A DNA stretch of 64,000 nucleotides from a virus (IMGVR_UViG_3300015608_002119:64001-128000), one strand, 5' to 3'; positions 1 to 64,000 are shown, counted from the first letter of the stretch. Made by a program: numbers and translations. The notes: generated by a model from the letters alone, not told the origin.

Positions 1-5
1 ATCAG

Positions 6-194
6 GTGATCATTCGACATGTACATCCGGACTGGATATCTGCGCACAAGCCAACGGCCGAGCTTAACAGTCGCCTAGGGCTTGATAGTACAGGTCCGCT
101 GCATGACGCAACATTCATGAAGAACCTCCCGTACGAGCAGCATGATAGGGCACTATATCAACGACGTCTAAAGGAAGGGTTCAGCAACCCATGA
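6..194 (+). CDS. C-terminal part of a probable glycosyltransferase (truncated by window start)
   Basis: IIRHVHP...D..LY..R...F tail resembles GT2-like phage glycosyltransferases; ATGA overlap with the next sugar gene. Confidence 0.45.
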   Translation: MIIRHVHPDWISAHKPTAELNSRLGLDSTGPLHDATFMKNLPYEQHDRALYQRRLKEGFSNP

Positions 195-880
195 GTGGTA
201 AAAAGATCGTGGCATTCTGTGTTTGGGGAACTGACCCGAAGTACACAGTTGGAGCACTAAGGAACGCAGAGCTCATCAAGGACATATACCCTGGCTGGGT
301 AGCGCGGTTCTATGTCGGCACCAGTGTCTCGCCGGTGCTAGTGCAGAAGCTGTCACAACGCGGCGCGGAGATTGTGCGTATGTCGGAGGTTGGCGACTGG
401 ACCGGTATGTTTTGGCGGTTCGCGCCAGCCGGTGAGCCTGATGTTGAAATCATGCTCTCACGGGACGTGGACAGCAGGCTCTCAGAAAGGGAGTCGGCCG
501 CTGTCGCTGAGTGGGTACGATCTGACAAGCAGTTTCATATCATGCGAGACCACCCAGCGCATATGACAGAAATTCTAGGTGGTATGTGGGGAGCTAAGCG
601 CGGCGCGATCTCAGATATCAACAGCTTGATCATGAAGTTTAGGTCGAACCAACAAAACAACAACTATTGGCAAGTTGATCAGAACTTCTTACGTGACATC
701 GTGTATCCAAGAATCAAGCATACAGCAATGGTTCATGATGAGTTCTTTTCCAATCACTATAATGACGGCGGCATGCCATTTCCTTGGCCGCGCAAGAACT
801 ACGAATTCGTTGGGGACGTGTTTGACTCCATGGACCAAAGGCATCCCGACTACTGGAAGGCACTGGTGACACGGCCATGA
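191..880 (+). CDS. conserved glycosyltransferase-like protein
   Basis: Motifs FCVWG..KY..GA..N, GMFWRF, SRDVDSR (DxD), FHIMRDHP.H..ILGGMWG, DQ.FL; lies in the sugar operon. Confidence 0.6.
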   Translation: MSGKKIVAFCVWGTDPKYTVGALRNAELIKDIYPGWVARFYVGTSVSPVLVQKLSQRGAEIVRMSEVGDWTGMFWRFAPAGEPDVEIMLSRDVDSRLSERESAAVAEWVRSDKQFHIMRDHPAHMTEILGGMWGAKRGAISDINSLIMKFRSNQQNNNYWQVDQNFLRDIVYPRIKHTAMVHDEFFSNHYNDGGMPFPWPRKNYEFVGDVFDSMDQRHPDYWKALVTRP

Positions 881-1761
881 GCTATAAGGTTCTAATGGTA
901 CAAGAGCGTGGTAGGCACGCAGAAAATGTGATGTTCCGGGAGAGTGAGAACTTCCGTCGCGCCTTTGCGAGACTCGGAGTTGAGAGTGAGGTGTGGGGCC
1001 TTGGCCAGCCAACGTTTGACCGGCCATTTGACGAAGTTGTACGCGACTACGATGTCGTGTTTGTGATCGAGAACTACGACCAGCAAGGCTGGCTGCCAGA
1101 CTTCGCGGCCATCAAAGGCAAGACCAAGGTGTTTTGGAGCATCGATAGCCACTGTGCCCTTGGCAAGCACGTGTTTTTCGCTAAGCGGTCAAAGTTTGAC
1201 ATACACCTGAACTCAACACCCGGCTATCTCAAGAACTTTGAGCCTTTTTCTGGTAAGTGCGTATGGTTTCCTAACGCATATCCGTCAGACCTGATCGACA
1301 AGCGCCCAGACATCACCAAGTCTTATCCTGTTGGGTTTTGTGGTTCGATGATCGGAGACAGGGCCTCGTGGTTGGCTGACGCGGATACCGTCGTGCCTGT
1401 TAAACGTGACGTGTTCGTGCTTGGTGAGAGCATGGTAAAATGCCTGAACACGTATACCGTTGGGCTGAACAAGTCGATTGGTGACGATATCAACTATCGA
1501 GTGTTTGAGACGCTCGGCGCAGGCACGGCACTGCTAACAAATCATGTCCCAGGAATTGAACAGCTGTTCGAGTGCGACGGTCATCACCTGTTGACATACC
1601 AGGGGAATGACGACATGAAACGCAAGCTCAGGTACCTCCTCGATCACCCGGACACATGTAGAGAGATGGCCGGTGCTGGGTACAAGCACGTGCGCGAGCA
1701 TCACACGTATGACACCAGAGCCAGGGAATTGCTATTGATACTCAATGGAGAGATAAGATGA
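877..1761 (+). CDS. CgeB/DUF3880-family (GT-B) glycosyltransferase
   Basis: W.IDSH, VGFCGS, LN...DINYRVFETLGAGT.LLT, H.TY..RA C-terminal Glyco_trans_1_2 signature. Confidence 0.8.
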   Translation: MSYKVLMVQERGRHAENVMFRESENFRRAFARLGVESEVWGLGQPTFDRPFDEVVRDYDVVFVIENYDQQGWLPDFAAIKGKTKVFWSIDSHCALGKHVFFAKRSKFDIHLNSTPGYLKNFEPFSGKCVWFPNAYPSDLIDKRPDITKSYPVGFCGSMIGDRASWLADADTVVPVKRDVFVLGESMVKCLNTYTVGLNKSIGDDINYRVFETLGAGTALLTNHVPGIEQLFECDGHHLLTYQGNDDMKRKLRYLLDHPDTCREMAGAGYKHVREHHTYDTRARELLLILNGEIR

Positions 1762-2612
1762 AGACGTGCCGCAACCTTAGCCAAACAATACTCACGCATC
1801 CAATCGAAGCGCCCAGGTCTGGGATAGTCACGCCGCAGTCCAAGATCTTCACGATGGGCTCATGTTTTGCGTATGAGATCTATTGTCACTTGCGCGACAA
1901 GGGATACAACGTGTTGACGCGGCAACTGTCCGACATCGAACCGGAACTCTTGTGGTACAACACGTACACCATGCGATATGAGTTCGAGAAGGTCGTTGGT
2001 AAGTTCACTCAAGAAAAGAGTGACTACTGGAGCACACACCGCGGATTTCAAGATCCGTACAGGCGGTTCGTGTTTGGCTCTACTGTATCAGAACTATTTC
2101 GGAAGACGCGCGAACTTGACAGGATCATCCACGAAGGCATAACGAGTGCGGATATCGTGGTGCTTACACTTGGACTGACAGAGGTGTTCTTTCAGAACAC
2201 CAACCATAACGCCATCTGTGCAACGCCTGGGTATGGGTCTGGTGGCGGGCATGACACGTACGTCAGGTTCACCGAGTATGGTGAGAACTTTGACAACGTC
2301 GACAGGATTATTCACTTGATCAAGGATATCAACCCGAAGGCAAAAGTCATTATCACTGTGTCTCCTGTGCCGCTTGGCAGCACGTATAGCAACAGCGATC
2401 ATGCCGTTGCCAACACGGAGTCAAAGAGCATACTCAGGGCCGTCGCAGGGGCAATTGTTCGTAAGCATAGCGACATGTGCTACTACTTTCACAGTTATGA
2501 GTTGGCCAACTCATATGACCGGTCCAAGGTCTTTATTGACGATGCGCGGCACGTGAACCGGTCGTTTGTGGCATATATCATGCACGAGTTTGAAAAGCAG
2601 TTTGTTGTATGA
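1758..2612 (+). CDS. GSCFA-domain protein (SGNH hydrolase-like)
   Basis: Literal MGSCFA, LTLGLTE, ITVSPVPL, N..SKS.LR, YF.SYE, D.RHV. Confidence 0.9.
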   Translation: MKTCRNLSQTILTHPIEAPRSGIVTPQSKIFTMGSCFAYEIYCHLRDKGYNVLTRQLSDIEPELLWYNTYTMRYEFEKVVGKFTQEKSDYWSTHRGFQDPYRRFVFGSTVSELFRKTRELDRIIHEGITSADIVVLTLGLTEVFFQNTNHNAICATPGYGSGGGHDTYVRFTEYGENFDNVDRIIHLIKDINPKAKVIITVSPVPLGSTYSNSDHAVANTESKSILRAVAGAIVRKHSDMCYYFHSYELANSYDRSKVFIDDARHVNRSFVAYIMHEFEKQFVV

Positions 2613-3310
2613 GCGTAACAAAAGCAAGTCCGCGACGTGTCCTGGTGATATCACCACACACGGACGATGAGCTGTTTGGCTTGGGTGGCACACTGCTGAA
2701 GTTGAAAGCAACAGCGCCAGACACGTCAATCAAGCTGGTTGTGATGTCGTGCAGCACACGATATCTAAGCCATCTTGGTCGCGACATCACGGCCGAGGAG
2801 CAGTGGGGCGAGTTCTCTGAGTGTGCCAAGCACCTTTCAACGGAGCCGCCGGGTCGCTATATGCTAGACAGCAGGCTTGAGCTTGAACCGTGCTATCGAA
2901 TCGTCAGGTGGTTAGACGAGCTGGTGCAAGATTTTAAACCAACGACGGTGTTCATTCCAGAGCCATCGTACCATCAGGAACACCAACTGGTATACCGGTC
3001 GTGTATTGCGGCATGCAGGCCAACGTTCGGTGAGAAGAGTATTCAGGACGTGTACTTGTATGAAATCCCAACGAGCTGCTGGTCCGGTCCGGACGGGATC
3101 TTCAAGCCAAACGTCTATGTTGACATCGCAACGACCATCGATGAGAAGGTTCGCTTGTTCAAGGAAACATACCGGTTGCAATACACAACCGACAAGCGAA
3201 ACAAGCTCGGCGAGAACGGAATCGTGTCGCACGCACAATATCGCGGCACAGAGGCGGGTCAATTGTATGCCGAATCATTCATGCTGATTCGTTCAACCGG
3301 AGTCCTATGA
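2609..3310 (+). CDS. PIG-L/LmbE-family N-acetylhexosamine deacetylase
   Basis: VISPHTDDELFGLGG, HQEH, YE, F.PN.YVDI, RG...G..YAE.F. Confidence 0.85.
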   Translation: MSVTKASPRRVLVISPHTDDELFGLGGTLLKLKATAPDTSIKLVVMSCSTRYLSHLGRDITAEEQWGEFSECAKHLSTEPPGRYMLDSRLELEPCYRIVRWLDELVQDFKPTTVFIPEPSYHQEHQLVYRSCIAACRPTFGEKSIQDVYLYEIPTSCWSGPDGIFKPNVYVDIATTIDEKVRLFKETYRLQYTTDKRNKLGENGIVSHAQYRGTEAGQLYAESFMLIRSTGVL

Positions 3311-4101
3311 GTTACGGAATAGACAGGATTGTTATCAGCACAGACGACTCACATTTCAGGGAGTTTGCGCATATTGTCAGCGTCGCGTGGCGCAAGGTGT
3401 TTCCGGGCGTCAAGCTCACACTTGCGTACGTTACATCAACAGCAGCACATAGGCGTAAGTTTGAGCGCGACTATGATGACGTAATGGTATTCAACCCAAT
3501 CAATGGAGTACCGGATGCCAACATGGCAAAGATAGCACGTCGTTACGCATGCACACGATACGGCAATGAGGTGTGCATGATAGAGGACATTGACACCGCA
3601 CCACTTAACAGGGATTATCACGCCAGGATCGTTTCTCAGCGAGTGCCCGGAACGCTTGGGATGGTTGGCTTGGAAGTATATGCCGGTACTCCTCATAGCG
3701 GCAAGGCACCTTCCAGCTACACGTGTGGCGAGTCGTACGTTTGGGAACGAGCAATCAACCCGAACGGCTTGGAGTTTGAGGATTGGGCGAGATCATTTAT
3801 CGGCAAACGGGTATTCGATCACAAGGAAGATATCTCGGCGCCCGCTTACCAGTTCTCCGACGAGTCACTGATGCGTGCGATTTTGTCGGAGTCCAAGTTC
3901 ACCAACATCACTCACATCAATCGCGACGCCGATCCCAGAACCGACTGGATTGACCGTAGCTGGTGGGATGTTGACGTTGCGAAACTAAAGCGAAACGAAT
4001 ACTACGTCGTCAACTTCATGCGACCGTTGGATCTTAGGAGGGCACATGACGTGCTCGATCACATTGAGAACCACATGACCTTTGAGGACCACCCAGCATG
4101 A
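3307..4101 (+). CDS. putative glycosyltransferase-like protein
   Basis: DID motif, AKIAR, SDE, IDRS.W; operonic position. Confidence 0.45.
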   Translation: MSYGIDRIVISTDDSHFREFAHIVSVAWRKVFPGVKLTLAYVTSTAAHRRKFERDYDDVMVFNPINGVPDANMAKIARRYACTRYGNEVCMIEDIDTAPLNRDYHARIVSQRVPGTLGMVGLEVYAGTPHSGKAPSSYTCGESYVWERAINPNGLEFEDWARSFIGKRVFDHKEDISAPAYQFSDESLMRAILSESKFTNITHINRDADPRTDWIDRSWWDVDVAKLKRNEYYVVNFMRPLDLRRAHDVLDHIENHMTFEDHPA

Positions 4102-4661
4102 CAACTGTTGTTACCATACACCAACCCAGCTTCTTACCATGGATGCCATTCTTCGACAAGGTTCGCAGTGCAGACATGTACGTGGTCTTGTCTGAGTGCC
4201 AATACGAGAAGAACGGCTACCAGAACCGGTTCTTTTATCGCGGCAAGTGGCATACACTGAGCGTCAACAAGGGTATGGAACCAATCAAAAACAAGAGGTA
4301 CGTTAATCCGTACAACGACTGGGAAAAGATCAAGCTAAATCTACCAGACAAGGCGCACGTCTTGTCACAGTTTGATGATCTGATAAGTGACAATCTGCTA
4401 TTGACGAACATGGCGGTCATCAAACGTTGTCTCAGACTGCTAAACATCAACACGGCCGTAGTGTTGGATCCGGTGACAGCACTGACCGGCACTGACAGGC
4501 TGGTTGACATATGCCGGTACTATGGCGCCGATGTCTACTTGTCTGGCCCGAGCGGCAAGAGCTACATGGACACCGCACTGTTCGATCGTGCGGGTATTGC
4601 CGTCCGGTACTGTGATAGCTCTGACAGCTCCTCGCCGCACGTGCTCGACGTGCTCGGCTGA
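4098..4661 (+). CDS. wbqC: WbqC-family protein
   Basis: IHQP.FLPW..FF.K, YQNR, RLVDIC...GAD.YLSG.SG..Y. Confidence 0.85.
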   Translation: MTTVVTIHQPSFLPWMPFFDKVRSADMYVVLSECQYEKNGYQNRFFYRGKWHTLSVNKGMEPIKNKRYVNPYNDWEKIKLNLPDKAHVLSQFDDLISDNLLLTNMAVIKRCLRLLNINTAVVLDPVTALTGTDRLVDICRYYGADVYLSGPSGKSYMDTALFDRAGIAVRYCDSSDSSSPHVLDVLG

Positions 4662-4680
4662 CCGTCTCACAACTCCCCCG

Positions 4681-4778
4681 CCAAGCCACCCAATAACCCG
4701 TCCTGTGCCCGATCTTTTCCAGGACGGGTTCCTGGCCGTCCGAACCATTTGGACGCCCAGGACGGGCGTATAGGAGCT
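4681..4778. repeat. 98-bp dispersed element, copy A
   Basis: Ungapped match of about 80/98 nt to 59309-59406; also aligns with 47846-47943; core GTGCCCGATCTTTTCC.GGAC.GGTTCCTG. Confidence 0.9.
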
Positions 4779-4965
4779 TGCGCCAAACCTAAAAATACAA
4801 CAATCATATCCGACGGTACAAGACTGCGGAACCGAGACATTACGCCTGAACGGTTACACTGTTATGGTGGTGTGGGATGACGACCTCAAACACCACAAAG
4901 AGCTCGTAGTACAAAAACTGAAAGAATTTCTCGGAGAAAACAGTGTATCCACAAAAAAAGCATAA
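4774..4965 (+). pseudogene. C-terminal remnant of a Vsr/DUF559-like (homing) endonuclease
   Basis: Open frame with no upstream start, reading ...TETLRLNGYTVMVVWDDDLKHHKELVVQKLKEFL; matches the GYxVxxxWExE tail of that family; overlaps the start of the intron-containing gene. Confidence 0.55.
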
Positions 4966-6524
4966 GATACTGATGCTCGGTGATCATCCGTTGACGTAAT
5001 AGCGGATACAAAATTGGGTGAATTGCTGGAAAGTCCTTAGAGCTGGTTGGCCACAGCAGAGTTAGAAATGGCATATGCGACGGCTTAAAAACAATCAGAT
5101 TGGATAATCAGCAGCCAAGTCCCTGTTCAGAAATGATGGGAACGGTTCAACGACTACGGTTAGCCTAAAGCCAAATGGCCATGGCGATGATCCGACAGCG
5201 CCCAACACGATATTATCGTGATGATATAGTCTATTCCTGACAGAAATGTCACGGTAGAAAAGTGTGTACTTCTGGTGTCGGAGTGCAAAGCAGATTTCTA
5301 ATTCAAGGGTTAATTGATACTGGAAAATACACATTTAGGTGCCTTGGTGGCGCGGTAAAGCATCCAAACTACGACCCGATCGCCGTCAACCCGGACTTCA
5401 TTATCAAGCCTGTTGATGGGTTCGGCAACCACGAAGTTGTTCGGAACATCCTCGTTAATGAGAGGCCCGACGCCGTGCTCTTGTTCACAGACCCGAGACA
5501 GTTCACGTGGCTTTGGGAAATCGAAGATGAGGTGCATCAGTTCTGCCCTATCACGTACTGGCACGTTTGGGACAACGACCCTTATCCGGAGTTCAATGGC
5601 GTGTGGTACCGGTCAACGGACCTTATCAACTGCCTATCTCACAAGACGTACGAGCTCGTGCAGCCACATTTCCCCGAGAAGACCGGATATGTGCCACATG
5701 CGTTCCCTGAGAATGTTTACTTTCGTATGCCTGCCGCACAAGTCGATGAGCTCAGGCACCTCAACTTCAAGGAGCGGTCAGACTGGTTTGTTGGGTTGTG
5801 GGTTAACCGAAACGCGACCCGCAAGATGCCTAACGACGTTCTGAACGCTTGGAAGAAGTTCCTTGATGATTTGGAGGCCAAGCATGGTCATCGCAAGGCT
5901 ATGCTGATCATGCACACGGACCCCGTTGATTCTGAGGGGCCGAACCTGTTTGCGACGGTTGACATGCTCGGGATCAACGAACACGTGATGTTCTCAAACC
6001 AGAAGGTTGAGTTCCACGACATGAACGCCCTTTACAACTGCGTTGATTTTGTGGTGAACGTCAGCAAGGCAGAAGGGTTCGGTCTCGCCGCCCTCTCTGC
6101 GCTGATGGTTGGCAAGCCTCTCATTGGCCTTAAAACCGGTGGGATGACACGGCAGCTCGTTGACTACAGGGATGGCACGGAGCATGGTGTTGCGATTGAG
6201 CCTGCGGCCAGGACACTGGTTGGCAGCCAGATGGTTCCTTACATCTACGATGACCACGTGAACTATCTTGATGTTGCCGATGCTTATATGAAGCTATACG
6301 AAAGCAACCTGTCTCCGCAATGGCGTGAAGACATTGCTGCGAAGAACATCGCGTACGCACAGCACGAGTTCAACTACGGCAAGATGATCGAAGATTGGGA
6401 TCGTAGCCTCGGCGAAACAATTGACAAATTCAAAAAGCAAAAGGCCACAGGCAAGAGCAAGTGGACATGCGAACCGCTACAGCCTAGCCTTGGCAAGCGT
6501 GTAAATGTTGGAGCAGCTAAGTGA
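4943..6524 (+). CDS. GT4 glycosyltransferase, spliced: join(4943..4991,5263..6524), about 436 aa
   Basis: GGAG at 4933 then GTG at 4943; exon 1 MYPQKKHKILMLGDHP plus T|TG gives DHPLCTSGVG in frame with ORF 5262..6524; NRN..RK, EGFGL. Confidence 0.9.
4992..5262 (+). ncRNA. group I intron (271 nt, no ORF; IA-like insertion between P7 and P3)
   Basis: P1: exon ATCCGT pairs with GCGGAT giving U.G at the splice site. Core elements GAATTGCTGGAAA, AATCAGCAGCCAAG, TTCAACGACTAC, ATGATATAGTCT. P3 TTGGGTG/CGCCCAA; P8 CACGATATTATCGTG; P9 TGACA-GAAA-TGTCA; terminal G5262. Removal restores the reading frame. Confidence 0.93.
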
Positions 6525-7741
6525 TGAGTAACGGTAAGTCAGTAGTTCTTAGAGGCCCGGCGCTCTCGGTAAGTGGTTATGGCACGCACTGTCGGCAGAT
6601 CGCCAAGTGGCTGTTACGCGATGCCGCTGAGCGTTATGGCCTGGACGTGACAGTTCAGCCGCTGCCATGGGGGACAACGCACTTTCTACTCGACCCAGAC
6701 CTTGAGGATGGCCTTATCGGACAGATTCTACAGGCGTCAGGCAATCAAAAGCCGTTCTATGATGTTAGCGTCCAAGTGCAACTTCCTAACGAATGGGACG
6801 CGTTTCTTGCGGGCTTTAACATCGGTGTTACCGCAGGCGTAGAGACAGAGACGTGCAACCCGGCGTGGATTACTGCGATCAACAACATGGACTTGGTGGT
6901 TGTTCCGTCTGAGTTCACAAAGCAAACCTTCATAAACACCGGAAACGTCAAGACGCCGATCGTTGTTATTCCGGAGTCGTTTCCGGAGGCATACGAGACA
7001 GCTACACCAGATGCGCTTGAAGGGCTAGATCGAGTCGAGACCGCGTTTAACTTCCTGATTGTTGGTCAACTTACCGGCAACGGCGTTGAGAACGACAGGA
7101 AGAACATCCCATACACCATGAAGTGGCTAGCTGAGACCTTCGCTGGTAACAAAGACGTTGGGGTCATCATCAAGACAAACTCTGGCGCCAACACGGAACT
7201 GGATAAGCAACACGTGCGGTCAGTGTTTGCGAAGCTCGTATCGGAGGTGCAGGGGCTTGACACAGGCGCCCGTGGGCCTACGTTCTATCTCTTGCATGGC
7301 CATATGACCGATGCAGAGATGCTCGGCCTTTACAAGCACCCGAAGGTCAAAGCGCTTGTTGCTCTTACGCACGGTGAAGGGTATGGCCTTCCGATCCTTG
7401 AGGCGTCTGCGTGTGGACTGCCGGTGATTGCTACAAACTGGTCCGGCCACCTTGATTTCTTGCGGCATGGCAAGTTCTTGAGCGTTGATAAAACCATCGG
7501 CGAAGTTCATCCGAGCCGTGTTGATGGGCAGATCTTCATGCAAGGCGCCAAGTGGGCATATCCGATCGAACAAGACGCCAAAAGGCGACTCAAGAAGTTC
7601 TACGAGGCTCCCGTGACTCCGGCGCAATGGGCGAAGGACCTCTCCAGGGCCGTGCGGCAGAAGTATTCGTTCGCCACCATATGTGACATCTACAACGACA
7701 AGCTGGGTGTGCACCTAACATCATCATCAGCGCCAACATAA
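6521..7741 (+). CDS. GT4 glycosyltransferase
   Basis: SGYG.H.R, DRKNI, GEGYGLPILEA.A.GLPVIATNWSGHLDF. Confidence 0.88.
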   Translation: MMSNGKSVVLRGPALSVSGYGTHCRQIAKWLLRDAAERYGLDVTVQPLPWGTTHFLLDPDLEDGLIGQILQASGNQKPFYDVSVQVQLPNEWDAFLAGFNIGVTAGVETETCNPAWITAINNMDLVVVPSEFTKQTFINTGNVKTPIVVIPESFPEAYETATPDALEGLDRVETAFNFLIVGQLTGNGVENDRKNIPYTMKWLAETFAGNKDVGVIIKTNSGANTELDKQHVRSVFAKLVSEVQGLDTGARGPTFYLLHGHMTDAEMLGLYKHPKVKALVALTHGEGYGLPILEASACGLPVIATNWSGHLDFLRHGKFLSVDKTIGEVHPSRVDGQIFMQGAKWAYPIEQDAKRRLKKFYEAPVTPAQWAKDLSRAVRQKYSFATICDIYNDKLGVHLTSSSAPT

Positions 7742-7757
7742 AGAAAACAGGTCCATA

Positions 7758-8111
7758 ATGCTCGTTGCCGCCCTGCTCGTCATCTGCCTTTGCTTGGCTT
7801 CGGCATTGGTGTTCGTGTCGTATCACGCCATCAAGTGGGCCAAGATCATTTTCATGCTTGAGGATGATCTATCAGAAGCGATTGAAGTGCATGAACGAAC
7901 AATCGCCGTGCTTGATAAGATCACAAAGACGCAGATGTTCTTCGATAGCCCAGAAGTCAAAGTGGTTGTCGACGAGGCGTTGAGCGACGTACGTGATTGC
8001 CGCACGGCAACGCAGCGGCTCGTAAAGACGTTCACCGACCGAAGCAAGCAGCGTTACGTCAGAACAGAAAAAGACACCGGTCGTGGCAATACTGATAACA
8101 GTGACGACTGA
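7758..8111 (+). CDS. hypothetical membrane-anchored protein
   Basis: N-terminal hydrophobic helix followed by a helical acidic region. Confidence 0.6.
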   Translation: MLVAALLVICLCLASALVFVSYHAIKWAKIIFMLEDDLSEAIEVHERTIAVLDKITKTQMFFDSPEVKVVVDEALSDVRDCRTATQRLVKTFTDRSKQRYVRTEKDTGRGNTDNSDD

Positions 8112-8154
8112 CTTGATCATCGATAGTCACAGATAGAAAGAACCAAACAACATC

Positions 8155-8925
8155 ATGTTCATGCGAGGCAAGAAAAAGGTCATCAAGCGCAAGCCACGTG
8201 GAGGAGCTGCCCCGCAGGACTTCTACTTCAATGCTGGTACGCAAGAAGCCATTGTGCAATATAAGCTGGAACAAGATCCGAAGAAGCGCAACGCGATCTA
8301 CGTAACAAGAATTCTCCCGGCATTCAACAAACTGGTTGAAAATCTGATCAACGTTTACGGGTTTCATGTCCAATACGAGAACAAGCTGGACCTGATGAAC
8401 GAGTGCGTTGAGTTCCTGTATGGAACGGTAACGAAGTATGACCCAACCAGAGGAACAAAGGCGTTTAGCTACTTCAACGTGATTGCCAAGCACTGGCTTA
8501 TCATCAAGAGCAAGCAGAGTGTAAAGCAGCAGCACATTCTATGCTCACTAGATGACACAGACAGGTTCACTGCACATGACCTGGAGACAATAGAGAACTA
8601 CAGCGTTGCACCATCACCTGAGGATGTTCTGCTAAACGAGCACGAGAAAGCCAGACTAAAAGCCATTATCGGTCGGGTTGGGGACATGCTGGCGACTGAC
8701 AACGAGCGCGTTTGTTATGACGGGATCAGCACGTTGTTCGCTACCGCAGAGGAGCTTGATTTCCTCAACAAGCGCGCCGTGATGATTTACCTGCGCGAAA
8801 TGACATCGCTGCATCCCAAGATGATGTCGACAGTCCTTAGCACACTGAGAAAGTATTATGTGATAGCTAAAGAGGAGTACGACCTCGGAGACGCGACAGC
8901 TAACAGCAATGAGCCAACCCAATAA
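8155..8925 (+). CDS. phage late sigma factor (T4 gp55-like, sigma70 region 2)
   Basis: YF...TQEAIVQY, KLVENLI, DLMNECVEFL...KYDP.RG.KAFSYFNVIAK; precedes the structural module. Confidence 0.75.
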   Translation: MFMRGKKKVIKRKPRGGAAPQDFYFNAGTQEAIVQYKLEQDPKKRNAIYVTRILPAFNKLVENLINVYGFHVQYENKLDLMNECVEFLYGTVTKYDPTRGTKAFSYFNVIAKHWLIIKSKQSVKQQHILCSLDDTDRFTAHDLETIENYSVAPSPEDVLLNEHEKARLKAIIGRVGDMLATDNERVCYDGISTLFATAEELDFLNKRAVMIYLREMTSLHPKMMSTVLSTLRKYYVIAKEEYDLGDATANSNEPTQ

Positions 8926-9433
8926 CACCAACGCATACGGCATCAACAACAGCAATCCGATGAACGTAAAGGTGCCAGCGCTCCCAACGTTCGACGTTGC
9001 CATGGGCGTCGCCAACAGCATGATCGATGCCGGTGGCAGCGACGATGGAGAGGTGTTGGTGCCACCTTCTAGAAAGCTCGTCCAAACCACCAATTCAGAC
9101 TTGCAGATGTTTGTCGACCTGCTCGACTCGCTCACGGACGTTGACGATAGGCTTAAACTGCTTTGGAAGCAGATCTACAACAACGCACTGGTCGATCGTC
9201 AAAACGCATACGTCATGTGGCTTGATCTATTCCAGGCAGTGGCTGGTAATGCCGAACAGCACGTGATTCATGGTGATCATATTGCCAAGTATATGGAGCG
9301 GATGGAGAAAGCCAACACGCAAATCCTCAAGCTGGCCGAACTGGTCTACAAGGCCAAGGAGAAGAGTAGTGACGACGGCGTGCCAACCGGCAACGCACTG
9401 TTTGATGCGCTTGAGAAAAGAAAACGCGGCTAG
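8909..9433 (+). CDS. conserved phage hypothetical helical protein
   Basis: Clean ORF coupled to the sigma gene; LWKQIYNNA..DR, KYMERMEKANTQILKLAEL. Confidence 0.6.
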   Translation: MSQPNNTNAYGINNSNPMNVKVPALPTFDVAMGVANSMIDAGGSDDGEVLVPPSRKLVQTTNSDLQMFVDLLDSLTDVDDRLKLLWKQIYNNALVDRQNAYVMWLDLFQAVAGNAEQHVIHGDHIAKYMERMEKANTQILKLAELVYKAKEKSSDDGVPTGNALFDALEKRKRG

Positions 9434-9455
9434 CTAACAGCCGGGCTTTACCGCT

Positions 9456-11234
9456 ATGTCACCGCCAAACAGAGAAAACATCAACGCCAATCGGGTTCTG
9501 ACCGGCGGGTCCGATCCGGGCGAACTTAACCACTCCAGGATCGAGCTAGCCAATCAGTCGGCAGGTACTGCACCAACAATATATCGTGCGGTTGTCGAAG
9601 AGGTAATCTATGACCCGAGGCGTTTAACACCGCAAGATAAAGACCGCATCAGAGCTGCCGTCGCAAACGCAACAGCTGTCGAACAGATAGCCGCCAACAG
9701 TGTCGTTGCCATCATGGTATCTGAAGGAGTAAGCAACGCCATTCAAACAAGGCTGCTGCTGGCCCCGTTTTTTCAGTCACACTTGATGTTGCCGGTTCAA
9801 GCGGGCGAACAAGTCTCCGTGGTATTTGACGACTTCCAGAAGTTCGGGTTTCTTGGTGGTAGATGGATCACTAGGCAACCAGACGGGTATCAGGTAGAGG
9901 ACGCCAACTTTACACACGGGGATAGGAGATTCACCCTTGATGCTAGCAGCGACATAGCCAGAACAAGTGAGCGGGGCAGTAATAGCAGTCAGAGAGTAAT
10001 CCCCGGCTTCCCAAATGGCGGAGACACGCTGGCAACGCGTACGCTGCCTGCCAACGGCAACGAGAACCCTTACAATGCGATATATGCAGCTTCCAGTGCA
10101 TCGATGATGCACTCCTATGAGGCTGTGCCAAGGTGGACAAAACGTCCACAAGAGCTAGTGTTGCAAGGAATGAATAATTCCTTGATTGTTCTCGGCCAAG
10201 ACCGGTCCGGGCCAGCGTCCGGCTCATTGACTGATGAGCATCGATATGCCGGTGCTGTTGATGTTGTGGTGGGTAGGTCGCGCTTCTTGCCAGAGCCGTG
10301 GTACGATGCCGTCACCGACCAGACTGCCACAGCGCCGTTAACAGCAATCAACTCTCGTGGACTTGTTGAGACTGACAAGTCTCCAGCATCAAACCGCAGA
10401 AGAGAGAGATTGCGCGAAGGCGATCCGGACTTTGCTAGAGACGCCGGGCGTCTGTACTTGTCGATGAAGACAAAAGGCGACGAGAACTTTGGCATCAACA
10501 AGACCGCCAGAGGTTCTACGGCGCAGGCAATGCTTCCTGGTTTTGGTACAAACTATTCGCCGCTAGCCATTTCACCAGCCGCAGCAACGGTTTCGAGCAG
10601 TGAGAACGTTGGGTCAAGCTATGCTGCACTAAAAGCCGATCATGTAAGAGTAATTGCAAGACGGTCTGTCCCTGGCGATATGGGTCCTGTGATCAGCGGG
10701 TCAATCATGCTGATCAAGGAAGGAACTGTGCGCACACCGCACAATCCGCTGGCACAGGCCGGGCCTGGGGATCATCAGGCGTTCTTTTATATGTCACCGG
10801 AGGGCCGCGTCCAGCTAGACGGTTTGCAGATCTTCTTTGGTGGGGCGGCACTCAGGGAGGAAGGAAACAACCCGGCGCCAGATCTCCCTGGTGATGCAAC
10901 CGGATCGGATGCTGACAGCCTTTCTGTGGGCTCTGATAATCGATTTGCTGGCGTTGAGCCATGGATACGCTGGTCTGAGTTCAAGAAGGTGGTCGAGGGC
11001 CTACAGAGGCAGATAAACGACCTGCACGACGCATATTCTGGACTTGTCGATGACATTGAAGCCGCCTCTGTTGGAAGCAGCTGCACGCCATTTGGACCTG
11101 ATACCGCATGGCAGCCACTTGCCACATCAAGCAGACTGAAGCGCACAACGCTCGATCGCGCTATAAGGCAACACCGGTCAAACACCAACAGTGCCGTGTA
11201 CCGTTCTCGTAGTGCCAAGCTATTTGGTCAATAA
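9456..11234 (+). CDS. baseplate hub / central spike protein (gp5-like)
   Basis: LPVQAGEQV (OB-fold-like), LVLQG.NNSLIVLG.DR, DVVVGR, RLYLS, KADHVRVIAR; just upstream of gp25/gp6-like genes. Confidence 0.6.
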   Translation: MSPPNRENINANRVLTGGSDPGELNHSRIELANQSAGTAPTIYRAVVEEVIYDPRRLTPQDKDRIRAAVANATAVEQIAANSVVAIMVSEGVSNAIQTRLLLAPFFQSHLMLPVQAGEQVSVVFDDFQKFGFLGGRWITRQPDGYQVEDANFTHGDRRFTLDASSDIARTSERGSNSSQRVIPGFPNGGDTLATRTLPANGNENPYNAIYAASSASMMHSYEAVPRWTKRPQELVLQGMNNSLIVLGQDRSGPASGSLTDEHRYAGAVDVVVGRSRFLPEPWYDAVTDQTATAPLTAINSRGLVETDKSPASNRRRERLREGDPDFARDAGRLYLSMKTKGDENFGINKTARGSTAQAMLPGFGTNYSPLAISPAAATVSSSENVGSSYAALKADHVRVIARRSVPGDMGPVISGSIMLIKEGTVRTPHNPLAQAGPGDHQAFFYMSPEGRVQLDGLQIFFGGAALREEGNNPAPDLPGDATGSDADSLSVGSDNRFAGVEPWIRWSEFKKVVEGLQRQINDLHDAYSGLVDDIEAASVGSSCTPFGPDTAWQPLATSSRLKRTTLDRAIRQHRSNTNSAVYRSRSAKLFGQ

Positions 11235-11956
11235 TGGCAACACCATCTGACACAGGACAGGCCCAGAGAGAGGCGGCAAGCACGTCTACCAGACTCGCAG
11301 CAGAGGCACGTGACCAAGCCAACGCATCGGCAAACTCCGCACAGGTCCAAGCGTTACAGGCTGCCGTCAGTTCGTTACCGGCCCCAGTGAACATCGCGGC
11401 CAACGGGCTTTCAACTGTGATCTATGCAGTGATCAGAGCCAAACCGTTACCAACATCAAGTACAAACCCGGCCTCAGACCCAGCCAAGGTGTTTGCCCTT
11501 GGGATGGCTTACGCTGTGCTGTCAACGGTATGGTGTTTCATTAAAAGCATACTGAACCCACTGCCATTCATCGGTTCATTCTTCCCCTTGTGTGAACCCG
11601 ACAACAACCAACAAATAACACGAGCTCTTGCAGCAACTCGCGATGGTGACCAGCAGTCGTCATCTGGTGCTGTATCGGGCGTTGCCACAAACGTGCCAAC
11701 CGCCGAGCCAGATCAACAAGGCAGAGGAATGACGTTTACCGAGTTCCTGGCTACCATAAGTGCCACTGGCGCACCATCGACGGCCGGTGCCATGCCACCA
11801 TCCAGTTCTCAAGCTGGCACCATACTGTTGACAATGACGGGCAGTGACGCGCCGGTACAATCGGCCGTTCAGCCAACAGGCACTGCAAACACAGTACGGC
11901 AGCAACAGCAAGACCCGGCCAACAGTGATGCGCTTCGCCGCATGTTTGGCATCTAG
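11234..11956 (+). CDS. hypothetical protein (baseplate region)
   Basis: Translationally coupled ORF, low complexity, with a hydrophobic centre. Confidence 0.5.
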   Translation: MATPSDTGQAQREAASTSTRLAAEARDQANASANSAQVQALQAAVSSLPAPVNIAANGLSTVIYAVIRAKPLPTSSTNPASDPAKVFALGMAYAVLSTVWCFIKSILNPLPFIGSFFPLCEPDNNQQITRALAATRDGDQQSSSGAVSGVATNVPTAEPDQQGRGMTFTEFLATISATGAPSTAGAMPPSSSQAGTILLTMTGSDAPVQSAVQPTGTANTVRQQQQDPANSDALRRMFGI

Positions 11957-11968
11957 TATTTAGACAAC

Positions 11969-12445
11969 ATGCGCAGCTTCAAGAGCGTTGGGTTGACTGG
12001 TACACAAGTCAACGACGCCGTAACAGCGACAGAAACAACAAGACTTGCCATCGGAATTGTCACGCCACTTAGCGAGGGACGTGATGATGAGGGCATTCTG
12101 GCGATGAGCTATGATGTCGGCCAGCAGCTCAAAAACAACTTTCGCGACCTGCTGATGACAAACTGGGGCGAGCGTGTATGCATGTACGATTATGGCGCCA
12201 ATCTTCAGCCGCTGGTCACGGAGTACGAGAACGGCCGTGAGCTGTTTGAGCAGGAGGCAATTGCCAGAATATCTGCGGCCGTTCAGAAGTATATGCCATA
12301 CGTCGAGCTCGATGACTTTGACAGTGAGAAGGTAGAGTCGGAGTCTGGTTTTGGGCTTGGCGTAGTGGCCGTGCGCATCAGCTATAGCATACCAAGAGCG
12401 AAGGTAGCTAAATCCTGGATCGAGCTTCGATTTTCTCTGTCATGA
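11969..12445 (+). CDS. baseplate wedge protein, GPW/gp25 family
   Basis: QLKNN...LLMTN.GER....YGANL...I..AV.KYMPYV. Confidence 0.85.
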   Translation: MRSFKSVGLTGTQVNDAVTATETTRLAIGIVTPLSEGRDDEGILAMSYDVGQQLKNNFRDLLMTNWGERVCMYDYGANLQPLVTEYENGRELFEQEAIARISAAVQKYMPYVELDDFDSEKVESESGFGLGVVAVRISYSIPRAKVAKSWIELRFSLS

Positions 12446-12474
12446 CCTGATTTGATACCTACAATCACAGGGCC

Positions 12475-14346
12475 ATGCCAATCGATACACGCCAATCAGC
12501 GTTACGTCCAGCGCGTAACTTAAAGTACGTCAACAAGGACTTCGACTCGTTCAGAGCCGACCTGGAAGAGTACGCCAGGACATTCTTTCCAAACAAGATC
12601 CAAGACTTTTCAAGCAATGGGTTTGGCGGTCTGCTCATCGAACTAGCCAGCTACATTGGGGACGTGCAGTCTTATTATCTCGATCACCAGTTCGGGGAGC
12701 TAAACGCCGAGACCGCCGTTGAGCCCGGCAACGTTGAGAAGTTGCTCAGGGAAGCAGGTGTGCAGATCGTTGGCGCAGCCCCGGCAGTGGTATATGAGAC
12801 GTTTTACGTCAGGATTCCAGCAGATCAAGCGAACAACCTGACGTTTGATCGTACCGCGCTACCGATCATCAAGGCCGGTACCAGCGTGAACTCAAATGGG
12901 GGTGTGCAGTTCCAGCTGGTTGACGATATAGATTTTACCACCACCAAGTCCGACGGCACGCCAGCATCCAACATCTCGTATGTTGTAGGTGATGTCGATG
13001 CGTCCGGTAATCCGATTGACTACGTCTTTAGCGCCAACGGCGCATGTATTTCCAGCATAACCACCACAGAGTCATTTACCGTGGATGGCTTTGAGTCTTT
13101 CAAGAGATATACACTTGAGAACACAGACGTAACTGACATCATTTCGGTTACCGACTCTAACGGCAACACCTACTATGAGGTAGAGTTTCTAACTCAGGAC
13201 ACCGTGTTCAAATCACGGCGTAACGCCGTATCCATGGCAGACTCACCATCAGACCAGCCGTACGTCGAGTCTGCCCTTGAGATTGTACCAGCGCCGTACC
13301 GGTTCTACAGAACGACCAGCCTCGATACTAGGCTTACAACTCTCACGTTCGGCGGCGGTAACGGCAGTGTAATGGATGACGATCTCGTGCCGGACCCGAG
13401 CGAGGCCGCTTTGCCGCTATATGGCAAGACTAACTTTTCACGGTTCTCGATCGATCCAAACAACCTACTGCGAACCAGTACGCTTGGGGCTATAGCCCCT
13501 GATGTGACAATCACTGTGACGTATCGGTCGGGCGGCGGAAGAAGCCACAACATCGCGGCAGGCAGTACGTCCGATATAGGCACACTGATAATGGAGTTTC
13601 CCAACAATCCTTCAGCTTCGGTCGCATCTGGTGTCAGGCTGTCGGCCGACGCGAACAACGACAAGCCAGCTTCGGGCGGCGATGATCCGCCAACGCTCGA
13701 CGAGCTCAAGTTGCAGATACCATCGGCACGAAACGCTCAGGCCAGGATCGTTAGCAAACCAGACGTCCTTGCAAGAATATATTCGCTGCCGTCAAACTTC
13801 GGGCGTGTGTACAGGGCCAGCATACACGACAATCCCAACAACAAGAACGCCGCGCTCTTGTATATCCTTTGCAGGAATGCCAACGGCGAACTGACACTAG
13901 CACCCGACCTGTTGAAAAAGAACCTTGCAACGTACCTGAACACGTATCGAATGATCTCGGACGCGATTGATATCCTGGACGGTCGAATCATCAACATTCA
14001 AATCAACTATGACATTACGATCGATCCAACATTCAACAGGCAACTAGTGCTGCAAAACGTTCAGGCAAAGTTGATTGAATACTTCAACACAAACAACTTC
14101 CAAATGGACCAACCGCTTCTGCTGGATGATGTGCGTAACATCATCTACAACAACCAAGGCGTGATTGCGGTAAGAGGCATTAACGTATCGAACGTGACTG
14201 GCGACATAGGAGACCGGTCATACAGCAACGTACGGTATGACGTGGCCACAAACCTGATCAACAGCTCGATTCTTATTCCACCGGCCGGTGGAATGTTTGA
14301 GCTCAAGTATAAGTATTCGGATATCATCGGCAGAGCCAACGGCTAG
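12475..14346 (+). CDS. baseplate wedge protein (T4 gp6 / P2 J-like)
   Basis: Y.NKDF..FR..L..YA..FFP...DFS, ELASYIGDV..YYLD.QF.E, A.GG.D, Q.RIV...D. Confidence 0.85.
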   Translation: MPIDTRQSALRPARNLKYVNKDFDSFRADLEEYARTFFPNKIQDFSSNGFGGLLIELASYIGDVQSYYLDHQFGELNAETAVEPGNVEKLLREAGVQIVGAAPAVVYETFYVRIPADQANNLTFDRTALPIIKAGTSVNSNGGVQFQLVDDIDFTTTKSDGTPASNISYVVGDVDASGNPIDYVFSANGACISSITTTESFTVDGFESFKRYTLENTDVTDIISVTDSNGNTYYEVEFLTQDTVFKSRRNAVSMADSPSDQPYVESALEIVPAPYRFYRTTSLDTRLTTLTFGGGNGSVMDDDLVPDPSEAALPLYGKTNFSRFSIDPNNLLRTSTLGAIAPDVTITVTYRSGGGRSHNIAAGSTSDIGTLIMEFPNNPSASVASGVRLSADANNDKPASGGDDPPTLDELKLQIPSARNAQARIVSKPDVLARIYSLPSNFGRVYRASIHDNPNNKNAALLYILCRNANGELTLAPDLLKKNLATYLNTYRMISDAIDILDGRIINIQINYDITIDPTFNRQLVLQNVQAKLIEYFNTNNFQMDQPLLLDDVRNIIYNNQGVIAVRGINVSNVTGDIGDRSYSNVRYDVATNLINSSILIPPAGGMFELKYKYSDIIGRANG

Positions 14347-14358
14347 TAAGGCACACCA

Positions 14359-15942
14359 ATGTTCAGGATTATCAGGGCAGATAAAGACACATACATCTGC
14401 AACAAGATCATCAGCAGCACACGTCCAACGTTTTCAAGGTCGACCGACGCGAACGTAGGTCAGGCTGCCACGCTCGACCTGTATAAGCTGTACAATGAAA
14501 CCACGGTACCTTCCGGTTCGTCTGGTATAGAGTTAAGCCGAGGTTTGGTACGCTTTGACCTCTCGCCGCTTCGTGCATTGACTGGTTCAATCCTGAACTA
14601 CGCTAGCAGCAGCTTTAAGTGCTATCTCCAGTTGAAGGACGTGTACGGAGGCCAGACGGTTCCCTCTAATTTCACTCTGGCGGTGCATCCGCTAAACAAG
14701 GCATTCTCAGAAGGACGTGGCACAGACGTAATCGGGTACAGAGACCTGGACGCCGTCAACTGGATAACGTCATCGATTGACAATGGAACTGTTACGGCCT
14801 GGACCAGTGGCGGGTGTGGTTATGGTGCTAGCTCGGACGACGTTAATGCCGATTATCTGACCTTCTTCTCCTCCTCTCTTGGTTATGTTCCACTGACCAC
14901 CTCGCAGTCGTTTGCTAGAGGTGATGAAGACTTGTATGTGGACGTAACCACGGCAGTTTCTGCAACGTTGGCCGGATTGATCCCAGACTATGGGTTCAGA
15001 ATTGCATTCTCAGGCTCGCAAGAAACTGATTCTGTTACGCGGTTTGTGAAGAGGTTCAGCACAGCACAATCTCAAAACACCAATCGTCACCCAGCTCTTG
15101 TTGTCAAGTATGACAATTCAGTGTTTGACAATCAAGCCGAGTGTTATTTTGATTATCCAAACAGAATCGGCACATATCACAGCATGTTCGGGCAAGCCAG
15201 TAATTTCGTGTCTGGCGCCTTCCCGGTCACCGGGTCCGGATCGATCATGCTTGAGTTGGCCGCTAGTCAGAGCGCATACGTGCTGGTGACAACTTACAGC
15301 CTCAGTCATTCCGCGTCAATCAGCTATATGTCGGCCAGCTGGGTTTACTTTTCCCAGTCCTTTACCGGTTCACAGCTATTTGTCGGCGGAATTGGCCAGA
15401 CCGGGTCGTATTATGCGGACGTATACCTCCCGAGGCTCACCAGCGGCTTATCTGGGGCCTTGAACAGTTCGGGCGAGGGAATGTTCGTCCCAACGTGGAA
15501 GTCGCCGGAAGGGGCCGTTATATTCGACGTAGGGCCATCTATTACGTTTCGACCCCAAGCCGGTTCCAGGTCGTCGATCCCATCGTCGCGCAACCTTGTC
15601 GTCAACATCACCAACCTTAAGGGCTCATACATCACAACTGAAGCGCCAAGACTTAGGGTTTTGGCGGTGGATTATGACACGACGCTTAACTCTTTCTACA
15701 TGCCATACCAAGCAAAACCACGTATATTCCGTGATGCGTTCTGGCGTCTTGTAGACCCATACACCAAGGACGTGCTAATACCGTTCGACGACAGTGCGAC
15801 GCGTCTATCATCCGATGGTGACGGCATGTATTTTGATATGTGGATGTCGGATGTGCCGATAAACAGGCCATACGAGTTGCAGTTGATGATTGACGGCTGG
15901 CTTGTCGAAAACCATGGGTTTGTATTTAGAGTCGTAACGTAG
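14359..15942 (+). CDS. virion structural protein (DNRLRE-like N-terminal domain)
   Basis: KDTYI, SRGLVRFDLS, D.YVDVT..V; Ser/Thr/Gly-rich; in the baseplate operon. Confidence 0.6.
   Translation: MFRIIRADKDTYICNKIISSTRPTFSRSTDANVGQAATLDLYKLYNETTVPSGSSGIELSRGLVRFDLSPLRALTGSILNYASSSFKCYLQLKDVYGGQTVPSNFTLAVHPLNKAFSEGRGTDVIGYRDLDAVNWITSSIDNGTVTAWTSGGCGYGASSDDVNADYLTFFSSSLGYVPLTTSQSFARGDEDLYVDVTTAVSATLAGLIPDYGFRIAFSGSQETDSVTRFVKRFSTAQSQNTNRHPALVVKYDNSVFDNQAECYFDYPNRIGTYHSMFGQASNFVSGAFPVTGSGSIMLELAASQSAYVLVTTYSLSHSASISYMSASWVYFSQSFTGSQLFVGGIGQTGSYYADVYLPRLTSGLSGALNSSGEGMFVPTWKSPEGAVIFDVGPSITFRPQAGSRSSIPSSRNLVVNITNLKGSYITTEAPRLRVLAVDYDTTLNSFYMPYQAKPRIFRDAFWRLVDPYTKDVLIPFDDSATRLSSDGDGMYFDMWMSDVPINRPYELQLMIDGWLVENHGFVFRVVT
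14878..14894 (+). repeat. 17-mer CTTGGTTATGTTCCACT, copy 1 (inside a CDS)
   Basis: Identical to 36838-36854 and 42394-42410. Confidence 0.85.
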
Positions 15943-15954
15943 CGCACATACAAC

Positions 15955-18900
15955 ATGCCAACAACACTGTCACCGAGCGAGCGACTTCTTAGGCTAAGAC
16001 CGGGGACATTCAGCCCGTCGGTGGTGCGTGGGTTGACAAGGCCAGACGGCGGGCTTGCTTCTGTCAATGCTGAAAACGGCCAACTTGTAACCACAACAGC
16101 AATCGGCGAGACCGGGTCTTACCGGTACGATACCGGGTATGGCGTCAAGTCAACACAACAGCTTAACGTTGATTGGTCGGACTTCACCAACCACGTGTTC
16201 TTCAACTCCGCACAGGTGAAGGTAAACGCGGCGTTCAACAAGATCATTGACCGGTACCCATTCGATGGAACATCGAAGGAAACGGAGCTGTTCTTTGATG
16301 GTTTGACCGGTTTTGAGCGCTATGTGTACGACAGTCTACCGAAGAACAAGGGGTACTTGTTCTTCTCTGGGTCTAACACCGGCGATCCTGTGACATACGG
16401 CACGTGGGTTACGGTCAAGGATATAGCCGGTACGTCATTCCCCTTGTTGACAAAGCAGCCGGATGGTGCAAACCGCCTGGATCCGCTGAGCAGCTCTGTG
16501 ACATTTCAGATGCAGCTTTGGTTGCCGTCCGGCTCAAACAGCAACCAGATCGTGTTTCAGAAGATGTCGACCATTGCTGCCGGTGAGCAGCACGGCATTG
16601 GTTGTTTTGTTAGCAGTAGCGCCGTAAGCACTGCCCCGGTCAGCTTCTATGTGGTGTCTGGTTCGGTCAACGTGCTGTCCGTATCGGTCGATGTCAACAA
16701 GGGATCTTGGACACCGGTAGCATTCGTTTGGGACAGGACGACTGGTGAGCTGCGCTCATATGTCAGCGGCGCGTTGTTCTCGTCTAGTAGTAACAAGGCA
16801 ACGCTTGGCAATCTCAACTTTGCTACGGCAAGTATGCTCATCGGCACAGGCAGCAACATATCTGTGCCTCTGTTTACTCCACAGACAACGTTCAGCGGTG
16901 CCATCGACGAGTTTCGCTACTATAAGTCGGTTGTTACGACGGGCAGCATGGTCAGCTACCAGAGCTCGTCGATCTATGCAGACCCGAGCGGGTCCTTGGC
17001 CTTGTACTTCAAGTTCAATGAGCCATCCGGATCATCTACCAACCTAGTGATTGATAGCTCAGGCAACGGCATGCATGGCACACTTAACAGCTATGCCGCC
17101 GACACACTGCTTGTTCGTAATGTCAGCACGGGCTCGCTGCCGATCGGGTCTGACCCGATGGCGTATGAAGATATACGCAAGTGTCCTGTCCTGTTCCCAG
17201 ACCATGTTGACGTACAAGCGTTGCGTACGTCGCTGCTGAGTGATGCATCGAGCTATGACTCAGACAATCCAAATCACATCATCAAGCTGATACCAAAACA
17301 GTTCTTGTTGTATGGGCAACAGCAGAACGCGTTCTCTACGGAGGAAGGGCAGCTGCATGATTTGACGTACGGGTCCGAGCCTGGGTCTGTGGCGCTCGGC
17401 AACACACAAACACTGTTGTCGCTGCTGTATATGTGGGCGTCGTTCTTCGACGAAATGAAGATCTATCTCGATGCGTTCTCAACCCTGAGACATGTTGATT
17501 ACGACAACTACGATACAGTCCCTGACGTATTCCTAAAGGAACTTGCAGACTTCTACGGGCTTGAGTTGCCGCCATTGTTTGTTGGCTCTACGGTTGAGCA
17601 GTTCATAAATGGCAACAACATTACGCCATCGATCGTCAACTCGGAGAACACGCTACAGTACCTACAAAACCAGATATGGCGACGCATCCTGATCAACGCC
17701 AACGACATTCTCAAAAGCAAGGGCACTTTGCACTCCATAAAAGCGCTCTTACGTGCTGTTGGCATTGACGGTGACAACATATTCAGGTTCAAGGAGCACG
17801 GCGGTCCTGTGCAAAGGTCGCTTACTGCGTTACGCGAATCACGCAACGAGGTTGGCGCAATGCTCAACCTCAGTGGCGGCGGCTGTTTTCAGACACCTTC
17901 GTTGTCTGGCAGTCGAGTCGAGCCTGGAGTACCGTTGCCAAGCGGCTCCTTCGTTACGAGCTCTGCAACTGGCCGCAACGCCGGAACAACATATGCGTCA
18001 GACGGCTTGTACACGAGCGGATCATGGACAATTGAAGGGATATGGGTGTTCCCATCGTCAGGCTCGTATGTTGCGTCACAGTCGCTGGTAAGGTTACAAA
18101 GCTCTGGTAGCAGTGGTCATCACATTCTCGCCAACCTGTTTGCTGTATCAGGTTCCGGGCTTTACCTGTATGCGCAGCCAAACAGCTCATCAGTCGTAAC
18201 AGCCCTGACAATGTCACTCACTGGCGCTAATGTGTTTGACGGTCAAGCATGGAATGTTTCTTTTGGTAGAGAACGCGGCGACGACTTCGTCGGCCAGCAC
18301 TCAAGCTCCTACTTTCTCAGGGCTGCGCGTAACAGCTTTGGCGACGTGGTCGAGCAATACGTCACCAGTTCACTATTCAACGACAACTACAACGGCGACA
18401 ACATGCTTCAGCGGGTGGATAGCGACAGCAACGCGTCAGGTTGCTTCGTCGCTGTTGGCTCATCAAGCCTGTCCTTTGCGCTTAACGATAGGTTTGCTGA
18501 TCTTCAGTCCACACAAACACTGCAAGGAAGAGTCGCACAGATACGGTTCTGGTCAAAGGCGCTCACAATCGCGGAATGGAAGGAACATGTTAGAGACTTT
18601 AAGTCGCTTGGAGTAGAGAACCCTCTGAGCAACTTCAACTTCTCAACGAACAGCTCCGGGTCGTTTGAGCGATTGCGGCTTGACATATCCACAGACCAGC
18701 CAGTCACCGCCCCAGACTCCTCTGGGATCATCCGACTGTTCGACTTCTCTCAAAATGCGCTTCATGGGTCTGGTACTGGTTTTCCAGTAACCTCATCTGT
18801 GATTGTGCCGCAGCGATTCTACTACTCGTTTATCTCACCAAAATTCGATGAGTTCACGACAAACAACAAGGTACGCGTGCGCAGCTTCCAAGACCTCGAT

Positions 18901-19404
18901 GCAGTCATCAATGATGAGGCGGCGTATGCCATAGAAGCCCCGGCGTACGAGATAACCCAGGAGCAAACACCACAAGATGATGCTATGTTCAGCATTGACT
19001 TCAGCGCAGTTGACGCTGTCAACCAGGACATGGCTGGGATGTTTGCGTCCCTGAACATACTAAATGACATTCTCGGTGCGCCAAACATGATGTTTTCCGG
19101 TGATTACCCAGACCTTACGAGCCTGCGAAACATATACTTCAACCGACTTGTTAGCAGCCTGAACCTAAGAAACTGCTTCGCGTTCTACAAGTGGTTCAAC
19201 ACTAACATCGGAAAGCTGATAGCCCAACTAATTCCGCGCAAGACTGTCTATAGGGGCACAAACTACGTGATTGAATCACACATGCTCGAACGGCCAAAGG
19301 TCGAATACCATTTCGAAGACATGTACATTGGTAACAGCAACCGTAACGTGCAGAAGCCAAGCATTACCATACAACAACTGACCGGCAAACTCAGAAAGTA
19401 TTAG
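15955..19404 (+). CDS. large baseplate protein with LamG-like domains and a P2 I/gp7-like segment
   Basis: FSGAIDEFRYY, YFKFNE, IDSSGNG.HG; IWRRIL.N...LKSKGT..SIKALLR..G; GRVAQIRFW. Confidence 0.7.
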   Translation: MPTTLSPSERLLRLRPGTFSPSVVRGLTRPDGGLASVNAENGQLVTTTAIGETGSYRYDTGYGVKSTQQLNVDWSDFTNHVFFNSAQVKVNAAFNKIIDRYPFDGTSKETELFFDGLTGFERYVYDSLPKNKGYLFFSGSNTGDPVTYGTWVTVKDIAGTSFPLLTKQPDGANRLDPLSSSVTFQMQLWLPSGSNSNQIVFQKMSTIAAGEQHGIGCFVSSSAVSTAPVSFYVVSGSVNVLSVSVDVNKGSWTPVAFVWDRTTGELRSYVSGALFSSSSNKATLGNLNFATASMLIGTGSNISVPLFTPQTTFSGAIDEFRYYKSVVTTGSMVSYQSSSIYADPSGSLALYFKFNEPSGSSTNLVIDSSGNGMHGTLNSYAADTLLVRNVSTGSLPIGSDPMAYEDIRKCPVLFPDHVDVQALRTSLLSDASSYDSDNPNHIIKLIPKQFLLYGQQQNAFSTEEGQLHDLTYGSEPGSVALGNTQTLLSLLYMWASFFDEMKIYLDAFSTLRHVDYDNYDTVPDVFLKELADFYGLELPPLFVGSTVEQFINGNNITPSIVNSENTLQYLQNQIWRRILINANDILKSKGTLHSIKALLRAVGIDGDNIFRFKEHGGPVQRSLTALRESRNEVGAMLNLSGGGCFQTPSLSGSRVEPGVPLPSGSFVTSSATGRNAGTTYASDGLYTSGSWTIEGIWVFPSSGSYVASQSLVRLQSSGSSGHHILANLFAVSGSGLYLYAQPNSSSVVTALTMSLTGANVFDGQAWNVSFGRERGDDFVGQHSSSYFLRAARNSFGDVVEQYVTSSLFNDNYNGDNMLQRVDSDSNASGCFVAVGSSSLSFALNDRFADLQSTQTLQGRVAQIRFWSKALTIAEWKEHVRDFKSLGVENPLSNFNFSTNSSGSFERLRLDISTDQPVTAPDSSGIIRLFDFSQNALHGSGTGFPVTSSVIVPQRFYYSFISPKFDEFTTNNKVRVRSFQDLDAVINDEAAYAIEAPAYEITQEQTPQDDAMFSIDFSAVDAVNQDMAGMFASLNILNDILGAPNMMFSGDYPDLTSLRNIYFNRLVSSLNLRNCFAFYKWFNTNIGKLIAQLIPRKTVYRGTNYVIESHMLERPKVEYHFEDMYIGNSNRNVQKPSITIQQLTGKLRKY

Positions 19405-19415
19405 AAAGCATCACC

Positions 19416-22124
19416 ATGCCGCTATGGATCATTCCGAGTTCCGCGTCGTTTCAACCATTCTTTGATGATGGGGATTCGCATTATGGCGTCGTGTTCAATC
19501 TGGATGTCAGCGCATCCGGGGGCATTGACACAACACCGATCGACAACTTTCGCGAGGGTGTTGGGCTGCGTCGAATGGCCGACGTGCTCAAGTCTAATCA
19601 ACCAAAGACGAGAGTTGGTGGCAGCGGGCAAGGTTTTCCAGTTCATGCAAATAGCACACTGCGGCATGACATAGAGCTCTATGGCTCAATCAACCAGGGT
19701 GTCGGGTTCGTAGAGGCTACCGGCGACACGGCGTTCAATGATCAGATCAAAGGCGTTGACGGTTCAACACCGAGCGGGTCTGTTAGGTCAAGTCGGATTG
19801 TCGACTACATGCATGACAGCACGGAGGTTATTGCGGGCCGTTTAACTGAAACGGCCGTCTACCCGATCTATATGAACAATGGCCCCGGCATGACCGAAGT
19901 GTCGGTCATCGAACCGTTGCCGCTAACCAACAGAACACCATTTGTCGAAAACCCGGCCGCTAACAGAAGGGGAGCGAACGGCGCATACGAACAAGGTGAA
20001 GTAGAGTTCGATCATGGCACACCTGTCATTAGCAGGTTCAAGCAGTTTGATCCAAACACGGTACGGTACAGACCATTCCTAGAATACGGCGCTTCGTTCA
20101 TTCTTGTCACTTCAAGCAACAACAGCAGTGTGATAGGTGTCGTTGAACAGGCACCTTCCGATATTCCGGACCCGTTCCAATATGCCAGACAAGTGCCATG
20201 GTTTGACGAGACACGCGGCAAGTTCCAGCTGCGCACAATATCAACCGGTGCCTTGGCTCTACTGTCGGTAAGCGTTACACCGGCCAGTCATAGCAGTCCA
20301 TTGCCATATTACGCACTTGGATATGACATGGCCGACTCGGAGCTGCAAAGACGGGATGGACGTGCTGCTCCTGCCGGGTGGTCGTTTCCGGGTTCGAGTG
20401 AAGTAGCCAGATACGGCACCGACTCAGTTGCATATGGTGGCCTAAAACAAGAACAGACGAACACGTCACGGCTGCGAGGTCTAACACCATGGGTCCGTAG
20501 CAAGCACAAGTCAAACGTTACCGGGAGCTACCCGTCCATATGGCGCACAGCTAGTGACAACAGAACTGGCAAAAGCCAACTGTCGCTGTTCCGTGACCGC
20601 AGATCGACTAAGTTTGGTGTACAGACAACCGACGTCGTTTATCCGCTAGCAATGACAGCGGAGGCAATCTCTGCAAGTCTTGACGGTCCAACAATTACTG
20701 CGTGCGGTCAAGGAATACAGACCACCGGGTCGATGAACCACACAACGGTTGAAGGTCTTTTGGACCTGTCATATGATACCAACCAGCGACTGTTGCCGTT
20801 CGCTGATATGCAGAACCCGGAGTCGGCCGCTGGGAAAGCCAACAACGTTGAGTTTTTTGCAACTGGCAGCTTGCCACAAAATGCCGGTGAAGGTTTCGCA
20901 CAACCATTATGGAGCAAGACAAAGCTGGTCATTGATCTGAGCCCAGCGACGGTGCATTCGATGAGCCTCGTTAAAAGCAGCAGCGCGGCAAACAGAAGTC
21001 ATCCAATGGCCTACTGGAATCCCGTGCGCAAGCAATATGACGGGATCGGTAGCGGCAACGGCATTGACAGCTATGATGGCACGCTGAGCGGGTTGCAATC
21101 GTTCCTTGGCGAGCAAACATTCGGGTTTGCTGCATCGATGGACAACGGTGGCCTGCCAAGCGGGTTCTCTGCGGGCGTGTTCAATCTTTATGGCCGGGAG
21201 TTTTCGGACGCGGGATTCCCATTCCATCCAAAGTTCATGCCGACATCATCCCAGCTAATCGATGTTGGTCGTCTGATCTCCGAACCGTTCTTACTTGAAA
21301 AGATCGTGTTGGAGATAAGTGGCGGCTTGAGTCTAGGCCCAAACTTCGGCTCATCCAACACAGCAGTTTGGACGTTCTTCCTGCTGAACATACGGCCGTG
21401 CGTGAGCGGTGTGTTATCGCCGTCACAAACGGTCTCATATGTTACAGCTGCGGCAAGCAATTATTCCACTTTCACCAGCACAACAAACCTGGGTACTTCA
21501 GTTCTGGATGTCGTTGATTATATGCAGGTGGCAGTCAGCTCTGCATCTGACACGAGAGGTTATCTGCAAAGAGAATCAGCTCCTATTGCACCATGGGCAG
21601 GTATTGAGACCGGTGCCACAAGAAGCATTCAGTTGTCATTGTCGTCTTCGGTCAAGGCACAGATACCGTATGGTGGATCGGTCGCCACAGTGTTCTCTGG
21701 GTCTACAGTCGACTCAAAATGGTTCATGCCGCATCTCGCGTATGCCGGTAGAAATGGTGGCGTACAACGATCCAATGGGCGAGACTGGATAAACTCGAAT
21801 GAAAATCCGCTGGTTGCCGGAACGGCGTCTTACAGTCTTGGTGTTGGGCCGGGCATATCCGTCGGCATTAACAGCCAATACAACAAGACCAATCCGTATC
21901 TGCTTATGCCAACAGACCGCCTTGTGTTTGGGTTACAGCTGCCGTGGGACATCGACAACATAAACATAACAAACACGTTTGAATTTGCGACAGCCGGTAT
22001 TAACAGGCTGATCCTGTATGGCTCAACAATGCGGTTCAATGAAGACACTGGCCAACTTGAAGAGTCGCACGACGGCACACTGAACCAGTTACTTACTTCA
22101 GAGTCAATACACGAGGTATTCTGA
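19416..22124 (+). CDS. virion structural protein
   Basis: 902 aa, Ser/Thr/Gly-rich; I..PFLLEKIV.E and PYLL.P.D.LV.G motifs; structural operon. Confidence 0.55.
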   Translation: MPLWIIPSSASFQPFFDDGDSHYGVVFNLDVSASGGIDTTPIDNFREGVGLRRMADVLKSNQPKTRVGGSGQGFPVHANSTLRHDIELYGSINQGVGFVEATGDTAFNDQIKGVDGSTPSGSVRSSRIVDYMHDSTEVIAGRLTETAVYPIYMNNGPGMTEVSVIEPLPLTNRTPFVENPAANRRGANGAYEQGEVEFDHGTPVISRFKQFDPNTVRYRPFLEYGASFILVTSSNNSSVIGVVEQAPSDIPDPFQYARQVPWFDETRGKFQLRTISTGALALLSVSVTPASHSSPLPYYALGYDMADSELQRRDGRAAPAGWSFPGSSEVARYGTDSVAYGGLKQEQTNTSRLRGLTPWVRSKHKSNVTGSYPSIWRTASDNRTGKSQLSLFRDRRSTKFGVQTTDVVYPLAMTAEAISASLDGPTITACGQGIQTTGSMNHTTVEGLLDLSYDTNQRLLPFADMQNPESAAGKANNVEFFATGSLPQNAGEGFAQPLWSKTKLVIDLSPATVHSMSLVKSSSAANRSHPMAYWNPVRKQYDGIGSGNGIDSYDGTLSGLQSFLGEQTFGFAASMDNGGLPSGFSAGVFNLYGREFSDAGFPFHPKFMPTSSQLIDVGRLISEPFLLEKIVLEISGGLSLGPNFGSSNTAVWTFFLLNIRPCVSGVLSPSQTVSYVTAAASNYSTFTSTTNLGTSVLDVVDYMQVAVSSASDTRGYLQRESAPIAPWAGIETGATRSIQLSLSSSVKAQIPYGGSVATVFSGSTVDSKWFMPHLAYAGRNGGVQRSNGRDWINSNENPLVAGTASYSLGVGPGISVGINSQYNKTNPYLLMPTDRLVFGLQLPWDIDNINITNTFEFATAGINRLILYGSTMRFNEDTGQLEESHDGTLNQLLTSESIHEVF

Positions 22125-22128
22125 CATC

Positions 22129-23310
22129 ATGCCCAAGTTCGACGTTGAACCAGCCGCATCGTATTACGGCGCATACTCAGATATCATTGTCGTTGGCGAC
22201 AGTAAGCCGACAGTTGGTGTTGCCAGCTGGGACCGTGTAGTTTCAGGATCTTCAGTGTCTGGCTCGAACGCCTGGAGAGTCGAAACACTCTATTCTGAGT
22301 ATGTGTTTGGAAGAGAAAACACGTTTCGACAATCTGGTGAGCCGCGACTGTTGCGACTAGCCAGCGTCAGATCCACATATGTTGACTCGATACCACCAGA
22401 TCCGATAAGGCTTCACACGACCGGCGCATCTAACTGCTCGGGTTCTATGTGTCAAACCAATGGTACCGGCTTGATCGGCAACATCAACACGACACTCTAC
22501 CAGATGATTGTCTTTTCACGCGTTGGCTACGTGACAGAAAGCGCATCAAACCAACGCGTGTCCAACGTCGACTGGGCAACCTCTTTCCCGTTCGAGAAGA
22601 AATACCAAGGAATCACGCAGGACGATTACAAGCTCTGTTTTTTCCGACCAAAGCAGAGCGGGACAGATCAACTTACATGGCTAGCCGGTGCACCCGAACC
22701 GGCTACACCAAACGCATATTATGTGATTTATGTTACGAATGCCACTAGCCAGCCGGACAGCAGTAAGACCTATGAGATATATGCTGAACGTACCGGTAAC
22801 GATGCGTTGGGATTTCTGACAGACGTTGGAACAATGAACAGTGATACCGCGTCAAAGCTGCTAACCAACAAGGCGGTCTTCGGCATTAACCCAAGAGGGA
22901 TATCTAGCACGACCGCAACGCTTGATGGCGATACGTTATCTTTTCTGACCGGGGCTTTGATCGACGGCTGGAAGTATGGTCTGTTGAATGGTATACCAAC
23001 CAACACTTCGGCGGTATACAGGCAAAACCACTACGGACAACCAAGGGACTTGTTAGAGGGCCGATTATACAGCAAGACAACGTCCGACGCTGGGCCATTC
23101 GGTGTCAATGGCGGTATCAGGTTTATATCGGGCAGTGCCTTGTCCGGCGAGAGCAACAACTATCTGACCGCTTCGATCTATGCTACCGGTGATGTCGGCG
23201 TGGCATCTGCTGTCAATCCGTACGGATCCGGCCTGTTTGACAAGGAGTGCCGGTCAACTCAGCCATGGCATGATGACGATCCACGTGTAACAATCAGGCC
23301 AAGCCTGTAA
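22129..23310 (+). CDS. virion structural protein
   Basis: GWKYGL.N, R..HYGQ.RD.LE.R; operon context. Confidence 0.5.
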   Translation: MPKFDVEPAASYYGAYSDIIVVGDSKPTVGVASWDRVVSGSSVSGSNAWRVETLYSEYVFGRENTFRQSGEPRLLRLASVRSTYVDSIPPDPIRLHTTGASNCSGSMCQTNGTGLIGNINTTLYQMIVFSRVGYVTESASNQRVSNVDWATSFPFEKKYQGITQDDYKLCFFRPKQSGTDQLTWLAGAPEPATPNAYYVIYVTNATSQPDSSKTYEIYAERTGNDALGFLTDVGTMNSDTASKLLTNKAVFGINPRGISSTTATLDGDTLSFLTGALIDGWKYGLLNGIPTNTSAVYRQNHYGQPRDLLEGRLYSKTTSDAGPFGVNGGIRFISGSALSGESNNYLTASIYATGDVGVASAVNPYGSGLFDKECRSTQPWHDDDPRVTIRPSL

Positions 23311-23333
23311 CAGAAAGGCGACAACACACAACC

Positions 23334-24416
23334 ATGGGCCTGTTAGACAACACGAGGATATTTGACACGATCCTGACCGATGAAGGCCGACGACAGCTTG
23401 GGTCTGGCAAGTTCCGGCCAATGTTCTACTCGTTCAGCGATGCCGGAGCTGTATATTCGCCTTCAGATATCAACGCGACTGGTTCGTCACCGGTTGAGGG
23501 TATAGCGACCACACTAACATTTGAGGTTTTTCCGCTGCCGCAAGATCAAGTAGCATACGAGGCGGATGACAGTGGTGGGCTGGTGGCCTTTGGCAACAAC
23601 AACTACTTCACGAGCCCAGCCGGTGAGTCCGTAAGGGTTATATCTGGTAAGCTGGTTTCCGGATGGGAGCTTGGTACGCCTACCGTCCTTTCGGCCTCTG
23701 CGCAGTTCGCTTCAGTGGCAGAAAGTGTCCTGTCCGGTACGGTAGACAACTTCAGAAGGCTTAGCATCCTCAAAAGTCCCGATCTCCTGTACAGCAACCG
23801 TGATGAGTTCAGACTGAGCATCACTGGCGCGATCAACTTTAGGGTGACAAACGACACGGTGTTACCTGGAGGGGTTACAGCCGGTGTGTTGGAGTCTTCG
23901 GAGGATATGTTTTCAGACAGAAGACTTAGCCACGTTGACAACTTCAGCTTCTTGCCGCCGATTAATCGCATCAACCCAGGCGACACTGCCACGTCGACAA
24001 TTGGCAACTATGCCGCTGCGATTAATGGTAACCGCCAAATAATCACACTCGACGACCTACGCACGGAGTTCGCTAACCCGACGATGCGACAGCCTGGGCA
24101 GTCAAACGACATGACAGGGCGATTGCAGCGCGAAACGGTCAGGTTCTCTGAGACCTCAATCACCAACCGGCTCATGGGACAAGTGTTTGAATTGGCCGGT
24201 AATCAGATTACAAAGCTAGATGTAATTGATTACGGCGTGTTTACCATTCGTCGATCTGATCCTCCTTTGTTCCCAGAAGCAATACCAGCGCCACTCAATC
24301 CGGATATTGTTACAGCAACTGGCAGAGTGCAAGTATACTTCGTAGGAAAGGTCTACAGAGACGCCATGAGCGTACAGAAGTTCATTAACGTCGCAACCCT
24401 GGTTTTTCAGGATTGA
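23334..24416 (+). CDS. baseplate/tail-fibre attachment protein (paralogous N-terminus with 32412)
   Basis: MGLLD..RIFDTILT.EGR.QL...F.D resembles 32412 VDSVLTDIGRQKLA. Confidence 0.55.
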   Translation: MGLLDNTRIFDTILTDEGRRQLGSGKFRPMFYSFSDAGAVYSPSDINATGSSPVEGIATTLTFEVFPLPQDQVAYEADDSGGLVAFGNNNYFTSPAGESVRVISGKLVSGWELGTPTVLSASAQFASVAESVLSGTVDNFRRLSILKSPDLLYSNRDEFRLSITGAINFRVTNDTVLPGGVTAGVLESSEDMFSDRRLSHVDNFSFLPPINRINPGDTATSTIGNYAAAINGNRQIITLDDLRTEFANPTMRQPGQSNDMTGRLQRETVRFSETSITNRLMGQVFELAGNQITKLDVIDYGVFTIRRSDPPLFPEAIPAPLNPDIVTATGRVQVYFVGKVYRDAMSVQKFINVATLVFQD

Positions 24417-24428
24417 TACGTATTCCAC

Positions 24429-26861
24429 ATGGAGACATCATGTGTTGGGATCGGCGATGGATTCGCAGAATGCCTCTATCTCAGTGATGACGGCACAGTT
24501 GCCGATTACCGGTTCACGTACACAATCACCAAGTCAAAATTGTCGGACAGTGCCGCTGCTACAATTGACATCACCCTATCAGAAGTGAACGTCAAAGTGG
24601 CAACAAGCAGCCACTCCATATTCGGACAACAACAGCGACTAGCAGTTTCTTTCTCATTGGCAAACATCGACGCGTCCGATGTGATCGCCAGAATCCGGAC
24701 ACGACCATCGGTGTTACGCGAACAGGTAGCGGCCGTGCGCCAATCGTATTTTGCCACAAAGAGACTTGCAATACCAGAACTGTTGACTGGTTTCAACTCT
24801 GTTGTTGGTTATGAGCTGATCACATCGACGAACGTAAAGCCCGGATATCGCAACACAGTGGCAATGGCAACCGCCGCGCCAAGCAATTTGCGTGTCAGCG
24901 ATGACAGAACGGTCCAGCAGCTATCAAAGAAGCTACTGTTTGAGTCTGGTGTGGATGTTGGTTCACGACTGTCTCAACCGGCATATGGCAAACCAACACT
25001 TAACCAGCAGGCAAACGCAGCTGTGCCAAGCGGTCAGCGGTATGAGCAGCACAATGAGTTGTCCGATGTTCAAAACCGGCTGATGATCGCGGCAACCGGC
25101 AATCCAACACCCATCAACGGCGCTCCGAGCTACTTTGCATACCGGTATGCCGACAGGGACATGGTAACTGTATACACGGACCTATCGCAAATAAGAGTCC
25201 CATCCGGGCTAACACCATCAGGGTTCTACGTTACGATCACCATTAAGACAGCCGATGGCATACTAATACAAGAGCTAACGAAGCACGTCGATCATAGCGC
25301 TTGCGTTCGTAGTCTTAGAGCAACCACACAAGCACCAATGATCGTTGCAACAAGGCTTGGTGATGAAACCGGCAAGGTTCAGCTGACAATCAAACAAACC
25401 GATCAGTACGCGTCGGACGTAAAAATATACAAACAAACCTACCGAAGCTCCGACTCCGCACCAACACAGGTGTACGTGACATCGCTGGCGGTTCGGCCAA
25501 ACGCCGTTGCCTCTTTGGTGTTTGACGAGCCGGAGACGTTAATACCTGGGACGGTGGTGCTATACAAGGCTGTGGCTGGTAGCGAGTTGAAGTTCGGTTC
25601 GTCGGCCGTTGCACCGGCCGGGAAGGCATCCGACATACGTGCGGACCGGTCAACAATCATTGCTACTATTGTCGCAGGCGGTGTTCGCTTGAGCATAGCC
25701 AACATACCAACTGGTGTGGCCACGGTGGAACTGTATCGACAACGTAACGGCGATATTGAGCGTTCGCTCATGCAGCGGTTTCTTGTGAATGGAATGGGCG
25801 GGTCCGTAGCGCATGTTGATACGTCCGTAGAAGCCGAGTCAACATATCACTACACGATCGCGATGACTGATATGCTTGGAAACGACGTACCGACATATGC
25901 TGAGGAGTTGTTGGTATACAGGCCGCCGACCGCCGCGGCGTATGCCACTGTAACCGTAGGCGCCAGCACGGTTACAGCCGATACGGACCCAGCGACCGGC
26001 AAGCCTCGTTATGACGTTGTGTTTGATGTCGGTTACCTGAAAAGTGAAACCGCCGAAGATGTCACAAGGAAGTTGCTCAAAAACCAACAGCTAATCGAAT
26101 ACTACGGTGCCGATATCAGTCGCCAGAACTTAAGCCAGCTCCTTGTGACGCGCGTTGTAATGAAGAACCTGTTGACCGGTGACTATAGTGACCTTGGATT
26201 TATTGACCAGTCGACCGGCTTCATACAGTCAAAAACACGCATTGGGCACATCACCGAGCCAGCTCCTTACCGGTACGAACTGACGACGTACGTACGCGAT
26301 CCGGCGACACTACTTTCGCGTGTTGTGCTTACCGGTTCATCGACACCAAGGCCGGGCACCGGCACAACACAGGGAACGCTGACAACGGCATACACATATA
26401 CGCCAGCAATCAGCTCAAATCCGTTCGCTTTGTCGACCGGTACGCTGGCAAAGAAAAGCGGCGCCGAATACGAAAGCATGACCGGTGTTTCTGAAATGAG
26501 TCTCGGTTCCATTGTTGATGTCCAGTACGTGGCAGTGGATGTTACACAGCCAAAGCCAACCATTCAAGGCTTGAGAGCATATCGAAGCAGCCGCACCGCT
26601 ATTACACTGAACTGGTCTGTGAACGGTCAGCAGGATCAAATCGGTCACTTTGTAATTGTCAGGCAGGACAAGAGCACCGGCGCTGTCGACCACTTGGGAA
26701 CTACCAACGGAATCGAGCCAACAAACAACTACGCATTCGTTGATAAACTCAGGGCCACGGATCCTGGCCGTTACGTGTACTATGTCACACCACAGCTCAC
26801 GGACTACTCGGTTGGATCTTCATATGCCAGCAATGAGGTAGAGGTGTCGGTAGAACAATGA
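24429..26861 (+). CDS. structural protein with Ig/FN3-like domains
   Basis: ELYR...VDTSV....YHYTI, ITLNW..FVIVR...FVD...Y.YYV. Confidence 0.55.
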   Translation: METSCVGIGDGFAECLYLSDDGTVADYRFTYTITKSKLSDSAAATIDITLSEVNVKVATSSHSIFGQQQRLAVSFSLANIDASDVIARIRTRPSVLREQVAAVRQSYFATKRLAIPELLTGFNSVVGYELITSTNVKPGYRNTVAMATAAPSNLRVSDDRTVQQLSKKLLFESGVDVGSRLSQPAYGKPTLNQQANAAVPSGQRYEQHNELSDVQNRLMIAATGNPTPINGAPSYFAYRYADRDMVTVYTDLSQIRVPSGLTPSGFYVTITIKTADGILIQELTKHVDHSACVRSLRATTQAPMIVATRLGDETGKVQLTIKQTDQYASDVKIYKQTYRSSDSAPTQVYVTSLAVRPNAVASLVFDEPETLIPGTVVLYKAVAGSELKFGSSAVAPAGKASDIRADRSTIIATIVAGGVRLSIANIPTGVATVELYRQRNGDIERSLMQRFLVNGMGGSVAHVDTSVEAESTYHYTIAMTDMLGNDVPTYAEELLVYRPPTAAAYATVTVGASTVTADTDPATGKPRYDVVFDVGYLKSETAEDVTRKLLKNQQLIEYYGADISRQNLSQLLVTRVVMKNLLTGDYSDLGFIDQSTGFIQSKTRIGHITEPAPYRYELTTYVRDPATLLSRVVLTGSSTPRPGTGTTQGTLTTAYTYTPAISSNPFALSTGTLAKKSGAEYESMTGVSEMSLGSIVDVQYVAVDVTQPKPTIQGLRAYRSSRTAITLNWSVNGQQDQIGHFVIVRQDKSTGAVDHLGTTNGIEPTNNYAFVDKLRATDPGRYVYYVTPQLTDYSVGSSYASNEVEVSVEQ

Positions 26862-29800
26862 GCGCGACAAGAAACAACCTGCCGGTATCGCTCGGCGGTA
26901 TCAGCATACAGCCGGTCGCGACACCGCTATTGGCACCACTCACAGCGCCACGTGACGATGGCGCGCCCATGCTTATGGGACTAGGTACGGCACCGCAGGC
27001 GCCTAGACAGGTTACGCAGGCTGGCGCCGACGTGCAATCAACTTCGGTCCCATTGTCACAGCAAGTCACTTTGACAAACCTGAATGTTCCAAGCCTGTCG
27101 TCTCCCACGGTACCGATGGTCAGGCTATCACCAGCTCAGGCGCTACAGGGTGCAGTTTTTGCACCACCGATGGCGCCTTCATCAGTGACAATAAGCTCGC
27201 GGCCCAACCCAGTCGCGAGGCTAACGGCCGCCGACTTGAATGAAGATACGCTATCACTGGCAACCAGCAACGTTCAGAACGGCTCAGTAACGCTGGCGCC
27301 TGGGGCTTTCCGGCCGGAGCTGGTCATGACGATGCCGTTTCAACCATCTTATGATGGCTTGCATCAACCAACAGAGTTTGGCAGGTACCTAAACGACCTC
27401 TACCAGAACAGCATACTTCGCGACAGCCTGCGCAAGTACCTCATTGCCAATCGATATGACGCGCTAGCGCAGACCCTGGCCGCGATATCCAGCCGGGTGA
27501 GCAGTGATATCACATACGCCAATGAGACCATAGCTCAACTTGATCAAGCTATCAGTAGGCGCGGCGAACTGCTCAATGCCCTGAATGTGAAAGTCGTTGT
27601 TGGTGACGGGTACAACGTTAGGACTCCATATGTCAACCTACGCGAACTTGTTACAACAAGGATGCTGTTCTCTGACCGATCATATAGTTTGTTCTCTGAC
27701 ACCAAACTGATCTACCAGCTCTTGTTTGATATGAGCTCGGTTCTGAACGTGTGTTCGTTTGGGCTGGTATCTGGATTTACAGATCATGATCGTACGGCGA
27801 TAACAAACAACCCAAACACCAACAGCCAGCTGGCGGCACAAGATGCCATCACGTTAGACTTGAGCTACGGTAGCGGGCTAAGGTTTGAGCCATCTCTCTT
27901 GCGCGCCAAATACATGACCGACAGTGCAGTTGTGGGGTCTGTTGTGGCCAGCTTGCCGGGTGCCGCCGCTGACAAGATACAGTTGATCACATGGTTCCTA
28001 TCCAAAGAGCTGCGCGTGTCAAAAGGTCTCGGCAAATACCTTCCAGATGGCGCGGCATTGTTTGGGTTCGGTAACCGCGGTAACCCATTTGACAATGTTA
28101 TAGGCGCTGTTCCAACCGACATCTTTACTCAACCTTCTGGCCAAAACAGCTTAGCTGGCTTGTTTTACTTGAGAAACGCAGGCGCTCAATCATCAAACGC
28201 CGCCGTCATATTGCCGTACGAAAGCAGAGCAGTTGTCGGCGACAACGAGACCACGTATGTTCCGGGAAGTGCGTACTTCGGCGACGCTTTGCTGCGCGGT
28301 GACTACGGCACATTTTCCAACTACAAGGAACTATTCTCGACACGCATATCTGCGGCGAGGTCAGTGTTTGACCGGTTACTGCTCAAACAACACAGCTACG
28401 ATCAGACGTCTGCGGCAATTACCCCAGCCAGCATGATTAAATCCGCCGCTGGCATGTTTGGCGAAGCCATGTCATACATCAGAGCCATCAACGGAAACGG
28501 GCTCTCAACGTTGTTGTTTGCTCTTTATCGCATCGCTGCCAGCCAACCAGCCATGAAGTTCGAGCTGTTCAAGCTGTTGCTGCTGGTCATTCTATATGAT
28601 TCAAGGCCAACGGTTACAAGCACCGTTCCGAATGTCGACAATTTCCGACGGCTCCTCTTCGACGAGCTCTCCAGTAATCCAATACAGGGCTTCGCTGCGC
28701 CGGTCACAGAGGATACCCTGCCGGACCTTTTGCTGTCACAGATAAGCGTCGTAGTGGCCTTGGCGGGGCAAAACTTGCCAATGGCTAGTGGTCGGGGACA
28801 TGTTACCGACTTGTTTGCCAACACGCCCACATCACCAATCGGCAAGGAGACCGGCGATGTGAGCCCAGCAAACAACAGCATGCACGTGCCGTTTGTAATA
28901 GCGCAGGATTTGCATGTTGCGCTGAGGTCTCCTGGGCAAAACCTGTTCAAGTGCGTTGACATGTTCGCACGTGCCATGTTTGCTGCGTGCGGCAACGGTG
29001 ACGTACAGTACCACCTGATATCAAACAGCTCTGTTACAAGATACAACGGCGTTACAATCACCGGCACGCTGTTGCTTGTCAATGAGATGTTTGCCGCCAT
29101 GGCCGACATGTTCACCGCACAATCAGTTTCATTCTTCCTGGATGGGAACTCGATTGTCGCTCAGTTCAACTCGTCCGCGCTATCAGAGGCACAAGCTGAT
29201 ATTGGGCAGTTTGTTGGTTCAAATGCCACCGCAGGATCACTGTTGCCGTTGGTTGCAAAGGTAGACGGCGAGGAGTTGTTCATTGACAACGGCCTCGTGC
29301 TGTTGGAACGGCTAAATCAATCGCTCAATAACGTCACTTCCCCAACACCAAACGAACGTGACGCTCTCGCGACGCTTGGGCCTTACACCGGCAACGTGAC
29401 GGTCTCGTATATTCGGAGTGCAAAGTCTGTTCTGCGGTCGTACGTTGACAGACTGGCCAGATACAACCCGTCCGGCAAGCCCGGCTTGAACTTTTATCTG
29501 CCGAGTGGCAAGGCAATATCAGATAACACGTTCATAGCTTTGCAAACGCTGCTCAAGTCGACCGGGTTTCTCGGCAGCGCACTTCATGAATTGCTGCCAA
29601 ACAGCCAGCTATTGACGATTGGAGTCCCGGCCGGGTTTGTGGACTCGATCCTGTCATCCGGCGTAAGGAAGGCTGACACGGCTGCTGGACTGTTGTTGCA
29701 GGGTGAGCCTAGCGATATAGTTCGCTTGAAGGTATACAGAACAGACAAGAACAACGAGCGGCTGATATTCAAGCCGGTATCGTTCATGTTTGACACGTCG

Positions 29801-30523
29801 CTGTTTGCGTATGGGTTTGATGGATACGGTTCTGAACAGCTAGCCGAACTGCCGACCACAACAGACGCACTGCTTGATGTCTTCAGGTTTTACGACTTTG
29901 ACGAGGACATGCCATACACAAGTGCCGTTCCACAGACCTTGTCTACCCTGGCAAACGCGGACGGCTATTACAGCTCTACACCGGCCAGGAAACGGCTAGC
30001 TGGTGAGGTGGTTAAAAACCTCATGCTCAGCCACCTGATTGGGGCGTATGTCAACATGGCAACCGGGATGTCGCTGGACGAGGAAACGTTCATCTCGTAC
30101 GACCCAACTGAGATCCGACGGTTCTCAGACTCTGTTACTGCACTCGCCTCCAACGGCCAGAACATCGATAGCGCCGCGGCCACTGCAAAGTTGATGGTGC
30201 CAGAATACGCTGGCCTGCTTTCGGCGTTTGCGACGAATCGAGTGGACGTGAAGATGATGCTCACGCTCTGCAACGATATCCGCAGCACCGTGTTCAGACG
30301 TAAAGATTTCGATCGAACGTTCTCGGTCATCGTAGCACGCAACCGGTTCCCGGTCGACATCGAGTCTATGAACCAAACCAACGCTGGCCGGGAAGAACTT
30401 GTAAGGCTTTGGCGAGCTGGTTCTACGATCACCGCGGAAGACGGCGAGGTGTATGTTGTGTCCGATAACACCTTGGTCATGGACCAATACTTTGTCAACA
30501 TTGAGGCATTGGCTGGTATATGA
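26858..30523 (+). CDS. large hypothetical virion protein
   Basis: 1221-aa ORF coupled to its neighbours in the structural module. Confidence 0.55.
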   Translation: MSATRNNLPVSLGGISIQPVATPLLAPLTAPRDDGAPMLMGLGTAPQAPRQVTQAGADVQSTSVPLSQQVTLTNLNVPSLSSPTVPMVRLSPAQALQGAVFAPPMAPSSVTISSRPNPVARLTAADLNEDTLSLATSNVQNGSVTLAPGAFRPELVMTMPFQPSYDGLHQPTEFGRYLNDLYQNSILRDSLRKYLIANRYDALAQTLAAISSRVSSDITYANETIAQLDQAISRRGELLNALNVKVVVGDGYNVRTPYVNLRELVTTRMLFSDRSYSLFSDTKLIYQLLFDMSSVLNVCSFGLVSGFTDHDRTAITNNPNTNSQLAAQDAITLDLSYGSGLRFEPSLLRAKYMTDSAVVGSVVASLPGAAADKIQLITWFLSKELRVSKGLGKYLPDGAALFGFGNRGNPFDNVIGAVPTDIFTQPSGQNSLAGLFYLRNAGAQSSNAAVILPYESRAVVGDNETTYVPGSAYFGDALLRGDYGTFSNYKELFSTRISAARSVFDRLLLKQHSYDQTSAAITPASMIKSAAGMFGEAMSYIRAINGNGLSTLLFALYRIAASQPAMKFELFKLLLLVILYDSRPTVTSTVPNVDNFRRLLFDELSSNPIQGFAAPVTEDTLPDLLLSQISVVVALAGQNLPMASGRGHVTDLFANTPTSPIGKETGDVSPANNSMHVPFVIAQDLHVALRSPGQNLFKCVDMFARAMFAACGNGDVQYHLISNSSVTRYNGVTITGTLLLVNEMFAAMADMFTAQSVSFFLDGNSIVAQFNSSALSEAQADIGQFVGSNATAGSLLPLVAKVDGEELFIDNGLVLLERLNQSLNNVTSPTPNERDALATLGPYTGNVTVSYIRSAKSVLRSYVDRLARYNPSGKPGLNFYLPSGKAISDNTFIALQTLLKSTGFLGSALHELLPNSQLLTIGVPAGFVDSILSSGVRKADTAAGLLLQGEPSDIVRLKVYRTDKNNERLIFKPVSFMFDTSLFAYGFDGYGSEQLAELPTTTDALLDVFRFYDFDEDMPYTSAVPQTLSTLANADGYYSSTPARKRLAGEVVKNLMLSHLIGAYVNMATGMSLDEETFISYDPTEIRRFSDSVTALASNGQNIDSAAATAKLMVPEYAGLLSAFATNRVDVKMMLTLCNDIRSTVFRRKDFDRTFSVIVARNRFPVDIESMNQTNAGREELVRLWRAGSTITAEDGEVYVVSDNTLVMDQYFVNIEALAGI

Positions 30524-32370
30524 CAACGCAACAAGACTCACCTCAAAACACCGTCGCTGGCGTATCCCTTCCATCAATACCGGTGGCAGTGCTCGACACA
30601 CGTGAAGTTCAGTCGTTCACTTCAACGTTTGTGTATGCTTTCTTTGCGCCCGATGAGCTTGTGACTGAGCCGCAAATCATTGCTCAATCACCGGTTGACT
30701 CTGTGCGGTTTGCACGCAACGTTCCGCGCTATGTCAAACTGGCGTGGGTTCCTGTGAGAGTCAACTCGGAAGGTACCGTGCAACAAGATCTGGTCGATAT
30801 CTCTTTAGAGCAGAATGCCAGCCGTATTGTTTCTGAAGACGACATCAGGTCGCGATTCTACACAACATACAATCAACAAGAGAACGCGTTTGTGGCGCAG
30901 ACACAAGCCTATCTTGACAGGCTGTATCGCCAACTTGGGTACGACTCAACAAACGCCAGCATGAGCGATGTGATCAGGGCGATTCATGAATCGACACCCG
31001 AGATGCTCAGCCAGGAGTTCCTAAATCGTTACCTGTCATACTCAAACAGCGAACTGACGGCAACCGGAACAATGCCGGTTGCGCCGGTCTACAACACAGA
31101 AAACGTTGTGGTGCATGTCCCGGTTTTGAATGGTCGGTATGGCACCTTGATGCATGACAAACTGGTAAACGACTCACTGACTGACATATCAAGCGACATG
31201 TCAAGCATGACAGCAGACGGCCTATCGACACAAATGGCTGTGCGGCAGTACATGGCAAGGTTCAATGCAAACCAGTACAACGTTGACCTCGGAAGCCCAA
31301 TAAAGTCTGTCGTTGATAACGAGTCAACGGACGTTCAGCCGCGGTATCACTCTACCGGGTATGTAATCGAACGGTTTAGAATAACAGGAGACGGTGGCCG
31401 GGTAGAACGGAAAGTATTCTTTGTAGAAGATCCTACCGTGGCCAACCTGATCGATACCAGTGTTCGATACGCACAGACGTACATGTACTCGATCAGGTCG
31501 GTCACAGCACTCAAGATCAGCAGAACCGATACGTTGACAGCGAACAACACCAGGGAAACATACCTGATATCCAGTGGACCAGTGACCACATACGTCACTT
31601 GTGTCGACAAAGTGCCACCAGAACCGCCGACGGACTTCTTTGTTCGTTGGGATTATGGGCTTAACAAGCCGGTTCTAACTTGGAGTTTCCCGGTTGACAG
31701 CCGCAGGCACGTCAAGTATTTCCAGGTGTTCAGGCGCAAGAACGTTGGATCGACGCGACCGGCACAATTGCCGTTTGAGTTGGTTCGCATGTATGACTTC
31801 AATGACCTGTCTTCGGCAGACGGAGTGATATATGCAACAGTCAAAGATCCACGAACAAACAGGCCGTTGTCTTTCGGGTTTTTGCAGAACGGCGAGAACC
31901 TGATTAACTCGGCAACCGTCATAAACATCCTGAACCAAACCGGTCAAAACCAGTCGACAGCCACGTGTTATGTTGATGATGACTTCAACAAGGAAGACTA
32001 TTACATCTACGCAGTTGCCGCAATCGATGCGCACGGGCTGACGTCCAACTACAGTAACCAGATCGGCATCAAGTTCAACAAGCAGCGCAACACGATCGAT
32101 CGTGTTGACATATCGGTACCGGGGGCGCCAAAGCCGTATCCAAACCTGTATCTGAACAAGGACGCGTTCATCGACACAATCAAGAACGAGGGCTACAGTC
32201 AGATGACAGTTGTGTTCAATCCGGAATACCTTGACCTAAGGAACCAGCGTGGCGATGACTTGGGGTTGATCAAGTATGGACCAAGCAACAAGCTAAAAAT
32301 CCAGCTGATTAACCTCGACTTGCAGACGGATGGACAGATCGATATCGTCGTGCATGATGACAGAAACTAG
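30520..32370 (+). CDS. structural protein with FN3-like domains
   Basis: GYVIER..D..V.Y...Y.Y.IR; PP.PP.DF..W...LTW; YIYAVAAIDAHG..SNYS.Q. Confidence 0.6.
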   Translation: MTTQQDSPQNTVAGVSLPSIPVAVLDTREVQSFTSTFVYAFFAPDELVTEPQIIAQSPVDSVRFARNVPRYVKLAWVPVRVNSEGTVQQDLVDISLEQNASRIVSEDDIRSRFYTTYNQQENAFVAQTQAYLDRLYRQLGYDSTNASMSDVIRAIHESTPEMLSQEFLNRYLSYSNSELTATGTMPVAPVYNTENVVVHVPVLNGRYGTLMHDKLVNDSLTDISSDMSSMTADGLSTQMAVRQYMARFNANQYNVDLGSPIKSVVDNESTDVQPRYHSTGYVIERFRITGDGGRVERKVFFVEDPTVANLIDTSVRYAQTYMYSIRSVTALKISRTDTLTANNTRETYLISSGPVTTYVTCVDKVPPEPPTDFFVRWDYGLNKPVLTWSFPVDSRRHVKYFQVFRRKNVGSTRPAQLPFELVRMYDFNDLSSADGVIYATVKDPRTNRPLSFGFLQNGENLINSATVINILNQTGQNQSTATCYVDDDFNKEDYYIYAVAAIDAHGLTSNYSNQIGIKFNKQRNTIDRVDISVPGAPKPYPNLYLNKDAFIDTIKNEGYSQMTVVFNPEYLDLRNQRGDDLGLIKYGPSNKLKIQLINLDLQTDGQIDIVVHDDRN

Positions 32371-32411
32371 CACCCAAACTACGTACTACGTAGAAAGATA
32401 GGTAAATCGCA

Positions 32412-33113
32412 GTGGGTTTTCTACAACAAGATACATCGAACATACTTGTCGACTCGGTCCTCACAGACATCGGCAGGCAGAAGCTGGCCCAGGGTAATCT
32501 CAACATCATCAAGTTCGCTGCGGGCGACGATGAGGTTGATTATGGAATGATCACTCGATACGGCAGGACTGTCGGGCAGGAAAAGATCGAGAAGAACACG
32601 CCGATCTTTGAGGCGTGTACCAACAACAAGCTAGCTCTCATACACCCGCTCGTGTCAATCCCAGACCCCAACCGATACACAATGCCGCTTCTGGCCCTTG
32701 GTGCTACACAGGGCTTGACAGGCACTACGCTGTCTCTTGGTACTGGCGCCACAAACAGGCAAACAGTCATTGCCACGCAAACGCTTACCGGCGGTGAAAC
32801 AGTACCACAAGAGCTGGTCGACAACCAGTTTCTGGTAGTGTGTGATGACCGGTTTGTTCGGATTGTCGGCAGCACGCCAACGATAGACCGGAATCGGATG
32901 GCAACGTACGTCGTAACGAGAGACAGTGCGCTGGCCAGCCAGGGCGGCGCCGTGTTGACAATCACGGTCAACGCCAAGGCCATCACGGATGCGCAGTTCA
33001 CGATCTACGGGCAGCCAACAAACAAGACAGTGATACGAACCGTTATGAGAATAACCGGAATGAGCTCTGGAGCCGTTCTGGAGTTTGTCGCGCAGATCAC
33101 GAAGAACGCATAA
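32412..33113 (+). CDS. baseplate/tail protein
   Basis: VDSVLTD.GR..LA.G...I.KFA.GDDEVDY...IE..TPIFEA; GTG start. Confidence 0.65.
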   Translation: MGFLQQDTSNILVDSVLTDIGRQKLAQGNLNIIKFAAGDDEVDYGMITRYGRTVGQEKIEKNTPIFEACTNNKLALIHPLVSIPDPNRYTMPLLALGATQGLTGTTLSLGTGATNRQTVIATQTLTGGETVPQELVDNQFLVVCDDRFVRIVGSTPTIDRNRMATYVVTRDSALASQGGAVLTITVNAKAITDAQFTIYGQPTNKTVIRTVMRITGMSSGAVLEFVAQITKNA

Positions 33114-33135
33114 GAAAGACGAGCACCAGCATACC

Positions 33136-34308
33136 ATGGCTACATACGAGTTCTTTACACCACAAGACAGGCGCTCCGAGAGCGATGTGCTTGAAATGCT
33201 GATGGACGTTGTTGGCAGCGACGTTTCATCTTCGGTTACGCGTAGAAAGTATCAGGTCTGGGTTACAGGGTCGAGCACAACAACCGGTGTAACCTCTTCC
33301 ATGTTTCAGACCGTGTTCGACCAGGACTACACACTGCAAACGGCCAACCCCGTTTTCGATGTAACTGTCGGCCTGCACACCAGCTCAAACGTCGTCAGTC
33401 AAACGTACACATCATATGACTCCGTCAATGACCAATACTACTTTGCTTCGTCATCGATGATGATGCGAGAAAAGATTGACAACTATCGATCGTTCGCACA
33501 GCATCTTCTTGGCGATAGCGCTAGCGCCTTTACGTTCATCTCTGGCAGCCTTTCTGGCACAGAGATCAAGGAGGCGATGTTCTTCAGCTTCAAGCGACTG
33601 TTTAGTCGCGATCAAGTGAAGCGCGAAACGTATGCCTTGCGAATGTTCGCCTCCGTTAGCGTAGGCGATATGATGGTTCCAGGCAACACGGAACGCATTT
33701 TCACGGATCTTGGCTCTGCGCAGAACGTCAACTACAGCTTCCCTGGTGGGTCCGTGGGAACCCTGGTTGACACGGCCACCACGGCTTCGGTTGGTCTGGT
33801 GTGGCATGACCAAGGCATCATCGTGTTGGATGTTTCGCGTACGTTCGACGTTACGCAAAGCATGTCTGGCACAATTCAGAGCGTCACGACCTTGTATCAG
33901 CCGTTCACCGGCTCAATGTTGTCGAGCTCGGTGTACAGCAACAGTTGCCTGTTTTATAGCGCATCGATCGATGACATATGCGATCGGATCTGCGAGACAC
34001 GCTTCACCGGTTCTTCTGACGTTGTGATGGCGTTCAAGAACCAGACAAGCATCAACTCAAGTGTGCACATCTGCAACTTTGCAGCTGACCGTTTCAACTA
34101 CTCAAGCAACCCAACATACACAGATAGTGACGGAAGGATTGTGGTGATCGATCCTGGGCAAGAAGACATGCAGCGCGCCTTTGCGTTTATCACCTCAATC
34201 GGATTGTATGACGCGGACAACAACCTAGTGGCCGTTGCCAAGTTGTCACGTCCTGTGTTGAAGAACAATCAGCGGTCGTTCTCCATAAAGGTCTCAACGG
34301 ACTACTAA
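33136..34308 (+). CDS. tail-collar/baseplate-type protein
   Basis: C-terminal FNYSSNPT...ITSIGLYD..NNLVAVAKLSRP..K; ATG 33136 preferred to the track start 33085. Confidence 0.65.
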   Translation: MATYEFFTPQDRRSESDVLEMLMDVVGSDVSSSVTRRKYQVWVTGSSTTTGVTSSMFQTVFDQDYTLQTANPVFDVTVGLHTSSNVVSQTYTSYDSVNDQYYFASSSMMMREKIDNYRSFAQHLLGDSASAFTFISGSLSGTEIKEAMFFSFKRLFSRDQVKRETYALRMFASVSVGDMMVPGNTERIFTDLGSAQNVNYSFPGGSVGTLVDTATTASVGLVWHDQGIIVLDVSRTFDVTQSMSGTIQSVTTLYQPFTGSMLSSSVYSNSCLFYSASIDDICDRICETRFTGSSDVVMAFKNQTSINSSVHICNFAADRFNYSSNPTYTDSDGRIVVIDPGQEDMQRAFAFITSIGLYDADNNLVAVAKLSRPVLKNNQRSFSIKVSTDY

Positions 34309-34354
34309 AAAGTCAACTTCAACCACAACAACATTCAAGGGTGCTGGCGTCGCT

Positions 34355-36781
34355 ATGTCAATTCAACCATTCCAACCGGGCGACATTCAGGTCTTCACGA
34401 TCCAAACAGCACCGGAGACAACGTTTACGTCATCTAGCAGCGGTGTGACAGGCTCGGCGTACGTTTACCCGAGAAGGTCAAACGTCATGCGTGACTTTCA
34501 CGTGAACTGGAACGTGGTCAACTCAACCCCAACCGGTGCGTATGCCCAGGTAAACGACATTGGCGACGTGCTGCGTCGAGCCAAGATCGCGACCGTTCCG
34601 GCAGACCGGCTAGACCTCGTTCGTCAATATCTCACACTGGCAAAGGAACAACCGACCAGCTCACGGCTGACACAGTCGCAAGAGGTTGTGCGCACAACAC
34701 CTGGATACAACCTAGACAAAGACATGACGAGCAAGATCGTCATGACGAACGTCTTGATGCCGTATTGTTCCGCATTTGGAACAAGTTACGACTTCGCGTT
34801 CACAAACTACCACAGCCTAAACTTTATGTCAGCATCTACGATGCCAACCGGATCGGCACTTCTATACCCAATGTCGTGCTCGGCCACAAATGGCGTCGGG
34901 TCCATCATCTCGGGCTCTTATGTTCCGTCCGGTGGGTTTGCCTTCGACTTCTGGGTTAACCCACATTACACAGAAGACGCGATCGGCGCCGAGTTCAAGG
35001 CCGGTACGTTGCTGCATGTGTCGGGGTGTTTTGCCCTGTCCATGATGAGCGGGTCCGCTAAGGCCCCTAATGGTTTATCTAGCGGCTTCCGTCTGGCCCT
35101 ACAGGTATCCGCCGCGGCGAACACTCCTCCTGCCCAGATTAACCCGCTAGGGGCCGTAGCGGGGGTGTTTATATCCGACGACAATGCGCTGGTAGCCAAC
35201 CGGTGGCAGCACGTGACCGTACAGTGGGGCGGCAGCTCGTATAACTTTGGGTCCGGATCGTTTATTGTGGATGGCGTCACGGCTGGAAACTTCTACTACC
35301 CGTCAAGCTCGATCGCGGCGACATATGAGCCAGGAGGGCTGACGCCGTCGATGATCGTGGTGGGGAACTACTGTGAGTTGGCACCCGGAGATGGCTCGTA
35401 CTTCTTCTCGGAGGCAGCACAAACGCGGTTTGGTATACCTGTCACCGGCTCTGCGTTGAACGCAAGCACGACACAAGACCAGCCGAGCGCGTTCTTGCTG
35501 TCTCACCCATTCAAAGGGGAAGTGCACGAGCTAAAACTGTTTAGCAGACCACTACAAACAAACGAAATCGCCGCACTGAGAACAACGGGCGCAGATACGT
35601 CAGACCCAGCCCTGTTGTTTTATTTGCCTCCGATGTTCACTCGCGAATCGCCATCGCGTTCAGTGGATATCAACAACAGCGCTGCTGGTGGAGTGCTCGT
35701 GCACCCGTTCAACAGCATCGACGGCACAACAAAACACCCGTTCAACGTAGACTTGTCGTTCGATACCGGCGCTCACTATATCAACCTGGAGAACTACACA
35801 CGTGACTTCGTCACCGGCAACTACCCCAGGTTGATCATGCTCACCGGGTCAGTCATTCGTGGGAACACGGCCGCTCTAACCGCTAACCAATTCCTTTATG
35901 CGACGAGCTCCGTCGTCAAGGCTAGCCTGATGGTGCTTCCATGTGACAATGGGGCTTTCACTCCAAACTACTTTCAACTGCTTAGCAGCCTGGACAGTGG
36001 TAGTTTTCATAATGACAACGGCGACCTAGCCTACAATCTAGTAAGCCTACGGGACATGTACCCGCTAGAGTCGATCTACGATATGGTCGATCCTGTTAGT
36101 GGCTCGGGCACGTTAAACACTGACACAAACACACAATCGATCATTGCAGCACTAGCAGGGTTCACCGCAACAAGCTCGTTTGGTACCTTGGCCCAGCAAA
36201 GAACGCCCGCCATATTGCAACGTGTGCAGGAAAACGGGTCACTCCAGGTGTGCATGTTCAACATCAGCAACCTGTTCTATGGCAACAGGATCAGCCCCGG
36301 AACGTTCTCGATAACAGATGGCAACATCAGTGGTTCTGGCGGCAAGCTATCCATGACACTAAAAGACGATGGCTACGGCAGCCTGTACAGGGCTGATGCT
36401 ACTGGCAGTTGGGCCGTTGGCAACTCGGTCGGTAACATCTTCTATGACAACGGGCTTGTGCTGATCAAAAGCCCACACCTCTACTTCTTTGGCAAAGACG
36501 GGTTCACATGTACGTTCAAGGGAGATCGAAACGTGCACACCATGAAGGCAGAGCTGTATGCCAACCCACTTGAGCTTGTATCATCAAGCAATCCAGGTTG
36601 GTCTCCCGGACTTGAAGCCTCTGACGATCCTCTCGTAAACCTAGATAACAGATATGTTTATATTACAGACATTTATGTTCATGATGAAAACCTTAATGTG
36701 ATCATGAAGACAAAGATCCGACAACCAATCCTGAAGAGAGCTTCAGACAAGCTCAAGTTCAACTTGGCGATGGACTGGTGA
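34355..36781 (+). CDS. LamG-containing baseplate/tail protein (C-terminus paralogous to 33136)
   Basis: FDFWVNP, WQHVTV.W, GEVHELKLF; SSSNP...YITDI..HDENLNVI.K..I.QPI.K. Confidence 0.65.
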   Translation: MSIQPFQPGDIQVFTIQTAPETTFTSSSSGVTGSAYVYPRRSNVMRDFHVNWNVVNSTPTGAYAQVNDIGDVLRRAKIATVPADRLDLVRQYLTLAKEQPTSSRLTQSQEVVRTTPGYNLDKDMTSKIVMTNVLMPYCSAFGTSYDFAFTNYHSLNFMSASTMPTGSALLYPMSCSATNGVGSIISGSYVPSGGFAFDFWVNPHYTEDAIGAEFKAGTLLHVSGCFALSMMSGSAKAPNGLSSGFRLALQVSAAANTPPAQINPLGAVAGVFISDDNALVANRWQHVTVQWGGSSYNFGSGSFIVDGVTAGNFYYPSSSIAATYEPGGLTPSMIVVGNYCELAPGDGSYFFSEAAQTRFGIPVTGSALNASTTQDQPSAFLLSHPFKGEVHELKLFSRPLQTNEIAALRTTGADTSDPALLFYLPPMFTRESPSRSVDINNSAAGGVLVHPFNSIDGTTKHPFNVDLSFDTGAHYINLENYTRDFVTGNYPRLIMLTGSVIRGNTAALTANQFLYATSSVVKASLMVLPCDNGAFTPNYFQLLSSLDSGSFHNDNGDLAYNLVSLRDMYPLESIYDMVDPVSGSGTLNTDTNTQSIIAALAGFTATSSFGTLAQQRTPAILQRVQENGSLQVCMFNISNLFYGNRISPGTFSITDGNISGSGGKLSMTLKDDGYGSLYRADATGSWAVGNSVGNIFYDNGLVLIKSPHLYFFGKDGFTCTFKGDRNVHTMKAELYANPLELVSSSNPGWSPGLEASDDPLVNLDNRYVYITDIYVHDENLNVIMKTKIRQPILKRASDKLKFNLAMDW

Positions 36782-36837
36782 GCGCTTGGGGTGACTGCAC
36801 ATATTCAGATTAAGTCATGGTCCCCCTTCCCTCTCTT

Positions 36838-36857
36838 CTTGGTTATGTTCCACTAGC
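36838..36857 (+). repeat. 17/20-mer CTTGGTTATGTTCCACT(AGC), copy 2
   Basis: Intergenic, after a pyrimidine tract; 20 nt identical to 42394-42413. Confidence 0.85.
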
Positions 36858-36868
36858 TCGTCTGTAGT

Positions 36869-37330
36869 ATGAAAACCATCTGCAAAACAAGACGAAGAAG
36901 GGGAGGAAGGCACTACAAGACCGGGATTTATAGGTCTTCCAAGTGTCCGACGCCAATAAAGTACCGTTCCGGATGGGAGTTGGTGGTGGTAAGGTTCCTC
37001 GATCACAACCCGGACGTGTTGTCGTACGAGTACGAGAGCCTCCGGATCCATTACGTGTATCGCGGTAAAGTCCATTGCTATTTCCCCGACCTTGTGGTAA
37101 GGTTTAAGTCAAAGCCACAACCAATGATAATCGAGGTCAAGCGTCAAGATAAGATCGCAGACCCAAAGGTGATGGCCAAAACCAAGGCGGCTAAGGAATG
37201 GGCACTCAAAAACAACCACACGTTTCAGATGTGGACAAACAAGATGATCGAGGTACTGGAGCAGGTTCTGCTGTTGGAAGAGATGAAAACAGCAAAGAAG
37301 TGCCAGGCTTCTCAACCCCAACCGCCGTGA
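36869..37330 (+). CDS. head completion nuclease (T4 gp4 / TnsA-like PD-(D/E)XK)
   Basis: YRSGWE...FLD.NPDV..Y.YE..I.Y...H.YFPD....IEVK..K..AA..W. Confidence 0.8.
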   Translation: MKTICKTRRRRGGRHYKTGIYRSSKCPTPIKYRSGWELVVVRFLDHNPDVLSYEYESLRIHYVYRGKVHCYFPDLVVRFKSKPQPMIIEVKRQDKIADPKVMAKTKAAKEWALKNNHTFQMWTNKMIEVLEQVLLLEEMKTAKKCQASQPQPP

Positions 37331-37668
37331 CGGCGGGTGAATACTACTACAAAGTGGCTGACGTCGAGTCTGTGATCACTGAAGAGTTTGATGACATCCT
37401 TGCAAGCACCGAGTTGTCAGAGCTCGCTCAGAGCCACGTTGTTGGCCTTTACCAGCTAGTCCTGACGCAGTTACGAATCATTGACCAGTTTTTCTCACCG
37501 GTCAGGCGGCCCGATGATGTGATTGTGGTCGATCGTGATGCTGTTGCTGACCTGTTGCGTGCCATCGATAATGCAGCTTGTTGCCTAAACACCGACGGAC
37601 GACCGGAACGCGCCGAGGATTTGAAATATGCCGTGGCCAAGCTGATGAAAGGTTTCAAGAACAAATGA
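37327..37668 (+). CDS. hypothetical protein
   Basis: GTGA overlap start at 37327; acidic helical ORF. Confidence 0.55.
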   Translation: MTAGEYYYKVADVESVITEEFDDILASTELSELAQSHVVGLYQLVLTQLRIIDQFFSPVRRPDDVIVVDRDAVADLLRAIDNAACCLNTDGRPERAEDLKYAVAKLMKGFKNK

Positions 37669-37964
37669 GCAAGCCTGAGACTGTCACAACTGAGTTTCGC
37701 TGCGACGTTGATATGTCTGGCATCGAACGGAGAATCGCGACCCTCGCCGCACTCCAGCCGGGTTGGTACGGTGATGGCATTGAAAACAGTCAACCCATCA
37801 GTCAGGCAGCATTGACGACAGCACGTGCAATTGCGTGTGTCATGATAGCGCTCGGCCAAAGTCCTACGCTGTTTCCGCGTACCTGTGGTGGCGTGACGGT
37901 TGAGTGTATTGCCACTGACGTATACATTGAAGCCGATGGCCATGTGTCATCAGTGGTAACATGA
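37665..37964 (+). CDS. hypothetical protein (L..L.PGW.G...PIS...FP..GG..E type)
   Basis: ATGA-coupled ORF. Confidence 0.55.
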   Translation: MSKPETVTTEFRCDVDMSGIERRIATLAALQPGWYGDGIENSQPISQAALTTARAIACVMIALGQSPTLFPRTCGGVTVECIATDVYIEADGHVSSVVT

Positions 37965-38149
37965 TCATGACAACAGCCGATATTAACGAAGACTGCTGTG
38001 GCGAAGACGCCGCAACAAACAAACCGGCAAAGCGTGAGCACGAATGGGTGTGGTGCTGTGACATGTGCGATGTGTCATACTGCCGAGTGTGTTACACTAC
38101 ATGGTCAGAAGAGGACTGTGACGAGCGCTGCACGGGAGAATTGAAGTGA
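37961..38149 (+). CDS. small Cys-rich (Zn-finger-like) protein
   Basis: HEW..CC..C...YC..C. Confidence 0.45.
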   Translation: MIMTTADINEDCCGEDAATNKPAKREHEWVWCCDMCDVSYCRVCYTTWSEEDCDERCTGELK

Positions 38150-38457
38150 CAGAAACCAGTAACAACAACACTAGCAACAGCAGAAGTGCCTACGAACAGG
38201 CACTTTATACGTTTATCTACGAGACAGTGGCTTCGGAAGGCGGTGACGGAGACATGGTCGTGTCCTGCAGCATGCAAGACTGTTTTGTCATGGCTGATGG
38301 GTTTGAGAAGTTCCTGTTGGAGCAGGGCCATCCGTACTGTCGCAAGGACACTTCTGGCTCGGCCGTGTTGTGGAATGACCAAGAAAGCTGGACGTTCACA
38401 AACAACCTTGATTATGACTCAATACCTCGGTGTACGCAATACATGAGGATCGTATGA
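38146..38457 (+). CDS. hypothetical protein
   Basis: Coupled ORF with GGDGD motif. Confidence 0.55.
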   Translation: MTETSNNNTSNSRSAYEQALYTFIYETVASEGGDGDMVVSCSMQDCFVMADGFEKFLLEQGHPYCRKDTSGSAVLWNDQESWTFTNNLDYDSIPRCTQYMRIV

Positions 38458-39269
38458 GTACGAAAGCAACTGCCAGGGCGACCCGTCACGTAGCAGGCGG
38501 TGTTGCAACGGCTGATGAACCATATAGTCACAGCCAAGAGGTTCAACGCAAGGTGCACGAGAGATTGGTAAATGCTGGCCTAGTACGTACTGTGCATCCA
38601 CCGGCAGTCAAGGTAGAGCCAGAGCGGCTAGAACAACTTAGAGATGCTGTGAAAGATGTCACGGAATCCAGAAAGCGGTCGTTTATCCTTGGTCTTGATA
38701 TCTCCACCAGCGTTACCGGCGTTGCTCTGATCGACTCCCAGACGGGAGAGCTTGAGGTGTTGGATGCCGTCAAGCTAACAGGTGTCAAGTACGAAGGCAG
38801 CATGTGGAAGAAAGCAGATCGCGCAATCGAAGAGATCGTGCGCCTCGTTGGAGGCAGGACAATCTCGGCAATACATGTCGAGGAGAACGCCAAGCGGTTT
38901 GCAGAGGGGCTTTCATCGGCTGACACGGTGCTTACGCTGGCCAAGTTCAACGGGATCATTTCGTACCTGTCACACAAAGCCTTTGGCGCAGAGGTAACAA
39001 ACATCAACGTTGCAGCGGCCAGGAAGGCGGTTGGCTTCAGCAAAAAGCTGTCACCGCTCAATGGCATCAAAGGCAACAGTGTAAAGGACATGGTGTTTGA
39101 CTACGTGACACGCAAGCATCCCGAATTCCCTTGGAGAAGGCACGTTGCCAAGACTGGGAAGAGTGTTGGCATGGAAGTGTTCGACGCAGACATGCACGAC
39201 GCGTGTGATGCGTGGGTTGTGGCATATGGTGGTTGGAAAGCCGCTGGCCTTAGCCAAACGTCTGCTTGA
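38454..39269 (+). CDS. RuvC-like Holliday junction resolvase
   Basis: ILGLDISTSVTG, IHVEE, LAKFNG, K..VF, D..DA acidic tetrad. Confidence 0.8.
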   Translation: MSTKATARATRHVAGGVATADEPYSHSQEVQRKVHERLVNAGLVRTVHPPAVKVEPERLEQLRDAVKDVTESRKRSFILGLDISTSVTGVALIDSQTGELEVLDAVKLTGVKYEGSMWKKADRAIEEIVRLVGGRTISAIHVEENAKRFAEGLSSADTVLTLAKFNGIISYLSHKAFGAEVTNINVAAARKAVGFSKKLSPLNGIKGNSVKDMVFDYVTRKHPEFPWRRHVAKTGKSVGMEVFDADMHDACDAWVVAYGGWKAAGLSQTSA

Positions 39270-39924
39270 CCAAGTCAGATAGTGTTGTAACACTGATCGA
39301 TGTCGGTTCCGGGCCAAACAATCCCTCGTGAGCAACGGCAAACACAACACCAACACATGCCACTGAGCCGATACTGATGGTCTCGGCTTCACGCTGGCGT
39401 CGATTACTCAATCCAACTGCCTTTGCAAGCTCGCCCGGTCGACCAAAGAACGCATTGGACTTTGGATCGCACACAAACACTGCCGAGTACGTGTCTGGTC
39501 TTAGCTTCTCTACGGAAAACCTCGCCGCCGTGTCTGGTTCTACCGTCCAGCTCTGCAACACTGACTTTGTTGGATGAAGTGTGAACGGCGCTTTGACAGC
39601 ATAGTATTTGCCCAGCTTGTAGGTCACAGGCTCAACACCGACCGAATTGGCAAGCGCAAGCAGTTTTTCGCTGTTGAACGAGACGCCGCGGTATGCAAAC
39701 TTTACATCACCGACGTCAAACAGGTCTGTGTATTGATGCTTTGCCATGATCTTCTGAATGGCAGGTACCATGCTTGCCAACTCAACGTGATCATTGAAGT
39801 CAATGAATCGTACCAGTGCATGGGACAATCGATCTTCAATGGCTGTGCTTGGCTCCACAGAGGGCGCAAACAAGTATTGACCCATTGCTGCGCTGCTGTC
39901 ATCGTCAGGAGGCATTGCCGACAC
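39250..39924 (-). CDS. putative ADP-ribosyltransferase-fold protein (R-S-E type)
   Basis: AYRGV ... QSWT....A.RF ... REAE, in the order of the RSE catalytic motifs. Confidence 0.5.
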   Translation of the reverse strand: MSAMPPDDDSSAAMGQYLFAPSVEPSTAIEDRLSHALVRFIDFNDHVELASMVPAIQKIMAKHQYTDLFDVGDVKFAYRGVSFNSEKLLALANSVGVEPVTYKLGKYYAVKAPFTLHPTKSVLQSWTVEPDTAARFSVEKLRPDTYSAVFVCDPKSNAFFGRPGELAKAVGLSNRRQREAETISIGSVACVGVVFAVAHEGLFGPEPTSISVTTLSDLVKQTFG

Positions 39925-40474
39925 GCTGCTTTAGCAAATAAACGAGCCCTTCGTGCTTGTCAAGTATGCCCTGGAGCATGTTTTCCAGGCCATCACTCAG
40001 GCAACCAGCTTCTTTCAGTTTTGCCACAACAGCCTCACCCAGCTTGATGTACATCAGCTCGGCGTTCAGTGAAACGTTGACATATGGCTCTCGTGACGTG
40101 CAGTTGGTCATGAACTTCTTCATGACTTCTAGCCGCTTGAAGTAGTTTGTCAGTGCTGGCTCGCCTGACAGCCCGACGAGCTTTTCGGCGACCGGGTCTA
40201 CGTCTGCCCCGGCAGACTCATAAAGCCTCTTGAATAGTTCGTGGTCTGCGTAGAAGGTTATTCCAGACACTTGCCAGTGGTGCGAGAGGTGAATTGCCGT
40301 CAGCGCCTCGGAGGCCGCTAGATAAACCGCCAGAGGCCCCCATGGGCTACCCTGGAACAGCTCGGACGTGCATTCATCTAGGCATCTCGACACGTCAACG
40401 TCGCTCCCGCTGCTGGTATGTTCGCTGCTATTGACTGGTGTTGATGTGGTTGATGGTGGAACTGAATCTAGCAT
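39905..40474 (-). CDS. Dps/ferritin-like protein
   Basis: HHWQVSG..FYADHELF.RLYE....D.VAEK; GL.N.L..I...HE...YLL. Confidence 0.75.
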   Translation of the reverse strand: MLDSVPPSTTSTPVNSSEHTSSGSDVDVSRCLDECTSELFQGSPWGPLAVYLAASEALTAIHLSHHWQVSGITFYADHELFKRLYESAGADVDPVAEKLVGLSGEPALTNYFKRLEVMKKFMTNCTSREPYVNVSLNAELMYIKLGEAVVAKLKEAGCLSDGLENMLQGILDKHEGLVYLLKQRVGNAS

Positions 40475-40533
40475 GGTTTGATCCTGCGGATAGTTATGCC
40501 ACGACCATCCCGACAGGAAGAAGCGTTAAGACA

Positions 40534-40956
40534 ATGCGTTGGCCAGCACCCGGTTATAGTCATACACCAGAATATCAGTCATCAGGACTTCCGTTTGCAG
40601 TAACTGCGGTTGCCACGACCGGCTCAGCAAACAGGATTGAGTTCCCGATGGTGACGAAGTTCATCACCGTACGAGCTTCTGGCAGCCACTTGGATGTGGG
40701 CTTTACAGAGAATGGACTGATGTCGAGCAGCAACTACTTTAGAGTCGCTGCCGACACCTACGAGACGTTTGAGTTGCGTGTCAAGGAGATGTTTGTCAAG
40801 GGTACTGGCACATACTACGTGCTGGCCGGTCTGACCAACATCCCGACCGCCAGCATACCGTATCTCACTGGATCATGGCCGTTTGATGCGAGCGACCCTT
40901 ACAGCACGGGATCAAACGCGTTCTCTAACAGGATTGTGTATACTGGAGTGGGCTGA
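40534..40956 (+). CDS. probable virion structural protein
   Basis: EYQ.SG.PF, I.FP.VTKFITV, VGF..NG...NYF, AGLTNI; TGS/SGS-rich. Confidence 0.55.
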   Translation: MRWPAPGYSHTPEYQSSGLPFAVTAVATTGSANRIEFPMVTKFITVRASGSHLDVGFTENGLMSSSNYFRVAADTYETFELRVKEMFVKGTGTYYVLAGLTNIPTASIPYLTGSWPFDASDPYSTGSNAFSNRIVYTGVG

Positions 40957-40983
40957 TCGATCGTTGACCAGCCCGTGTTGTTA

Positions 40984-41490
40984 TCAGGCTGAATCGAACG
41001 GCTCGTCTGACAGGTCAATCTCGTCCGCGGCGTGCATGAGCGCAATGATCGAGTTCAGAATATACATTACGTCTGCATGCAACAGGCACCTGTTGACAAC
41101 CCTTACACAGTGAGCCCTGGATGCAGGGTCGATCCGGATCGCCTCGGCGTTTCTCTCAAGAAACTCCTTGAGAGAGGTGATCATCTCAGCAGTGGCCTTC
41201 AAGTACCAGTAGACCGTGCTCTCATCGAACCATTCATCGTTGGTGATCGTGTCACCGATGCTCTTGGCGTGGCCGATGATCGTCGCGCCAAGCTCCACGA
41301 CAAGTCCTGCTGGACGTTCGTGTGGGCCGTCATCAACAACATTCAGAAGCTCCTGAAACTCGGCAACCGAGTTGCCGATATGCTGCACGAGCGGCACAAT
41401 GTCGGCTTGCACGAACTCCCGGTCTGACATGATCAGGTCGGCCAAGTCACGTACGTACGACTCTGAGTTCTTGTAGTGGTCTTCGGTCAT
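40984..41490 (-). CDS. hypothetical protein
   Basis: Acidic helical ORF with typical codon usage. Confidence 0.6.
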   Translation of the reverse strand: MTEDHYKNSESYVRDLADLIMSDREFVQADIVPLVQHIGNSVAEFQELLNVVDDGPHERPAGLVVELGATIIGHAKSIGDTITNDEWFDESTVYWYLKATAEMITSLKEFLERNAEAIRIDPASRAHCVRVVNRCLLHADVMYILNSIIALMHAADEIDLSDEPFDSA

Positions 41491-41491
41491 T

Positions 41492-41755
41492 TTAGTATAC
41501 CCTTCTCCCAGCCTGCTGAACTGCCTTGTCTTTTGCTGCCTTGATCATGGTTACGACCCAGCCTGGGAGCTCATATCGAACTTGTTGAACGATCACGGTT
41601 CCCGCGACCGCTGCCGCATGTTCACGAGCATCAGCCTTCCACTGGTAGATCCCGGCAACCTTGCCGCCATCCATGACCACGTAGAGCTCTGTGGGTGTTG
41701 ACGTGACTTGACTGCCGTTGCTGTTGGTTGCGTTGGTGTGATTTTGTTGTGTCAT
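41492..41755 (-). CDS. hypothetical protein
   Basis: LYVV....V.GIY....A motif. Confidence 0.55.
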   Translation of the reverse strand: MTQQNHTNATNSNGSQVTSTPTELYVVMDGGKVAGIYQWKADAREHAAAVAGTVIVQQVRYELPGWVVTMIKAAKDKAVQQAGRRVY

Positions 41756-41788
41756 TGTTGTCTGCTGTGTTGAGTTCTTTTCTTTTGC

Positions 41789-42025
41789 TTATGTCAGTTT
41801 ATGCACTATGGCGTTTCGCCAGATATAACCTGCAACGCCGCTTGGCAACAGGACCTTTGCAAAGATCCGGCTCCGAATTGGAACCACCGGCTCAAGTAGC
41901 ATAACTGTTCCGATTACGCAATCGCTATGCAATGCATACTCGCTATCGATGTTAGAGTAACAGCTAACGTCGTTGCCAGCGTTTAGCTCATACAGGTCCC
42001 CAATACGGCCTTCACAGATTAGCAT
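41789..42025 (-). CDS. SH3/KOW-like small beta-barrel family member
   Basis: IGDLY...GTVMLLE...KVLLPSGVAGYI. Confidence 0.6.
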   Translation of the reverse strand: MLICEGRIGDLYELNAGNDVSCYSNIDSEYALHSDCVIGTVMLLEPVVPIRSRIFAKVLLPSGVAGYIWRNAIVHKLT

Positions 42026-42291
42026 ATTCCGTTACTTGGATGTACCGCTGTACGTACCAAATAGTTCCATCCATCAGCATTACCAGTGCCAGTTCCCATG
42101 AAGTGAACGGCATGGTTTTCAGGCCAAGCAACATCATCACTTCGTCGTTGGTTATTATGTTGTGGTTCGTGATGGCGCTTACTACTGTTTACTTGGTAGA
42201 TGTGGACCAAATCGCGATCATAACCCTGCTCGCCGCATGGGCGGTACAGTTTACCAACGACTCCGTCCTTGATGCTCAGCTTTTCGCTCAT
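42012..42291 (-). pseudogene. frameshifted SH3/KOW-like family member
   Basis: MSEK..VVGKLYRP in one frame; NDEVMMLLG...LVMLMDGTIWYV in the +1 frame after about 42190. Confidence 0.6.
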
Positions 42292-42393
42292 GGCGTGATG
42301 ACTGTTTACCGTTGTTGGCGATGATACTAGCACCGGCCAATACAAGTCAAGGATTATTGTCCTAGAGTTATGAGGTGTCCCGGCAAGGCCGTA

Positions 42394-42413
42394 CTTGGTT
42401 ATGTTCCACTAGC
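42394..42413 (+). repeat. 17/20-mer CTTGGTTATGTTCCACT(AGC), copy 3
   Basis: Lies between divergent early promoters. Confidence 0.85.
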
Positions 42414-42439
42414 ATGAGGCATGCCAAGGATTAACTTCC

Positions 42440-42468
42440 TTGACTTAGTTCCCCGTTGGTGGTACTGT
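42440..42468 (+). promoter_or_regulatory. sigma70-type early promoter
   Basis: TTGACT-17-TACTGT with TG extension; ATG 6 nt after the -10; divergent TTGACT on the - strand at 42350-42345. Confidence 0.75.
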
Positions 42469-42474
42469 ACGGAC

Positions 42475-42827
42475 ATGATCGGCTACTACCTGTTCCTCGA
42501 CGACGAGCGCACCCTGGACATGGCGTACGGCCCTCAGGCCGCGGCCCTCAGGCCGAGAGCAAGTTCGCGTACCCGGTGCTTGTTGCCCGTTCGACTGAGG
42601 AGGCCAAGCGTATTGTCGAGAGCGTTGGGTGGCCAACCCATCTGCTCCTCGACCATGATCTCGGCGGAGATGACACGACGATGGTGTTTCTCCGATGGCT
42701 CGCGTACGAGAAGCACGACGGAGAGATCATTCCCGACTACACCATTCACTCGGCCAACCCGGTCGGCGCCAGCAACATCAATGGCTTTATGCGATCGTGG
42801 GCTAGGTCTTGCCATGCCGAAGGATAA
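42475..42827 (+). pseudogene. cyclic-phosphate-processing receiver-domain protein, frameshifted by a 14-nt tandem duplication
   Basis: YLFLDDER in one frame; ARS.EEA..GWP..LDHDLG..HSANPVG..NI in another; deleting one CGGCCCTCAGGCCG copy (42528-42555) fuses them. Confidence 0.85.
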
Positions 42828-43092
42828 CAGGCTGTTACCCCGGCTTGTGCCCGGACAGATGTACAGGTTTGGCGCCAAGCTCGGTTATTCCGTGCTGTAC
42901 GTGCGACTGCATTGGCCGCCCCAAGTACGCGAAGTGACACGGTGGCGAGACGTCTTAGGCGAAGAGTTTATGTACATTGGGCCAGAGCACGAGTCTTCTG
43001 GTGCCGCAATACACAGCTGTCTATTGACAGATGGCGTGCTGGTTTACGTCACAACCACGCAGTTCGAGCTTGCGGACATAACCAAGATCTAA
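42814..43092 (+). CDS. SH3/KOW-like family member
   Basis: LVPGQMYRF...GEEFMYIG...CLLTDGVLVYV. Confidence 0.6.
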   Translation: MPKDNRLLPRLVPGQMYRFGAKLGYSVLYVRLHWPPQVREVTRWRDVLGEEFMYIGPEHESSGAAIHSCLLTDGVLVYVTTTQFELADITKI

Positions 43093-43107
43093 CAAACACC
43101 AAACATC

Positions 43108-43926
43108 ATGAAGAATAGTACACCCAAGCAAACGTACCGGTTTGATGATGACGCTTCGACACCAGCCAACCTCTTCCTGTTGCGCAGAAGCTGTCGTATC
43201 GTGTTGACCGAAGACTGGCAGTTCGAGTTACCCCTGTTCAACAACCATGCAGCACTAGGCGCCATGCACCACGAGGCGCTGTCCGACAGTTTTTACAAAA
43301 TCACTGGCTACTATGACGCTGGGCGGTTCAATCAGTTTGATGCGACCGGAAAGCCACAGACGGTGCCGGTTGTAATTCCTGCTGGTACGGAGTTGCTGAT
43401 CAGTCGCGTTAGTGCTAGGTACGGGGTTCCGAACATTGTGCTCAACTATGACATTGTGAAGTATGTCGATGGGCTACGCGGTCGTACAAAGAAGCAAAGG
43501 ACGCGCGTTTCGATCGAAGTGACAGACGTTGAGTGTGTCACTATGAAGTATAGGCTGATCAGCAGTCCGGACTTTACGTCGCATATCGAACGGCGCAATG
43601 CACACGTCAACAAGTTGCCCACCATCGGCGCCTTGTATACGTTTACGGTTGGTCTAAAGTGTTATGTCTTTAAGTCGACTGGCATACACGAGCTCGCCGC
43701 CAGCGTCGATTATGAACGCGAGCCTTCAACGACTGCATGGCGCGCAGAGCTAGTTGTACCTGCTGGCAGTCGTATGACACTGTTGGCTATGTGGTCTGCG
43801 AAGTTCAATGGACTAGAACGCAGCATGTATGCCTTTCTCCTCCAGGACGGTACCACGGTTAGCATGATGCTGCTCGGCGAACCGAGCAGGTTTATGCGTC
43901 TTGTCGACAAGGAGATAACTCTGTGA
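43108..43926 (+). CDS. two-domain protein with C-terminal SH3/KOW-like family domain
   Basis: IPAGTEL.I; IGALYTF...PAGSRMTLL...FLLQDGTTV. Confidence 0.6.
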   Translation: MKNSTPKQTYRFDDDASTPANLFLLRRSCRIVLTEDWQFELPLFNNHAALGAMHHEALSDSFYKITGYYDAGRFNQFDATGKPQTVPVVIPAGTELLISRVSARYGVPNIVLNYDIVKYVDGLRGRTKKQRTRVSIEVTDVECVTMKYRLISSPDFTSHIERRNAHVNKLPTIGALYTFTVGLKCYVFKSTGIHELAASVDYEREPSTTAWRAELVVPAGSRMTLLAMWSAKFNGLERSMYAFLLQDGTTVSMMLLGEPSRFMRLVDKEITL

Positions 43927-44465
43927 AGTCCAGTGCATCGGAACGATGTCCGGAATGCTATGCCGAAGACCCGTGGAAGAACGAAACGTTTCGTGGTTTT
44001 TTGATCGTTGTCTGCGACGTGTGCGGCTATGCGATGGAAGGGCGCGTAGACGAAGAACTGGATGATGAAGTAGATACCGCAAGTCGCGCTCCTGTTACAC
44101 CGGCCTCTGTAACAGTTCCCGTGCCACCTTCACCTCTGAGTGGTGATCATGCGGACCTAGTGGCGCGCATCATCGACCATTTTCGCGGCACGAATCGTGG
44201 TGTTCGCGCGTTTGTCAACAGGGTCTTCCCTGTTCGTGTGCGCCTTGAAGACTTCATTCACGACCGGTTTGGATCGAGTATACGCATCTTTGATCATGCG
44301 CCACAAGACTACATGGTGACAAGGCTGCTTGAATCCATGGACTCCGACAGGGTGCTGGCCGAAGTTGTAAACTATAGCCCGAGTACGTCAGCTCGTGTAC
44401 TACAAGAGTCGGTTGAGTCCGGTGAGTCTTTCGTGTTGCAAGTCGTGCTACTGTCACATCGATGA
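43923..44465 (+). CDS. hypothetical protein with N-terminal Zn ribbon
   Basis: CPEC...CDVCGY. Confidence 0.55.
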   Translation: MKSSASERCPECYAEDPWKNETFRGFLIVVCDVCGYAMEGRVDEELDDEVDTASRAPVTPASVTVPVPPSPLSGDHADLVARIIDHFRGTNRGVRAFVNRVFPVRVRLEDFIHDRFGSSIRIFDHAPQDYMVTRLLESMDSDRVLAEVVNYSPSTSARVLQESVESGESFVLQVVLLSHR

Positions 44466-44786
44466 CCGCTACGTATCGGCTGGTGCGCAGATGGTCAAGT
44501 CGGCAACAAGAGGGCGATCATCGATGCAGTCGTCGCTGTCATTCCATATCCCGGCTTATGTCATTGCCAGCGCGCTAAGGCATGCACCGACTGGCAATGA
44601 CCGGCACGTTCGAGCATTGGCAACGATAACGGAATGGCTTATGTTAAAGGCGTTGGATAAGCGACAGCGCGATCTGGTTATGACATGGCAGTCTAACGTG
44701 ATGCGTGTCATCAACGAAACTGGACCAACATTTAACGACGATCGGTTTCGTGAGGCCGTGCGGCGCATGTCAACGATTATGATCCC

Positions 44787-44815
44787 TTGACTTTGGTTGC
44801 GCGTCGTGCTAGCAT
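44787..44815 (+). promoter_or_regulatory. sigma70-type early promoter
   Basis: TTGACT-17-TAGCAT with TGC; ATG 7 nt downstream. Confidence 0.75.
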
Positions 44816-44822
44816 AGCGCCT

Positions 44823-45125
44823 ATGCTTCTTTCGACTAACGGCCACATCATCGATGAAGCCGACTGCGTCCTGGTCGGAAAATTGGTCTGACCAATTATC
44901 AATCGGTCTGGACTTCTCCAGTCGCATCTGTACTTCGAGCATGCAGCATATACGACTGCCACTGTTAATCTGAACACAACTGCGCCGCTGCTGCTTTTGG
45001 CGGTTGTGCGGTCGACTACGTCGAATTCAGTATGGTATAAGTTTATGGACTGCAACGGCAACGTCGCCTGGGAATGGTACGGTGGATTAATGCCAGTAAC
45101 CGAACTGCTCCAGCCGGTGCTTTAG
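44823..45125 (+). pseudogene. SH3/KOW-like family member with in-frame TGA at 44889
   Basis: ..LVGKLV*P...APLLLLAVV...YKFMDCNGNVAW; absent from the ORF track. Confidence 0.7.
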
Positions 45126-45128
45126 CAC

Positions 45129-45419
45129 ATGTCCATGAAAGCCAAAAACTTGGTCGGCCGACTCTTCTCTGTAAAGGAAAAGAGCCGAGAGAACGGCTGG
45201 CTATTGTTTCCTGTGATGCGCGGCAATTACGACCACGGCAGCGCTTACAAACAGACAAACGTATGCCTCGCGCCCGGAATGGTCCTGCTTGTTGTCAGGG
45301 TGACCGCGGTCTATGCTGGTTTTCATATAGCGTTCATCAATCAGGAAGGCCAGTGTGGTTGGTTCTTTGTCGCCTCTTCCACGAAAGTCGGGAATTTGTT
45401 CTCGCCGCTCTCGCACTGA
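45129..45419 (+). CDS. SH3/KOW-like family member
   Basis: LVGRLF..WLLFP...PGMVLLVV...FINQEGQCGWF; related to the 54807-56093 subfamily. Confidence 0.7.
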   Translation: MSMKAKNLVGRLFSVKEKSRENGWLLFPVMRGNYDHGSAYKQTNVCLAPGMVLLVVRVTAVYAGFHIAFINQEGQCGWFFVASSTKVGNLFSPLSH

Positions 45420-45437
45420 ACTCCGTCAAGTTACTAC

Positions 45438-45466
45438 TTGACTTTCAAGTCGCGACTTGCTAATGT
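45438..45466 (+). promoter_or_regulatory. sigma70-type early promoter
   Basis: TTGACT-17-TAATGT; ATG 6 nt downstream. Confidence 0.75.
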
Positions 45467-45472
45467 GCGCAC

Positions 45473-45919
45473 ATGTACACCAACCACAGTAGGCGAATGG
45501 AGCTCAACCGGCTGGCATGGAAGCACTGCAAGGCTACCGGTATGGGCTTTTCTGAGTCCGTGGCACTTGTCGGCGAGGTCGAGTCCGGCAAGACAATCCT
45601 CGACCCGGTCGCGGTTCAGGAAGAAGTCGACCGGCTCATCTCCACGCTCCGGCTACACGAGCACTGCAAGGAATGGGTGCGTACGAACGGGTACGCACCG
45701 TATCACGGCTACGCAGACCCGAACTACTTTCCCAAGGAGAAGTGCGAATGTTGTGCCCGACCGCTCGTGTGCGGCACTTCAAGTGCAGGCGAGCACAAGT
45801 ACCGCGAGCTCACTCCTAGCGAGTGCCGAGCGCTCAACATCTACCACGGCGGCAACTGCTACCATGTCTCCAAGTGTGACGTGTGCGGTGATGTCTACGC
45901 GGTAGATTCGTCGGGCTAA
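45473..45919 (+). CDS. hypothetical Cys/His-rich Zn-binding protein
   Basis: CECC..C...H...I.H.G.CYHV..C..CG....DSS. Confidence 0.7.
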   Translation: MYTNHSRRMELNRLAWKHCKATGMGFSESVALVGEVESGKTILDPVAVQEEVDRLISTLRLHEHCKEWVRTNGYAPYHGYADPNYFPKEKCECCARPLVCGTSSAGEHKYRELTPSECRALNIYHGGNCYHVSKCDVCGDVYAVDSSG

Positions 45920-45928
45920 CGGTAAACA

Positions 45929-46207
45929 ATGAGCGCGGTAAAACCATCGTGGCTTACATCGGGCGCCATGGTCACGTTCGCATACACTTGTGACCATGGT
46001 GCGTACACGTACAAGGCCGACCGCCGCGAAGGTCCGTTGTGGAGTATGTTTCGGCCAATCGCAATTGGTGAAGTTGCCATGATTATTGAGTGCCTTGTCG
46101 GGTGGCCCGACAAGTGGACCAACTCAGTAACTCTGTTGATGCATTGCGGTACAGTGATTATTCTTCGCGATGAAGCAGAGGCAGCTTGGTTGCTAGGTCC
46201 ATTATGA
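45929..46207 (+). CDS. SH3/KOW-like family member (PGTLV.F subfamily)
   Basis: GAMVTF...GEVAMII...LLMHCGTV. Confidence 0.65.
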   Translation: MSAVKPSWLTSGAMVTFAYTCDHGAYTYKADRREGPLWSMFRPIAIGEVAMIIECLVGWPDKWTNSVTLLMHCGTVIILRDEAEAAWLLGPL

Positions 46208-46497
46208 GCACAAACTCATACACATGGGCCACCAGACCATCTCCTGGAACCCTTGTCAGGTTTACGTACTCACGAGCGCCGCATTACTTCGACAGTGCAG
46301 GTAAGCGCTGCCATGTAAACGTGAAACAGGGCGAAGTTGCCATGGTTGTTGGTGAGTTTCGCGAACACTACCCGGAAATGCACCCACCGCTTACCATAGA
46401 GGGGCTGCGGTTGATTTTAGGTTGTGGTATGGTGGTGCTGCTCAACAGCAGCGGTACCGGAGAACGGTATGATATCATTGACCTGGAACCACTATGA
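46204..46497 (+). CDS. SH3/KOW-like family member (PGTLV.F subfamily)
   Basis: YTWATRPSPGTLVRF...GEVAMVV...LILGCGMV. Confidence 0.7.
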   Translation: MSTNSYTWATRPSPGTLVRFTYSRAPHYFDSAGKRCHVNVKQGEVAMVVGEFREHYPEMHPPLTIEGLRLILGCGMVVLLNSSGTGERYDIIDLEPL

Positions 46498-46784
46498 GTA
46501 CCAGCTCAGCTCAACATGGGCAACACGACGCGTCCATACCACCCGGAACTCTGGTCCGATTTACGCGTTCTGTTGCCGTCGTAGATGCTGCTAGTGAACG
46601 TTCTGGTGTGTTCGTGTGGCATTACGTCGCGACGGGAGAGACTGCGCTTGTCATCGACTCTCCCCAATAAGTGAATGAAGATGTCCGGATCTGTCTGCTC
46701 CTTGCCAATGGTATTGTCGCGCGGTTAGCGTCCTATGACTATGACCCGAACCTTACCACGCCGCCCGCCTTGGAGCCAGTATGA
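46494..46784 (+). pseudogene. SH3/KOW-like family member with in-frame TAA at 46668
   Basis: PPGTLVRF...GETALVI..Q*...LLLANGIV..LEPV; ATGA-coupled at both ends. Confidence 0.75.
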
Positions 46785-47050
46785 GTAGTAACGACTATAC
46801 ATGGGACACGCGGCCAGCACCCGGAACACTGGTAACGTTTGCACATGATCGGAAGCCATACTACTACAACAATGAAGGGAGGCAGTTTGTAACCGTGCTT
46901 AGTGGAGATGTGGCCATGATACTCGGTTATGGCAAAGAAAGGAACTCGTGCACGTTTCTATTGCTGCGCTGTGGTACGAAAGTGGCACTTGTTACTTATG
47001 ACTATGTCCAATTGGGACTTAAGCCGTTTTCTTCGACTGGGCAGCCATGA
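46781..47050 (+). CDS. SH3/KOW-like family member (PGTLV.F subfamily)
   Basis: YTWDTRPAPGTLVTF...GDVAMIL...LLLRCGT. Confidence 0.7.
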   Translation: MSSNDYTWDTRPAPGTLVTFAHDRKPYYYNNEGRQFVTVLSGDVAMILGYGKERNSCTFLLLRCGTKVALVTYDYVQLGLKPFSSTGQP

Positions 47051-47289
47051 GCAAGGACATTGCGCAGTACACTTGGCTCAGCCCTCCGGCGCCGGGAACC
47101 ATGGTGCGGTTTGTCGACATGCGATTGGTGTATAGCCGCAGTCGGGCGCTGCATGTACAACAAGATGCGTTGGCCATGGTGATTGCGCTATTGCCGACAG
47201 CCAACATTGTTCGATTGCTGCTGGATAGTGGCGTGGTGGTTGAACTTTACTGTTTATGGCCTGAGAAGATGTACCTCAAACCGGTTTGA
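47047..47289 (+). CDS. SH3/KOW-like family member (PGTLV.F subfamily)
   Basis: YTWLSPPAPGTMVRF...LAMVI...LLLDSGVV. Confidence 0.7.
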   Translation: MSKDIAQYTWLSPPAPGTMVRFVDMRLVYSRSRALHVQQDALAMVIALLPTANIVRLLLDSGVVVELYCLWPEKMYLKPV

Positions 47290-47292
47290 GAT

Positions 47293-47460
47293 GTGCACAG
47301 TAAGCGTGTTTTGGACGTCGAGGCGGGAGAGCCGATGATGGTAACCGGTTATGGCAGTACCAACGCCGCCGCATGGATCAACCTGATTTTGAGTTGTGGA
47401 ACGCTAGCAAAGCTGTTTTGCGGCAACAGCGGGACGTTGCTGCGTATTGAGCCGGTCTGA
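47293..47460 (+). pseudogene. N-terminally truncated SH3/KOW-like family member
   Basis: LDVEAGEPMMV...LILSCGTL...IEPV. Confidence 0.55.
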
Positions 47461-47461
47461 C

Positions 47462-47848
47462 ATGCAATCACCAGCCGACATCGTGCAGGACCAGTGGCCC
47501 GATTACCAGTCATGGAAGAGGGTAGTCTACCTGTCTGACATACAGGTCGGGTCGCTGTATGTCGCGACAGTCACCAACCTAACACATGGCATCTACGCAG
47601 GCTCCAGCTTGCTCGTGCTGGTTGCTGGTGCTGATGCCGTGTACCCGTCTAGCACGGCAGACAGCTTTTATTTTCGTCTAACCGCGCTGCACACACCGCC
47701 GCGAAAGTCCTGGTTTCCGATGCGAGCATCTGATGCCAGTGTCATAAACCTTGTGACAAGATACCACGGGCACATGACACACTGGGAGTCGTGCCCGTTC
47801 ATGATCGACCATCTGGTACTGGTACCGACTGTTACAACACGGCCGTAA
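47462..47848 (+). CDS. hypothetical protein, probable divergent SH3/KOW-like member
   Basis: IQVGSLY...AGSSLLVL. Confidence 0.5.
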   Translation: MQSPADIVQDQWPDYQSWKRVVYLSDIQVGSLYVATVTNLTHGIYAGSSLLVLVAGADAVYPSSTADSFYFRLTALHTPPRKSWFPMRASDASVINLVTRYHGHMTHWESCPFMIDHLVLVPTVTTRP

Positions 47849-47943
47849 AGGCGCCTAGGCGCCCGTCTAGTGCCCGATCTTTTCCGGGACTGGTTCCTGG
47901 CCGTCCGAGACATTTACAGGCTCAAAACGGGCGCCTGTTAATT
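47846..47943. repeat. 98-bp dispersed element, copy E
   Basis: Ungapped alignment with copies at 4681 and 59309; fills the gap between convergent genes. Confidence 0.85.
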
Positions 47944-47948
47944 CTAGG

Positions 47949-49248
47949 TCATGTGCCGAGCTCAATCCACGTCAACGCAACGGTAATTTCTGATGTGCTG
48001 CTGGCAGCTTTCGCGACGATCGTCTGACTGTCGCCGGGAGAGATATAGAAGTCCTGGTAATCTCCTTCGAGCTCCTCACGCAAGTCCGCGTTTGCACCGA
48101 CGGCGGCAGACCACACCATCCTGCCACCGGAGAACGCCGTTGCTGACGTGTCAATCTGGGCCAGGGTTGTTGCGTTGTCAACATCAAACCAGTTCGCATC
48201 GTTGCTTAGCGCGCCACCCGCCATGAGCCTTATTTCAGCACCCGGCGTGCCATTCGCGATTGAGATACGCAGCAGGGTTAGCTCTGAGTTGGACTTGAGC
48301 GACTTGCTGGTGTCTGACGCTACGATCTTGGATCGTGGGTTCATGATGGACATCAGCGGCACAAACCCGCTGCTTGCGACGCCGGTCTTGGCGACGGAAT
48401 AGGCCCGTTTTGGTCCTAGGTTACGGCGCTTCCCCAGCAGCACGCCACCAATCTGAAACAGGCTGGATGTAATGTCCGTAGTGCTACCGAGTGATTGTAG
48501 CTCAGACCTAAACGGCTGCGAAAAGTTCTCGATAACGTTGTGGGTTGCGTTGCCGCCAACCTGCATGATATGTACAAGGTTATACTCCGTGGCGCTATCA
48601 ACACCGCTGCCAGAAGGCTTCTGTACCAGCAGCTTTGCGGTGCCGTTTGGACACAGATAAATCTGGTATGAGTTGAACAGTGTCGGTTGCAGCAGTAGAC
48701 CGCTTGGATTGAACAGGCTGTTGCTGCCGTCCATCGTGTCATGTGACCAGTTTGATTGTGATGTAAACGTTTCCGTTGGAGCGCCGCCGCCGTGATAGGT
48801 CGCAAAGGTGCCATCAACCGTCCCGCCAACAATTGAAAACGATCCAGGTGTTGTCGGCACCGCCTTCTCGCCAGCAAAGTACACGACACTCCCAGAAGTC
48901 CAGCTGGACCACCCAATCCCAGCGGAGCTGTACGCGCCTGCGGCTATTTCGTTTGCCGTCTTGATTGTGGATGCGTTGTTGGTTACTGGCACAGATATGG
49001 CAGTGCCATTCAGTGTTGATGATGTCAACAGATCCAGTTACATCTCTTCCGAACAGGAGCGATCCGGTCTGGAAAGGGTTGGTTGCGAACGATATCGAGC
49101 CGGAGAATGTCGTGTCGCCACGGATGTTGACATCTTTTGTGAACAGCGTCTTAAGCTCGACAGTAACAGGGAACTCTGAGTCGTTGAGGTCAAGCTGCTG
49201 AATGACCCCACGGTCTCCGACTGTCGTCTTTACTTGTTGTGTTGGCAC
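47949..49248 (-). pseudogene. virion-type structural protein split by a +1 frameshift near 49015-49030
   Basis: MPTQQVK...VTGSVDII in one frame continues as TLNGTAISVPVT...ALTWIELGT in another; Ser/Thr/Gly-rich. Confidence 0.6.
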
Positions 49249-49295
49249 GAGAGCTAAAGTCTGAGCTGGCTTCTGATTGCTGGTAACTAGACAGC

Positions 49296-49324
49296 TTGAC
49301 TACCCCGCTATGGTGTGCTAGGAA
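49296..49324 (+). promoter_or_regulatory. sigma70-type early promoter
   Basis: TTGACT-17-TAGGAA with TGC; ATG 6 nt downstream. Confidence 0.65.
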
Positions 49325-49330
49325 TGCGGC

Positions 49331-49726
49331 ATGACAACGCGCACACGCACCACCATCAGCCCGTCCGTACGATTTCAGGTGCTAGCCGAGACCGCTTTTG
49401 GCCACAATGGCATCATGCGGTCTGAATCGCGGCTGTTGGCCTTGTGTCGGCAGCTTGGTTACAGCCTGGACGTTGCGGTTAAACTGCTCAGAGCGGCTGG
49501 TTGTTGCACCGAGTACGTCGACTGTGACTACTACCGTGCAGCAAGCTACGCGGACCCTCACGACTACGCCGTGATCATGGTTCGGAAGTTGGTGGAGCTC
49601 GCAGCAACCGCCCCGGAGCCCCTTGATGTACGCGGCGTCCTCGCCACATCAGAGGTCGTTGCCGTGGCTGGTTGGAACATCGACTTTTTGGCAGGGTTCT
49701 TCAACTCGGCAGCAAAGCGACAGTAA
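49331..49726 (+). CDS. hypothetical protein
   Basis: ORF directly after the promoter. Confidence 0.6.
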   Translation: MTTRTRTTISPSVRFQVLAETAFGHNGIMRSESRLLALCRQLGYSLDVAVKLLRAAGCCTEYVDCDYYRAASYADPHDYAVIMVRKLVELAATAPEPLDVRGVLATSEVVAVAGWNIDFLAGFFNSAAKRQ

Positions 49727-49728
49727 AC

Positions 49729-50067
49729 ATGAGCGGCGATGGCATCCGATCGAACCAAGCTGTTCCTGGCTCACTGTGGAGGCTCAAACAGCCTGCCTGT
49801 GAAAACCTAAAGCAAGCCCGTGGTATTTTCCGGCGCCCAGCTAGTGAACCCTGGGAACAACAAGGCTGGAACCGCGGCTGGGAGCGGACCGCAGCCATCG
49901 CGCGCTGGAGATATGATATCAGTAGCCGTTGGCTGTTGATCAGTGTCACGTCTTTGGTGTCGTCGGCAGTCTGCGACTGCCAGTTCATGTTACCCAACGG
50001 GCAGTTGACTTTGGTTCGGTTCGACGCCGACACAAACATGGCAGACTGTCTTGAGCTCGTCGAATAA
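49729..50067 (+). CDS. SH3/KOW-like family member (LLPNG subfamily)
   Basis: VPGSLWRLK...WLLI...QFMLPNGQL. Confidence 0.65.
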   Translation: MSGDGIRSNQAVPGSLWRLKQPACENLKQARGIFRRPASEPWEQQGWNRGWERTAAIARWRYDISSRWLLISVTSLVSSAVCDCQFMLPNGQLTLVRFDADTNMADCLELVE

Positions 50068-50389
50068 CACAAAACCAGACCTGACACCGGGTACACTGTG
50101 GCGTCTCAAGGTTTCGTGCTGCAATTACGCCGAAGCAGTCGACTTGATGTGCATGAGCTATGATGCTGTTGATATCCTAAACGGTTGTGGGCAAGTGTGG
50201 ACGTATCGTGCTGGTACGCCATGCATGTTGGTACAAGCTACTATTGTTAAGCAGGATCCCGAGAAGACAAGGTATCAGTTCCTGCTGCCAAATGGCATGC
50301 TAGCAGAAACACATCTCACCAAAGAGCAGTTTGTTGACTGTTTCGACGTCAAACCAATCTCTACAAAGGACGTGACACGTGGGAGCTGA
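50051..50389 (+). CDS. SH3/KOW-like family member (LLPNG subfamily)
   Basis: TPGTLWRLK...AGTPCMLV...YQFLLPNGML. Confidence 0.65.
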   Translation: MSSSNNTKPDLTPGTLWRLKVSCCNYAEAVDLMCMSYDAVDILNGCGQVWTYRAGTPCMLVQATIVKQDPEKTRYQFLLPNGMLAETHLTKEQFVDCFDVKPISTKDVTRGS

Positions 50390-50624
50390 TGGTGGTGTAG
50401 GTTGGGTTGTCCTTCGCGATGGCAAGACCGCAGCGGATCTGCGCGTGCTTCTCAGGCCATGGTGGGACAGCCTGACATATGTTGGCGGCGGTGATTTTGC
50501 CGAGGAATCAAGGGAGGAGTTCATTAGAGGGAGGAGTTCATTAGGAATCACCGGCTCAAGAATGCCATATACGGAGGCTACGGCACTGACAAGGATAGCC
50601 CATCGTTTGCGTACACTGATTTAG
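50379..50624 (+). CDS. hypothetical protein
   Basis: MGADGG start; may be the N-terminal part of a split gene continuing in 50630..51019. Confidence 0.4.
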   Translation: MGADGGVGWVVLRDGKTAADLRVLLRPWWDSLTYVGGGDFAEESREEFIRGRSSLGITGSRMPYTEATALTRIAHRLRTLI

Positions 50625-50629
50625 ATACT

Positions 50630-51019
50630 GTGGCACGGGCCATAGGCGAGTGCCACGACGCTGGCTGTGTTACGTTTAGCGATGTCATCTTGTCGCTTTA
50701 CACGTGTCCTTACTGGGCAACGACCTACGACTGCGACATGCCCGATGACTGGCTCGACGAGTTTTTGAGGCCAGTGCACCACGGCGGCGCCTACTATGGA
50801 GGCTGGGCTTCACATCACTGGCGTTCACGTTTCCTGAAGCAGTTTCAGGCGCTCTCATGGGAAGATGACATCGAACCAAAACTGTTGTCTGGGCCTTTGG
50901 CGTCGTTCTACGCAATGCGAATCGACGACTGGTTCGTTGAATTGTCAAAGACGGTGGAAGGTGCTTGGGTCGACGGGTACTATGTCATCGATGTGGACTA
51001 CAGGGAAACGTGGACATGA
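50630..51019 (+). CDS. hypothetical protein
   Basis: Ends ETWT with ATGA overlap to the next gene. Confidence 0.5.
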   Translation: MARAIGECHDAGCVTFSDVILSLYTCPYWATTYDCDMPDDWLDEFLRPVHHGGAYYGGWASHHWRSRFLKQFQALSWEDDIEPKLLSGPLASFYAMRIDDWFVELSKTVEGAWVDGYYVIDVDYRETWT

Positions 51020-51246
51020 TTACCCCAGGAAAACTGTTCAAGGTCGAGTCCCGTTTTAGCTACAGGAGCGGCGCGCACCGCTACTACAAAATCGAACCAG
51101 GAGAGGTGGTTATGATATTGTCGTGCGTATTGGGCTACGAGTCAGAACGTGAGGTATACGAACAATCCCTCCTGCTACCAAACGGAGACGTCTGCTCGTA
51201 TCTGATCACAGCCAACACGTTCGCAGAGCTGTTCACCCCGTTCTGA
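51016..51246 (+). CDS. SH3/KOW-like family member (LLPNG subfamily)
   Basis: TPGKLFKV...PGEVVMIL...LLLPNGDV. Confidence 0.7.
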   Translation: MITPGKLFKVESRFSYRSGAHRYYKIEPGEVVMILSCVLGYESEREVYEQSLLLPNGDVCSYLITANTFAELFTPF

Positions 51247-51279
51247 TCACAGCTGATATGTTTTCATGGAGACCCAGGC

Positions 51280-51522
51280 GTGAGCGAAGCTGAGACCATT
51301 ATTCCTGGTATACTGCTTATGGTAAAGGCCGGGTTCAGATTCAAGGGCCATGTCCTGTTCGTTGACGACATGATCATGGTGATAGAGCACTTTGAGTCCC
51401 GCAATACCATCTACAATTGCAAGATTTACTACCAAACCATCTTGCTGCCAAATGGTGAAGTCGGTTCCTTTGAGTTAGATGAGAGATCGTTTTGGCATGT
51501 CTTTGAAGCGTGTTCATTCTAA
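51280..51522 (+). CDS. SH3/KOW-like family member (LLPNG subfamily)
   Basis: IPGILL.V...DDMIMVI...ILLPNGEVG. Confidence 0.65.
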   Translation: MSEAETIIPGILLMVKAGFRFKGHVLFVDDMIMVIEHFESRNTIYNCKIYYQTILLPNGEVGSFELDERSFWHVFEACSF

Positions 51523-51558
51523 GCTAAACATCAACAATACAGGCAGTATGAGGGAACC

Positions 51559-51900
51559 TTGTCATTACCAAGCAACGACAGCAACGCCACCATCCAATCC
51601 ATCGACGACTTGGTTGGCAAGATGTATATTGTGCGCCACTACGCGCTGCTGCACGCGCCAGGGGCCATCGAACATGTCACGGCAGGTACACGCTTGCTCT
51701 TGCTGGACATCAACATTGAGTGGCGCGATGTCACCAATGATCTAGATGCGCGTGTGACGGTTTACTTCAAGTTAATGTTGCCGTCGGGCAACATCGCTTG
51801 GTGGATCCACCAGACCATGTTGGAGACAGAGCTGGAGATCAGACATCAAGCGCTTCTGAGATTCTTGGAGTGGGCCGGGCCGATATCGGAACTCGGCTGA
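51559..51900 (+). CDS. SH3/KOW-like family member
   Basis: LVGKMY...AGTRLLLL...LMLPSGNIAW. Confidence 0.65.
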   Translation: MSLPSNDSNATIQSIDDLVGKMYIVRHYALLHAPGAIEHVTAGTRLLLLDINIEWRDVTNDLDARVTVYFKLMLPSGNIAWWIHQTMLETELEIRHQALLRFLEWAGPISELG

Positions 51901-51913
51901 CGTTCGCGTTGGC

Positions 51914-51943
51914 TTGACTTCTAGCCGCGCGGCATGCTAGAGA
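51914..51943 (+). promoter_or_regulatory. sigma70-type early promoter
   Basis: TTGACT-18-TAGAGA with TGC; ATG 7 nt downstream. Confidence 0.6.
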
Positions 51944-51950
51944 TACTGGT

Positions 51951-52390
51951 ATGGCAACCGAATGGCGACAGGTACAGTCACACTATTGGCCAAAGTGGCT
52001 AATCGGCCGTCTGATCAGGCTGAAAGAGGTCGCGCCGTTTGGCGGTACCGTCCGGCTTAAGCCGGACGGCTTAAGCCGGACGGGCAACAAAGCAGCAACC
52101 ACCACAAACCAAGACAAGCTGTCCGGACACACGTTAGCGAACGTACGATAAAACAAGCGGCGGCCGAGAGCGGCTTAACCAACAGCTGCTGTTCGCTCCT
52201 CGTGCTTGGGTATGACAGGAAGGTCGGCAAGCGTCGGCCTGGGCCACGTACGGCGAAGGTCAAGGTAGTAATTGGTGACCGGATCTGGTGGATCGTTGAC
52301 GTGAAGCCCGAACAGTTCGAGTACCTGTTCATGTCCGGCCTACCAGATGACAGCGATGGCGGGAATCCCGCACAGGAAGAAACCGCTTGA
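51951..52390 (+). pseudogene. SH3/KOW-like gene frameshifted by a 14-nt tandem duplication
   Basis: Removing one CGGCTTAAGCCGGA copy (52053-52080) joins LIGRLIRL... to ...LLVLGY...VKVVIGDRIWWI. Confidence 0.8.
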
Positions 52391-52415
52391 CTTGCACAGC
52401 AAGCCACACTACAGT
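52387..52415 (+). promoter_or_regulatory. sigma70-type early promoter
   Basis: TTGACT-17-TACAGT. Confidence 0.7.
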
Positions 52416-52506
52416 ACGAGTCACCAGCAAGGCGGCGCAGCGTAAGCAACATCTATCACCGCCAGCACACACGCAACATCACTCAAGAAAGGGTAATGGT
52501 TTCAAC

Positions 52507-52971
52507 ATGTCCACTTCTCCTCGTTCAATGCACTACCTGTTCATCCGTCATCCCGGCACCACGCACCTTGTCGGGTGCATCGCCTCCTTCCGGGAAGGGA
52601 ACAACCTGTTCCTCGGCCATGCGTTCTGTTCCAGGAACTCGTCCGACACGTTCACGAAGGCCAAGGCCCGTGAGATTGCCGGTGGCCGAGCTCGATCAAG
52701 CTACCAGCGCCTTTGCATCAAGATGAGCCCAGGCGTCAAGGCGCCGCTGGTTCTTCGCGCAATCCTCCTGACGATCATCAACTTCGGGCATGAAGTTGAC
52801 GTGCCGTCCGGGCTTGTTCGTGCATGCGCAGCCAAACTGCGCGAGTACGATATCCGGATCGGGATCACCACGGAAGCTACGTCTCTTCCTCTTCCGGTCA
52901 CCTTTTACGACGGAAAGAGAGGACGGCGAGTACGACGGAGAGAGAGGACGGCGAGCTCGAATACCGACTAA
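52507..52971 (+). CDS. phage hypothetical protein (G.A.C...D.F.K..AR.IA..RA family)
   Basis: LGHAFCS...DTFTKAKAREIAGGRA. Confidence 0.6.
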   Translation: MSTSPRSMHYLFIRHPGTTHLVGCIASFREGNNLFLGHAFCSRNSSDTFTKAKAREIAGGRARSSYQRLCIKMSPGVKAPLVLRAILLTIINFGHEVDVPSGLVRACAAKLREYDIRIGITTEATSLPLPVTFYDGKRGRRVRRRERTASSNTD

Positions 52972-53057
52972 GCTGTAACGGTCGAACGGTTCCGGCCGTC
53001 ACCGGCGCCGTGTCCGCGGAGCTCTCTGACTCGCACATGTACTGACAACATAATGCC

Positions 53058-53357
53058 ATGACTAACAGTGCCGCGGTTCGGTTTGAGGTTGGAGAGCTAT
53101 ATATGCTCTCACCCGACAGTTCGCGTCGCTGCTATTACCTTTACAACAGCCGCCATGGCGACGTCAACGTTAAACGCGGCGAGCCATTCCTGGTGATCGA
53201 ACTTGTAGTCTGGTACGGCGGACCAGCAACGATGGTATGCAATGCTCACGGCGATACTGGTTTGATCGATCTTACCGATGTCGCAAACGATGGGCAGCCA
53301 GCCTTCGTGCCTTGTGTCAGCGAACGACAACAGCAGGCCAGTCGTGTGCAAGCCTAA
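53058..53357 (+). CDS. SH3/KOW-like family member
   Basis: FEVGELY...RGEPFLVIE...VCNAHGDTGLI. Confidence 0.7.
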   Translation: MTNSAAVRFEVGELYMLSPDSSRRCYYLYNSRHGDVNVKRGEPFLVIELVVWYGGPATMVCNAHGDTGLIDLTDVANDGQPAFVPCVSERQQQASRVQA

Positions 53358-53601
53358 TAACATTACAGTCCGGAAGCTGTACATGTTTCCCGTGTTTCCC
53401 ATCACAACCCCACGGCTTCCGTATGCGCTTTATGGCAGCGCCGCTTCCGTTTATCCCGGCGAACCGTTCATGGTGAGTAAGACCAACTGCCAGTATAAGC
53501 ATTTATATACTATGGTTATGGTGTGCAATGTTCGTGGTGAGCTTGGCCTAGTATACCCATTGCCAGATATTGTGCCATACGACATGGCCAGCCAGAAATA
53601 A
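53344..53601 (+). CDS. SH3/KOW-like family member
   Basis: KLYMF...PGEPFMV...VCNVRGELGLV; paralog of 53058. Confidence 0.65.
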   Translation: MCKPNNITVRKLYMFPVFPITTPRLPYALYGSAASVYPGEPFMVSKTNCQYKHLYTMVMVCNVRGELGLVYPLPDIVPYDMASQK

Positions 53602-53606
53602 ACCAC

Positions 53607-53636
53607 TTGACTTCTGTTCGGCGCGCATGGTAGGTT
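53607..53636 (+). promoter_or_regulatory. sigma70-type early promoter
   Basis: TTGACT-18-TAGGTT with TGG; ATG 7 nt downstream. Confidence 0.7.
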
Positions 53637-53643
53637 CTTACAC

Positions 53644-54810
53644 ATGAACCACCAGACGCAGTACGCGCACCCGGCCCTCCTGATCCCGTTCGACGAGCTC
53701 TACGCTGGTCTTGAGGCTTGTGTTGCGGCCGGGGACGTGGATCGTCGGACACCCTCCGATGGCGACGATGATTCGGGCCTCGTTCTCTACAACTACAACG
53801 AGACGTGCCAGTTCGAGCGGCGCTGGAACAAGTACAACTGGCTGGCACGAGGGCTTGTTCTTCGGCCCTCAGAGAAGGAGATTGTCGCCCTCTGTATGCC
53901 CAAGTTCTTCAACGTGACCGAGCCCGAGGCGCCGTCGATCCATAACGGTGACGAGTACGAGGCAACGACGAAGCTCGACGGGAGCTGCGGGATCGGGTTT
54001 CACGACCGGGGCGAATGGCATGTTGCGACCCGCGGCTCGTTCTCGTCCGATCAGGCCGTATGGGCGACGAACTACCTGCGCGCCCATGCCGGTTTCATGG
54101 CGTACCTTGACCCGGACGTGACGTACATCACCGAGATCATCTATCCCGAGAACCGGGTCGTGATCAAGTACGACTTCGCAGACTTGGTGCTGCTTACCGG
54201 GTACAACAGGAAGACTGGCCACGAGCTTGATTACGTATCCGAGCTGGTGCCACTGTCACACCGGATTGGCTGCCGCGTCGCGGATCGTCACTTCTTCTCG
54301 TCCTTGCAGGAGCTTCTGGCTGTTGCGAAGGCGCTCCCTGGTACGCAGGAGGGGTTCGTTCTACGCCTCAAGGGCTCCGGTGACCGGGCCAAGGTGAAGG
54401 GTGACCAATACAAGATCATTCACAAGATGATCTCCCAGGTGACCCCGCTTGGAATCTACGAGCTCATGCTGGAAGGTAAGCCTATCGAGGAGTCCAAGCG
54501 CCTGATTCCGGAGGAGTTTTACGACGACTTCGATACGATCGTCAGACTGCTCGGTGAAAAGGTCGACCGGATCATCGACGGCACGAACGAGCTCGTGCAG
54601 TCCGTGGCGTATATGTCCGACAAGGAGGTTGGGCTGGCGATGAGTACGTTTGGGGAGTTTGGGCAGTACGTGTTCACGGCGCGCAAGAAGGGCCAAGATG
54701 CACTGCGTCTCATCGCCCTCAAGGCAGTCCGTCCGACGGGCAACCGGCTCGACGGGTACCACACCTCGATCGCGATGAACCGGGTCTTTACCTCTTCCTC
54801 GGAAGGGTGA
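53644..54810 (+). CDS. RNA ligase (T4 Rnl1-like)
   Basis: LYNY, ARGLV, PKFFN, KLDGS (motif I), ATRGSF, EIIYPENR.V, EGFV, KVK. Confidence 0.9.
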   Translation: MNHQTQYAHPALLIPFDELYAGLEACVAAGDVDRRTPSDGDDDSGLVLYNYNETCQFERRWNKYNWLARGLVLRPSEKEIVALCMPKFFNVTEPEAPSIHNGDEYEATTKLDGSCGIGFHDRGEWHVATRGSFSSDQAVWATNYLRAHAGFMAYLDPDVTYITEIIYPENRVVIKYDFADLVLLTGYNRKTGHELDYVSELVPLSHRIGCRVADRHFFSSLQELLAVAKALPGTQEGFVLRLKGSGDRAKVKGDQYKIIHKMISQVTPLGIYELMLEGKPIEESKRLIPEEFYDDFDTIVRLLGEKVDRIIDGTNELVQSVAYMSDKEVGLAMSTFGEFGQYVFTARKKGQDALRLIALKAVRPTGNRLDGYHTSIAMNRVFTSSSEG

Positions 54811-55145
54811 GTGGCGCCATGATTCTCGAACCGGGAAAGCTGTATCGGATTAGTCGGCACTTTTGGTACTTGTTCCCGACAAGTGAGCGCGCCGTCGAAT
54901 CATATGTTGCTGTCGCGGATACTGCCGCTGACGCTAGCATTGGTGCGGATTTTGCCTCCCGCAGAATTAAACAGTCAAACAACAAGGTAACCTTCATGAA
55001 CGAAGGAGAAGGCTTCCTTGTTGTTGAGGTGTCTGGCACTCAAGTCAAAGTAATCAACCAAGAAGGGAAGAGTGGCTGGATAAATTTTCCTGCAACTCAG
55101 AGTTGGACCAAAGACACGATCACCGAGATTTCCAGTGACCTTTGA
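54807..55145 (+). CDS. SH3-like variable-loop protein, copy 1
   Basis: EPGKLYRI..FW.LFPT-[variable]-VTF.NEG...VVEV...VKVINQEGKSGWINFPA..W. Confidence 0.85.
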   Translation: MSGAMILEPGKLYRISRHFWYLFPTSERAVESYVAVADTAADASIGADFASRRIKQSNNKVTFMNEGEGFLVVEVSGTQVKVINQEGKSGWINFPATQSWTKDTITEISSDL

Positions 55146-55476
55146 GCCAGGAAAACTCTTCAAGATCAACGAATACTTCTGGTTGCTGTTTCCAACGAAG
55201 GAAACAGCCGCCGCCCGCCCTCTCCCCCGCGCCGGTCATGCCGCCGATGCCGCCTTCGCAGATTCCGCCTCCGCCGTGGGCTGGGCTTCCTATTGGTCGA
55301 AGCAGCTAGATTGCACCGTTTCCTTCATAAGTGAAGGAGACACAATCATGATTGTTGAAGTTTTTGATATTCAAGTCAAAGTAATCAATCAAGAAGGAAA
55401 AGGCGGTTGGATTAATTTTCCTGCCGATAAACCTTGGAACAAAGGCACTATCACCGAGATCTCCAATGATATTTGA
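55135..55476 (+). CDS. SH3-like variable-loop protein, copy 2
   Basis: Same framework; 26-codon GC-rich insert at 55207-55284. Confidence 0.85.
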   Translation: MTFEPGKLFKINEYFWLLFPTKETAAARPLPRAGHAADAAFADSASAVGWASYWSKQLDCTVSFISEGDTIMIVEVFDIQVKVINQEGKGGWINFPADKPWNKGTITEISNDI

Positions 55477-55783
55477 ACCCGGCAAACGATACCGAATTAG
55501 CCGGTACTCATGGTTTCTGTTTCCTTCGTTGGAAACAGCCACCATCCCCTCCAACGCCTGCGCCGCGCGCGTGCTCGGCCCCGCCGCCATGGCTTCCTAT
55601 TGGTCCAAGCAACTAAACTGCGACGTCTCCTTTCTGAATGAAGGAGACGTTATCATGGTTGTTGAAATCACCGGCATTCAAGTAAAAGTAGTCAATCAGG
55701 AAGGACAAAGCGGCTGGATCAACTTTCCGGCCGATGAAGCGTGGACCGAAGATACAATTACTGAGATCTCCAATGATGCTTGA
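55466..55783 (+). CDS. SH3-like variable-loop protein, copy 3
   Basis: Same framework; 18-codon insert at 55538-55591. Confidence 0.85.
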   Translation: MIFEPGKRYRISRYSWFLFPSLETATIPSNACAARVLGPAAMASYWSKQLNCDVSFLNEGDVIMVVEITGIQVKVVNQEGQSGWINFPADEAWTEDTITEISNDA

Positions 55784-56093
55784 GCCCGGAAAGCTCTATA
55801 AGATCAACGAATGGTGCTGGCTCCTGTTCCCTACGAAGAAAGCCGCCGTTATCGGGTCCGGGATCGATCCTGGCCCACGTACGACCATCAACTACTACGT
55901 TTCCTATTGGTCAAAAGAGCTTAACTGCACTGTTTCTTTACTGGATAAGGGAGATATTTTTATGGTTGTCAAGATCTCCAATTATCAAGTTGCAGTAATC
56001 AATCAACAGGGAAAGAGTGGTTGGATTAATTTTCCTGCTGATGAAGAGTGGGCCGGACGCTGCATTGTGGCATGTGACGCGCGCCCACCTTGA
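55773..56093 (+). CDS. SH3-like variable-loop protein, copy 4
   Basis: Same framework; 18-codon insert at 55845-55898. Confidence 0.85.
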   Translation: MMLEPGKLYKINEWCWLLFPTKKAAVIGSGIDPGPRTTINYYVSYWSKELNCTVSLLDKGDIFMVVKISNYQVAVINQQGKSGWINFPADEEWAGRCIVACDARPP

Positions 56094-56113
56094 CAATTCC
56101 GCCGACGTTCGAC

Positions 56114-56143
56114 TTGACTTTGTCGACGCTGCTGTGCTAACAA
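56114..56143 (+). promoter_or_regulatory. sigma70-type early promoter
   Basis: TTGACT-18-TAACAA with TGC; ATG 7 nt downstream. Confidence 0.6.
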
Positions 56144-56150
56144 GAAATCC

Positions 56151-56438
56151 ATGGCAACACATCATACGTGGATCATTACGTCCGATCGTGGCGAAGTTCA
56201 TACCGTCTGGACACGCGACAAGCACGACTGGATCAGCGACTACTCGGACGCGACAGCCGTAGTAGGTGCTTTCGCTACCTTCACGTACGCCAGCCGCATG
56301 CAACACACATACTCGTGCAACGAGGTATGTGCGTCATCAGACGACGGCGCGGCCGAGCATATGGCGCATCAGAACGCGGTCCTTCTTCTCTTGGAGGAAA
56401 ATGGGATTGAACCTGTCGATGTGCGCCGCTCGCCTTAA
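56151..56438 (+). CDS. hypothetical protein
   Basis: ORF between two promoters. Confidence 0.6.
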   Translation: MATHHTWIITSDRGEVHTVWTRDKHDWISDYSDATAVVGAFATFTYASRMQHTYSCNEVCASSDDGAAEHMAHQNAVLLLLEENGIEPVDVRRSP

Positions 56439-56483
56439 TTTCGCTTGACTTCTGGCGGCTCATACAGCAAACTCGGACTTGCT

Positions 56484-57173
56484 ATGGATAAGCTCGTCGT
56501 CGGCCACTTCTCGGACAATCATGGTCAGGTGCCATACCGTGACCTAAACATCGAGCTGCCAGACGTTTGGGTTTGCAGTGGAGACTTCTTTCCGAACAGC
56601 ACGAGAGGCGTTGCAGACCGAGAAGTGGCATTCCAGAGGAGCTGGTATCGCAACAAGGCCAACAGCCTTTACTGGTGGTCGTTCAAGGGTAACGTTTCAC
56701 CAGCTCAGCGGTTTATGGAGTTCTTCGGCGGCGTTCCGGTGCTTGTGGTTCATGGCAACCACGACTTTGCGAACCTCGTGGACCTTTTGCAAGAGGATTG
56801 TTATCCGGCATTCGAGGTTCCGGAGACCGGCATGGACTACGAGGGCCTGCGCTGGGCTGGCGCTAGACATATTCCGTGGATTGCTGGGGAGTGGAACGGA
56901 GAGCTCCGCGCCAATGACATTTCGCGTGTGATGTCTGATGTGTTTGATACAGACCCGGACGTTCTCGTGACGCACGTGCCACCGCACGGGATCTTATCGA
57001 ACATGTACGGCTGTAACGCACTGGCGAACTGCTTTGCTTACCGCACACACAAGATCAAGACGCACATGTTTGGGCACGTGCATGAGCAGGGAGGCCAGAC
57101 CACAACGATTAACGGCGTGCTGCACAGCAACGCGGCCTGCAACCTCAACTACGTGATCATCGAGCGGCCATGA
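56484..57173 (+). CDS. calcineurin-like metallophosphoesterase
   Basis: SDNHG, GDF, GNHD, THVPP, FGHVHE. Confidence 0.9.
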   Translation: MDKLVVGHFSDNHGQVPYRDLNIELPDVWVCSGDFFPNSTRGVADREVAFQRSWYRNKANSLYWWSFKGNVSPAQRFMEFFGGVPVLVVHGNHDFANLVDLLQEDCYPAFEVPETGMDYEGLRWAGARHIPWIAGEWNGELRANDISRVMSDVFDTDPDVLVTHVPPHGILSNMYGCNALANCFAYRTHKIKTHMFGHVHEQGGQTTTINGVLHSNAACNLNYVIIERP

Positions 57174-57553
57174 GTAAACAGAAGACAGAGGCTAAGTTAC
57201 ACAAGTCAATTGAGCAAGAGCTGATTGCGTACTTTCGTGTTGGTGGCATATACAAGTCAGTCGGATCTGCACGCTGGGTCTTGTATGCAAATTCAACCGA
57301 TGTCAACTGGTATCGATTCGTGCTGCACGACGAATTAATTCCGAATGCATGTCGCACACAAGAAACATTTATGGTGCTTGAGGAATGGCGTCATCTAGGC
57401 ACACATGCACGTGCGCCTCCTAGTGGTTCGCTGCGCGTGCTCGCTGGCAATGGCATGACTGGCTACTTGCTGATTGCCGGTGGCGTCACAAAGGCCGGTC
57501 GCAACGGATTGAAACCATGGTCTGACGCTGCTCGGTTTGAGCGCATTGCATGA
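57170..57553 (+). CDS. SH3/KOW-like family member
   Basis: FRVGGIY...ETFMVLE...LRVLAGNGMTGYL. Confidence 0.6.
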   Translation: MSKQKTEAKLHKSIEQELIAYFRVGGIYKSVGSARWVLYANSTDVNWYRFVLHDELIPNACRTQETFMVLEEWRHLGTHARAPPSGSLRVLAGNGMTGYLLIAGGVTKAGRNGLKPWSDAARFERIA

Positions 57554-57580
57554 CCGGCCGGACTGGACAACAATAACCGG

Positions 57581-57609
57581 TTGACTTTAGCATCCCGGCC
57601 TGCTAGACT
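57581..57609 (+). promoter_or_regulatory. sigma70-type early promoter
   Basis: TTGACT-17-TAGACT with TGC. Confidence 0.75.
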
Positions 57610-57647
57610 CCGTCAAGTAGCACTGAACCTCAACACAGGAGCGGCCG

Positions 57648-57914
57648 ATGGAGAATGAGAGCGAGTACAGGTACGTGGTGGAGCTCAACGACGGTGCCCG
57701 GTTCTCGTCGTACACCTTTGACAAGGCGTTCGGTGTCGCTTCGGGGGTGAACCCTCCGCGGCCGATCATCAAGGTGCATCGGATCACTGGCATCGTCAAG
57801 CAGGTATGGCAGCCGTCGAAGGTGCCAGTGCTCGACATCGACTGCCTCGTTCCGACGATCAACGTGAACTCCGAAGGCGAAGAGGAGGACGTGGTTTATG
57901 ACTGCGAGTGCTGA
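57648..57914 (+). CDS. hypothetical protein
   Basis: AGGAG ribosome-binding site; GC3-rich ORF. Confidence 0.65.
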   Translation: MENESEYRYVVELNDGARFSSYTFDKAFGVASGVNPPRPIIKVHRITGIVKQVWQPSKVPVLDIDCLVPTINVNSEGEEEDVVYDCEC

Positions 57915-58296
57915 TGACAGCCTGCGCTGCGCGATCGACCGGGAACGTGAGAGGATGCGCGCGATGGGTCGCGTTCTGATCGAATACTGCAACCTGCCGG
58001 TCACGGGTAACCTGCTGATCAACGGCGGTCTTCGATTGGTTGATGAGCAGACCGGCCGGTACAGGTTTGCCGCGGCGATGGACGAGGGTGAGGCGGCATT
58101 CAAGATCGCCACAACGGCAGCGCTGGCAGAGGAGTACCTGGATTCAGGCCGTGCGAGTGATATGCTTGGTTACGGTGCCATCTATCACCTTGAGAACGCT
58201 GAGTCCATGGTGATGCGGCTTGTCGATGGCATGTGTGGTGATGACACCGATCGGTACCTGAGCGCACTGCACGAGATCCGCCCGCCCGCTGAGTGA
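57898..58296 (+). CDS. hypothetical protein
   Basis: GGAGG ribosome-binding site; coupled ORF. Confidence 0.6.
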   Translation: MTASADDSLRCAIDRERERMRAMGRVLIEYCNLPVTGNLLINGGLRLVDEQTGRYRFAAAMDEGEAAFKIATTAALAEEYLDSGRASDMLGYGAIYHLENAESMVMRLVDGMCGDDTDRYLSALHEIRPPAE

Positions 58297-58559
58297 TCGT
58301 CGTGCCACATAATACCGAGCCAACACCGGTTGCTATCATCAAGCAGCGCTTGGAGCGCGAGCAGATGATTCGGCTGCTAACTGAGCTTGTCAATAGCTCA
58401 AGTGACACGGAGAGCTGCTCTCCTGGTCCTCCAAGCACATATACCTACTGCATACACTGCAAGGGCCGCTGGCCATGCAAGAACACAAGGACGTGTGTTG
58501 TTGGTAAGGCAGCACTGCTGCTTAAGCAGCTGACCGGCCATATGGACAGCACACGCTGA
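58293..58559 (+). CDS. small Cys-containing hypothetical protein
   Basis: YCIHC...C.V..A. Confidence 0.5.
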   Translation: MIVVPHNTEPTPVAIIKQRLEREQMIRLLTELVNSSSDTESCSPGPPSTYTYCIHCKGRWPCKNTRTCVVGKAALLLKQLTGHMDSTR

Positions 58560-58561
58560 TA

Positions 58562-58945
58562 ATGAACGAGGCCGATATCATGCAGTCAGACACATCGGTA
58601 CGACGCTGCTTTGAGCCTGGGAAGCTCTATAGGATCGACCGATGGTTTTGGCTTCTGTTTCCAACAAAGGAAACAGCCGCCGCCGCTGCCGCAGCCACCC
58701 GCGCCTCCGCCGCCGCGCTCACCCGCGCCTCCGCCGCCGCCTCTTGGGCTTCCTATTGGTCAAAAGAACTGAATTGCAATGTCTCCTTCATGAGTAAAGG
58801 AGACATTTTGATGGTTGTTGAAGTTGCCGGTGAACAAATGAAAGTTATCAGCCAAGAAGGAAAGAGCGGTTGGATAAACTTTCCTGCCGGTGAGGAATGG
58901 ACGAAGAATGCCATCGTTGAATCCGCCAAAGGCGTCCTAAACTAG
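58562..58945 (+). CDS. SH3-like variable-loop protein, copy 5 (dispersed)
   Basis: Same framework as 55135; 24-codon Ala-rich insert at 58676-58747 with an internal 24-nt-period repeat. Confidence 0.85.
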   Translation: MNEADIMQSDTSVRRCFEPGKLYRIDRWFWLLFPTKETAAAAAAATRASAAALTRASAAASWASYWSKELNCNVSFMSKGDILMVVEVAGEQMKVISQEGKSGWINFPAGEEWTKNAIVESAKGVLN

Positions 58946-58976
58946 AAGACCGGCCGTTTCTCAATAGTAGAGAGAT

Positions 58977-59363
58977 ATGAGGTTAACAAAAATGTACACG
59001 CGCCGATCCACGCCGATTCCATATTACAGCATGTATATCACGCCGCACGCACACTTTGCTTCGGTCGAGGAGGCAAAGGGCGCCATAAGGGCTGTGTATT
59101 ATTGCTGCTTGTCGATGACGACCTATTTTCCCGGTAGCATCGACAAGGCGTTTACTGATGAACTCGCGGCAGCCGAGACGTTCCGAGATGTTTGTGACCT
59201 GTTCGATGGCTGGTTTATCGTTACCCGTTCGGCAACGCACGAGCATTACACCGCCACGTTTCGTGTCGGCGGTCGTGTTCTGACCCAGCACCAGTTCACA
59301 CCCGGCAGCCAAGCCACCCAGCCGCCCGACCCGTGCCCGATCTTTTCCGGGACGGGTTCCTGA
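58977..59363 (+). CDS. hypothetical protein; 3' end runs into the 98-bp element
   Basis: Last about 18 codons are read from repeat copy F. Confidence 0.5.
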   Translation: MRLTKMYTRRSTPIPYYSMYITPHAHFASVEEAKGAIRAVYYCCLSMTTYFPGSIDKAFTDELAAAETFRDVCDLFDGWFIVTRSATHEHYTATFRVGGRVLTQHQFTPGSQATQPPDPCPIFSGTGS

Positions 59364-59406
59364 TCATCCAGAACATTTGCGGGCTCAGAACGGGCGTATA
59401 GGAGCT
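59309..59406. repeat. 98-bp dispersed element, copy F
   Basis: About 80/98 identical to 4681-4778 without gaps. Confidence 0.9.
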
Positions 59407-59421
59407 CCTGGTATAATGGCG

Positions 59422-59451
59422 TTGACTCTCCTGGTCCCGGCATGCTAAGGT
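59422..59451 (+). promoter_or_regulatory. sigma70-type early promoter
   Basis: TTGACT-18-TAAGGT with TGC. Confidence 0.65.
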
Positions 59452-59516
59452 GTGTTTAAGTTCATACAGCAACACATCAATCACCATCAGCCATCGCAAG
59501 GAACAACAAACAATAA

Positions 59517-59702
59517 ATGCGTGACCTATTCAACATGATTCTGTCTCTGGTTGGACTCGGCTTCAGTTGCGCAGCTCTCACATCTGAGATCAACGGCAAT
59601 CCGGAGCATCCATGGCTCATCTTTCTTAACCTTTTGTGCTTTGCCGGGAAACATCCTGTACGTGCACAACTCATGGACAAAGCATGCGAAATGGTGATGT
59701 GA
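59517..59702 (+). CDS. small hypothetical membrane protein
   Basis: Two hydrophobic stretches; follows a promoter and an AC-rich leader. Confidence 0.4.
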   Translation: MRDLFNMILSLVGLGFSCAALTSEINGNPEHPWLIFLNLLCFAGKHPVRAQLMDKACEMVM

Positions 59703-59704
59703 GC

Positions 59705-59890
59705 ATGACAACTTCATTAATTTCTATCACCGAGGATCAGCTGGCCGAGTTCATCTATGGCTTGCGGCTTGATCCGGGCTCGACCGGGTTTGACTGCAAT
59801 GACCAAGTAACCGGAGAGCGTGTGCGCGTGATCCGAGAGTGGAACGACGCACTGAACGGGTACGTGCTCACCTTTGTTCATGACGAATAA
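59705..59890 (+). CDS. hypothetical protein
   Basis: ATG at 59705 in the frame of track ORF 59636. Confidence 0.5.
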   Translation: MTTSLISITEDQLAEFIYGLRLDPGSTGFDCNDQVTGERVRVIREWNDALNGYVLTFVHDE

Positions 59891-60179
59891 CAGACACCGC
59901 CGGGAAGCAAAGCAATCATGAGTGATAGTAGTAGCAGCGGCGACGGTCTAAGCGGGCATCGGTTAAAGATCGCCTCTAACGTTATTGTGTGGATGTTCTT
60001 CACCTGGGCGTTCACCTGGGCGCCTCATTCTTTGCCTTCACAGGATGGCTGTACTCTGGTGTGCGCGCGCTAATCGCAATTGCCAACGTTGGCAGGGATC
60101 GGCCGTAACACCCGTCTCTATCCGCTGTCGTTATCAACCTGGGTATGGTGTTGAGCTATTGTCGGACAATGTTGCAGCG

Positions 60180-60563
60180 CTAGTTGTTGGCGTTAAGTCG
60201 TCGGAGCAACTCCGCTGCGCGCTTGCTTGGTTGTTTGGTAAGGAATCCCTTGCCACGACCTTGACTGTACGGAACTGGTGTGTCAAACTGGCCAGCCGTA
60301 GGATCCAAGACTTCACCGGTAACCTTGTTCTTGAGGTACCAGTGAGGACTGCCCTCGTGTTGTATGTTGCAAGGTACCCAGTCCTTGCTTCCCAACAAGT
60401 GATAGAGTGCTTCGGAGGCCACGTAGCAGTGGCCTGTGAGCGGGTTCTTGTTGCCTTTATATGGTGGCCTTCTCAGGTCGTCCGTGAGCTGAGCAACGAT
60501 ATCACGCATGAGCGATTCCGGGTCTCGGTACTGCTCGACAAACAACAGGCGGTAAAGCATCAT
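60180..60563 (-). CDS. YunG-like / papain-fold (C-H-D) small protein
   Basis: NP..GHCYVASEA, HWYL, LDPT..QF. Confidence 0.55.
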   Translation of the reverse strand: MMLYRLLFVEQYRDPESLMRDIVAQLTDDLRRPPYKGNKNPLTGHCYVASEALYHLLGSKDWVPCNIQHEGSPHWYLKNKVTGEVLDPTAGQFDTPVPYSQGRGKGFLTKQPSKRAAELLRRLNANN

Positions 60564-60599
60564 AGGCTCTCGCTCCGTAAATAGAAAACGAATAATGCA

Positions 60600-60628
60600 T
60601 TGACTTGGGGCGCGCGCCGTGGTACCAT
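60600..60628 (+). promoter_or_regulatory. sigma70-type early promoter
   Basis: TTGACT-17-TACCAT with TGG. Confidence 0.75.
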
Positions 60629-60637
60629 CGGAGCATC

Positions 60638-61648
60638 ATGCAACAAAAACAGTATACGGTGTACGTGTCTGGGATACAGCCGTCCGGTACAATGCACCTG
60701 GGAAACTACTTCGGCGCAATAAAGCCGATGCTCGATCTCAGGGCATCAAGTCATGACGCAGAGCTGGCAATGTTCGTGGCCAACTACCACGCCATGACCA
60801 CACAGACCGACGCCAAGCGGCTATCCGAGGATACCAGGATCATGGTCCTCACGCTCAGAGCGCTCGGGCTCGACCCGCACGTGCAATCGACGTTTCCAAT
60901 TATGCATGAGGTCGCTGGCCTGCTGTCAAACGTGGCGTCGTTTGGGTTGCTGAGGCGCAATGGCGCGTTCAAGACCAAGAACGGCAACGCCAATGCAGAC
61001 CCGCGCACTCACGGCCTGTTCTCGTACCCGCTCTTGATGACCGCAGACATTCTCGTGTTTGGATATCGAGGTCCAAACACGAACATCGCTGTGGTCGTGG
61101 GGCCTGATCAGATGCAACACCTGGAGATCGCTCAGGAAATCATCGCGGCGTTCAATCTCCGGTTCAACGCAAACTTGCCAATACCCAAGGCTGTTTGTTT
61201 GTCCGGCGTCACTGTGCCCGGCACTGACGGCCGCAAGATGTCAAAGAGTTACAAGAACATCATCCCGGTCATTGGCACTGACGCCGAGTACAAGAAGGCC
61301 ATCAACTCGATTGTCACCGACTCTATGCCGGTCGATGAGCCAAAGAGCCCGTATAACCGTACGCCCTATGTCCTGTATGACCTGTTGGAAAACGACAAGG
61401 CCAAGGCCGGTGAGATGGCAAGGAAGTACCTCGCTGGTGGCTATGGCGACGGCCACGCCAAGAAGGAGTTGCTGGCGAAGGTAATCGAAACGTTTGGACC
61501 GGTCTGTGATCGGTTCAGAAACATGCTTGACTCTGCCGCGGAGTTTCAGGTACAGTACACGGCTAGCGATGACCGAGACTCTAACGCAAGGTCGCATGCG
61601 AACAACCTTGCGAAGTACATGCGCAACAAGGCGGGGGTAGTTTGTTAG
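60638..61648 (+). CDS. trpS: tryptophanyl-tRNA synthetase
   Basis: SGIQPSG..HLGNY.GA, A.YHA.T, VQS, YPLLM.ADIL, G.DQ.QHLE, PGTDGRKMSKS. Confidence 0.9.
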   Translation: MQQKQYTVYVSGIQPSGTMHLGNYFGAIKPMLDLRASSHDAELAMFVANYHAMTTQTDAKRLSEDTRIMVLTLRALGLDPHVQSTFPIMHEVAGLLSNVASFGLLRRNGAFKTKNGNANADPRTHGLFSYPLLMTADILVFGYRGPNTNIAVVVGPDQMQHLEIAQEIIAAFNLRFNANLPIPKAVCLSGVTVPGTDGRKMSKSYKNIIPVIGTDAEYKKAINSIVTDSMPVDEPKSPYNRTPYVLYDLLENDKAKAGEMARKYLAGGYGDGHAKKELLAKVIETFGPVCDRFRNMLDSAAEFQVQYTASDDRDSNARSHANNLAKYMRNKAGVVC

Positions 61649-61816
61649 CTGCCGGTTTCTTCGGTTCAACAACAATGACCAGCCTGGCTATGGATGAGGC
61701 AAGGTTATCGAGAGCCGCGGCACTAGTCGCACTAGCGCATGGTGACCGAGCGTTGGCCGTGTTCTGGGCTCACCGATGGTTGGGCATGCTGGCAAAGCTA
61801 AACGCAGAAAGCACTT

Positions 61817-62200
61817 GTGATGACGAATAATAACAACAGCGGCAATGATGACAACGACGAGCATTCCGTACCTCCGAGCAAGCTGCGTGTAGCTGTCAAC
61901 GGGATTCTCGGCAAGCTGATCCTGGCGCCTCTCGTTTTGTTGGCGGTCGGCGCCAACACGTTCATTGGGAAAGGGAAGCCCGACTGGGTTAAGGCGTTTG
62001 ATCAGTATGCCGAAGACATACAGGGTGGGTTCGTGACCGTCTGCTGCATGATTGTGTTTATCATGGGCCTAACAACGGCCTTCGTTGTATTGGTTCTGGG
62101 GCCTCTGGTCGGTACCGGTACTGCCGCTGTCATTGGATGGTTTACATTCCCGGTGGGCTCGACCGCGTGGGATCTGGCAACGTTGGAAGATGAGCGATGA
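61817..62200 (+). CDS. hypothetical membrane protein
   Basis: Two to three hydrophobic helices. Confidence 0.6.
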   Translation: MMTNNNNSGNDDNDEHSVPPSKLRVAVNGILGKLILAPLVLLAVGANTFIGKGKPDWVKAFDQYAEDIQGGFVTVCCMIVFIMGLTTAFVVLVLGPLVGTGTAAVIGWFTFPVGSTAWDLATLEDER

Positions 62201-63021
62201 GTCCGCGCCGGGTTCTCTTTCTACATGACCCAAAACTCCTGGATCCAGGGGAACTTGAAGCCGTACGCGAGTATACACCATGGGTGCTGGCTGAGTCCGT
62301 GTTGGACGTGATGCCTGGAGATCTTGTTATTGCTCGGCATACAGTATGGCCATGGCCGCGCAGGGTGGAGCGGGATGTTATCCGTCAGGGTGGCGAACTT
62401 CTGAACTCAGCCAGGGCGTACGCATATGCGGACTCTCCGGCGTCATGGAGCTATGACCTGGAGGATTTGACTCCGCGTACATGGACTGACTTTAGCCGGT
62501 TGCCAGACGGCCCGTCCTTCATTGTCAAGGGAGCAAAGGCCGACAAGTCGCGCTGGGACCGTATGTTTGCCGCAGATGCTTCGGCGGCGCGTTCTCTAAT
62601 GGCCGAACTTTCGCGTGAAACGGCAAGCCGTGGAGAAGAGTTGGTTGCGCGAGAGTATGTGCCGCTTGAGCGCCTTGGTGGACTGAGCGGCGCTTGCCCA
62701 GTGTCGACTGAGTTCCGGGTGTTCGTGCTGGACGGGGAAGTGCTTGCGACCGGGTTCTATTGGGACCCGGCAGACTGTGATATTCCGCCGCCTCACCAAA
62801 AGGTAATTCCGGAGCAGTTCCTTCGTGCGGCGATAAGGCGCCTGGAAGAGAGCCGCTGCCCCGTTCGCTATTACGTGCTCGATGTGGCGCGCACAATGGC
62901 CGGTGATTGGGTCGTGATCGAGATGAACGACGGCCAGCGGGCCGGGCTCAGCACCGTCGATCCAGGCATTCTCTATGAGCGCGCTGCTCGGGTGCTTTCG
63001 CGCGACCACGAGCAGAGATAA
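62197..63021 (+). CDS. ATP-grasp domain protein (R2K/DUF4343-like)
   Basis: TP.T, FIVKG, REYVPL, EFRVFV..G....YW, LDVA....W.VIE.NDGQ..GL. Confidence 0.8.
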   Translation: MSPRRVLFLHDPKLLDPGELEAVREYTPWVLAESVLDVMPGDLVIARHTVWPWPRRVERDVIRQGGELLNSARAYAYADSPASWSYDLEDLTPRTWTDFSRLPDGPSFIVKGAKADKSRWDRMFAADASAARSLMAELSRETASRGEELVAREYVPLERLGGLSGACPVSTEFRVFVLDGEVLATGFYWDPADCDIPPPHQKVIPEQFLRAAIRRLEESRCPVRYYVLDVARTMAGDWVVIEMNDGQRAGLSTVDPGILYERAARVLSRDHEQR

Positions 63022-63035
63022 ACGGTACACACAAC

Positions 63036-64000
63036 ATGGAAACCTACACACAAGCCAGCAAAGCGTCATCATTCACCGTTTGTCAGTCGACTTGGCCAAA
63101 GTTTGCAGTCGACTGGTGGATTCCGATTGACGTGCCGTTGTCAAAGTTCATTGCACATGTCACGGAGTTGGAGGACTGCGGCTATCGTGTTGATGATTGT
63201 GGGTATGGCGCATATCGCATCACGTGCTTGGCACACTCCGGGCCGCGATCGTTATCGTTGGAGCTTGAAATAAAAAAGTTGATTGAGCTGGTCGACCTAG
63301 GCCAAAAGGAGTCCACGTGCTTCCTGAGCTTGTACAATGGCACGTGGAGCAAACACGCGAAGAAACATCAGCTACCATCCGGCCTGACATATGCCAACTA
63401 TTGTCGGCTTATGTGTAAGCTGGCCGATATGCGCGGTGACATTCGCGCGATCGTTACCCGCGACAACCTAAACTGTTATTGGCATCCGACGCCGAACGTG
63501 AACGTCGATGAACTGATATCCAGCTTAAACGCCGATATTGTGACAGTGTATATCGACGGCAGCTCGCCGACCGCGGATACCAACGCCTCGGGTTGCGACA
63601 TGGGCTCGTTTACAGAGAGCGGCAATCCCATTGACTCGTCGAAGACCGTCGTAGTATCATTGCCCTCGACGGCAGCGAAGGACCAGCCAACAGCTGTTAC
63701 TTCTAGCAATACCAACATCACCAAAGAGAAAAAAGGGACAAACAACAACATGGTTTCTACAAAAGAAGCAAACAACAGCAGCGGTCAGACGAGCATGTGC
63801 GAGTCGGTCACCGACAGGCTCGACAAGGCTAAGTCCCGCGCCGGGAGGCTGGCAAAGGAGGCTGGCCACCGGATCGCGGTGCGCCAGGGCGCCAAGACGG
63901 CCAAGGTCGTCATCTCGTCCGTGCTACCGGAGCAGCAACGAGCCTCGTTCCAGTCAGCGACCGACACAACGATCGGCGACGCTGCCTTTCGTGGGCTCCT
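63036..64000 (+). CDS. hypothetical protein (runs off the window end)
   Basis: Open frame from ATG 63036 to the end with no stop; not in the ORF track. Confidence 0.65.
   Translation, partial: METYTQASKASSFTVCQSTWPKFAVDWWIPIDVPLSKFIAHVTELEDCGYRVDDCGYGAYRITCLAHSGPRSLSLELEIKKLIELVDLGQKESTCFLSLYNGTWSKHAKKHQLPSGLTYANYCRLMCKLADMRGDIRAIVTRDNLNCYWHPTPNVNVDELISSLNADIVTVYIDGSSPTADTNASGCDMGSFTESGNPIDSSKTVVVSLPSTAAKDQPTAVTSSNTNITKEKKGTNNNMVSTKEANNSSGQTSMCESVTDRLDKAKSRAGRLAKEAGHRIAVRQGAKTAKVVISSVLPEQQRASFQSATDTTIGDAAFRGL

Follow-up and report, generated by a model that had tools for sequence, protein, structure and literature searches.

SH3 domains bind their ligands through a face formed by the RT and n-Src loops, and in eukaryotic SH3 domains these loops determine peptide specificity. 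The bacterial type, SH3b (Pfam SH3_3, PF08239), is known from NlpC/P60 enzymes, lysostaphin and phage endolysins. Large eukaryotic viruses carry multigene families, such as the poxvirus ankyrin and Bcl-2-like families ("genomic accordions"), and in poxviruses these use one binding fold as a repertoire against host factors and follow birth-and-death evolution. Lineage-specific expansion of a small domain has also been described in a jumbo phage, Bacillus phage G, which has about 35 zinc-ribbon copies (Iyer et al., 2021; PMC7824862).

Here we describe an uncultured giant phage in which one SH3-type beta-barrel protein is present in about two dozen diverged copies within 17 kb. The window analysed is a stretch of 64,000 nucleotides (IMGVR_UViG_3300015608_002119:64001-128000) of a 163-kb record, and in its positions 41789-58945 one small stand-alone domain has expanded in a lineage-specific manner, family genes covering 36% of this region when firm members are counted and 41% when probable members are added. 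As in Bacillus phage G, one small domain has been multiplied tens of times in a phage lineage and its function is inferred only, but the fold differs, the SH3 expansion is common to a clade of uncultured phages, and the family has two architectures and a hypervariable cassette. Unlike the poxvirus families, the duplicates are ancient (dS saturated) and not recent amplifications. With SH3b domains the family shares the five-stranded barrel, a G..GW motif and a G-D-x-V-x-V-L strand; in contrast to the wall-binding SH3b domains, its members stand alone without catalytic partner or secretion signal, occur in 30-48 copies per genome and, in the long form, carry a helical RT-loop insert that is hypervariable. 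Eukaryotic SH3 domains (Pex13/PAS20) are matched profile-to-sequence in the right register, the G-K-L-Y motif falling on the ALYDY strand, and variation in the phage family is likewise concentrated at the places of the RT and n-Src loops, although this family is of prokaryotic or viral origin.

An earlier note on this DNA had counted an expansion of about 25 members, and this size is borne out. Every open reading frame that it listed is present where it placed it, and profile, pairwise and shuffle statistics divide the 26 genes into 21 firm members, three probable members and two that are unsupported. Firm membership was assigned from profile or pairwise statistics, and probable membership from composition-preserving shuffles (1000 each, scored with the YTW HMM and the superfamily HMM), for which controls gave p >= 0.02. 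Genes are named below by their first coordinate.

The first firm member, a short form of the LLPSG type with 78 aa (41789..42025), belongs to a minus-strand block and is the sole minus-strand match of the converged superfamily search; it is found by the iterated superfamily HMM (E 5e-9) and the A4 profile (E 1.7e-8), and reaches an hhalign probability of 95% with a profile in which it is itself included. All other members lie on the plus strand. The firm ones begin with an INQEG.GW-type gene of 96 aa with a shortened insert (45129..45419; BLASTP cluster, INQEG HMM E 1.7e-16) and continue with short forms of 92 aa (45929..46207; YTW HMM E 1.9e-21, LLPNG HMM E 3e-32), 97 aa (YTW..PGTLV, 46204..46497; BLASTP cluster, HMM E 6e-26), 89 aa (YTW, 46781..47050; HMM E 1.5e-26) and 80 aa (YTW, 47047..47289; BLASTP cluster, HMM E 3e-23). 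Two damaged copies stand among and behind them. One is a YTW-type pseudogene (46494..46781; hhalign 88%) with an in-frame TAA at 46668-46670, whose two parts, before and after the stop, align without a change of frame to consecutive stretches of the HMM, namely positions 1-48 (E 1.3e-10) and 55-75 (E 0.17, sub-threshold alone); the other is an N-terminally truncated copy of 55 aa that covers HMM positions 30-83 only (47293..47460; YTW HMM E 4e-13).

Further downstream, a short form (49729..50067) is a paralog of 50051 (phmmer E 5e-4; shuffles 0/1000 and 3/1000), itself a short form of the LLPNG type with 112 aa (50051..50389; YTW HMM E 2.4e-20, A4 profile E 7.5e-10). Two more LLPNG short forms, of 76 aa (51016..51246; HMM E 1e-38) and 80 aa (51280..51522; HMM E 5e-30), are a BLASTP pair. 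The MLPSG-type short form of 113 aa (51559..51900) is matched with an hhalign probability of 90% and E 1.6e-6 by a profile from which the gene was left out, and with E 2.7e-6 by the A4 profile, which was built after the gene's inclusion. A GEPF..VCN short form of 99 aa (53058..53357; superfamily HMM E 1e-7, A4 profile E 3.2e-8) has a paralog of 85 aa (53344..53601; phmmer E 4e-4, shuffles 3/1000 with both HMMs). The long forms of the INQEG.GW type comprise 54807..55145, with a helical RT-loop insert (BLASTP cluster, HMM E 3e-45), 55135..55476 (HMM E 6e-51; 35 homologues in databases), 55466..55783 (HMM E 1e-46), 55734..56093 (HMM E 3e-45; likely start 55776) and 58562..58945, with an Ala-rich cassette (HMM E 4e-51). 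The remaining firm gene, 57170..57553, is a divergent member of 127 aa with an N-terminal extension (superfamily HMM E 2.6e-8, A4 profile E 6e-7).

The three probable members are all found near the beginning of the region. A probable remote member of 92 aa (42814..43092) scores 11.1 bits with the YTW HMM, which shuffles reach in 0/1000 cases (5/1000 with the superfamily HMM), and has an hhalign probability of just 6%, in the correct register. The second is a probable SH3-like C-terminal domain (43618..43926; shuffles 0/1000 with both HMMs) of a 272-aa protein (43108-43926). The third, a probable family pseudogene (44823..45125; shuffles 14/1000 and 0/1000), has an in-frame TGA at 44889-44891 that was read directly, and its portion past this stop is matched by the A4 profile (E 0.0067) and by hhalign (38%). 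The two unsupported candidates are 42012, whose scores shuffles reach in 420/1000 and 10/1000 cases, and 51951 (246/1000 and 368/1000). As a lead only, the structural neighbours of the whole 43108-43926 protein in the ESM Atlas are multi-SH3_3 proteins, at low TM.

All-versus-all BLASTP of open reading frames of at least 40 aa in the 163-kb record yields three cores, INQEG.GW with 13 genes (six within the window), YTW with three and LLPNG with two. HMM iteration links these subfamilies: the YTW profile expands to 15 genes, and g144748 is matched by both profiles (E 1e-11 and 2e-20). With the loci of relatives added, the iterated superfamily search converges at 102 fragments, 27 of them from this genome, and all 18 sub-threshold matches (E 0.006-1.5) fall on the plus strand of the same region. 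At least 12 family copies lie outside the window. The repertoire is indeed large, as had been supposed, since one profile matches the 163-kb record 30 times and two related contigs of uncultured phages 40 and 48 times; among GenBank phages, the three nearest have no match.

The family very probably branches off from the bacterial SH3 domain (SH3b, Pfam SH3_3) as a divergent stand-alone form with a five-stranded barrel. AF2 models of the long-form 55135 (pLDDT 83.7) and the short-form 46781 (pLDDT 88.5), both built from alignments that presuppose homology, have nearly exclusively SH3 domains as their best Foldseek matches (probability 0.9-1.0), with E of about 0.1 and VIA-align Z below 8, values that are moderate and usual for small barrels. 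Both match the SH3b domain of 2evr_A (VIA-align Z 6.2 and 7.1) and share matches to 4krt_B, 3e1s_A, 3fc3_A, 1k9a_A and 3g1j_B. Thus, the reuse of one fold holds for the two largest subfamilies, whose confident SH3-barrel models match the same PDB chains, and unrelated folds were not seen between the long-form and short-form models. In these predicted structures the barrel is five-stranded and partly open, with RT, n-Src and distal loops, and the structures that match it best are barrels of the SH3, SH3b, KOW and Tudor types. The short form is the bare barrel (70-113 aa), and the long form (105-127 aa) has a helical insertion of some 45 residues at the place of the RT loop, which contains an Ala/Pro/Arg-rich hypervariable cassette. 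Three scaffold motifs are recognized, G-K-L-Y, D-x-I/V-hydrophobic-V-L-E and K-V/I-L-x-x-x-G-x-x-G-W. In the members nothing precedes the first barrel strand, so that a leader is lacking. A hydrophobic 19-residue window is absent in 96/102 members, and in the other six lies within core strands, never N-terminally; therefore, the proteins are probably soluble and cytoplasmic.

At the level of sequence, SH3_3 is the only Pfam family with more than one match among short forms (7/44 with relatives included, at E up to 1; best E 3.6e-5). None of 10 window members matches it at E up to 1, the 27-bit gathering score is not reached, and window members singly reach no Pfam threshold. The family is therefore placed as a divergent relative in the SH3 clan and not in PF08239 sensu stricto. 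The A4 profile matches P0038, P0043, P0047, P0051, P0055 and P0116 (E 3e-27 to 7e-13, 4-11 stretches each), six proteins that Pfam identifies as made of SH3_3 repeats (E 1e-76 to 1e-159); this match to genuine multi-SH3_3 cell-wall hydrolases (E 3e-27 to 1e-13) argues for a divergent stand-alone bacterial SH3 branch. Furthermore, among PDB sequences the A2 profile finds the SH3 domain of Pex13 (E 0.008). The earlier label "KOW-like" is disfavoured by this affinity to SH3_3: the Pfam KOW family is absent among matches at E up to 1 for the 10 window members and 44 short forms, and KOW domains are mid-ranking structural neighbours only (Z 4.3-5.4). In the same two sets and at the same threshold, DUF7244, a stand-alone SH3 family of Drexlerviridae, is not matched either. 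No PHROG is matched by any of 95 members at E up to 0.01, and the 10 window members give chance-level matches only (E >= 0.2).

The scaffold is under purifying selection (framework dN/dS 0.11-0.29), and because dS is saturated (at least 1) the copies are old. Information content is high within the three scaffold motifs, while variation in sequence and length is concentrated at RT-loop and n-Src-loop positions, and insertions cluster behind profile positions 12 (up to 9 aa), 25 (up to 35 aa) and 47 (up to 9 aa). Cassettes share an amino-acid identity of 0.10-0.18, and P0014 agrees with its ortholog at 99% identity except in the cassette, where the two cannot be aligned. The description of the family as fast-evolving thus applies to the loops and the Ala/Pro/Arg-rich cassette, which are hypervariable, but not to the scaffold or to the duplicates themselves. 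The cassette is GC-rich and variable in length, unlike the adenine-directed mutagenesis of diversity-generating retroelements (DGR), and no reverse transcriptase (RVT_1) is matched in the 163-kb record, which is about 44% complete. Disordered linkers under relaxed constraint could also account for the variability of the loops; residues 32-36 of the long-form model have a pLDDT below 50. Three copies are damaged (46494, 44823 and 47293), and copies have been gained and lost through time, the survivors being old. The ancient duplicates and the conserved scaffold give no indication that an arms race is now under way across the genome.

As to function, each member probably has its own macromolecular target inside the infected cell, be it a host protein, for instance of defence or housekeeping, or a phage partner, and together the members would give the phage a set of small inhibitors or adaptors with which to take over the host or counter its defences. 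A library of binders, possibly directed against host defence, may reasonably be proposed, as the earlier note had done, but we put forward this part of the account tentatively. To the account as a whole, that is, a divergent SH3 expansion that provides small intracellular binders and is expressed early from its first arrays, we give roughly even credence.

Instead of neutralizing defence proteins, the members might be regulators of the KOW, Tudor or CarD type, which bind nucleic acid, RNA polymerase or the ribosome and tune transcription, translation or RNA repair of phage or host. The structural neighbours include NusG/Spt5 KOW, CarD/CdnL and the RNA polymerase-bound UvrD Tudor domain, and also SH3 domains from RecD2, Pif1 and Dda. 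Genes for RNA ligase, phosphoesterase and cREC_REC are interleaved with the arrays, and member pI ranges from acidic to basic (4.4-9.8). However, most members are acidic or neutral, neither KOW nor Tudor is matched in Pfam by the 10 window members and 44 short forms, sequence affinity points to SH3_3 and classical SH3, and 30-50 distinct regulators would lack precedent, which makes this explanation unlikely. Modules that bind the cell envelope or glycans (peptidoglycan, surface polysaccharide), as those of endolysins and autolysins do, and that serve in lysis, to exclude superinfection or as targeting subunits that can detach, are a quite unlikely alternative. SH3_3 repeats of lysozyme- or CHAP-containing cell-wall hydrolases are the closest annotated sequence relatives, and NlpC/P60 and phage endolysin SH3b domains (2evr_A and 4krt_B) are among the best structural matches; yet signal peptides and membrane segments are absent in 102 members, the genes lie in accessory arrays and not next to a lysis cassette, and wall binding poorly explains 30-48 copies. 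None of the members carries a catalytic domain, and longer fusions were sought without success, the latter speaking weakly in the same direction. Lysin SH3b domains are fused or partnered with a hydrolase and exported to the envelope, whereas these genes stand alone and encode no N-terminal hydrophobic segment.

The structural module directly upstream (window 5-37 kb) would fit virion-associated proteins, either capsid or tail decorations or internal proteins packaged and injected with the DNA, but this is highly improbable for members that lack a leader and start at the first barrel strand, whose genes lie outside that module, and of which 0/95 match a PHROG, structural or other. That the members are mostly functionless duplicates or over-called frames in a decaying, repeat-prone region, for which two nonsense pseudogenes, one truncated copy and a frameshifted neighbour might speak, is hardly tenable in view of the selection on the framework (dN/dS 0.11-0.29), the intact frames that copies in distant relatives keep at 30-40% identity, and the essential lack of shadow-frame matches of the family profile in the 163-kb record.

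The repertoire of binders would be deployed early, at least in part. A sigma-70-like element heads the plus-strand block at 42437..42468 (TCCTTGACT, 17 nt, TACTGT, 6 nt, ATG), and a second one, also on the plus strand, at 44784..44815 (CCCTTGACT, 17 nt, TAGCAT), ends 7 nt upstream of the ATG of 44823. Both belong to 15 plus-strand copies of YCYTTGACT-N16-18-TANNNT, each followed by ATG; the second was found by a consensus scan and by a pattern search (one match versus 0.03 expected). The first arrays at least are therefore probably transcribed early by host RNA polymerase from sigma-70-type promoters, judging from these conserved motifs at their head. The earlier suggestion of early promoters thus gains partial support for these arrays but not beyond them, as the remaining arrays have no conserved sigma-70-like element ahead of them and overall such sites show no enrichment (17 versus 12 +/- 3.4 expected). 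The accessory genes interleaved with the arrays are of RNA-repair type, and one gene neighbouring the family carries a frameshift.

A single family of small SH3-like genes occupies 36-41% of the stretch from 41789 to 58945. An earlier note had counted about 25 SH3/KOW-like genes there. Every ORF that it named is present in the sequence, and of its 26 genes, designated here by their start coordinates, 21 are firm and three probable members, and two are unsupported. All-vs-all BLASTP of the record's ORFs of at least 40 aa recovered a 13-gene cluster of the INQEG.GW type, six of its genes lying in the window, as well as a trio of YTW genes and a pair of LLPNG genes. Growing the YTW seed by iterated HMMs led to 15 genes and exposed bridging genes; the record gene g144748 bridges the subfamilies, matching the INQEG profile at 1e-11 and the YTW profile at 2e-20. 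With the loci of relatives included, HMM iteration converged at 102 fragments, 27 of them from this genome, and joined the long form (the INQEG.GW subfamily, with a helical insert in the RT loop) and the short form (the bare barrel of the YTW, LLPNG and similar types) with 53058, 57170 and 41789. The only minus-strand match of the converged HMM, 41789, is a true minus-strand gene, and thus the profile does not collect shadow frames; all 18 sub-threshold matches lie on the plus strand in the same accessory region. Independently, searching all six frames of the record with a family profile built from 95 members gave 30 matches, and at least 12 firm copies are found outside the window.

Three tests were applied to the leftover candidates: hhalign, phmmer, and 1000 composition-preserving shuffles of each, for which unclaimed neighbours served as controls. 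Membership was established for 49729 (a paralog of 50051, E 5e-4), 53344 (a paralog of 53058, E 4e-4) and 51559 (hhalign 90%). On these tests, 42814, 44823 and the C-terminus of 43108 probably belong to the family as well. The relatives-dominated profile used in hhalign under-detects true YTW members (12% for 47047 and 10% for 47293), so that a low hhalign value alone is no ground for rejecting a candidate; 42012 and 51951, which the three tests do not support, were dropped. As a separate observation, the 272-aa protein encoded at 43108-43926 (+) possibly contains more than one SH3-like unit, and its structural neighbours in the ESM Atlas are multi-SH3_3 proteins (TM 0.27-0.36, for a low-confidence model).

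Long and short forms are predicted to share one fold. The model of the long-form protein 55135 (31 sequences, pLDDT 83.7) combines barrel strands with helices at residues 22-58, and that of the short-form protein 46781 (44 sequences, pLDDT 88.5) is all beta, both structures being predictions whose input alignments assume homology. Foldseek against the PDB returned nearly exclusively SH3 domains for both (probability 0.9-1.0, E ~0.1), and a Foldseek-independent structure search matched both to the SH3b domain of 2evr_A with Z scores of 6.2 and 7.1, moderate values as expected with barrels of ~60 residues. Structural neighbours common to both models are 4krt_B, 3e1s_A, 3fc3_A, 1k9a_A and 3g1j_B. 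No unrelated folds appeared in the two models, in keeping with the earlier proposal that one fold is reused across the subfamilies. A KOW-like identity is not favoured, and the family is placed in the bacterial SH3 clan instead. SH3_3 was the sole Pfam family to match more than one of the 44 short forms (7/44, best E 3.6e-5), and among PDB entries the short-form profile matched the SH3 domain of Pex13 with the correct register (E 0.008). In a search of 1.84 billion representatives, the 95-member profile matched 998 proteins at E ≤1e-3, for the most part stand-alone proteins of 80-140 aa; the long ones among them are multi-SH3_3 lysozyme or CHAP proteins. PF08239 proper was rejected as the family's identity, since single window members remain below Pfam's threshold; given this result and the lack of a PHROGs match for any member, we regard the family as a branch of the clan that is divergent and consists of stand-alone proteins.

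Information content is highest in the segments G-K-L-Y, D-x-I/V-F/M-V-L-E and K-V/I-L-T-x-x-G-x-I/V-G-W. Insertions concentrate at three sites of the profile: up to 9 residues follow position 12, up to 35 follow position 25 and up to 9 follow position 47. By register with classical SH3 domains, these sites fall at the RT and n-Src loops. In the long forms, the RT-loop position holds an Ala/Pro/Arg-rich hypervariable cassette followed by a conserved helix (S-Y-W-S-K), and amino acid identity between paralogs is 0.10-0.18 in the cassette versus 0.5-0.8 elsewhere. Orthologs from other samples (the database proteins P0014, and P0005 versus 58562-58945) combine scaffolds of 99-100% identity with wholly different cassettes of differing length. 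P0014 and the copy at genome position 135716 (L001:7716-8042, beyond the window) are 99% identical outside the cassette; within it they are unalignable, that of P0014 being 9 residues longer. Alignment A3 and the sequence reveal a perfect 7-bp hairpin (TGTTTCC-loop-GGAAACA) directly 5' of the cassette in three long-form copies, at 55187-55206, 55517-55536 and 58656-58675. In the second copy the loop reads TTCGTT, the reverse complement of AACGAA in the first, so that the residues T-K become S-L.

We consider it rather unlikely that the long forms constitute an actively diversified binder system, in which a fixed SH3 scaffold carries an RT-loop cassette rewritten at a high rate. Such rewriting might arise at the conserved hairpin that lies just 5' of the GC-rich cassette, by slippage or by template switching; alternatively, paralogs might exchange their cassettes. 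Synonymous divergence among the eight paralogs of this genome, analysed in windows of synonymous identity, is not lower beside the cassette, so that nothing points to recent gene conversion between them. A DGR explanation found no support in the record, ~44% complete, which gave no reverse transcriptase match. If long-form diversification were true, the phage population would hold a shifting binding repertoire, built on an antibody-like scaffold without reverse transcriptase.

For the framework of the eight long-form paralogs, Nei-Gojobori estimates are dN 0.2-0.5, dS at least 1 and often saturated, and dN/dS 0.11-0.29. The copies are therefore old and have been kept by purifying selection, and they do not stem from a recent amplification. 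Interrupted and truncated copies also occur: 46494 has an in-frame TAA at 46668, its two halves fitting consecutive segments of the profile without a change of frame, 44823 has an in-frame TGA at 44889, and 47293 is a copy without the N-terminal half.

The family is specific to a lineage of uncultured phages. The copies described here come from a single virus record of 163,485 bp (CheckV completeness ~44%), whose bases 64001-128000 form the window; the record encodes a contractile-tail baseplate, RNA ligase, phosphoesterase, RNR, DnaB and RecA. No GenBank phage is closely related to it, and DNA and protein searches there with the region and with one family member gave no match. Compared by its baseplate wedge protein, the record comes closest to Flavobacterium phage immuto, Microcystis phage Mel-JY01 and an uncultured phage of 484 kb (28-32% identity), and scans of viral and metagenome contigs yielded distant relatives only. 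The three nearest GenBank phages contain 0 family matches; related uncultured contigs carry denser one-strand arrays, a 260-kb IMG/VR contig having 40 matches and a 65.6-kb contig 48. Neighbours in BFVD are small uncharacterised phage proteins.

We infer that the members work as binding modules in the cytoplasm, with targets that differ from copy to copy according to the variable loops, and that they may serve host takeover or counter-defence. An N-terminal hydrophobic segment is absent from all members. Binding of nucleic acid, or of RNA polymerase or the ribosome, is a rival role for the proteins; the members' pI spans 4.4-9.8. A further rival is that they bind the envelope or glycans in the manner of endolysins; a search for longer fused forms of the family proteins found none. 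It is improbable that the members are virion proteins. Functionless duplicates are contradicted by the dN/dS values and by conservation across relatives.

For most small accessory or early phage genes, no function is known. In this genome a single recognisable binding fold takes up over a third of 17 kb, and across a clade of uncultured giant phages it accounts for 30-48 genes in each genome, so that dozens of 'hypothetical proteins' become a single testable class, proposed to comprise small cytoplasmic SH3-type binders. Among published cases, the zinc-ribbon expansion of phage G, with ~35 copies, comes closest (PMC7824862). In the literature searched, we found neither a description of such an SH3-type family nor one of SH3-like barrels as a preferred phage accessory scaffold. 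Should the members target host defence or housekeeping proteins, they would offer a rich source of natural inhibitors and also a small natural scaffold in which two loops vary.

Early transcription, which the earlier note had proposed for the whole repertoire, is plausible for part of the family only, as the candidate promoter element heads only some arrays. A generic sigma-70 scan showed no enrichment, and late promoters of the T4 type (TATAAATA) are all but missing. A conserved sigma-70-like element (YCYTTGACT, 16-18 nt, TANNNT, often GATAAGGT, with an ATG 6-7 nt on) occurs in 15 plus-strand copies genome-wide, most of them at 138-163 kb of the genome (L001/L002, beyond the window), and its distance to the ATG suggests leaderless early mRNAs. 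It is found at 42437 (+), ahead of the cREC_REC gene, and at 44784 (+), where the ATG of 44823, the first gene of the 44.8-47.5 kb array, follows after seven bases. No recognisable element precedes the remaining arrays, whose genes are densely packed, stops overlapping with starts. A 17-nt motif, CTTGGTTATGTTCCACT, is present in 8 copies (42394-42410 (+), 14878, 36838 and five more genome sites), mostly preceded by a CT-rich tract, and its copy at 42394 lies in the divergent gap where the plus-strand block begins.

Interspersed among the arrays are genes for an RNA ligase (53644-54810; phrog_562, E 8e-48), a metallophosphoesterase (56445-57173) and cREC_REC, a cyclic-phosphate processing receiver (42475-42827, +), which suggests an RNA-repair or accessory neighbourhood. 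The cREC_REC gene is split by a frameshift: its N-terminal L-F-L-D-D-E-R lies in one frame and Pfam positions 16-87 in another (42456-42827, E 2.6e-14), and between the two parts there is a tandem duplication of 13-14 bp (GGCCCTCAGGCCG x2, 42529-42555). A putative ORF of 359 aa, rich in Ser, Thr and Gly and without a Pfam match, runs on the opposite strand within the plus-strand block (47949-49028, -). At the end of the record (genome 162985-163480, L002:18985-19480), 13 copies of a tandem repeat with a GGAGCGAACCTG core follow one another with a period of 15 bp and its multiples.

Follow-up and report, generated by a model that had tools for sequence, protein, structure and literature searches.

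A multicopy family of small phage proteins with a predicted SH3-like fold and a GC-rich, repeat-like loop that differs between close relatives

Results

The window analyzed here is a 64,000-nucleotide stretch of a 163-kb jumbo-phage contig from an uncultured phage, and its relevant genes and features are listed in Table 1. The five open reading frames that a first-pass annotation had grouped as paralogs (c1 to c5) are all present and all lie on the plus strand, and their alignment bears out a conserved framework that encloses a central segment, the cassette, which cannot be aligned from one paralog to the next. The family stands as described, but its size does not: the contig carries 13 copies rather than 5, one more of them, divergent, lying in the window (c0) and seven others just past the window's downstream end. 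The RNA ligase assignment of the gene preceding the array is also backed by tblastn matches to phage RNA ligases at ~30% identity.

Table 1. Coordinates of genes, cassettes, and putative hairpins in the window
Feature	Position	Strand	Remarks
c0	45129-45419	+	Divergent copy without insert; weak HMM match, E = 2e-3
RNA ligase gene	53644-54810	+	Directly upstream of the c1-c4 array; Pfam on L006/L008 orthologs
c1	54807-55145	+	SH3-like family copy; likely ATG start at 54819; family HMM E = 2e-55
c1 cassette	54882-54956	+	GC 0.57; ordinary composition, no C3 excess; conserved
c2	55135-55476	+	GTG start; overlaps the end of c1; family HMM match
Hairpin, c2	55183-55209	+	Putative CTGTTTCC-N6-GGAAACAG; ends at codon 1 of the c2 cassette
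c2 cassette	55207-55284	+	26 codons; GC 0.79; A 0.05; C-rich, NNC codons predominate
c3	55466-55783	+	Copy used for the AlphaFold model
Hairpin, c3	55514-55540		Same putative element
c3 cassette	55538-55591	+	18 codons; GC 0.80; A 0.09
c4	55773-56093	+	Family copy; no 5' hairpin
c4 cassette	55845-55898	+	18 codons; GC 0.59; A 0.20; ordinary composition; conserved
Metallophos phosphoesterase	56445-57173		Pfam families (L006/L008 orthologs, window proteins)
c5	58562-58945	+	3 kb downstream; N-terminal extension of 17 residues; family HMM match
Hairpin, c5	58652-58678		Same putative element
c5 cassette	58676-58747	+	24 codons; GC 0.86; A 0.04; degenerate (GCC)n, internal 24-nt tandem duplication
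Class-I Trp/Tyr-type tRNA synthetase	60605-61648		Pfam families (L006/L008 orthologs, window proteins)

In public data the family amounts to 263 sequence clusters, and it occurs in several lineages of large phages; four other phage records hold 25, 13, 3, and 1 copies, the 25 being on a 260-kb record. Its members are stand-alone proteins of ~105 residues, with frameworks under purifying selection (dN/dS < 0.2) and with database homologs that are all named "hypothetical protein" and carry no Pfam domain. PHROG gave no informative match for the family, and a Pfam search at E ≤ 1 returned nothing beyond two chance-level matches, with no Pfam SH3 family (SH3_3, SH3_4, etc.) above its curated threshold.

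The SH3-like fold that had been proposed from a sequence pattern agrees with the AlphaFold model of the c3 protein (pLDDT 92, pTM 0.83), for which SH3b and SH3 structures were the top matches. Almost all of the top 50 Foldseek hits were SH3, and VIA-align placed the model on 2evr (Z 7.1), 3h41 (Z 6.7), and 4krt (Z 6.1) with an rmsd of 2.4 to 3.1 Å over 63 to 84 residues, Z values below 8 supporting a common fold only. On this confident model, the family protein is predicted to form an SH3-like barrel into which ~35 residues with two helices are inserted, the cassette forming the variable core of the insert. Across the family, no part varies more than the insert core, which has a length of 10 to 36 residues and an alanine content of 22% versus 4%. 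As for the location claimed for the cassette, it does lie in a large insert, which separates the first strands from the "GD-hydrophobic-VE" strand; strand order and motif suggest that this is the RT-loop position.

The boundaries first given for the c2 to c5 cassettes proved exact, as did their flanks (GAAACA on the 5' side, AAAGCC in c4, and G(C/T)TTCCTATTGG on the 3' side), and the ordinary composition implied for c1 and c4 was confirmed. Framework GC is 0.40 to 0.47. In the c2, c3, and c5 cassettes, the fraction of codons ending in C (C3) was 0.60 to 0.68 versus the 0.27 to 0.31 expected from amino acid content and genome codon usage (p ≤ 0.0006; for c2, 0.60 versus 0.31, p = 0.0006). The GC contrast between cassettes and contig is far beyond chance, since four cassettes amounting to ~0.2% of the sequence contain 6 of the 14 perfect GCC-type runs on the contig and 4 of its 10 most GC-rich 45-nt blocks.

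Cassettes from other lineages, those of 40%-GC phages included, are likewise made of NNC or NNG codons, and in five lineages with genome GC contents of 40 to 53% it is the composition that is conserved and not the sequence. Third positions are C-only or G-only according to gene cluster, the position-specific compositions of the two flavors are mirror images, and the amino acid repertoire tracks the flavor. Codons depart from GCG at 53 to 55% for positions 1 and 2 and at only 21% for position 3, and from GCC at 40%, 39%, and 28% for positions 1, 2, and 3, part of the third-position purity in these figures coming from the way in which the groups were defined; single-step neighbors of GCC are distributed rather evenly across the codon positions (43, 23, and 28). 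The codon-phased purity is specific to the cassettes: other GC-rich linkers of the same genome do not have it, and in 40%-GC phages Ala/Pro linkers elsewhere end in A/T codons, unlike the cassettes. Framework third positions in AT-rich phages are 17% C and 19% G, so that G- and C-ending codons are rare there. Cassettes cannot be aligned between paralogs with 86 to 89% framework identity, and something keeps renewing or selecting the purity that is kept across them, be it ongoing slippage, selection for amino acid change, or another process.

A tandem repeat tract is present inside the gene, as seen with Tandem Repeats Finder (TRF), in the enrichment of GCC runs, and in repeated words counted against codon shuffles. 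TRF reported 22 units of period 3 and 2.6 units of period 24 (90% match) at 58678-58740 in the c5 cassette and 2.3 copies of a 15-nt unit at 55241-55274 in c2. The GC-rich cassettes contained 230 repeated in-frame di-codons versus 162 ± 18 in codon shuffles (p < 0.0005) and 64 repeated tri-codons versus 34 ± 12 (p ~0.02), and by the same count the ordinary-composition cassettes had no internal repeated in-frame words. An ortholog of c12 carries a tandem duplication of 4 codons. Slippage, one of several mechanisms listed by the first-pass annotation, is supported by the TRF repeats and the excess of repeated words.

That annotation had read the failure of paralog cassettes to align as a sign of active diversification. 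The argument is invalid because the synonymous sites of the paralog frameworks are saturated, which makes unalignability uninformative on this point. The proposed hypervariability does appear between near-identical genomes: in relatives with 92 to 97% DNA identity, cassettes c2, c3, c5, and c11, which are GC-rich, were resized or replaced, and the ordinary-composition cassettes c1, c4, c6, and c12 were conserved. Orthologous cassettes are thus as conserved as the frameworks in the second group and not in the first. In a set of 31 cassettes taken from 8 contigs, a GC of ≤ 0.63 went with conservation between genomes, and all cassettes with GC ≥ 0.74 differed; 13 of 46 cassettes are ordinary in composition and stably inherited. 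Gaps are concentrated accordingly, with 6 of 9 in a 6.4-kb alignment (96.6% identity) and 12 of 34 in a 6.7-kb alignment falling within the 2 to 3% of the length that is cassette. Length polymorphism among close relatives is confined to the repeat tract, the stable cassettes being those without repeat character.

At the level of single loci, the c1 cassette differs from its L006 ortholog by 2 substitutions only and is unchanged in 7 of 8 cluster variants, and the c4 cassette shows no difference across three genomes. The cassette is replaced in the c2 ortholog (L006:5676-6011), and the c3 cassette differs by an in-frame 6-nt indel from L006 and L007, the L007 gene having a divergent tract at nt 18 to 110. 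Five related genomes have five different cassettes at the c5 locus, between identical N termini and C-terminal tails; orthologous cassettes there are 20 to 36 codons long, the tract replaced relative to L007 begins mid-cassette, and variant P0275 differs from c5 in the cassette alone, moving towards plain GCC units.

Exchange between paralogs, also among the mechanisms listed beforehand, is supported by the L006 ortholog of c2 (copy 2), in which both ends are c2 and a 90-nt middle is c5 (30/30-identical windows). Copy 2 of L008 is c3-like at its 5' end and c4 at its 3' end, the array has two copies in L008 versus four in the window, and c5 alleles share sub-blocks in mosaic fashion. The comparison genomes are all metagenome assemblies, and some mosaics are possibly assembly artifacts; L006 copy 2 is unlikely to be one, given that c2/c5 identity at the junction is only 18 bases. 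For most of the replaced cassette cores, no donor was found, a point against the reading favored below.

A putative hairpin of 8 to 9 bp ends, in this lineage, exactly where the hypervariable cassettes start. Its MFE is -14.2, -11.1, and -10.5 kcal/mol in c2, c3, and c5 versus approximately -3 in synonymous recodings (p ≤ 0.02), and over 29 non-independent copies from this lineage MFE correlated with cassette GC (rho = -0.59, p = 8e-4). The hairpin is weak or absent at most stable cassettes, c12 being an exception. The copies here are related through descent or conversion, and in AT-rich lineages the hairpin was not significant relative to synonymous recodings. We regard this candidate element as a lead.

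The first-pass annotation had also suggested a diversity-generating retroelement (DGR) acting in trans or a DGR-like process on the antisense strand. RVT_1 had no match in the contig or in the other four records that carry the family (123, 260, 87, and 17 kb), a search that covered ~650 kb in five records, all of them incomplete (4 to 70%; the contig ~44%, and 70% for one other record, with 25 copies), and in which control genomes scored. The best non-self match to a cassette by blastn-short was 18 nt at the framework border. Identity-or-A scans of both strands left 10 to 15 non-A mismatches in one genome (G000) and 6 to 19 in another (G002), equal to shuffled controls, and the best window common to the scans was a Lys/Ala-rich coding tail. 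The template copied in mutagenic retrohoming has a fixed length (PMC3240598), but orthologous cassettes differ by in-frame indels, so the DGR hallmark of fixed positions and constant length fails. With no RT in these five incomplete records, no template on either strand of the two genomes scanned, and variation by indels and length, a DGR was rejected, whether it would act in cis, in trans, or on the antisense strand.

Discussion

The reading that we favor, with a probability of roughly 0.6, is that slippage renews and recombination shuffles the cassette, which would be a triplet microsatellite kept in frame within a binding-type loop, with neither reverse transcriptase nor template involved. 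The cassette would be a degenerate (GCC)n·(GGC)n repeat in the alanine frame, one orientation being read as GCC/NNC codons and the other as GCG/NNG, and the indel pattern and the NNC/NNG build are consistent with such a repeat. As long as it stays repeat-like, such a tract would be unstable, its length and content being altered by slippage during replication and by small tandem duplications or deletions; homologous exchange (gene conversion, unequal crossover) between tandem paralogs and between phage genomes would swap tracts that often end inside the cassette; and a tract decayed to ordinary composition would become as stable as the framework. Slippage is probably the main generator of the variation, the variable loop is a putative binding surface, and the phage may benefit from the variation by having a varied set of early-expressed binders, possibly directed, as the first-pass annotation proposed, against host defenses or at host takeover. 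More tentatively, and we think it less likely than the repeat reading itself, the codon-phased microsatellite, possibly helped in this lineage by the hairpin, might constitute a self-renewing hypermutable loop, an RT-free diversity generator for small binders with diversifying selection at codon positions 1 and 2.

Alternatively, NNC or NNG codons might be written into the loop by a dedicated mechanism that is not a DGR; in one possible form, synthesis that is error prone or switches templates would follow a nick directed by structure or site, and the hairpin could act as the cis signal. The cassette-specific third-position purity that other GC-rich linkers of the genome lack, the amino acid repertoire set by codon flavor, the unalignable cassettes of paralogs with 86 to 89% identical frameworks, and a hairpin that ends where hypervariable cassettes start and that most stable ones (not c12) lack or have only in weak form would all fit. 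We nevertheless consider it unlikely: it has no candidate enzyme, no cassette-flanking nucleotide motif is conserved across lineages beyond what the protein sequence requires, the hairpin is nonsignificant in AT-rich lineages and its copies in this lineage share an origin through descent or conversion, the fairly even spread of GCC single-step neighbors is that of ordinary repeat mutation, and the internal-repeat excess is consistent with slippage.

Slightly less likely still is selection at the nucleotide or translation level for GC-rich, phased composition, the sequence drifting by ordinary mutation and indels; possible forms are a rare-codon run that slows the ribosome between the barrel halves or a G-/C-rich strand asymmetry. 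Such selection would account for composition kept without sequence in five lineages, and G- and C-ending codons are indeed rare in AT-rich phages. However, selection for GC alone would not yield third positions that are C-only or G-only by cluster, there was no RNA-structure signal (z -0.3 to +1.1), and the concentration of indels is left unexplained; the composition is also dispensable, because the 13 ordinary cassettes are stably inherited. A trans-acting DGR encoded in the portion of the genome missing from the contig is largely refuted and very improbable, for although the contig is less than half complete and NNC-rich codons resemble AAC-derived DGR variable regions, five family-bearing records lack RVT_1, scans in two genomes matched the cassettes no better than shuffled controls, cassette length varies among paralogs and orthologs through indels, the NNG flavor would allow TAG stops, and the target is an internal SH3-like loop, not a C-terminal variable region.

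To our knowledge, nearly all known examples of phages diversifying a protein in a targeted way involve DGRs and the lectin folds of tail fibers. Tandem multigene families evolve by gene conversion and unequal crossover, as in the hyperplastic early regions of phages, and the present array resembles them in its translationally coupled tandem paralogs, mosaic tracts, and copy number differing among close relatives; it is unlike them in that conversion tracts frame a hypermutable repeat between frameworks under purifying selection. As in DGRs (PMC3240598, PMC5703328), a phage protein has diversity localized to a putative binding surface, in an NNC-rich segment with a hairpin adjoining it, but here the hairpin lies upstream of the variable segment instead of downstream, RT and template repeat are missing, and change is by indels and length in an internal loop. 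Bacterial simple-sequence-repeat contingency loci vary by slipped-strand mispairing (e.g., PMC4081817, PMC4085013), and here too a short tandem repeat within a gene seems to far outpace its surroundings in length change, which would yield heritable variation at a single locus, with indels concentrated in the repeat. Unlike in those loci, the in-frame triplet unit changes loop sequence and length and does not act as an on/off switch, and the repeat is degenerate, codon phased, and part of a multicopy viral family. The best structural matches of the model, the N-terminal SH3b domains of NlpC/P60 proteins (2evr, 3h41) and the SH3b domain of an endolysin (4krt), differ from the predicted fold in its two-helix insert and in its being a stand-alone protein with no Pfam SH3 match.

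The present case looks different from diversification by DGRs: its SH3-like proteins are small, form a large family that has no annotation, and reach 25 copies in a genome, and the turnover of their codon-phased, unstable triplet-repeat loop is seen between genomes with 92 to 97% identity. Should the variation prove adaptive, unstable repeats together with paralog exchange would be a cheap, enzyme-free source of variation in early-region binders, with a bearing on phage-host arms races. The results also advise caution, in that NNC-rich, A-poor hypervariable segments can mimic the DGR signature in the absence of any DGR. The third-position purity in AT-rich genomes is a regularity open to direct testing. 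Third-position purity in the cassettes at large is above the level predicted by simple neutral repeat decay, and in this it counts against the reading favored here.

An SH3-like family with a variable insert

All five paralogs named in the first-pass annotation (c1 to c5) are present as open reading frames, and their alignment agrees with the layout it had described, in which a conserved framework encloses a middle segment, the cassette, that cannot be aligned; the coordinates, codon counts (26, 18, 18 and 24) and flanking words that it had proposed for the cassettes of c2 to c5 were exact. The count of five held for c1 to c5 but not as a family total, since a family profile search found 13 copies on the contig. 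Pfam and PHROGs gave no informative match to the family proteins, and the family is not described in a review of jumbo phages (PMC7824862). Against 1.84 billion representatives, a profile matched 263 clusters (70 of them at E <= 1e-10), nearly all 95 to 120 residues long and with the same layout, and every named homolog was labelled “hypothetical protein.”

An AlphaFold model of c3 built on a 135-sequence alignment reached a pLDDT of 92 and a pTM of 0.83 (a model made with 13 sequences, at pLDDT 58.6, was set aside) and runs from two N-terminal strands through a loop that includes a short helix (residues 24 to 38; pLDDT 74 to 86) and a conserved helix (residues 39 to 49) into a beta meander. 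Almost all of its top Foldseek matches, led by 3h41 (E = 0.036, TMq 0.54), were SH3 domains, and SH3b domains led an exhaustive structural search (2evr, Z 7.1; 3h41, Z 6.7; endolysin 4krt, Z 6.1). The SH3-like fold suggested in the first-pass annotation is borne out by this model and both searches; Z scores of 6.1 to 7.1 support a common fold only. From the strand order and motifs (“KLY.I” in the first strand and “GD..MVVE” in the next core strand), we infer that the insert occupies the RT-loop position. The barrel is apparently able to persist without the insert, as in c8, which shares 96% identity with the ortholog on the related-phage contig L002. Two other L002 copies, a truncated ortholog of c10 and a c12 ortholog that ends early, look like decaying paralogs.

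Family-wide, the core of the insert is the most variable part of the protein (entropy, 3.4 to 3.96 bits), spanning 10 to 36 residues with 22% alanine versus 4% elsewhere. The frameworks of c1 to c5 show dN/dS values below 0.2 wherever computable and are saturated at synonymous sites (pS 0.58 to 0.84). Because of this saturation, the failure of paralogous cassettes to align proves nothing about active diversification; we rejected it as a sign of such a process, and orthologs were therefore needed for comparison.

Coordinates of the family copies, neighboring genes and sequence elements
Feature	Position	Remark
Divergent family copy	window 45129-45419	
c8, 75 residues	L001:2524-2751 (contig 130524-130751)	shortly past the window end; lacks the whole insert (cassette and conserved helix)
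c10 ortholog	L002:4217-4462	N-terminally truncated
c12 ortholog	L002:7393-7776	ends early after the cassette
Family clusters in G002	49.5-50.8, 110-111.4, 115.5-118.7, 121.4-122.7, 130.2-131.2 kb	
Rnl1-type RNA ligase	window 53644-54810	flanks array
Calcineurin-like (Metallophos) phosphoesterase	window 56445-57173	flanks array
Class-I Trp/Tyr-type tRNA synthetase	window 60605-61648	flanks array
Hairpin CTGTTTCC-N6-GGAAACAG	window 55183-55209 (c2), 55514-55540 (c3), 58652-58678 (c5)	
Pro/Ala/Gln-rich, GC-rich tails of unrelated proteins	contig 52501-52608, 53380-53427; G002:47000-47087	contig tails lie before the window

GC-rich cassettes differ between orthologs

The comparison sequences were all metagenome assemblies, with L002 to L008 as the related-phage contigs; L007 aligns collinearly with 6.4 kb of the window (96.6% identity), as does L006 with 6.7 kb (92.4%). 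The hypervariability claimed in the first-pass annotation stood for the GC-rich cassettes, each of which differs between orthologs, but not for cassettes of ordinary composition, which are conserved. The c4 cassette is identical in three genomes, that of c1 has 2 substitutions relative to its ortholog, and those of the out-of-window copies c6 and c12 match at 27/29 and 23/29 residues, respectively, one relative adding a 4-codon tandem duplication to c12. In relatives, the c3 cassette shows either a 6-nt indel or replacement of a tract, that of c2 is replaced in its ortholog, and that of c11, another out-of-window copy, differs in indels and repeats. At the c5 locus, five genomes carry five different cassettes between an identical N terminus and C-terminal tail.

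Overall, 31 cassettes split cleanly into conserved (GC <= 0.63) and variable (GC >= 0.74). Alignment gaps fell inside cassettes in 6 of 9 cases for L007 and 12 of 34 for L006, on 2 to 3% of the aligned length. In clusters at 90% identity, one c5 variant had changes confined to the cassette, and in eight c1 and five c4 variants the framework varies and the cassette hardly does.

Third-position purity and its two flavors

The cassettes of c2, c3 and c5 have GC contents of 0.79, 0.80 and 0.86 (A, 0.04 to 0.09) and the frameworks 0.40 to 0.47, while c4 (0.59) and c1 (0.57) have cassettes of ordinary composition. Third-position C reached 0.58 to 0.68 in c2, c3, c5 and the out-of-window c11, against 0.27 to 0.31 expected from amino-acid content and genome codon usage (P <= 0.001), and was not above expectation in the other copies. 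A high third-position GC (GC3) as a side effect of Ala/Pro content was rejected, as the excess remained after this correction and other Ala/Pro linkers in G002, a second family-bearing genome, use A/T-ending codons. As an internal control, Pro/Ala/Gln-rich tails of unrelated proteins showed no codon-phase purity and are low-complexity linkers of the ordinary kind.

Across four independent AT-rich phage records, where the framework has a GC of ~0.36, 30 of 35 copies had a cassette GC of 0.57 to 0.87; mean GC3 was 0.69 versus 0.35 (P = 2e-8), rising as a bounded plateau at aligned positions 24 to 39. Cassettes come in an NNC flavor (position 3, 72% C; GCC dominant) and an NNG flavor (79% G; GCG dominant), which segregate by gene cluster and carry their own amino-acid repertoires. 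A GCC array read on the opposite strand, shifted by one base, gives a GCG array, and the two flavors have mirror-image position-specific compositions; one duplex repeat in the alanine frame therefore accounts for both. In G002 (an IMG/VR record of 260,466 bp and 40% GC; loci L046 to L058), the family numbers 25 copies, grouped in about five clusters, between which the flavors likewise segregate. Although the family makes up only 2.8% of that genome, 19 of its 33 GC-rich islands are family cassettes; the remainder are Pro/Ala linkers without third-position purity. Even paralogs with 86 to 89% framework identity have unalignable cassettes, differing in length by up to 33 nt. Repeated in-frame words were in excess inside GC-rich cassettes and not inside ordinary ones, and the tandem-repeat finder TRF detected tandem units in c5 and c2.

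Slippage and exchange at a triplet repeat are the best-supported mechanism

The best-supported reading is that the cassette is a degenerate in-frame triplet microsatellite. Slippage would renew the tract, exchange between paralogs and between genomes would shuffle tracts, and a tract would be unstable while repeat-like and stable once decayed. When orthologs were painted against the paralog set, copy 2 of L006 had the ends of c2 around a 90-nt middle identical to c5. Copy 2 of L008, a close relative, is c3-like at its 5' end and c4 at its 3' end; from the RNA ligase to the phosphoesterase, L008 carries only two copies (L008:4061-4703) against four in the window (54807-56093), and this c3-like/c4 fusion is what unequal crossover would be expected to give. 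Similarly, c11 joins the N terminus of one L002 copy to the C terminus of the next. Relative to its L007 ortholog, c5 has a replaced tract that begins mid-cassette and extends ~60 nt into the framework, L007 and L006 differ at this locus only in the 5' half of the cassette, and the c5 alleles have sub-blocks in common, as in a mosaic.

The triplet-microsatellite mechanism does not fully explain the long-lasting purity of position 3 over positions 1 and 2 in AT-rich genomes, for which ongoing renewal, diversifying selection, nucleotide-level selection or some directed process is possible. RNA structure does not account for it: z scores inside cassettes were only -0.3 to +1.1 against dinucleotide shuffles. 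Copying of cassette cores from other paralogs' cassettes was rejected, as common 14-mers were low-complexity only, in a sample without donors.

A diversity-generating retroelement (DGR), which the first-pass annotation had put forward among its candidate mechanisms, was rejected in cis, in trans and antisense on reverse transcriptase, template, length and fold. There was no match to the reverse-transcriptase family RVT_1 on the contig and four other family-bearing records (~650 kb in total), and no second copy of any cassette was found. In an identity-or-A scan of both strands of the genomes G000 and G002 (260 kb), no window beat shuffled controls, the best A-rich “template” (G002:198,960) being the Lys/Ala/Glu-rich coding tail of an 874-residue ORF, and all 8 matches in a cassette-flank pattern search of G002 for non-genic copies were gene copies. 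DGRs act by retrohoming of a fixed template (PMC3240598), with which cassette length change is incompatible. L009 to L011 are 99.98 to 100% identical to G002 and hence uninformative on recent change.

A hairpin at the cassette edge

In c2, c3 and c5, the end of an 8- to 9-bp hairpin coincides with the first cassette codon, and the hairpin is far more stable than in synonymous recodings. Hairpin strength correlated with cassette GC (folding energy against GC, rho = -0.59) over 29 copies of the lineage, which are not independent, and the hairpin was not significant in AT-rich lineages. Its position abutting hypervariable cassettes in the window lineage is a lead: it may act in pausing or recombination, or may simply follow from the LFP..ET codons. 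The base that closes the stem is a G at codon position 3, and the codon it belongs to differs between copies (AAG, TTG and GCG).

Genomic setting

CheckV puts the 163,485-bp viral contig, of which the window is positions 64001 to 128000, at ~44% complete. Megablast and tblastn found no close relative among isolated phages, and the window RNA ligase is only ~30% identical to known phage ligases. A baseplate and tail-fiber module (Baseplate_J and LamG proteins) lies upstream in the window. The cassette genes sit among small genes, adjoining the ligase, phosphoesterase and tRNA synthetase, which together look like an RNA-repair and translation cluster. These three genes are syntenic in L006, L007 and L008. 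The small ORF upstream of c5 (the two at window 58293-58945) is separate from c5 in the window and L007, unlike in L006, where it and the c5 ortholog are called as one 167-residue frame (L006:9005-9508).
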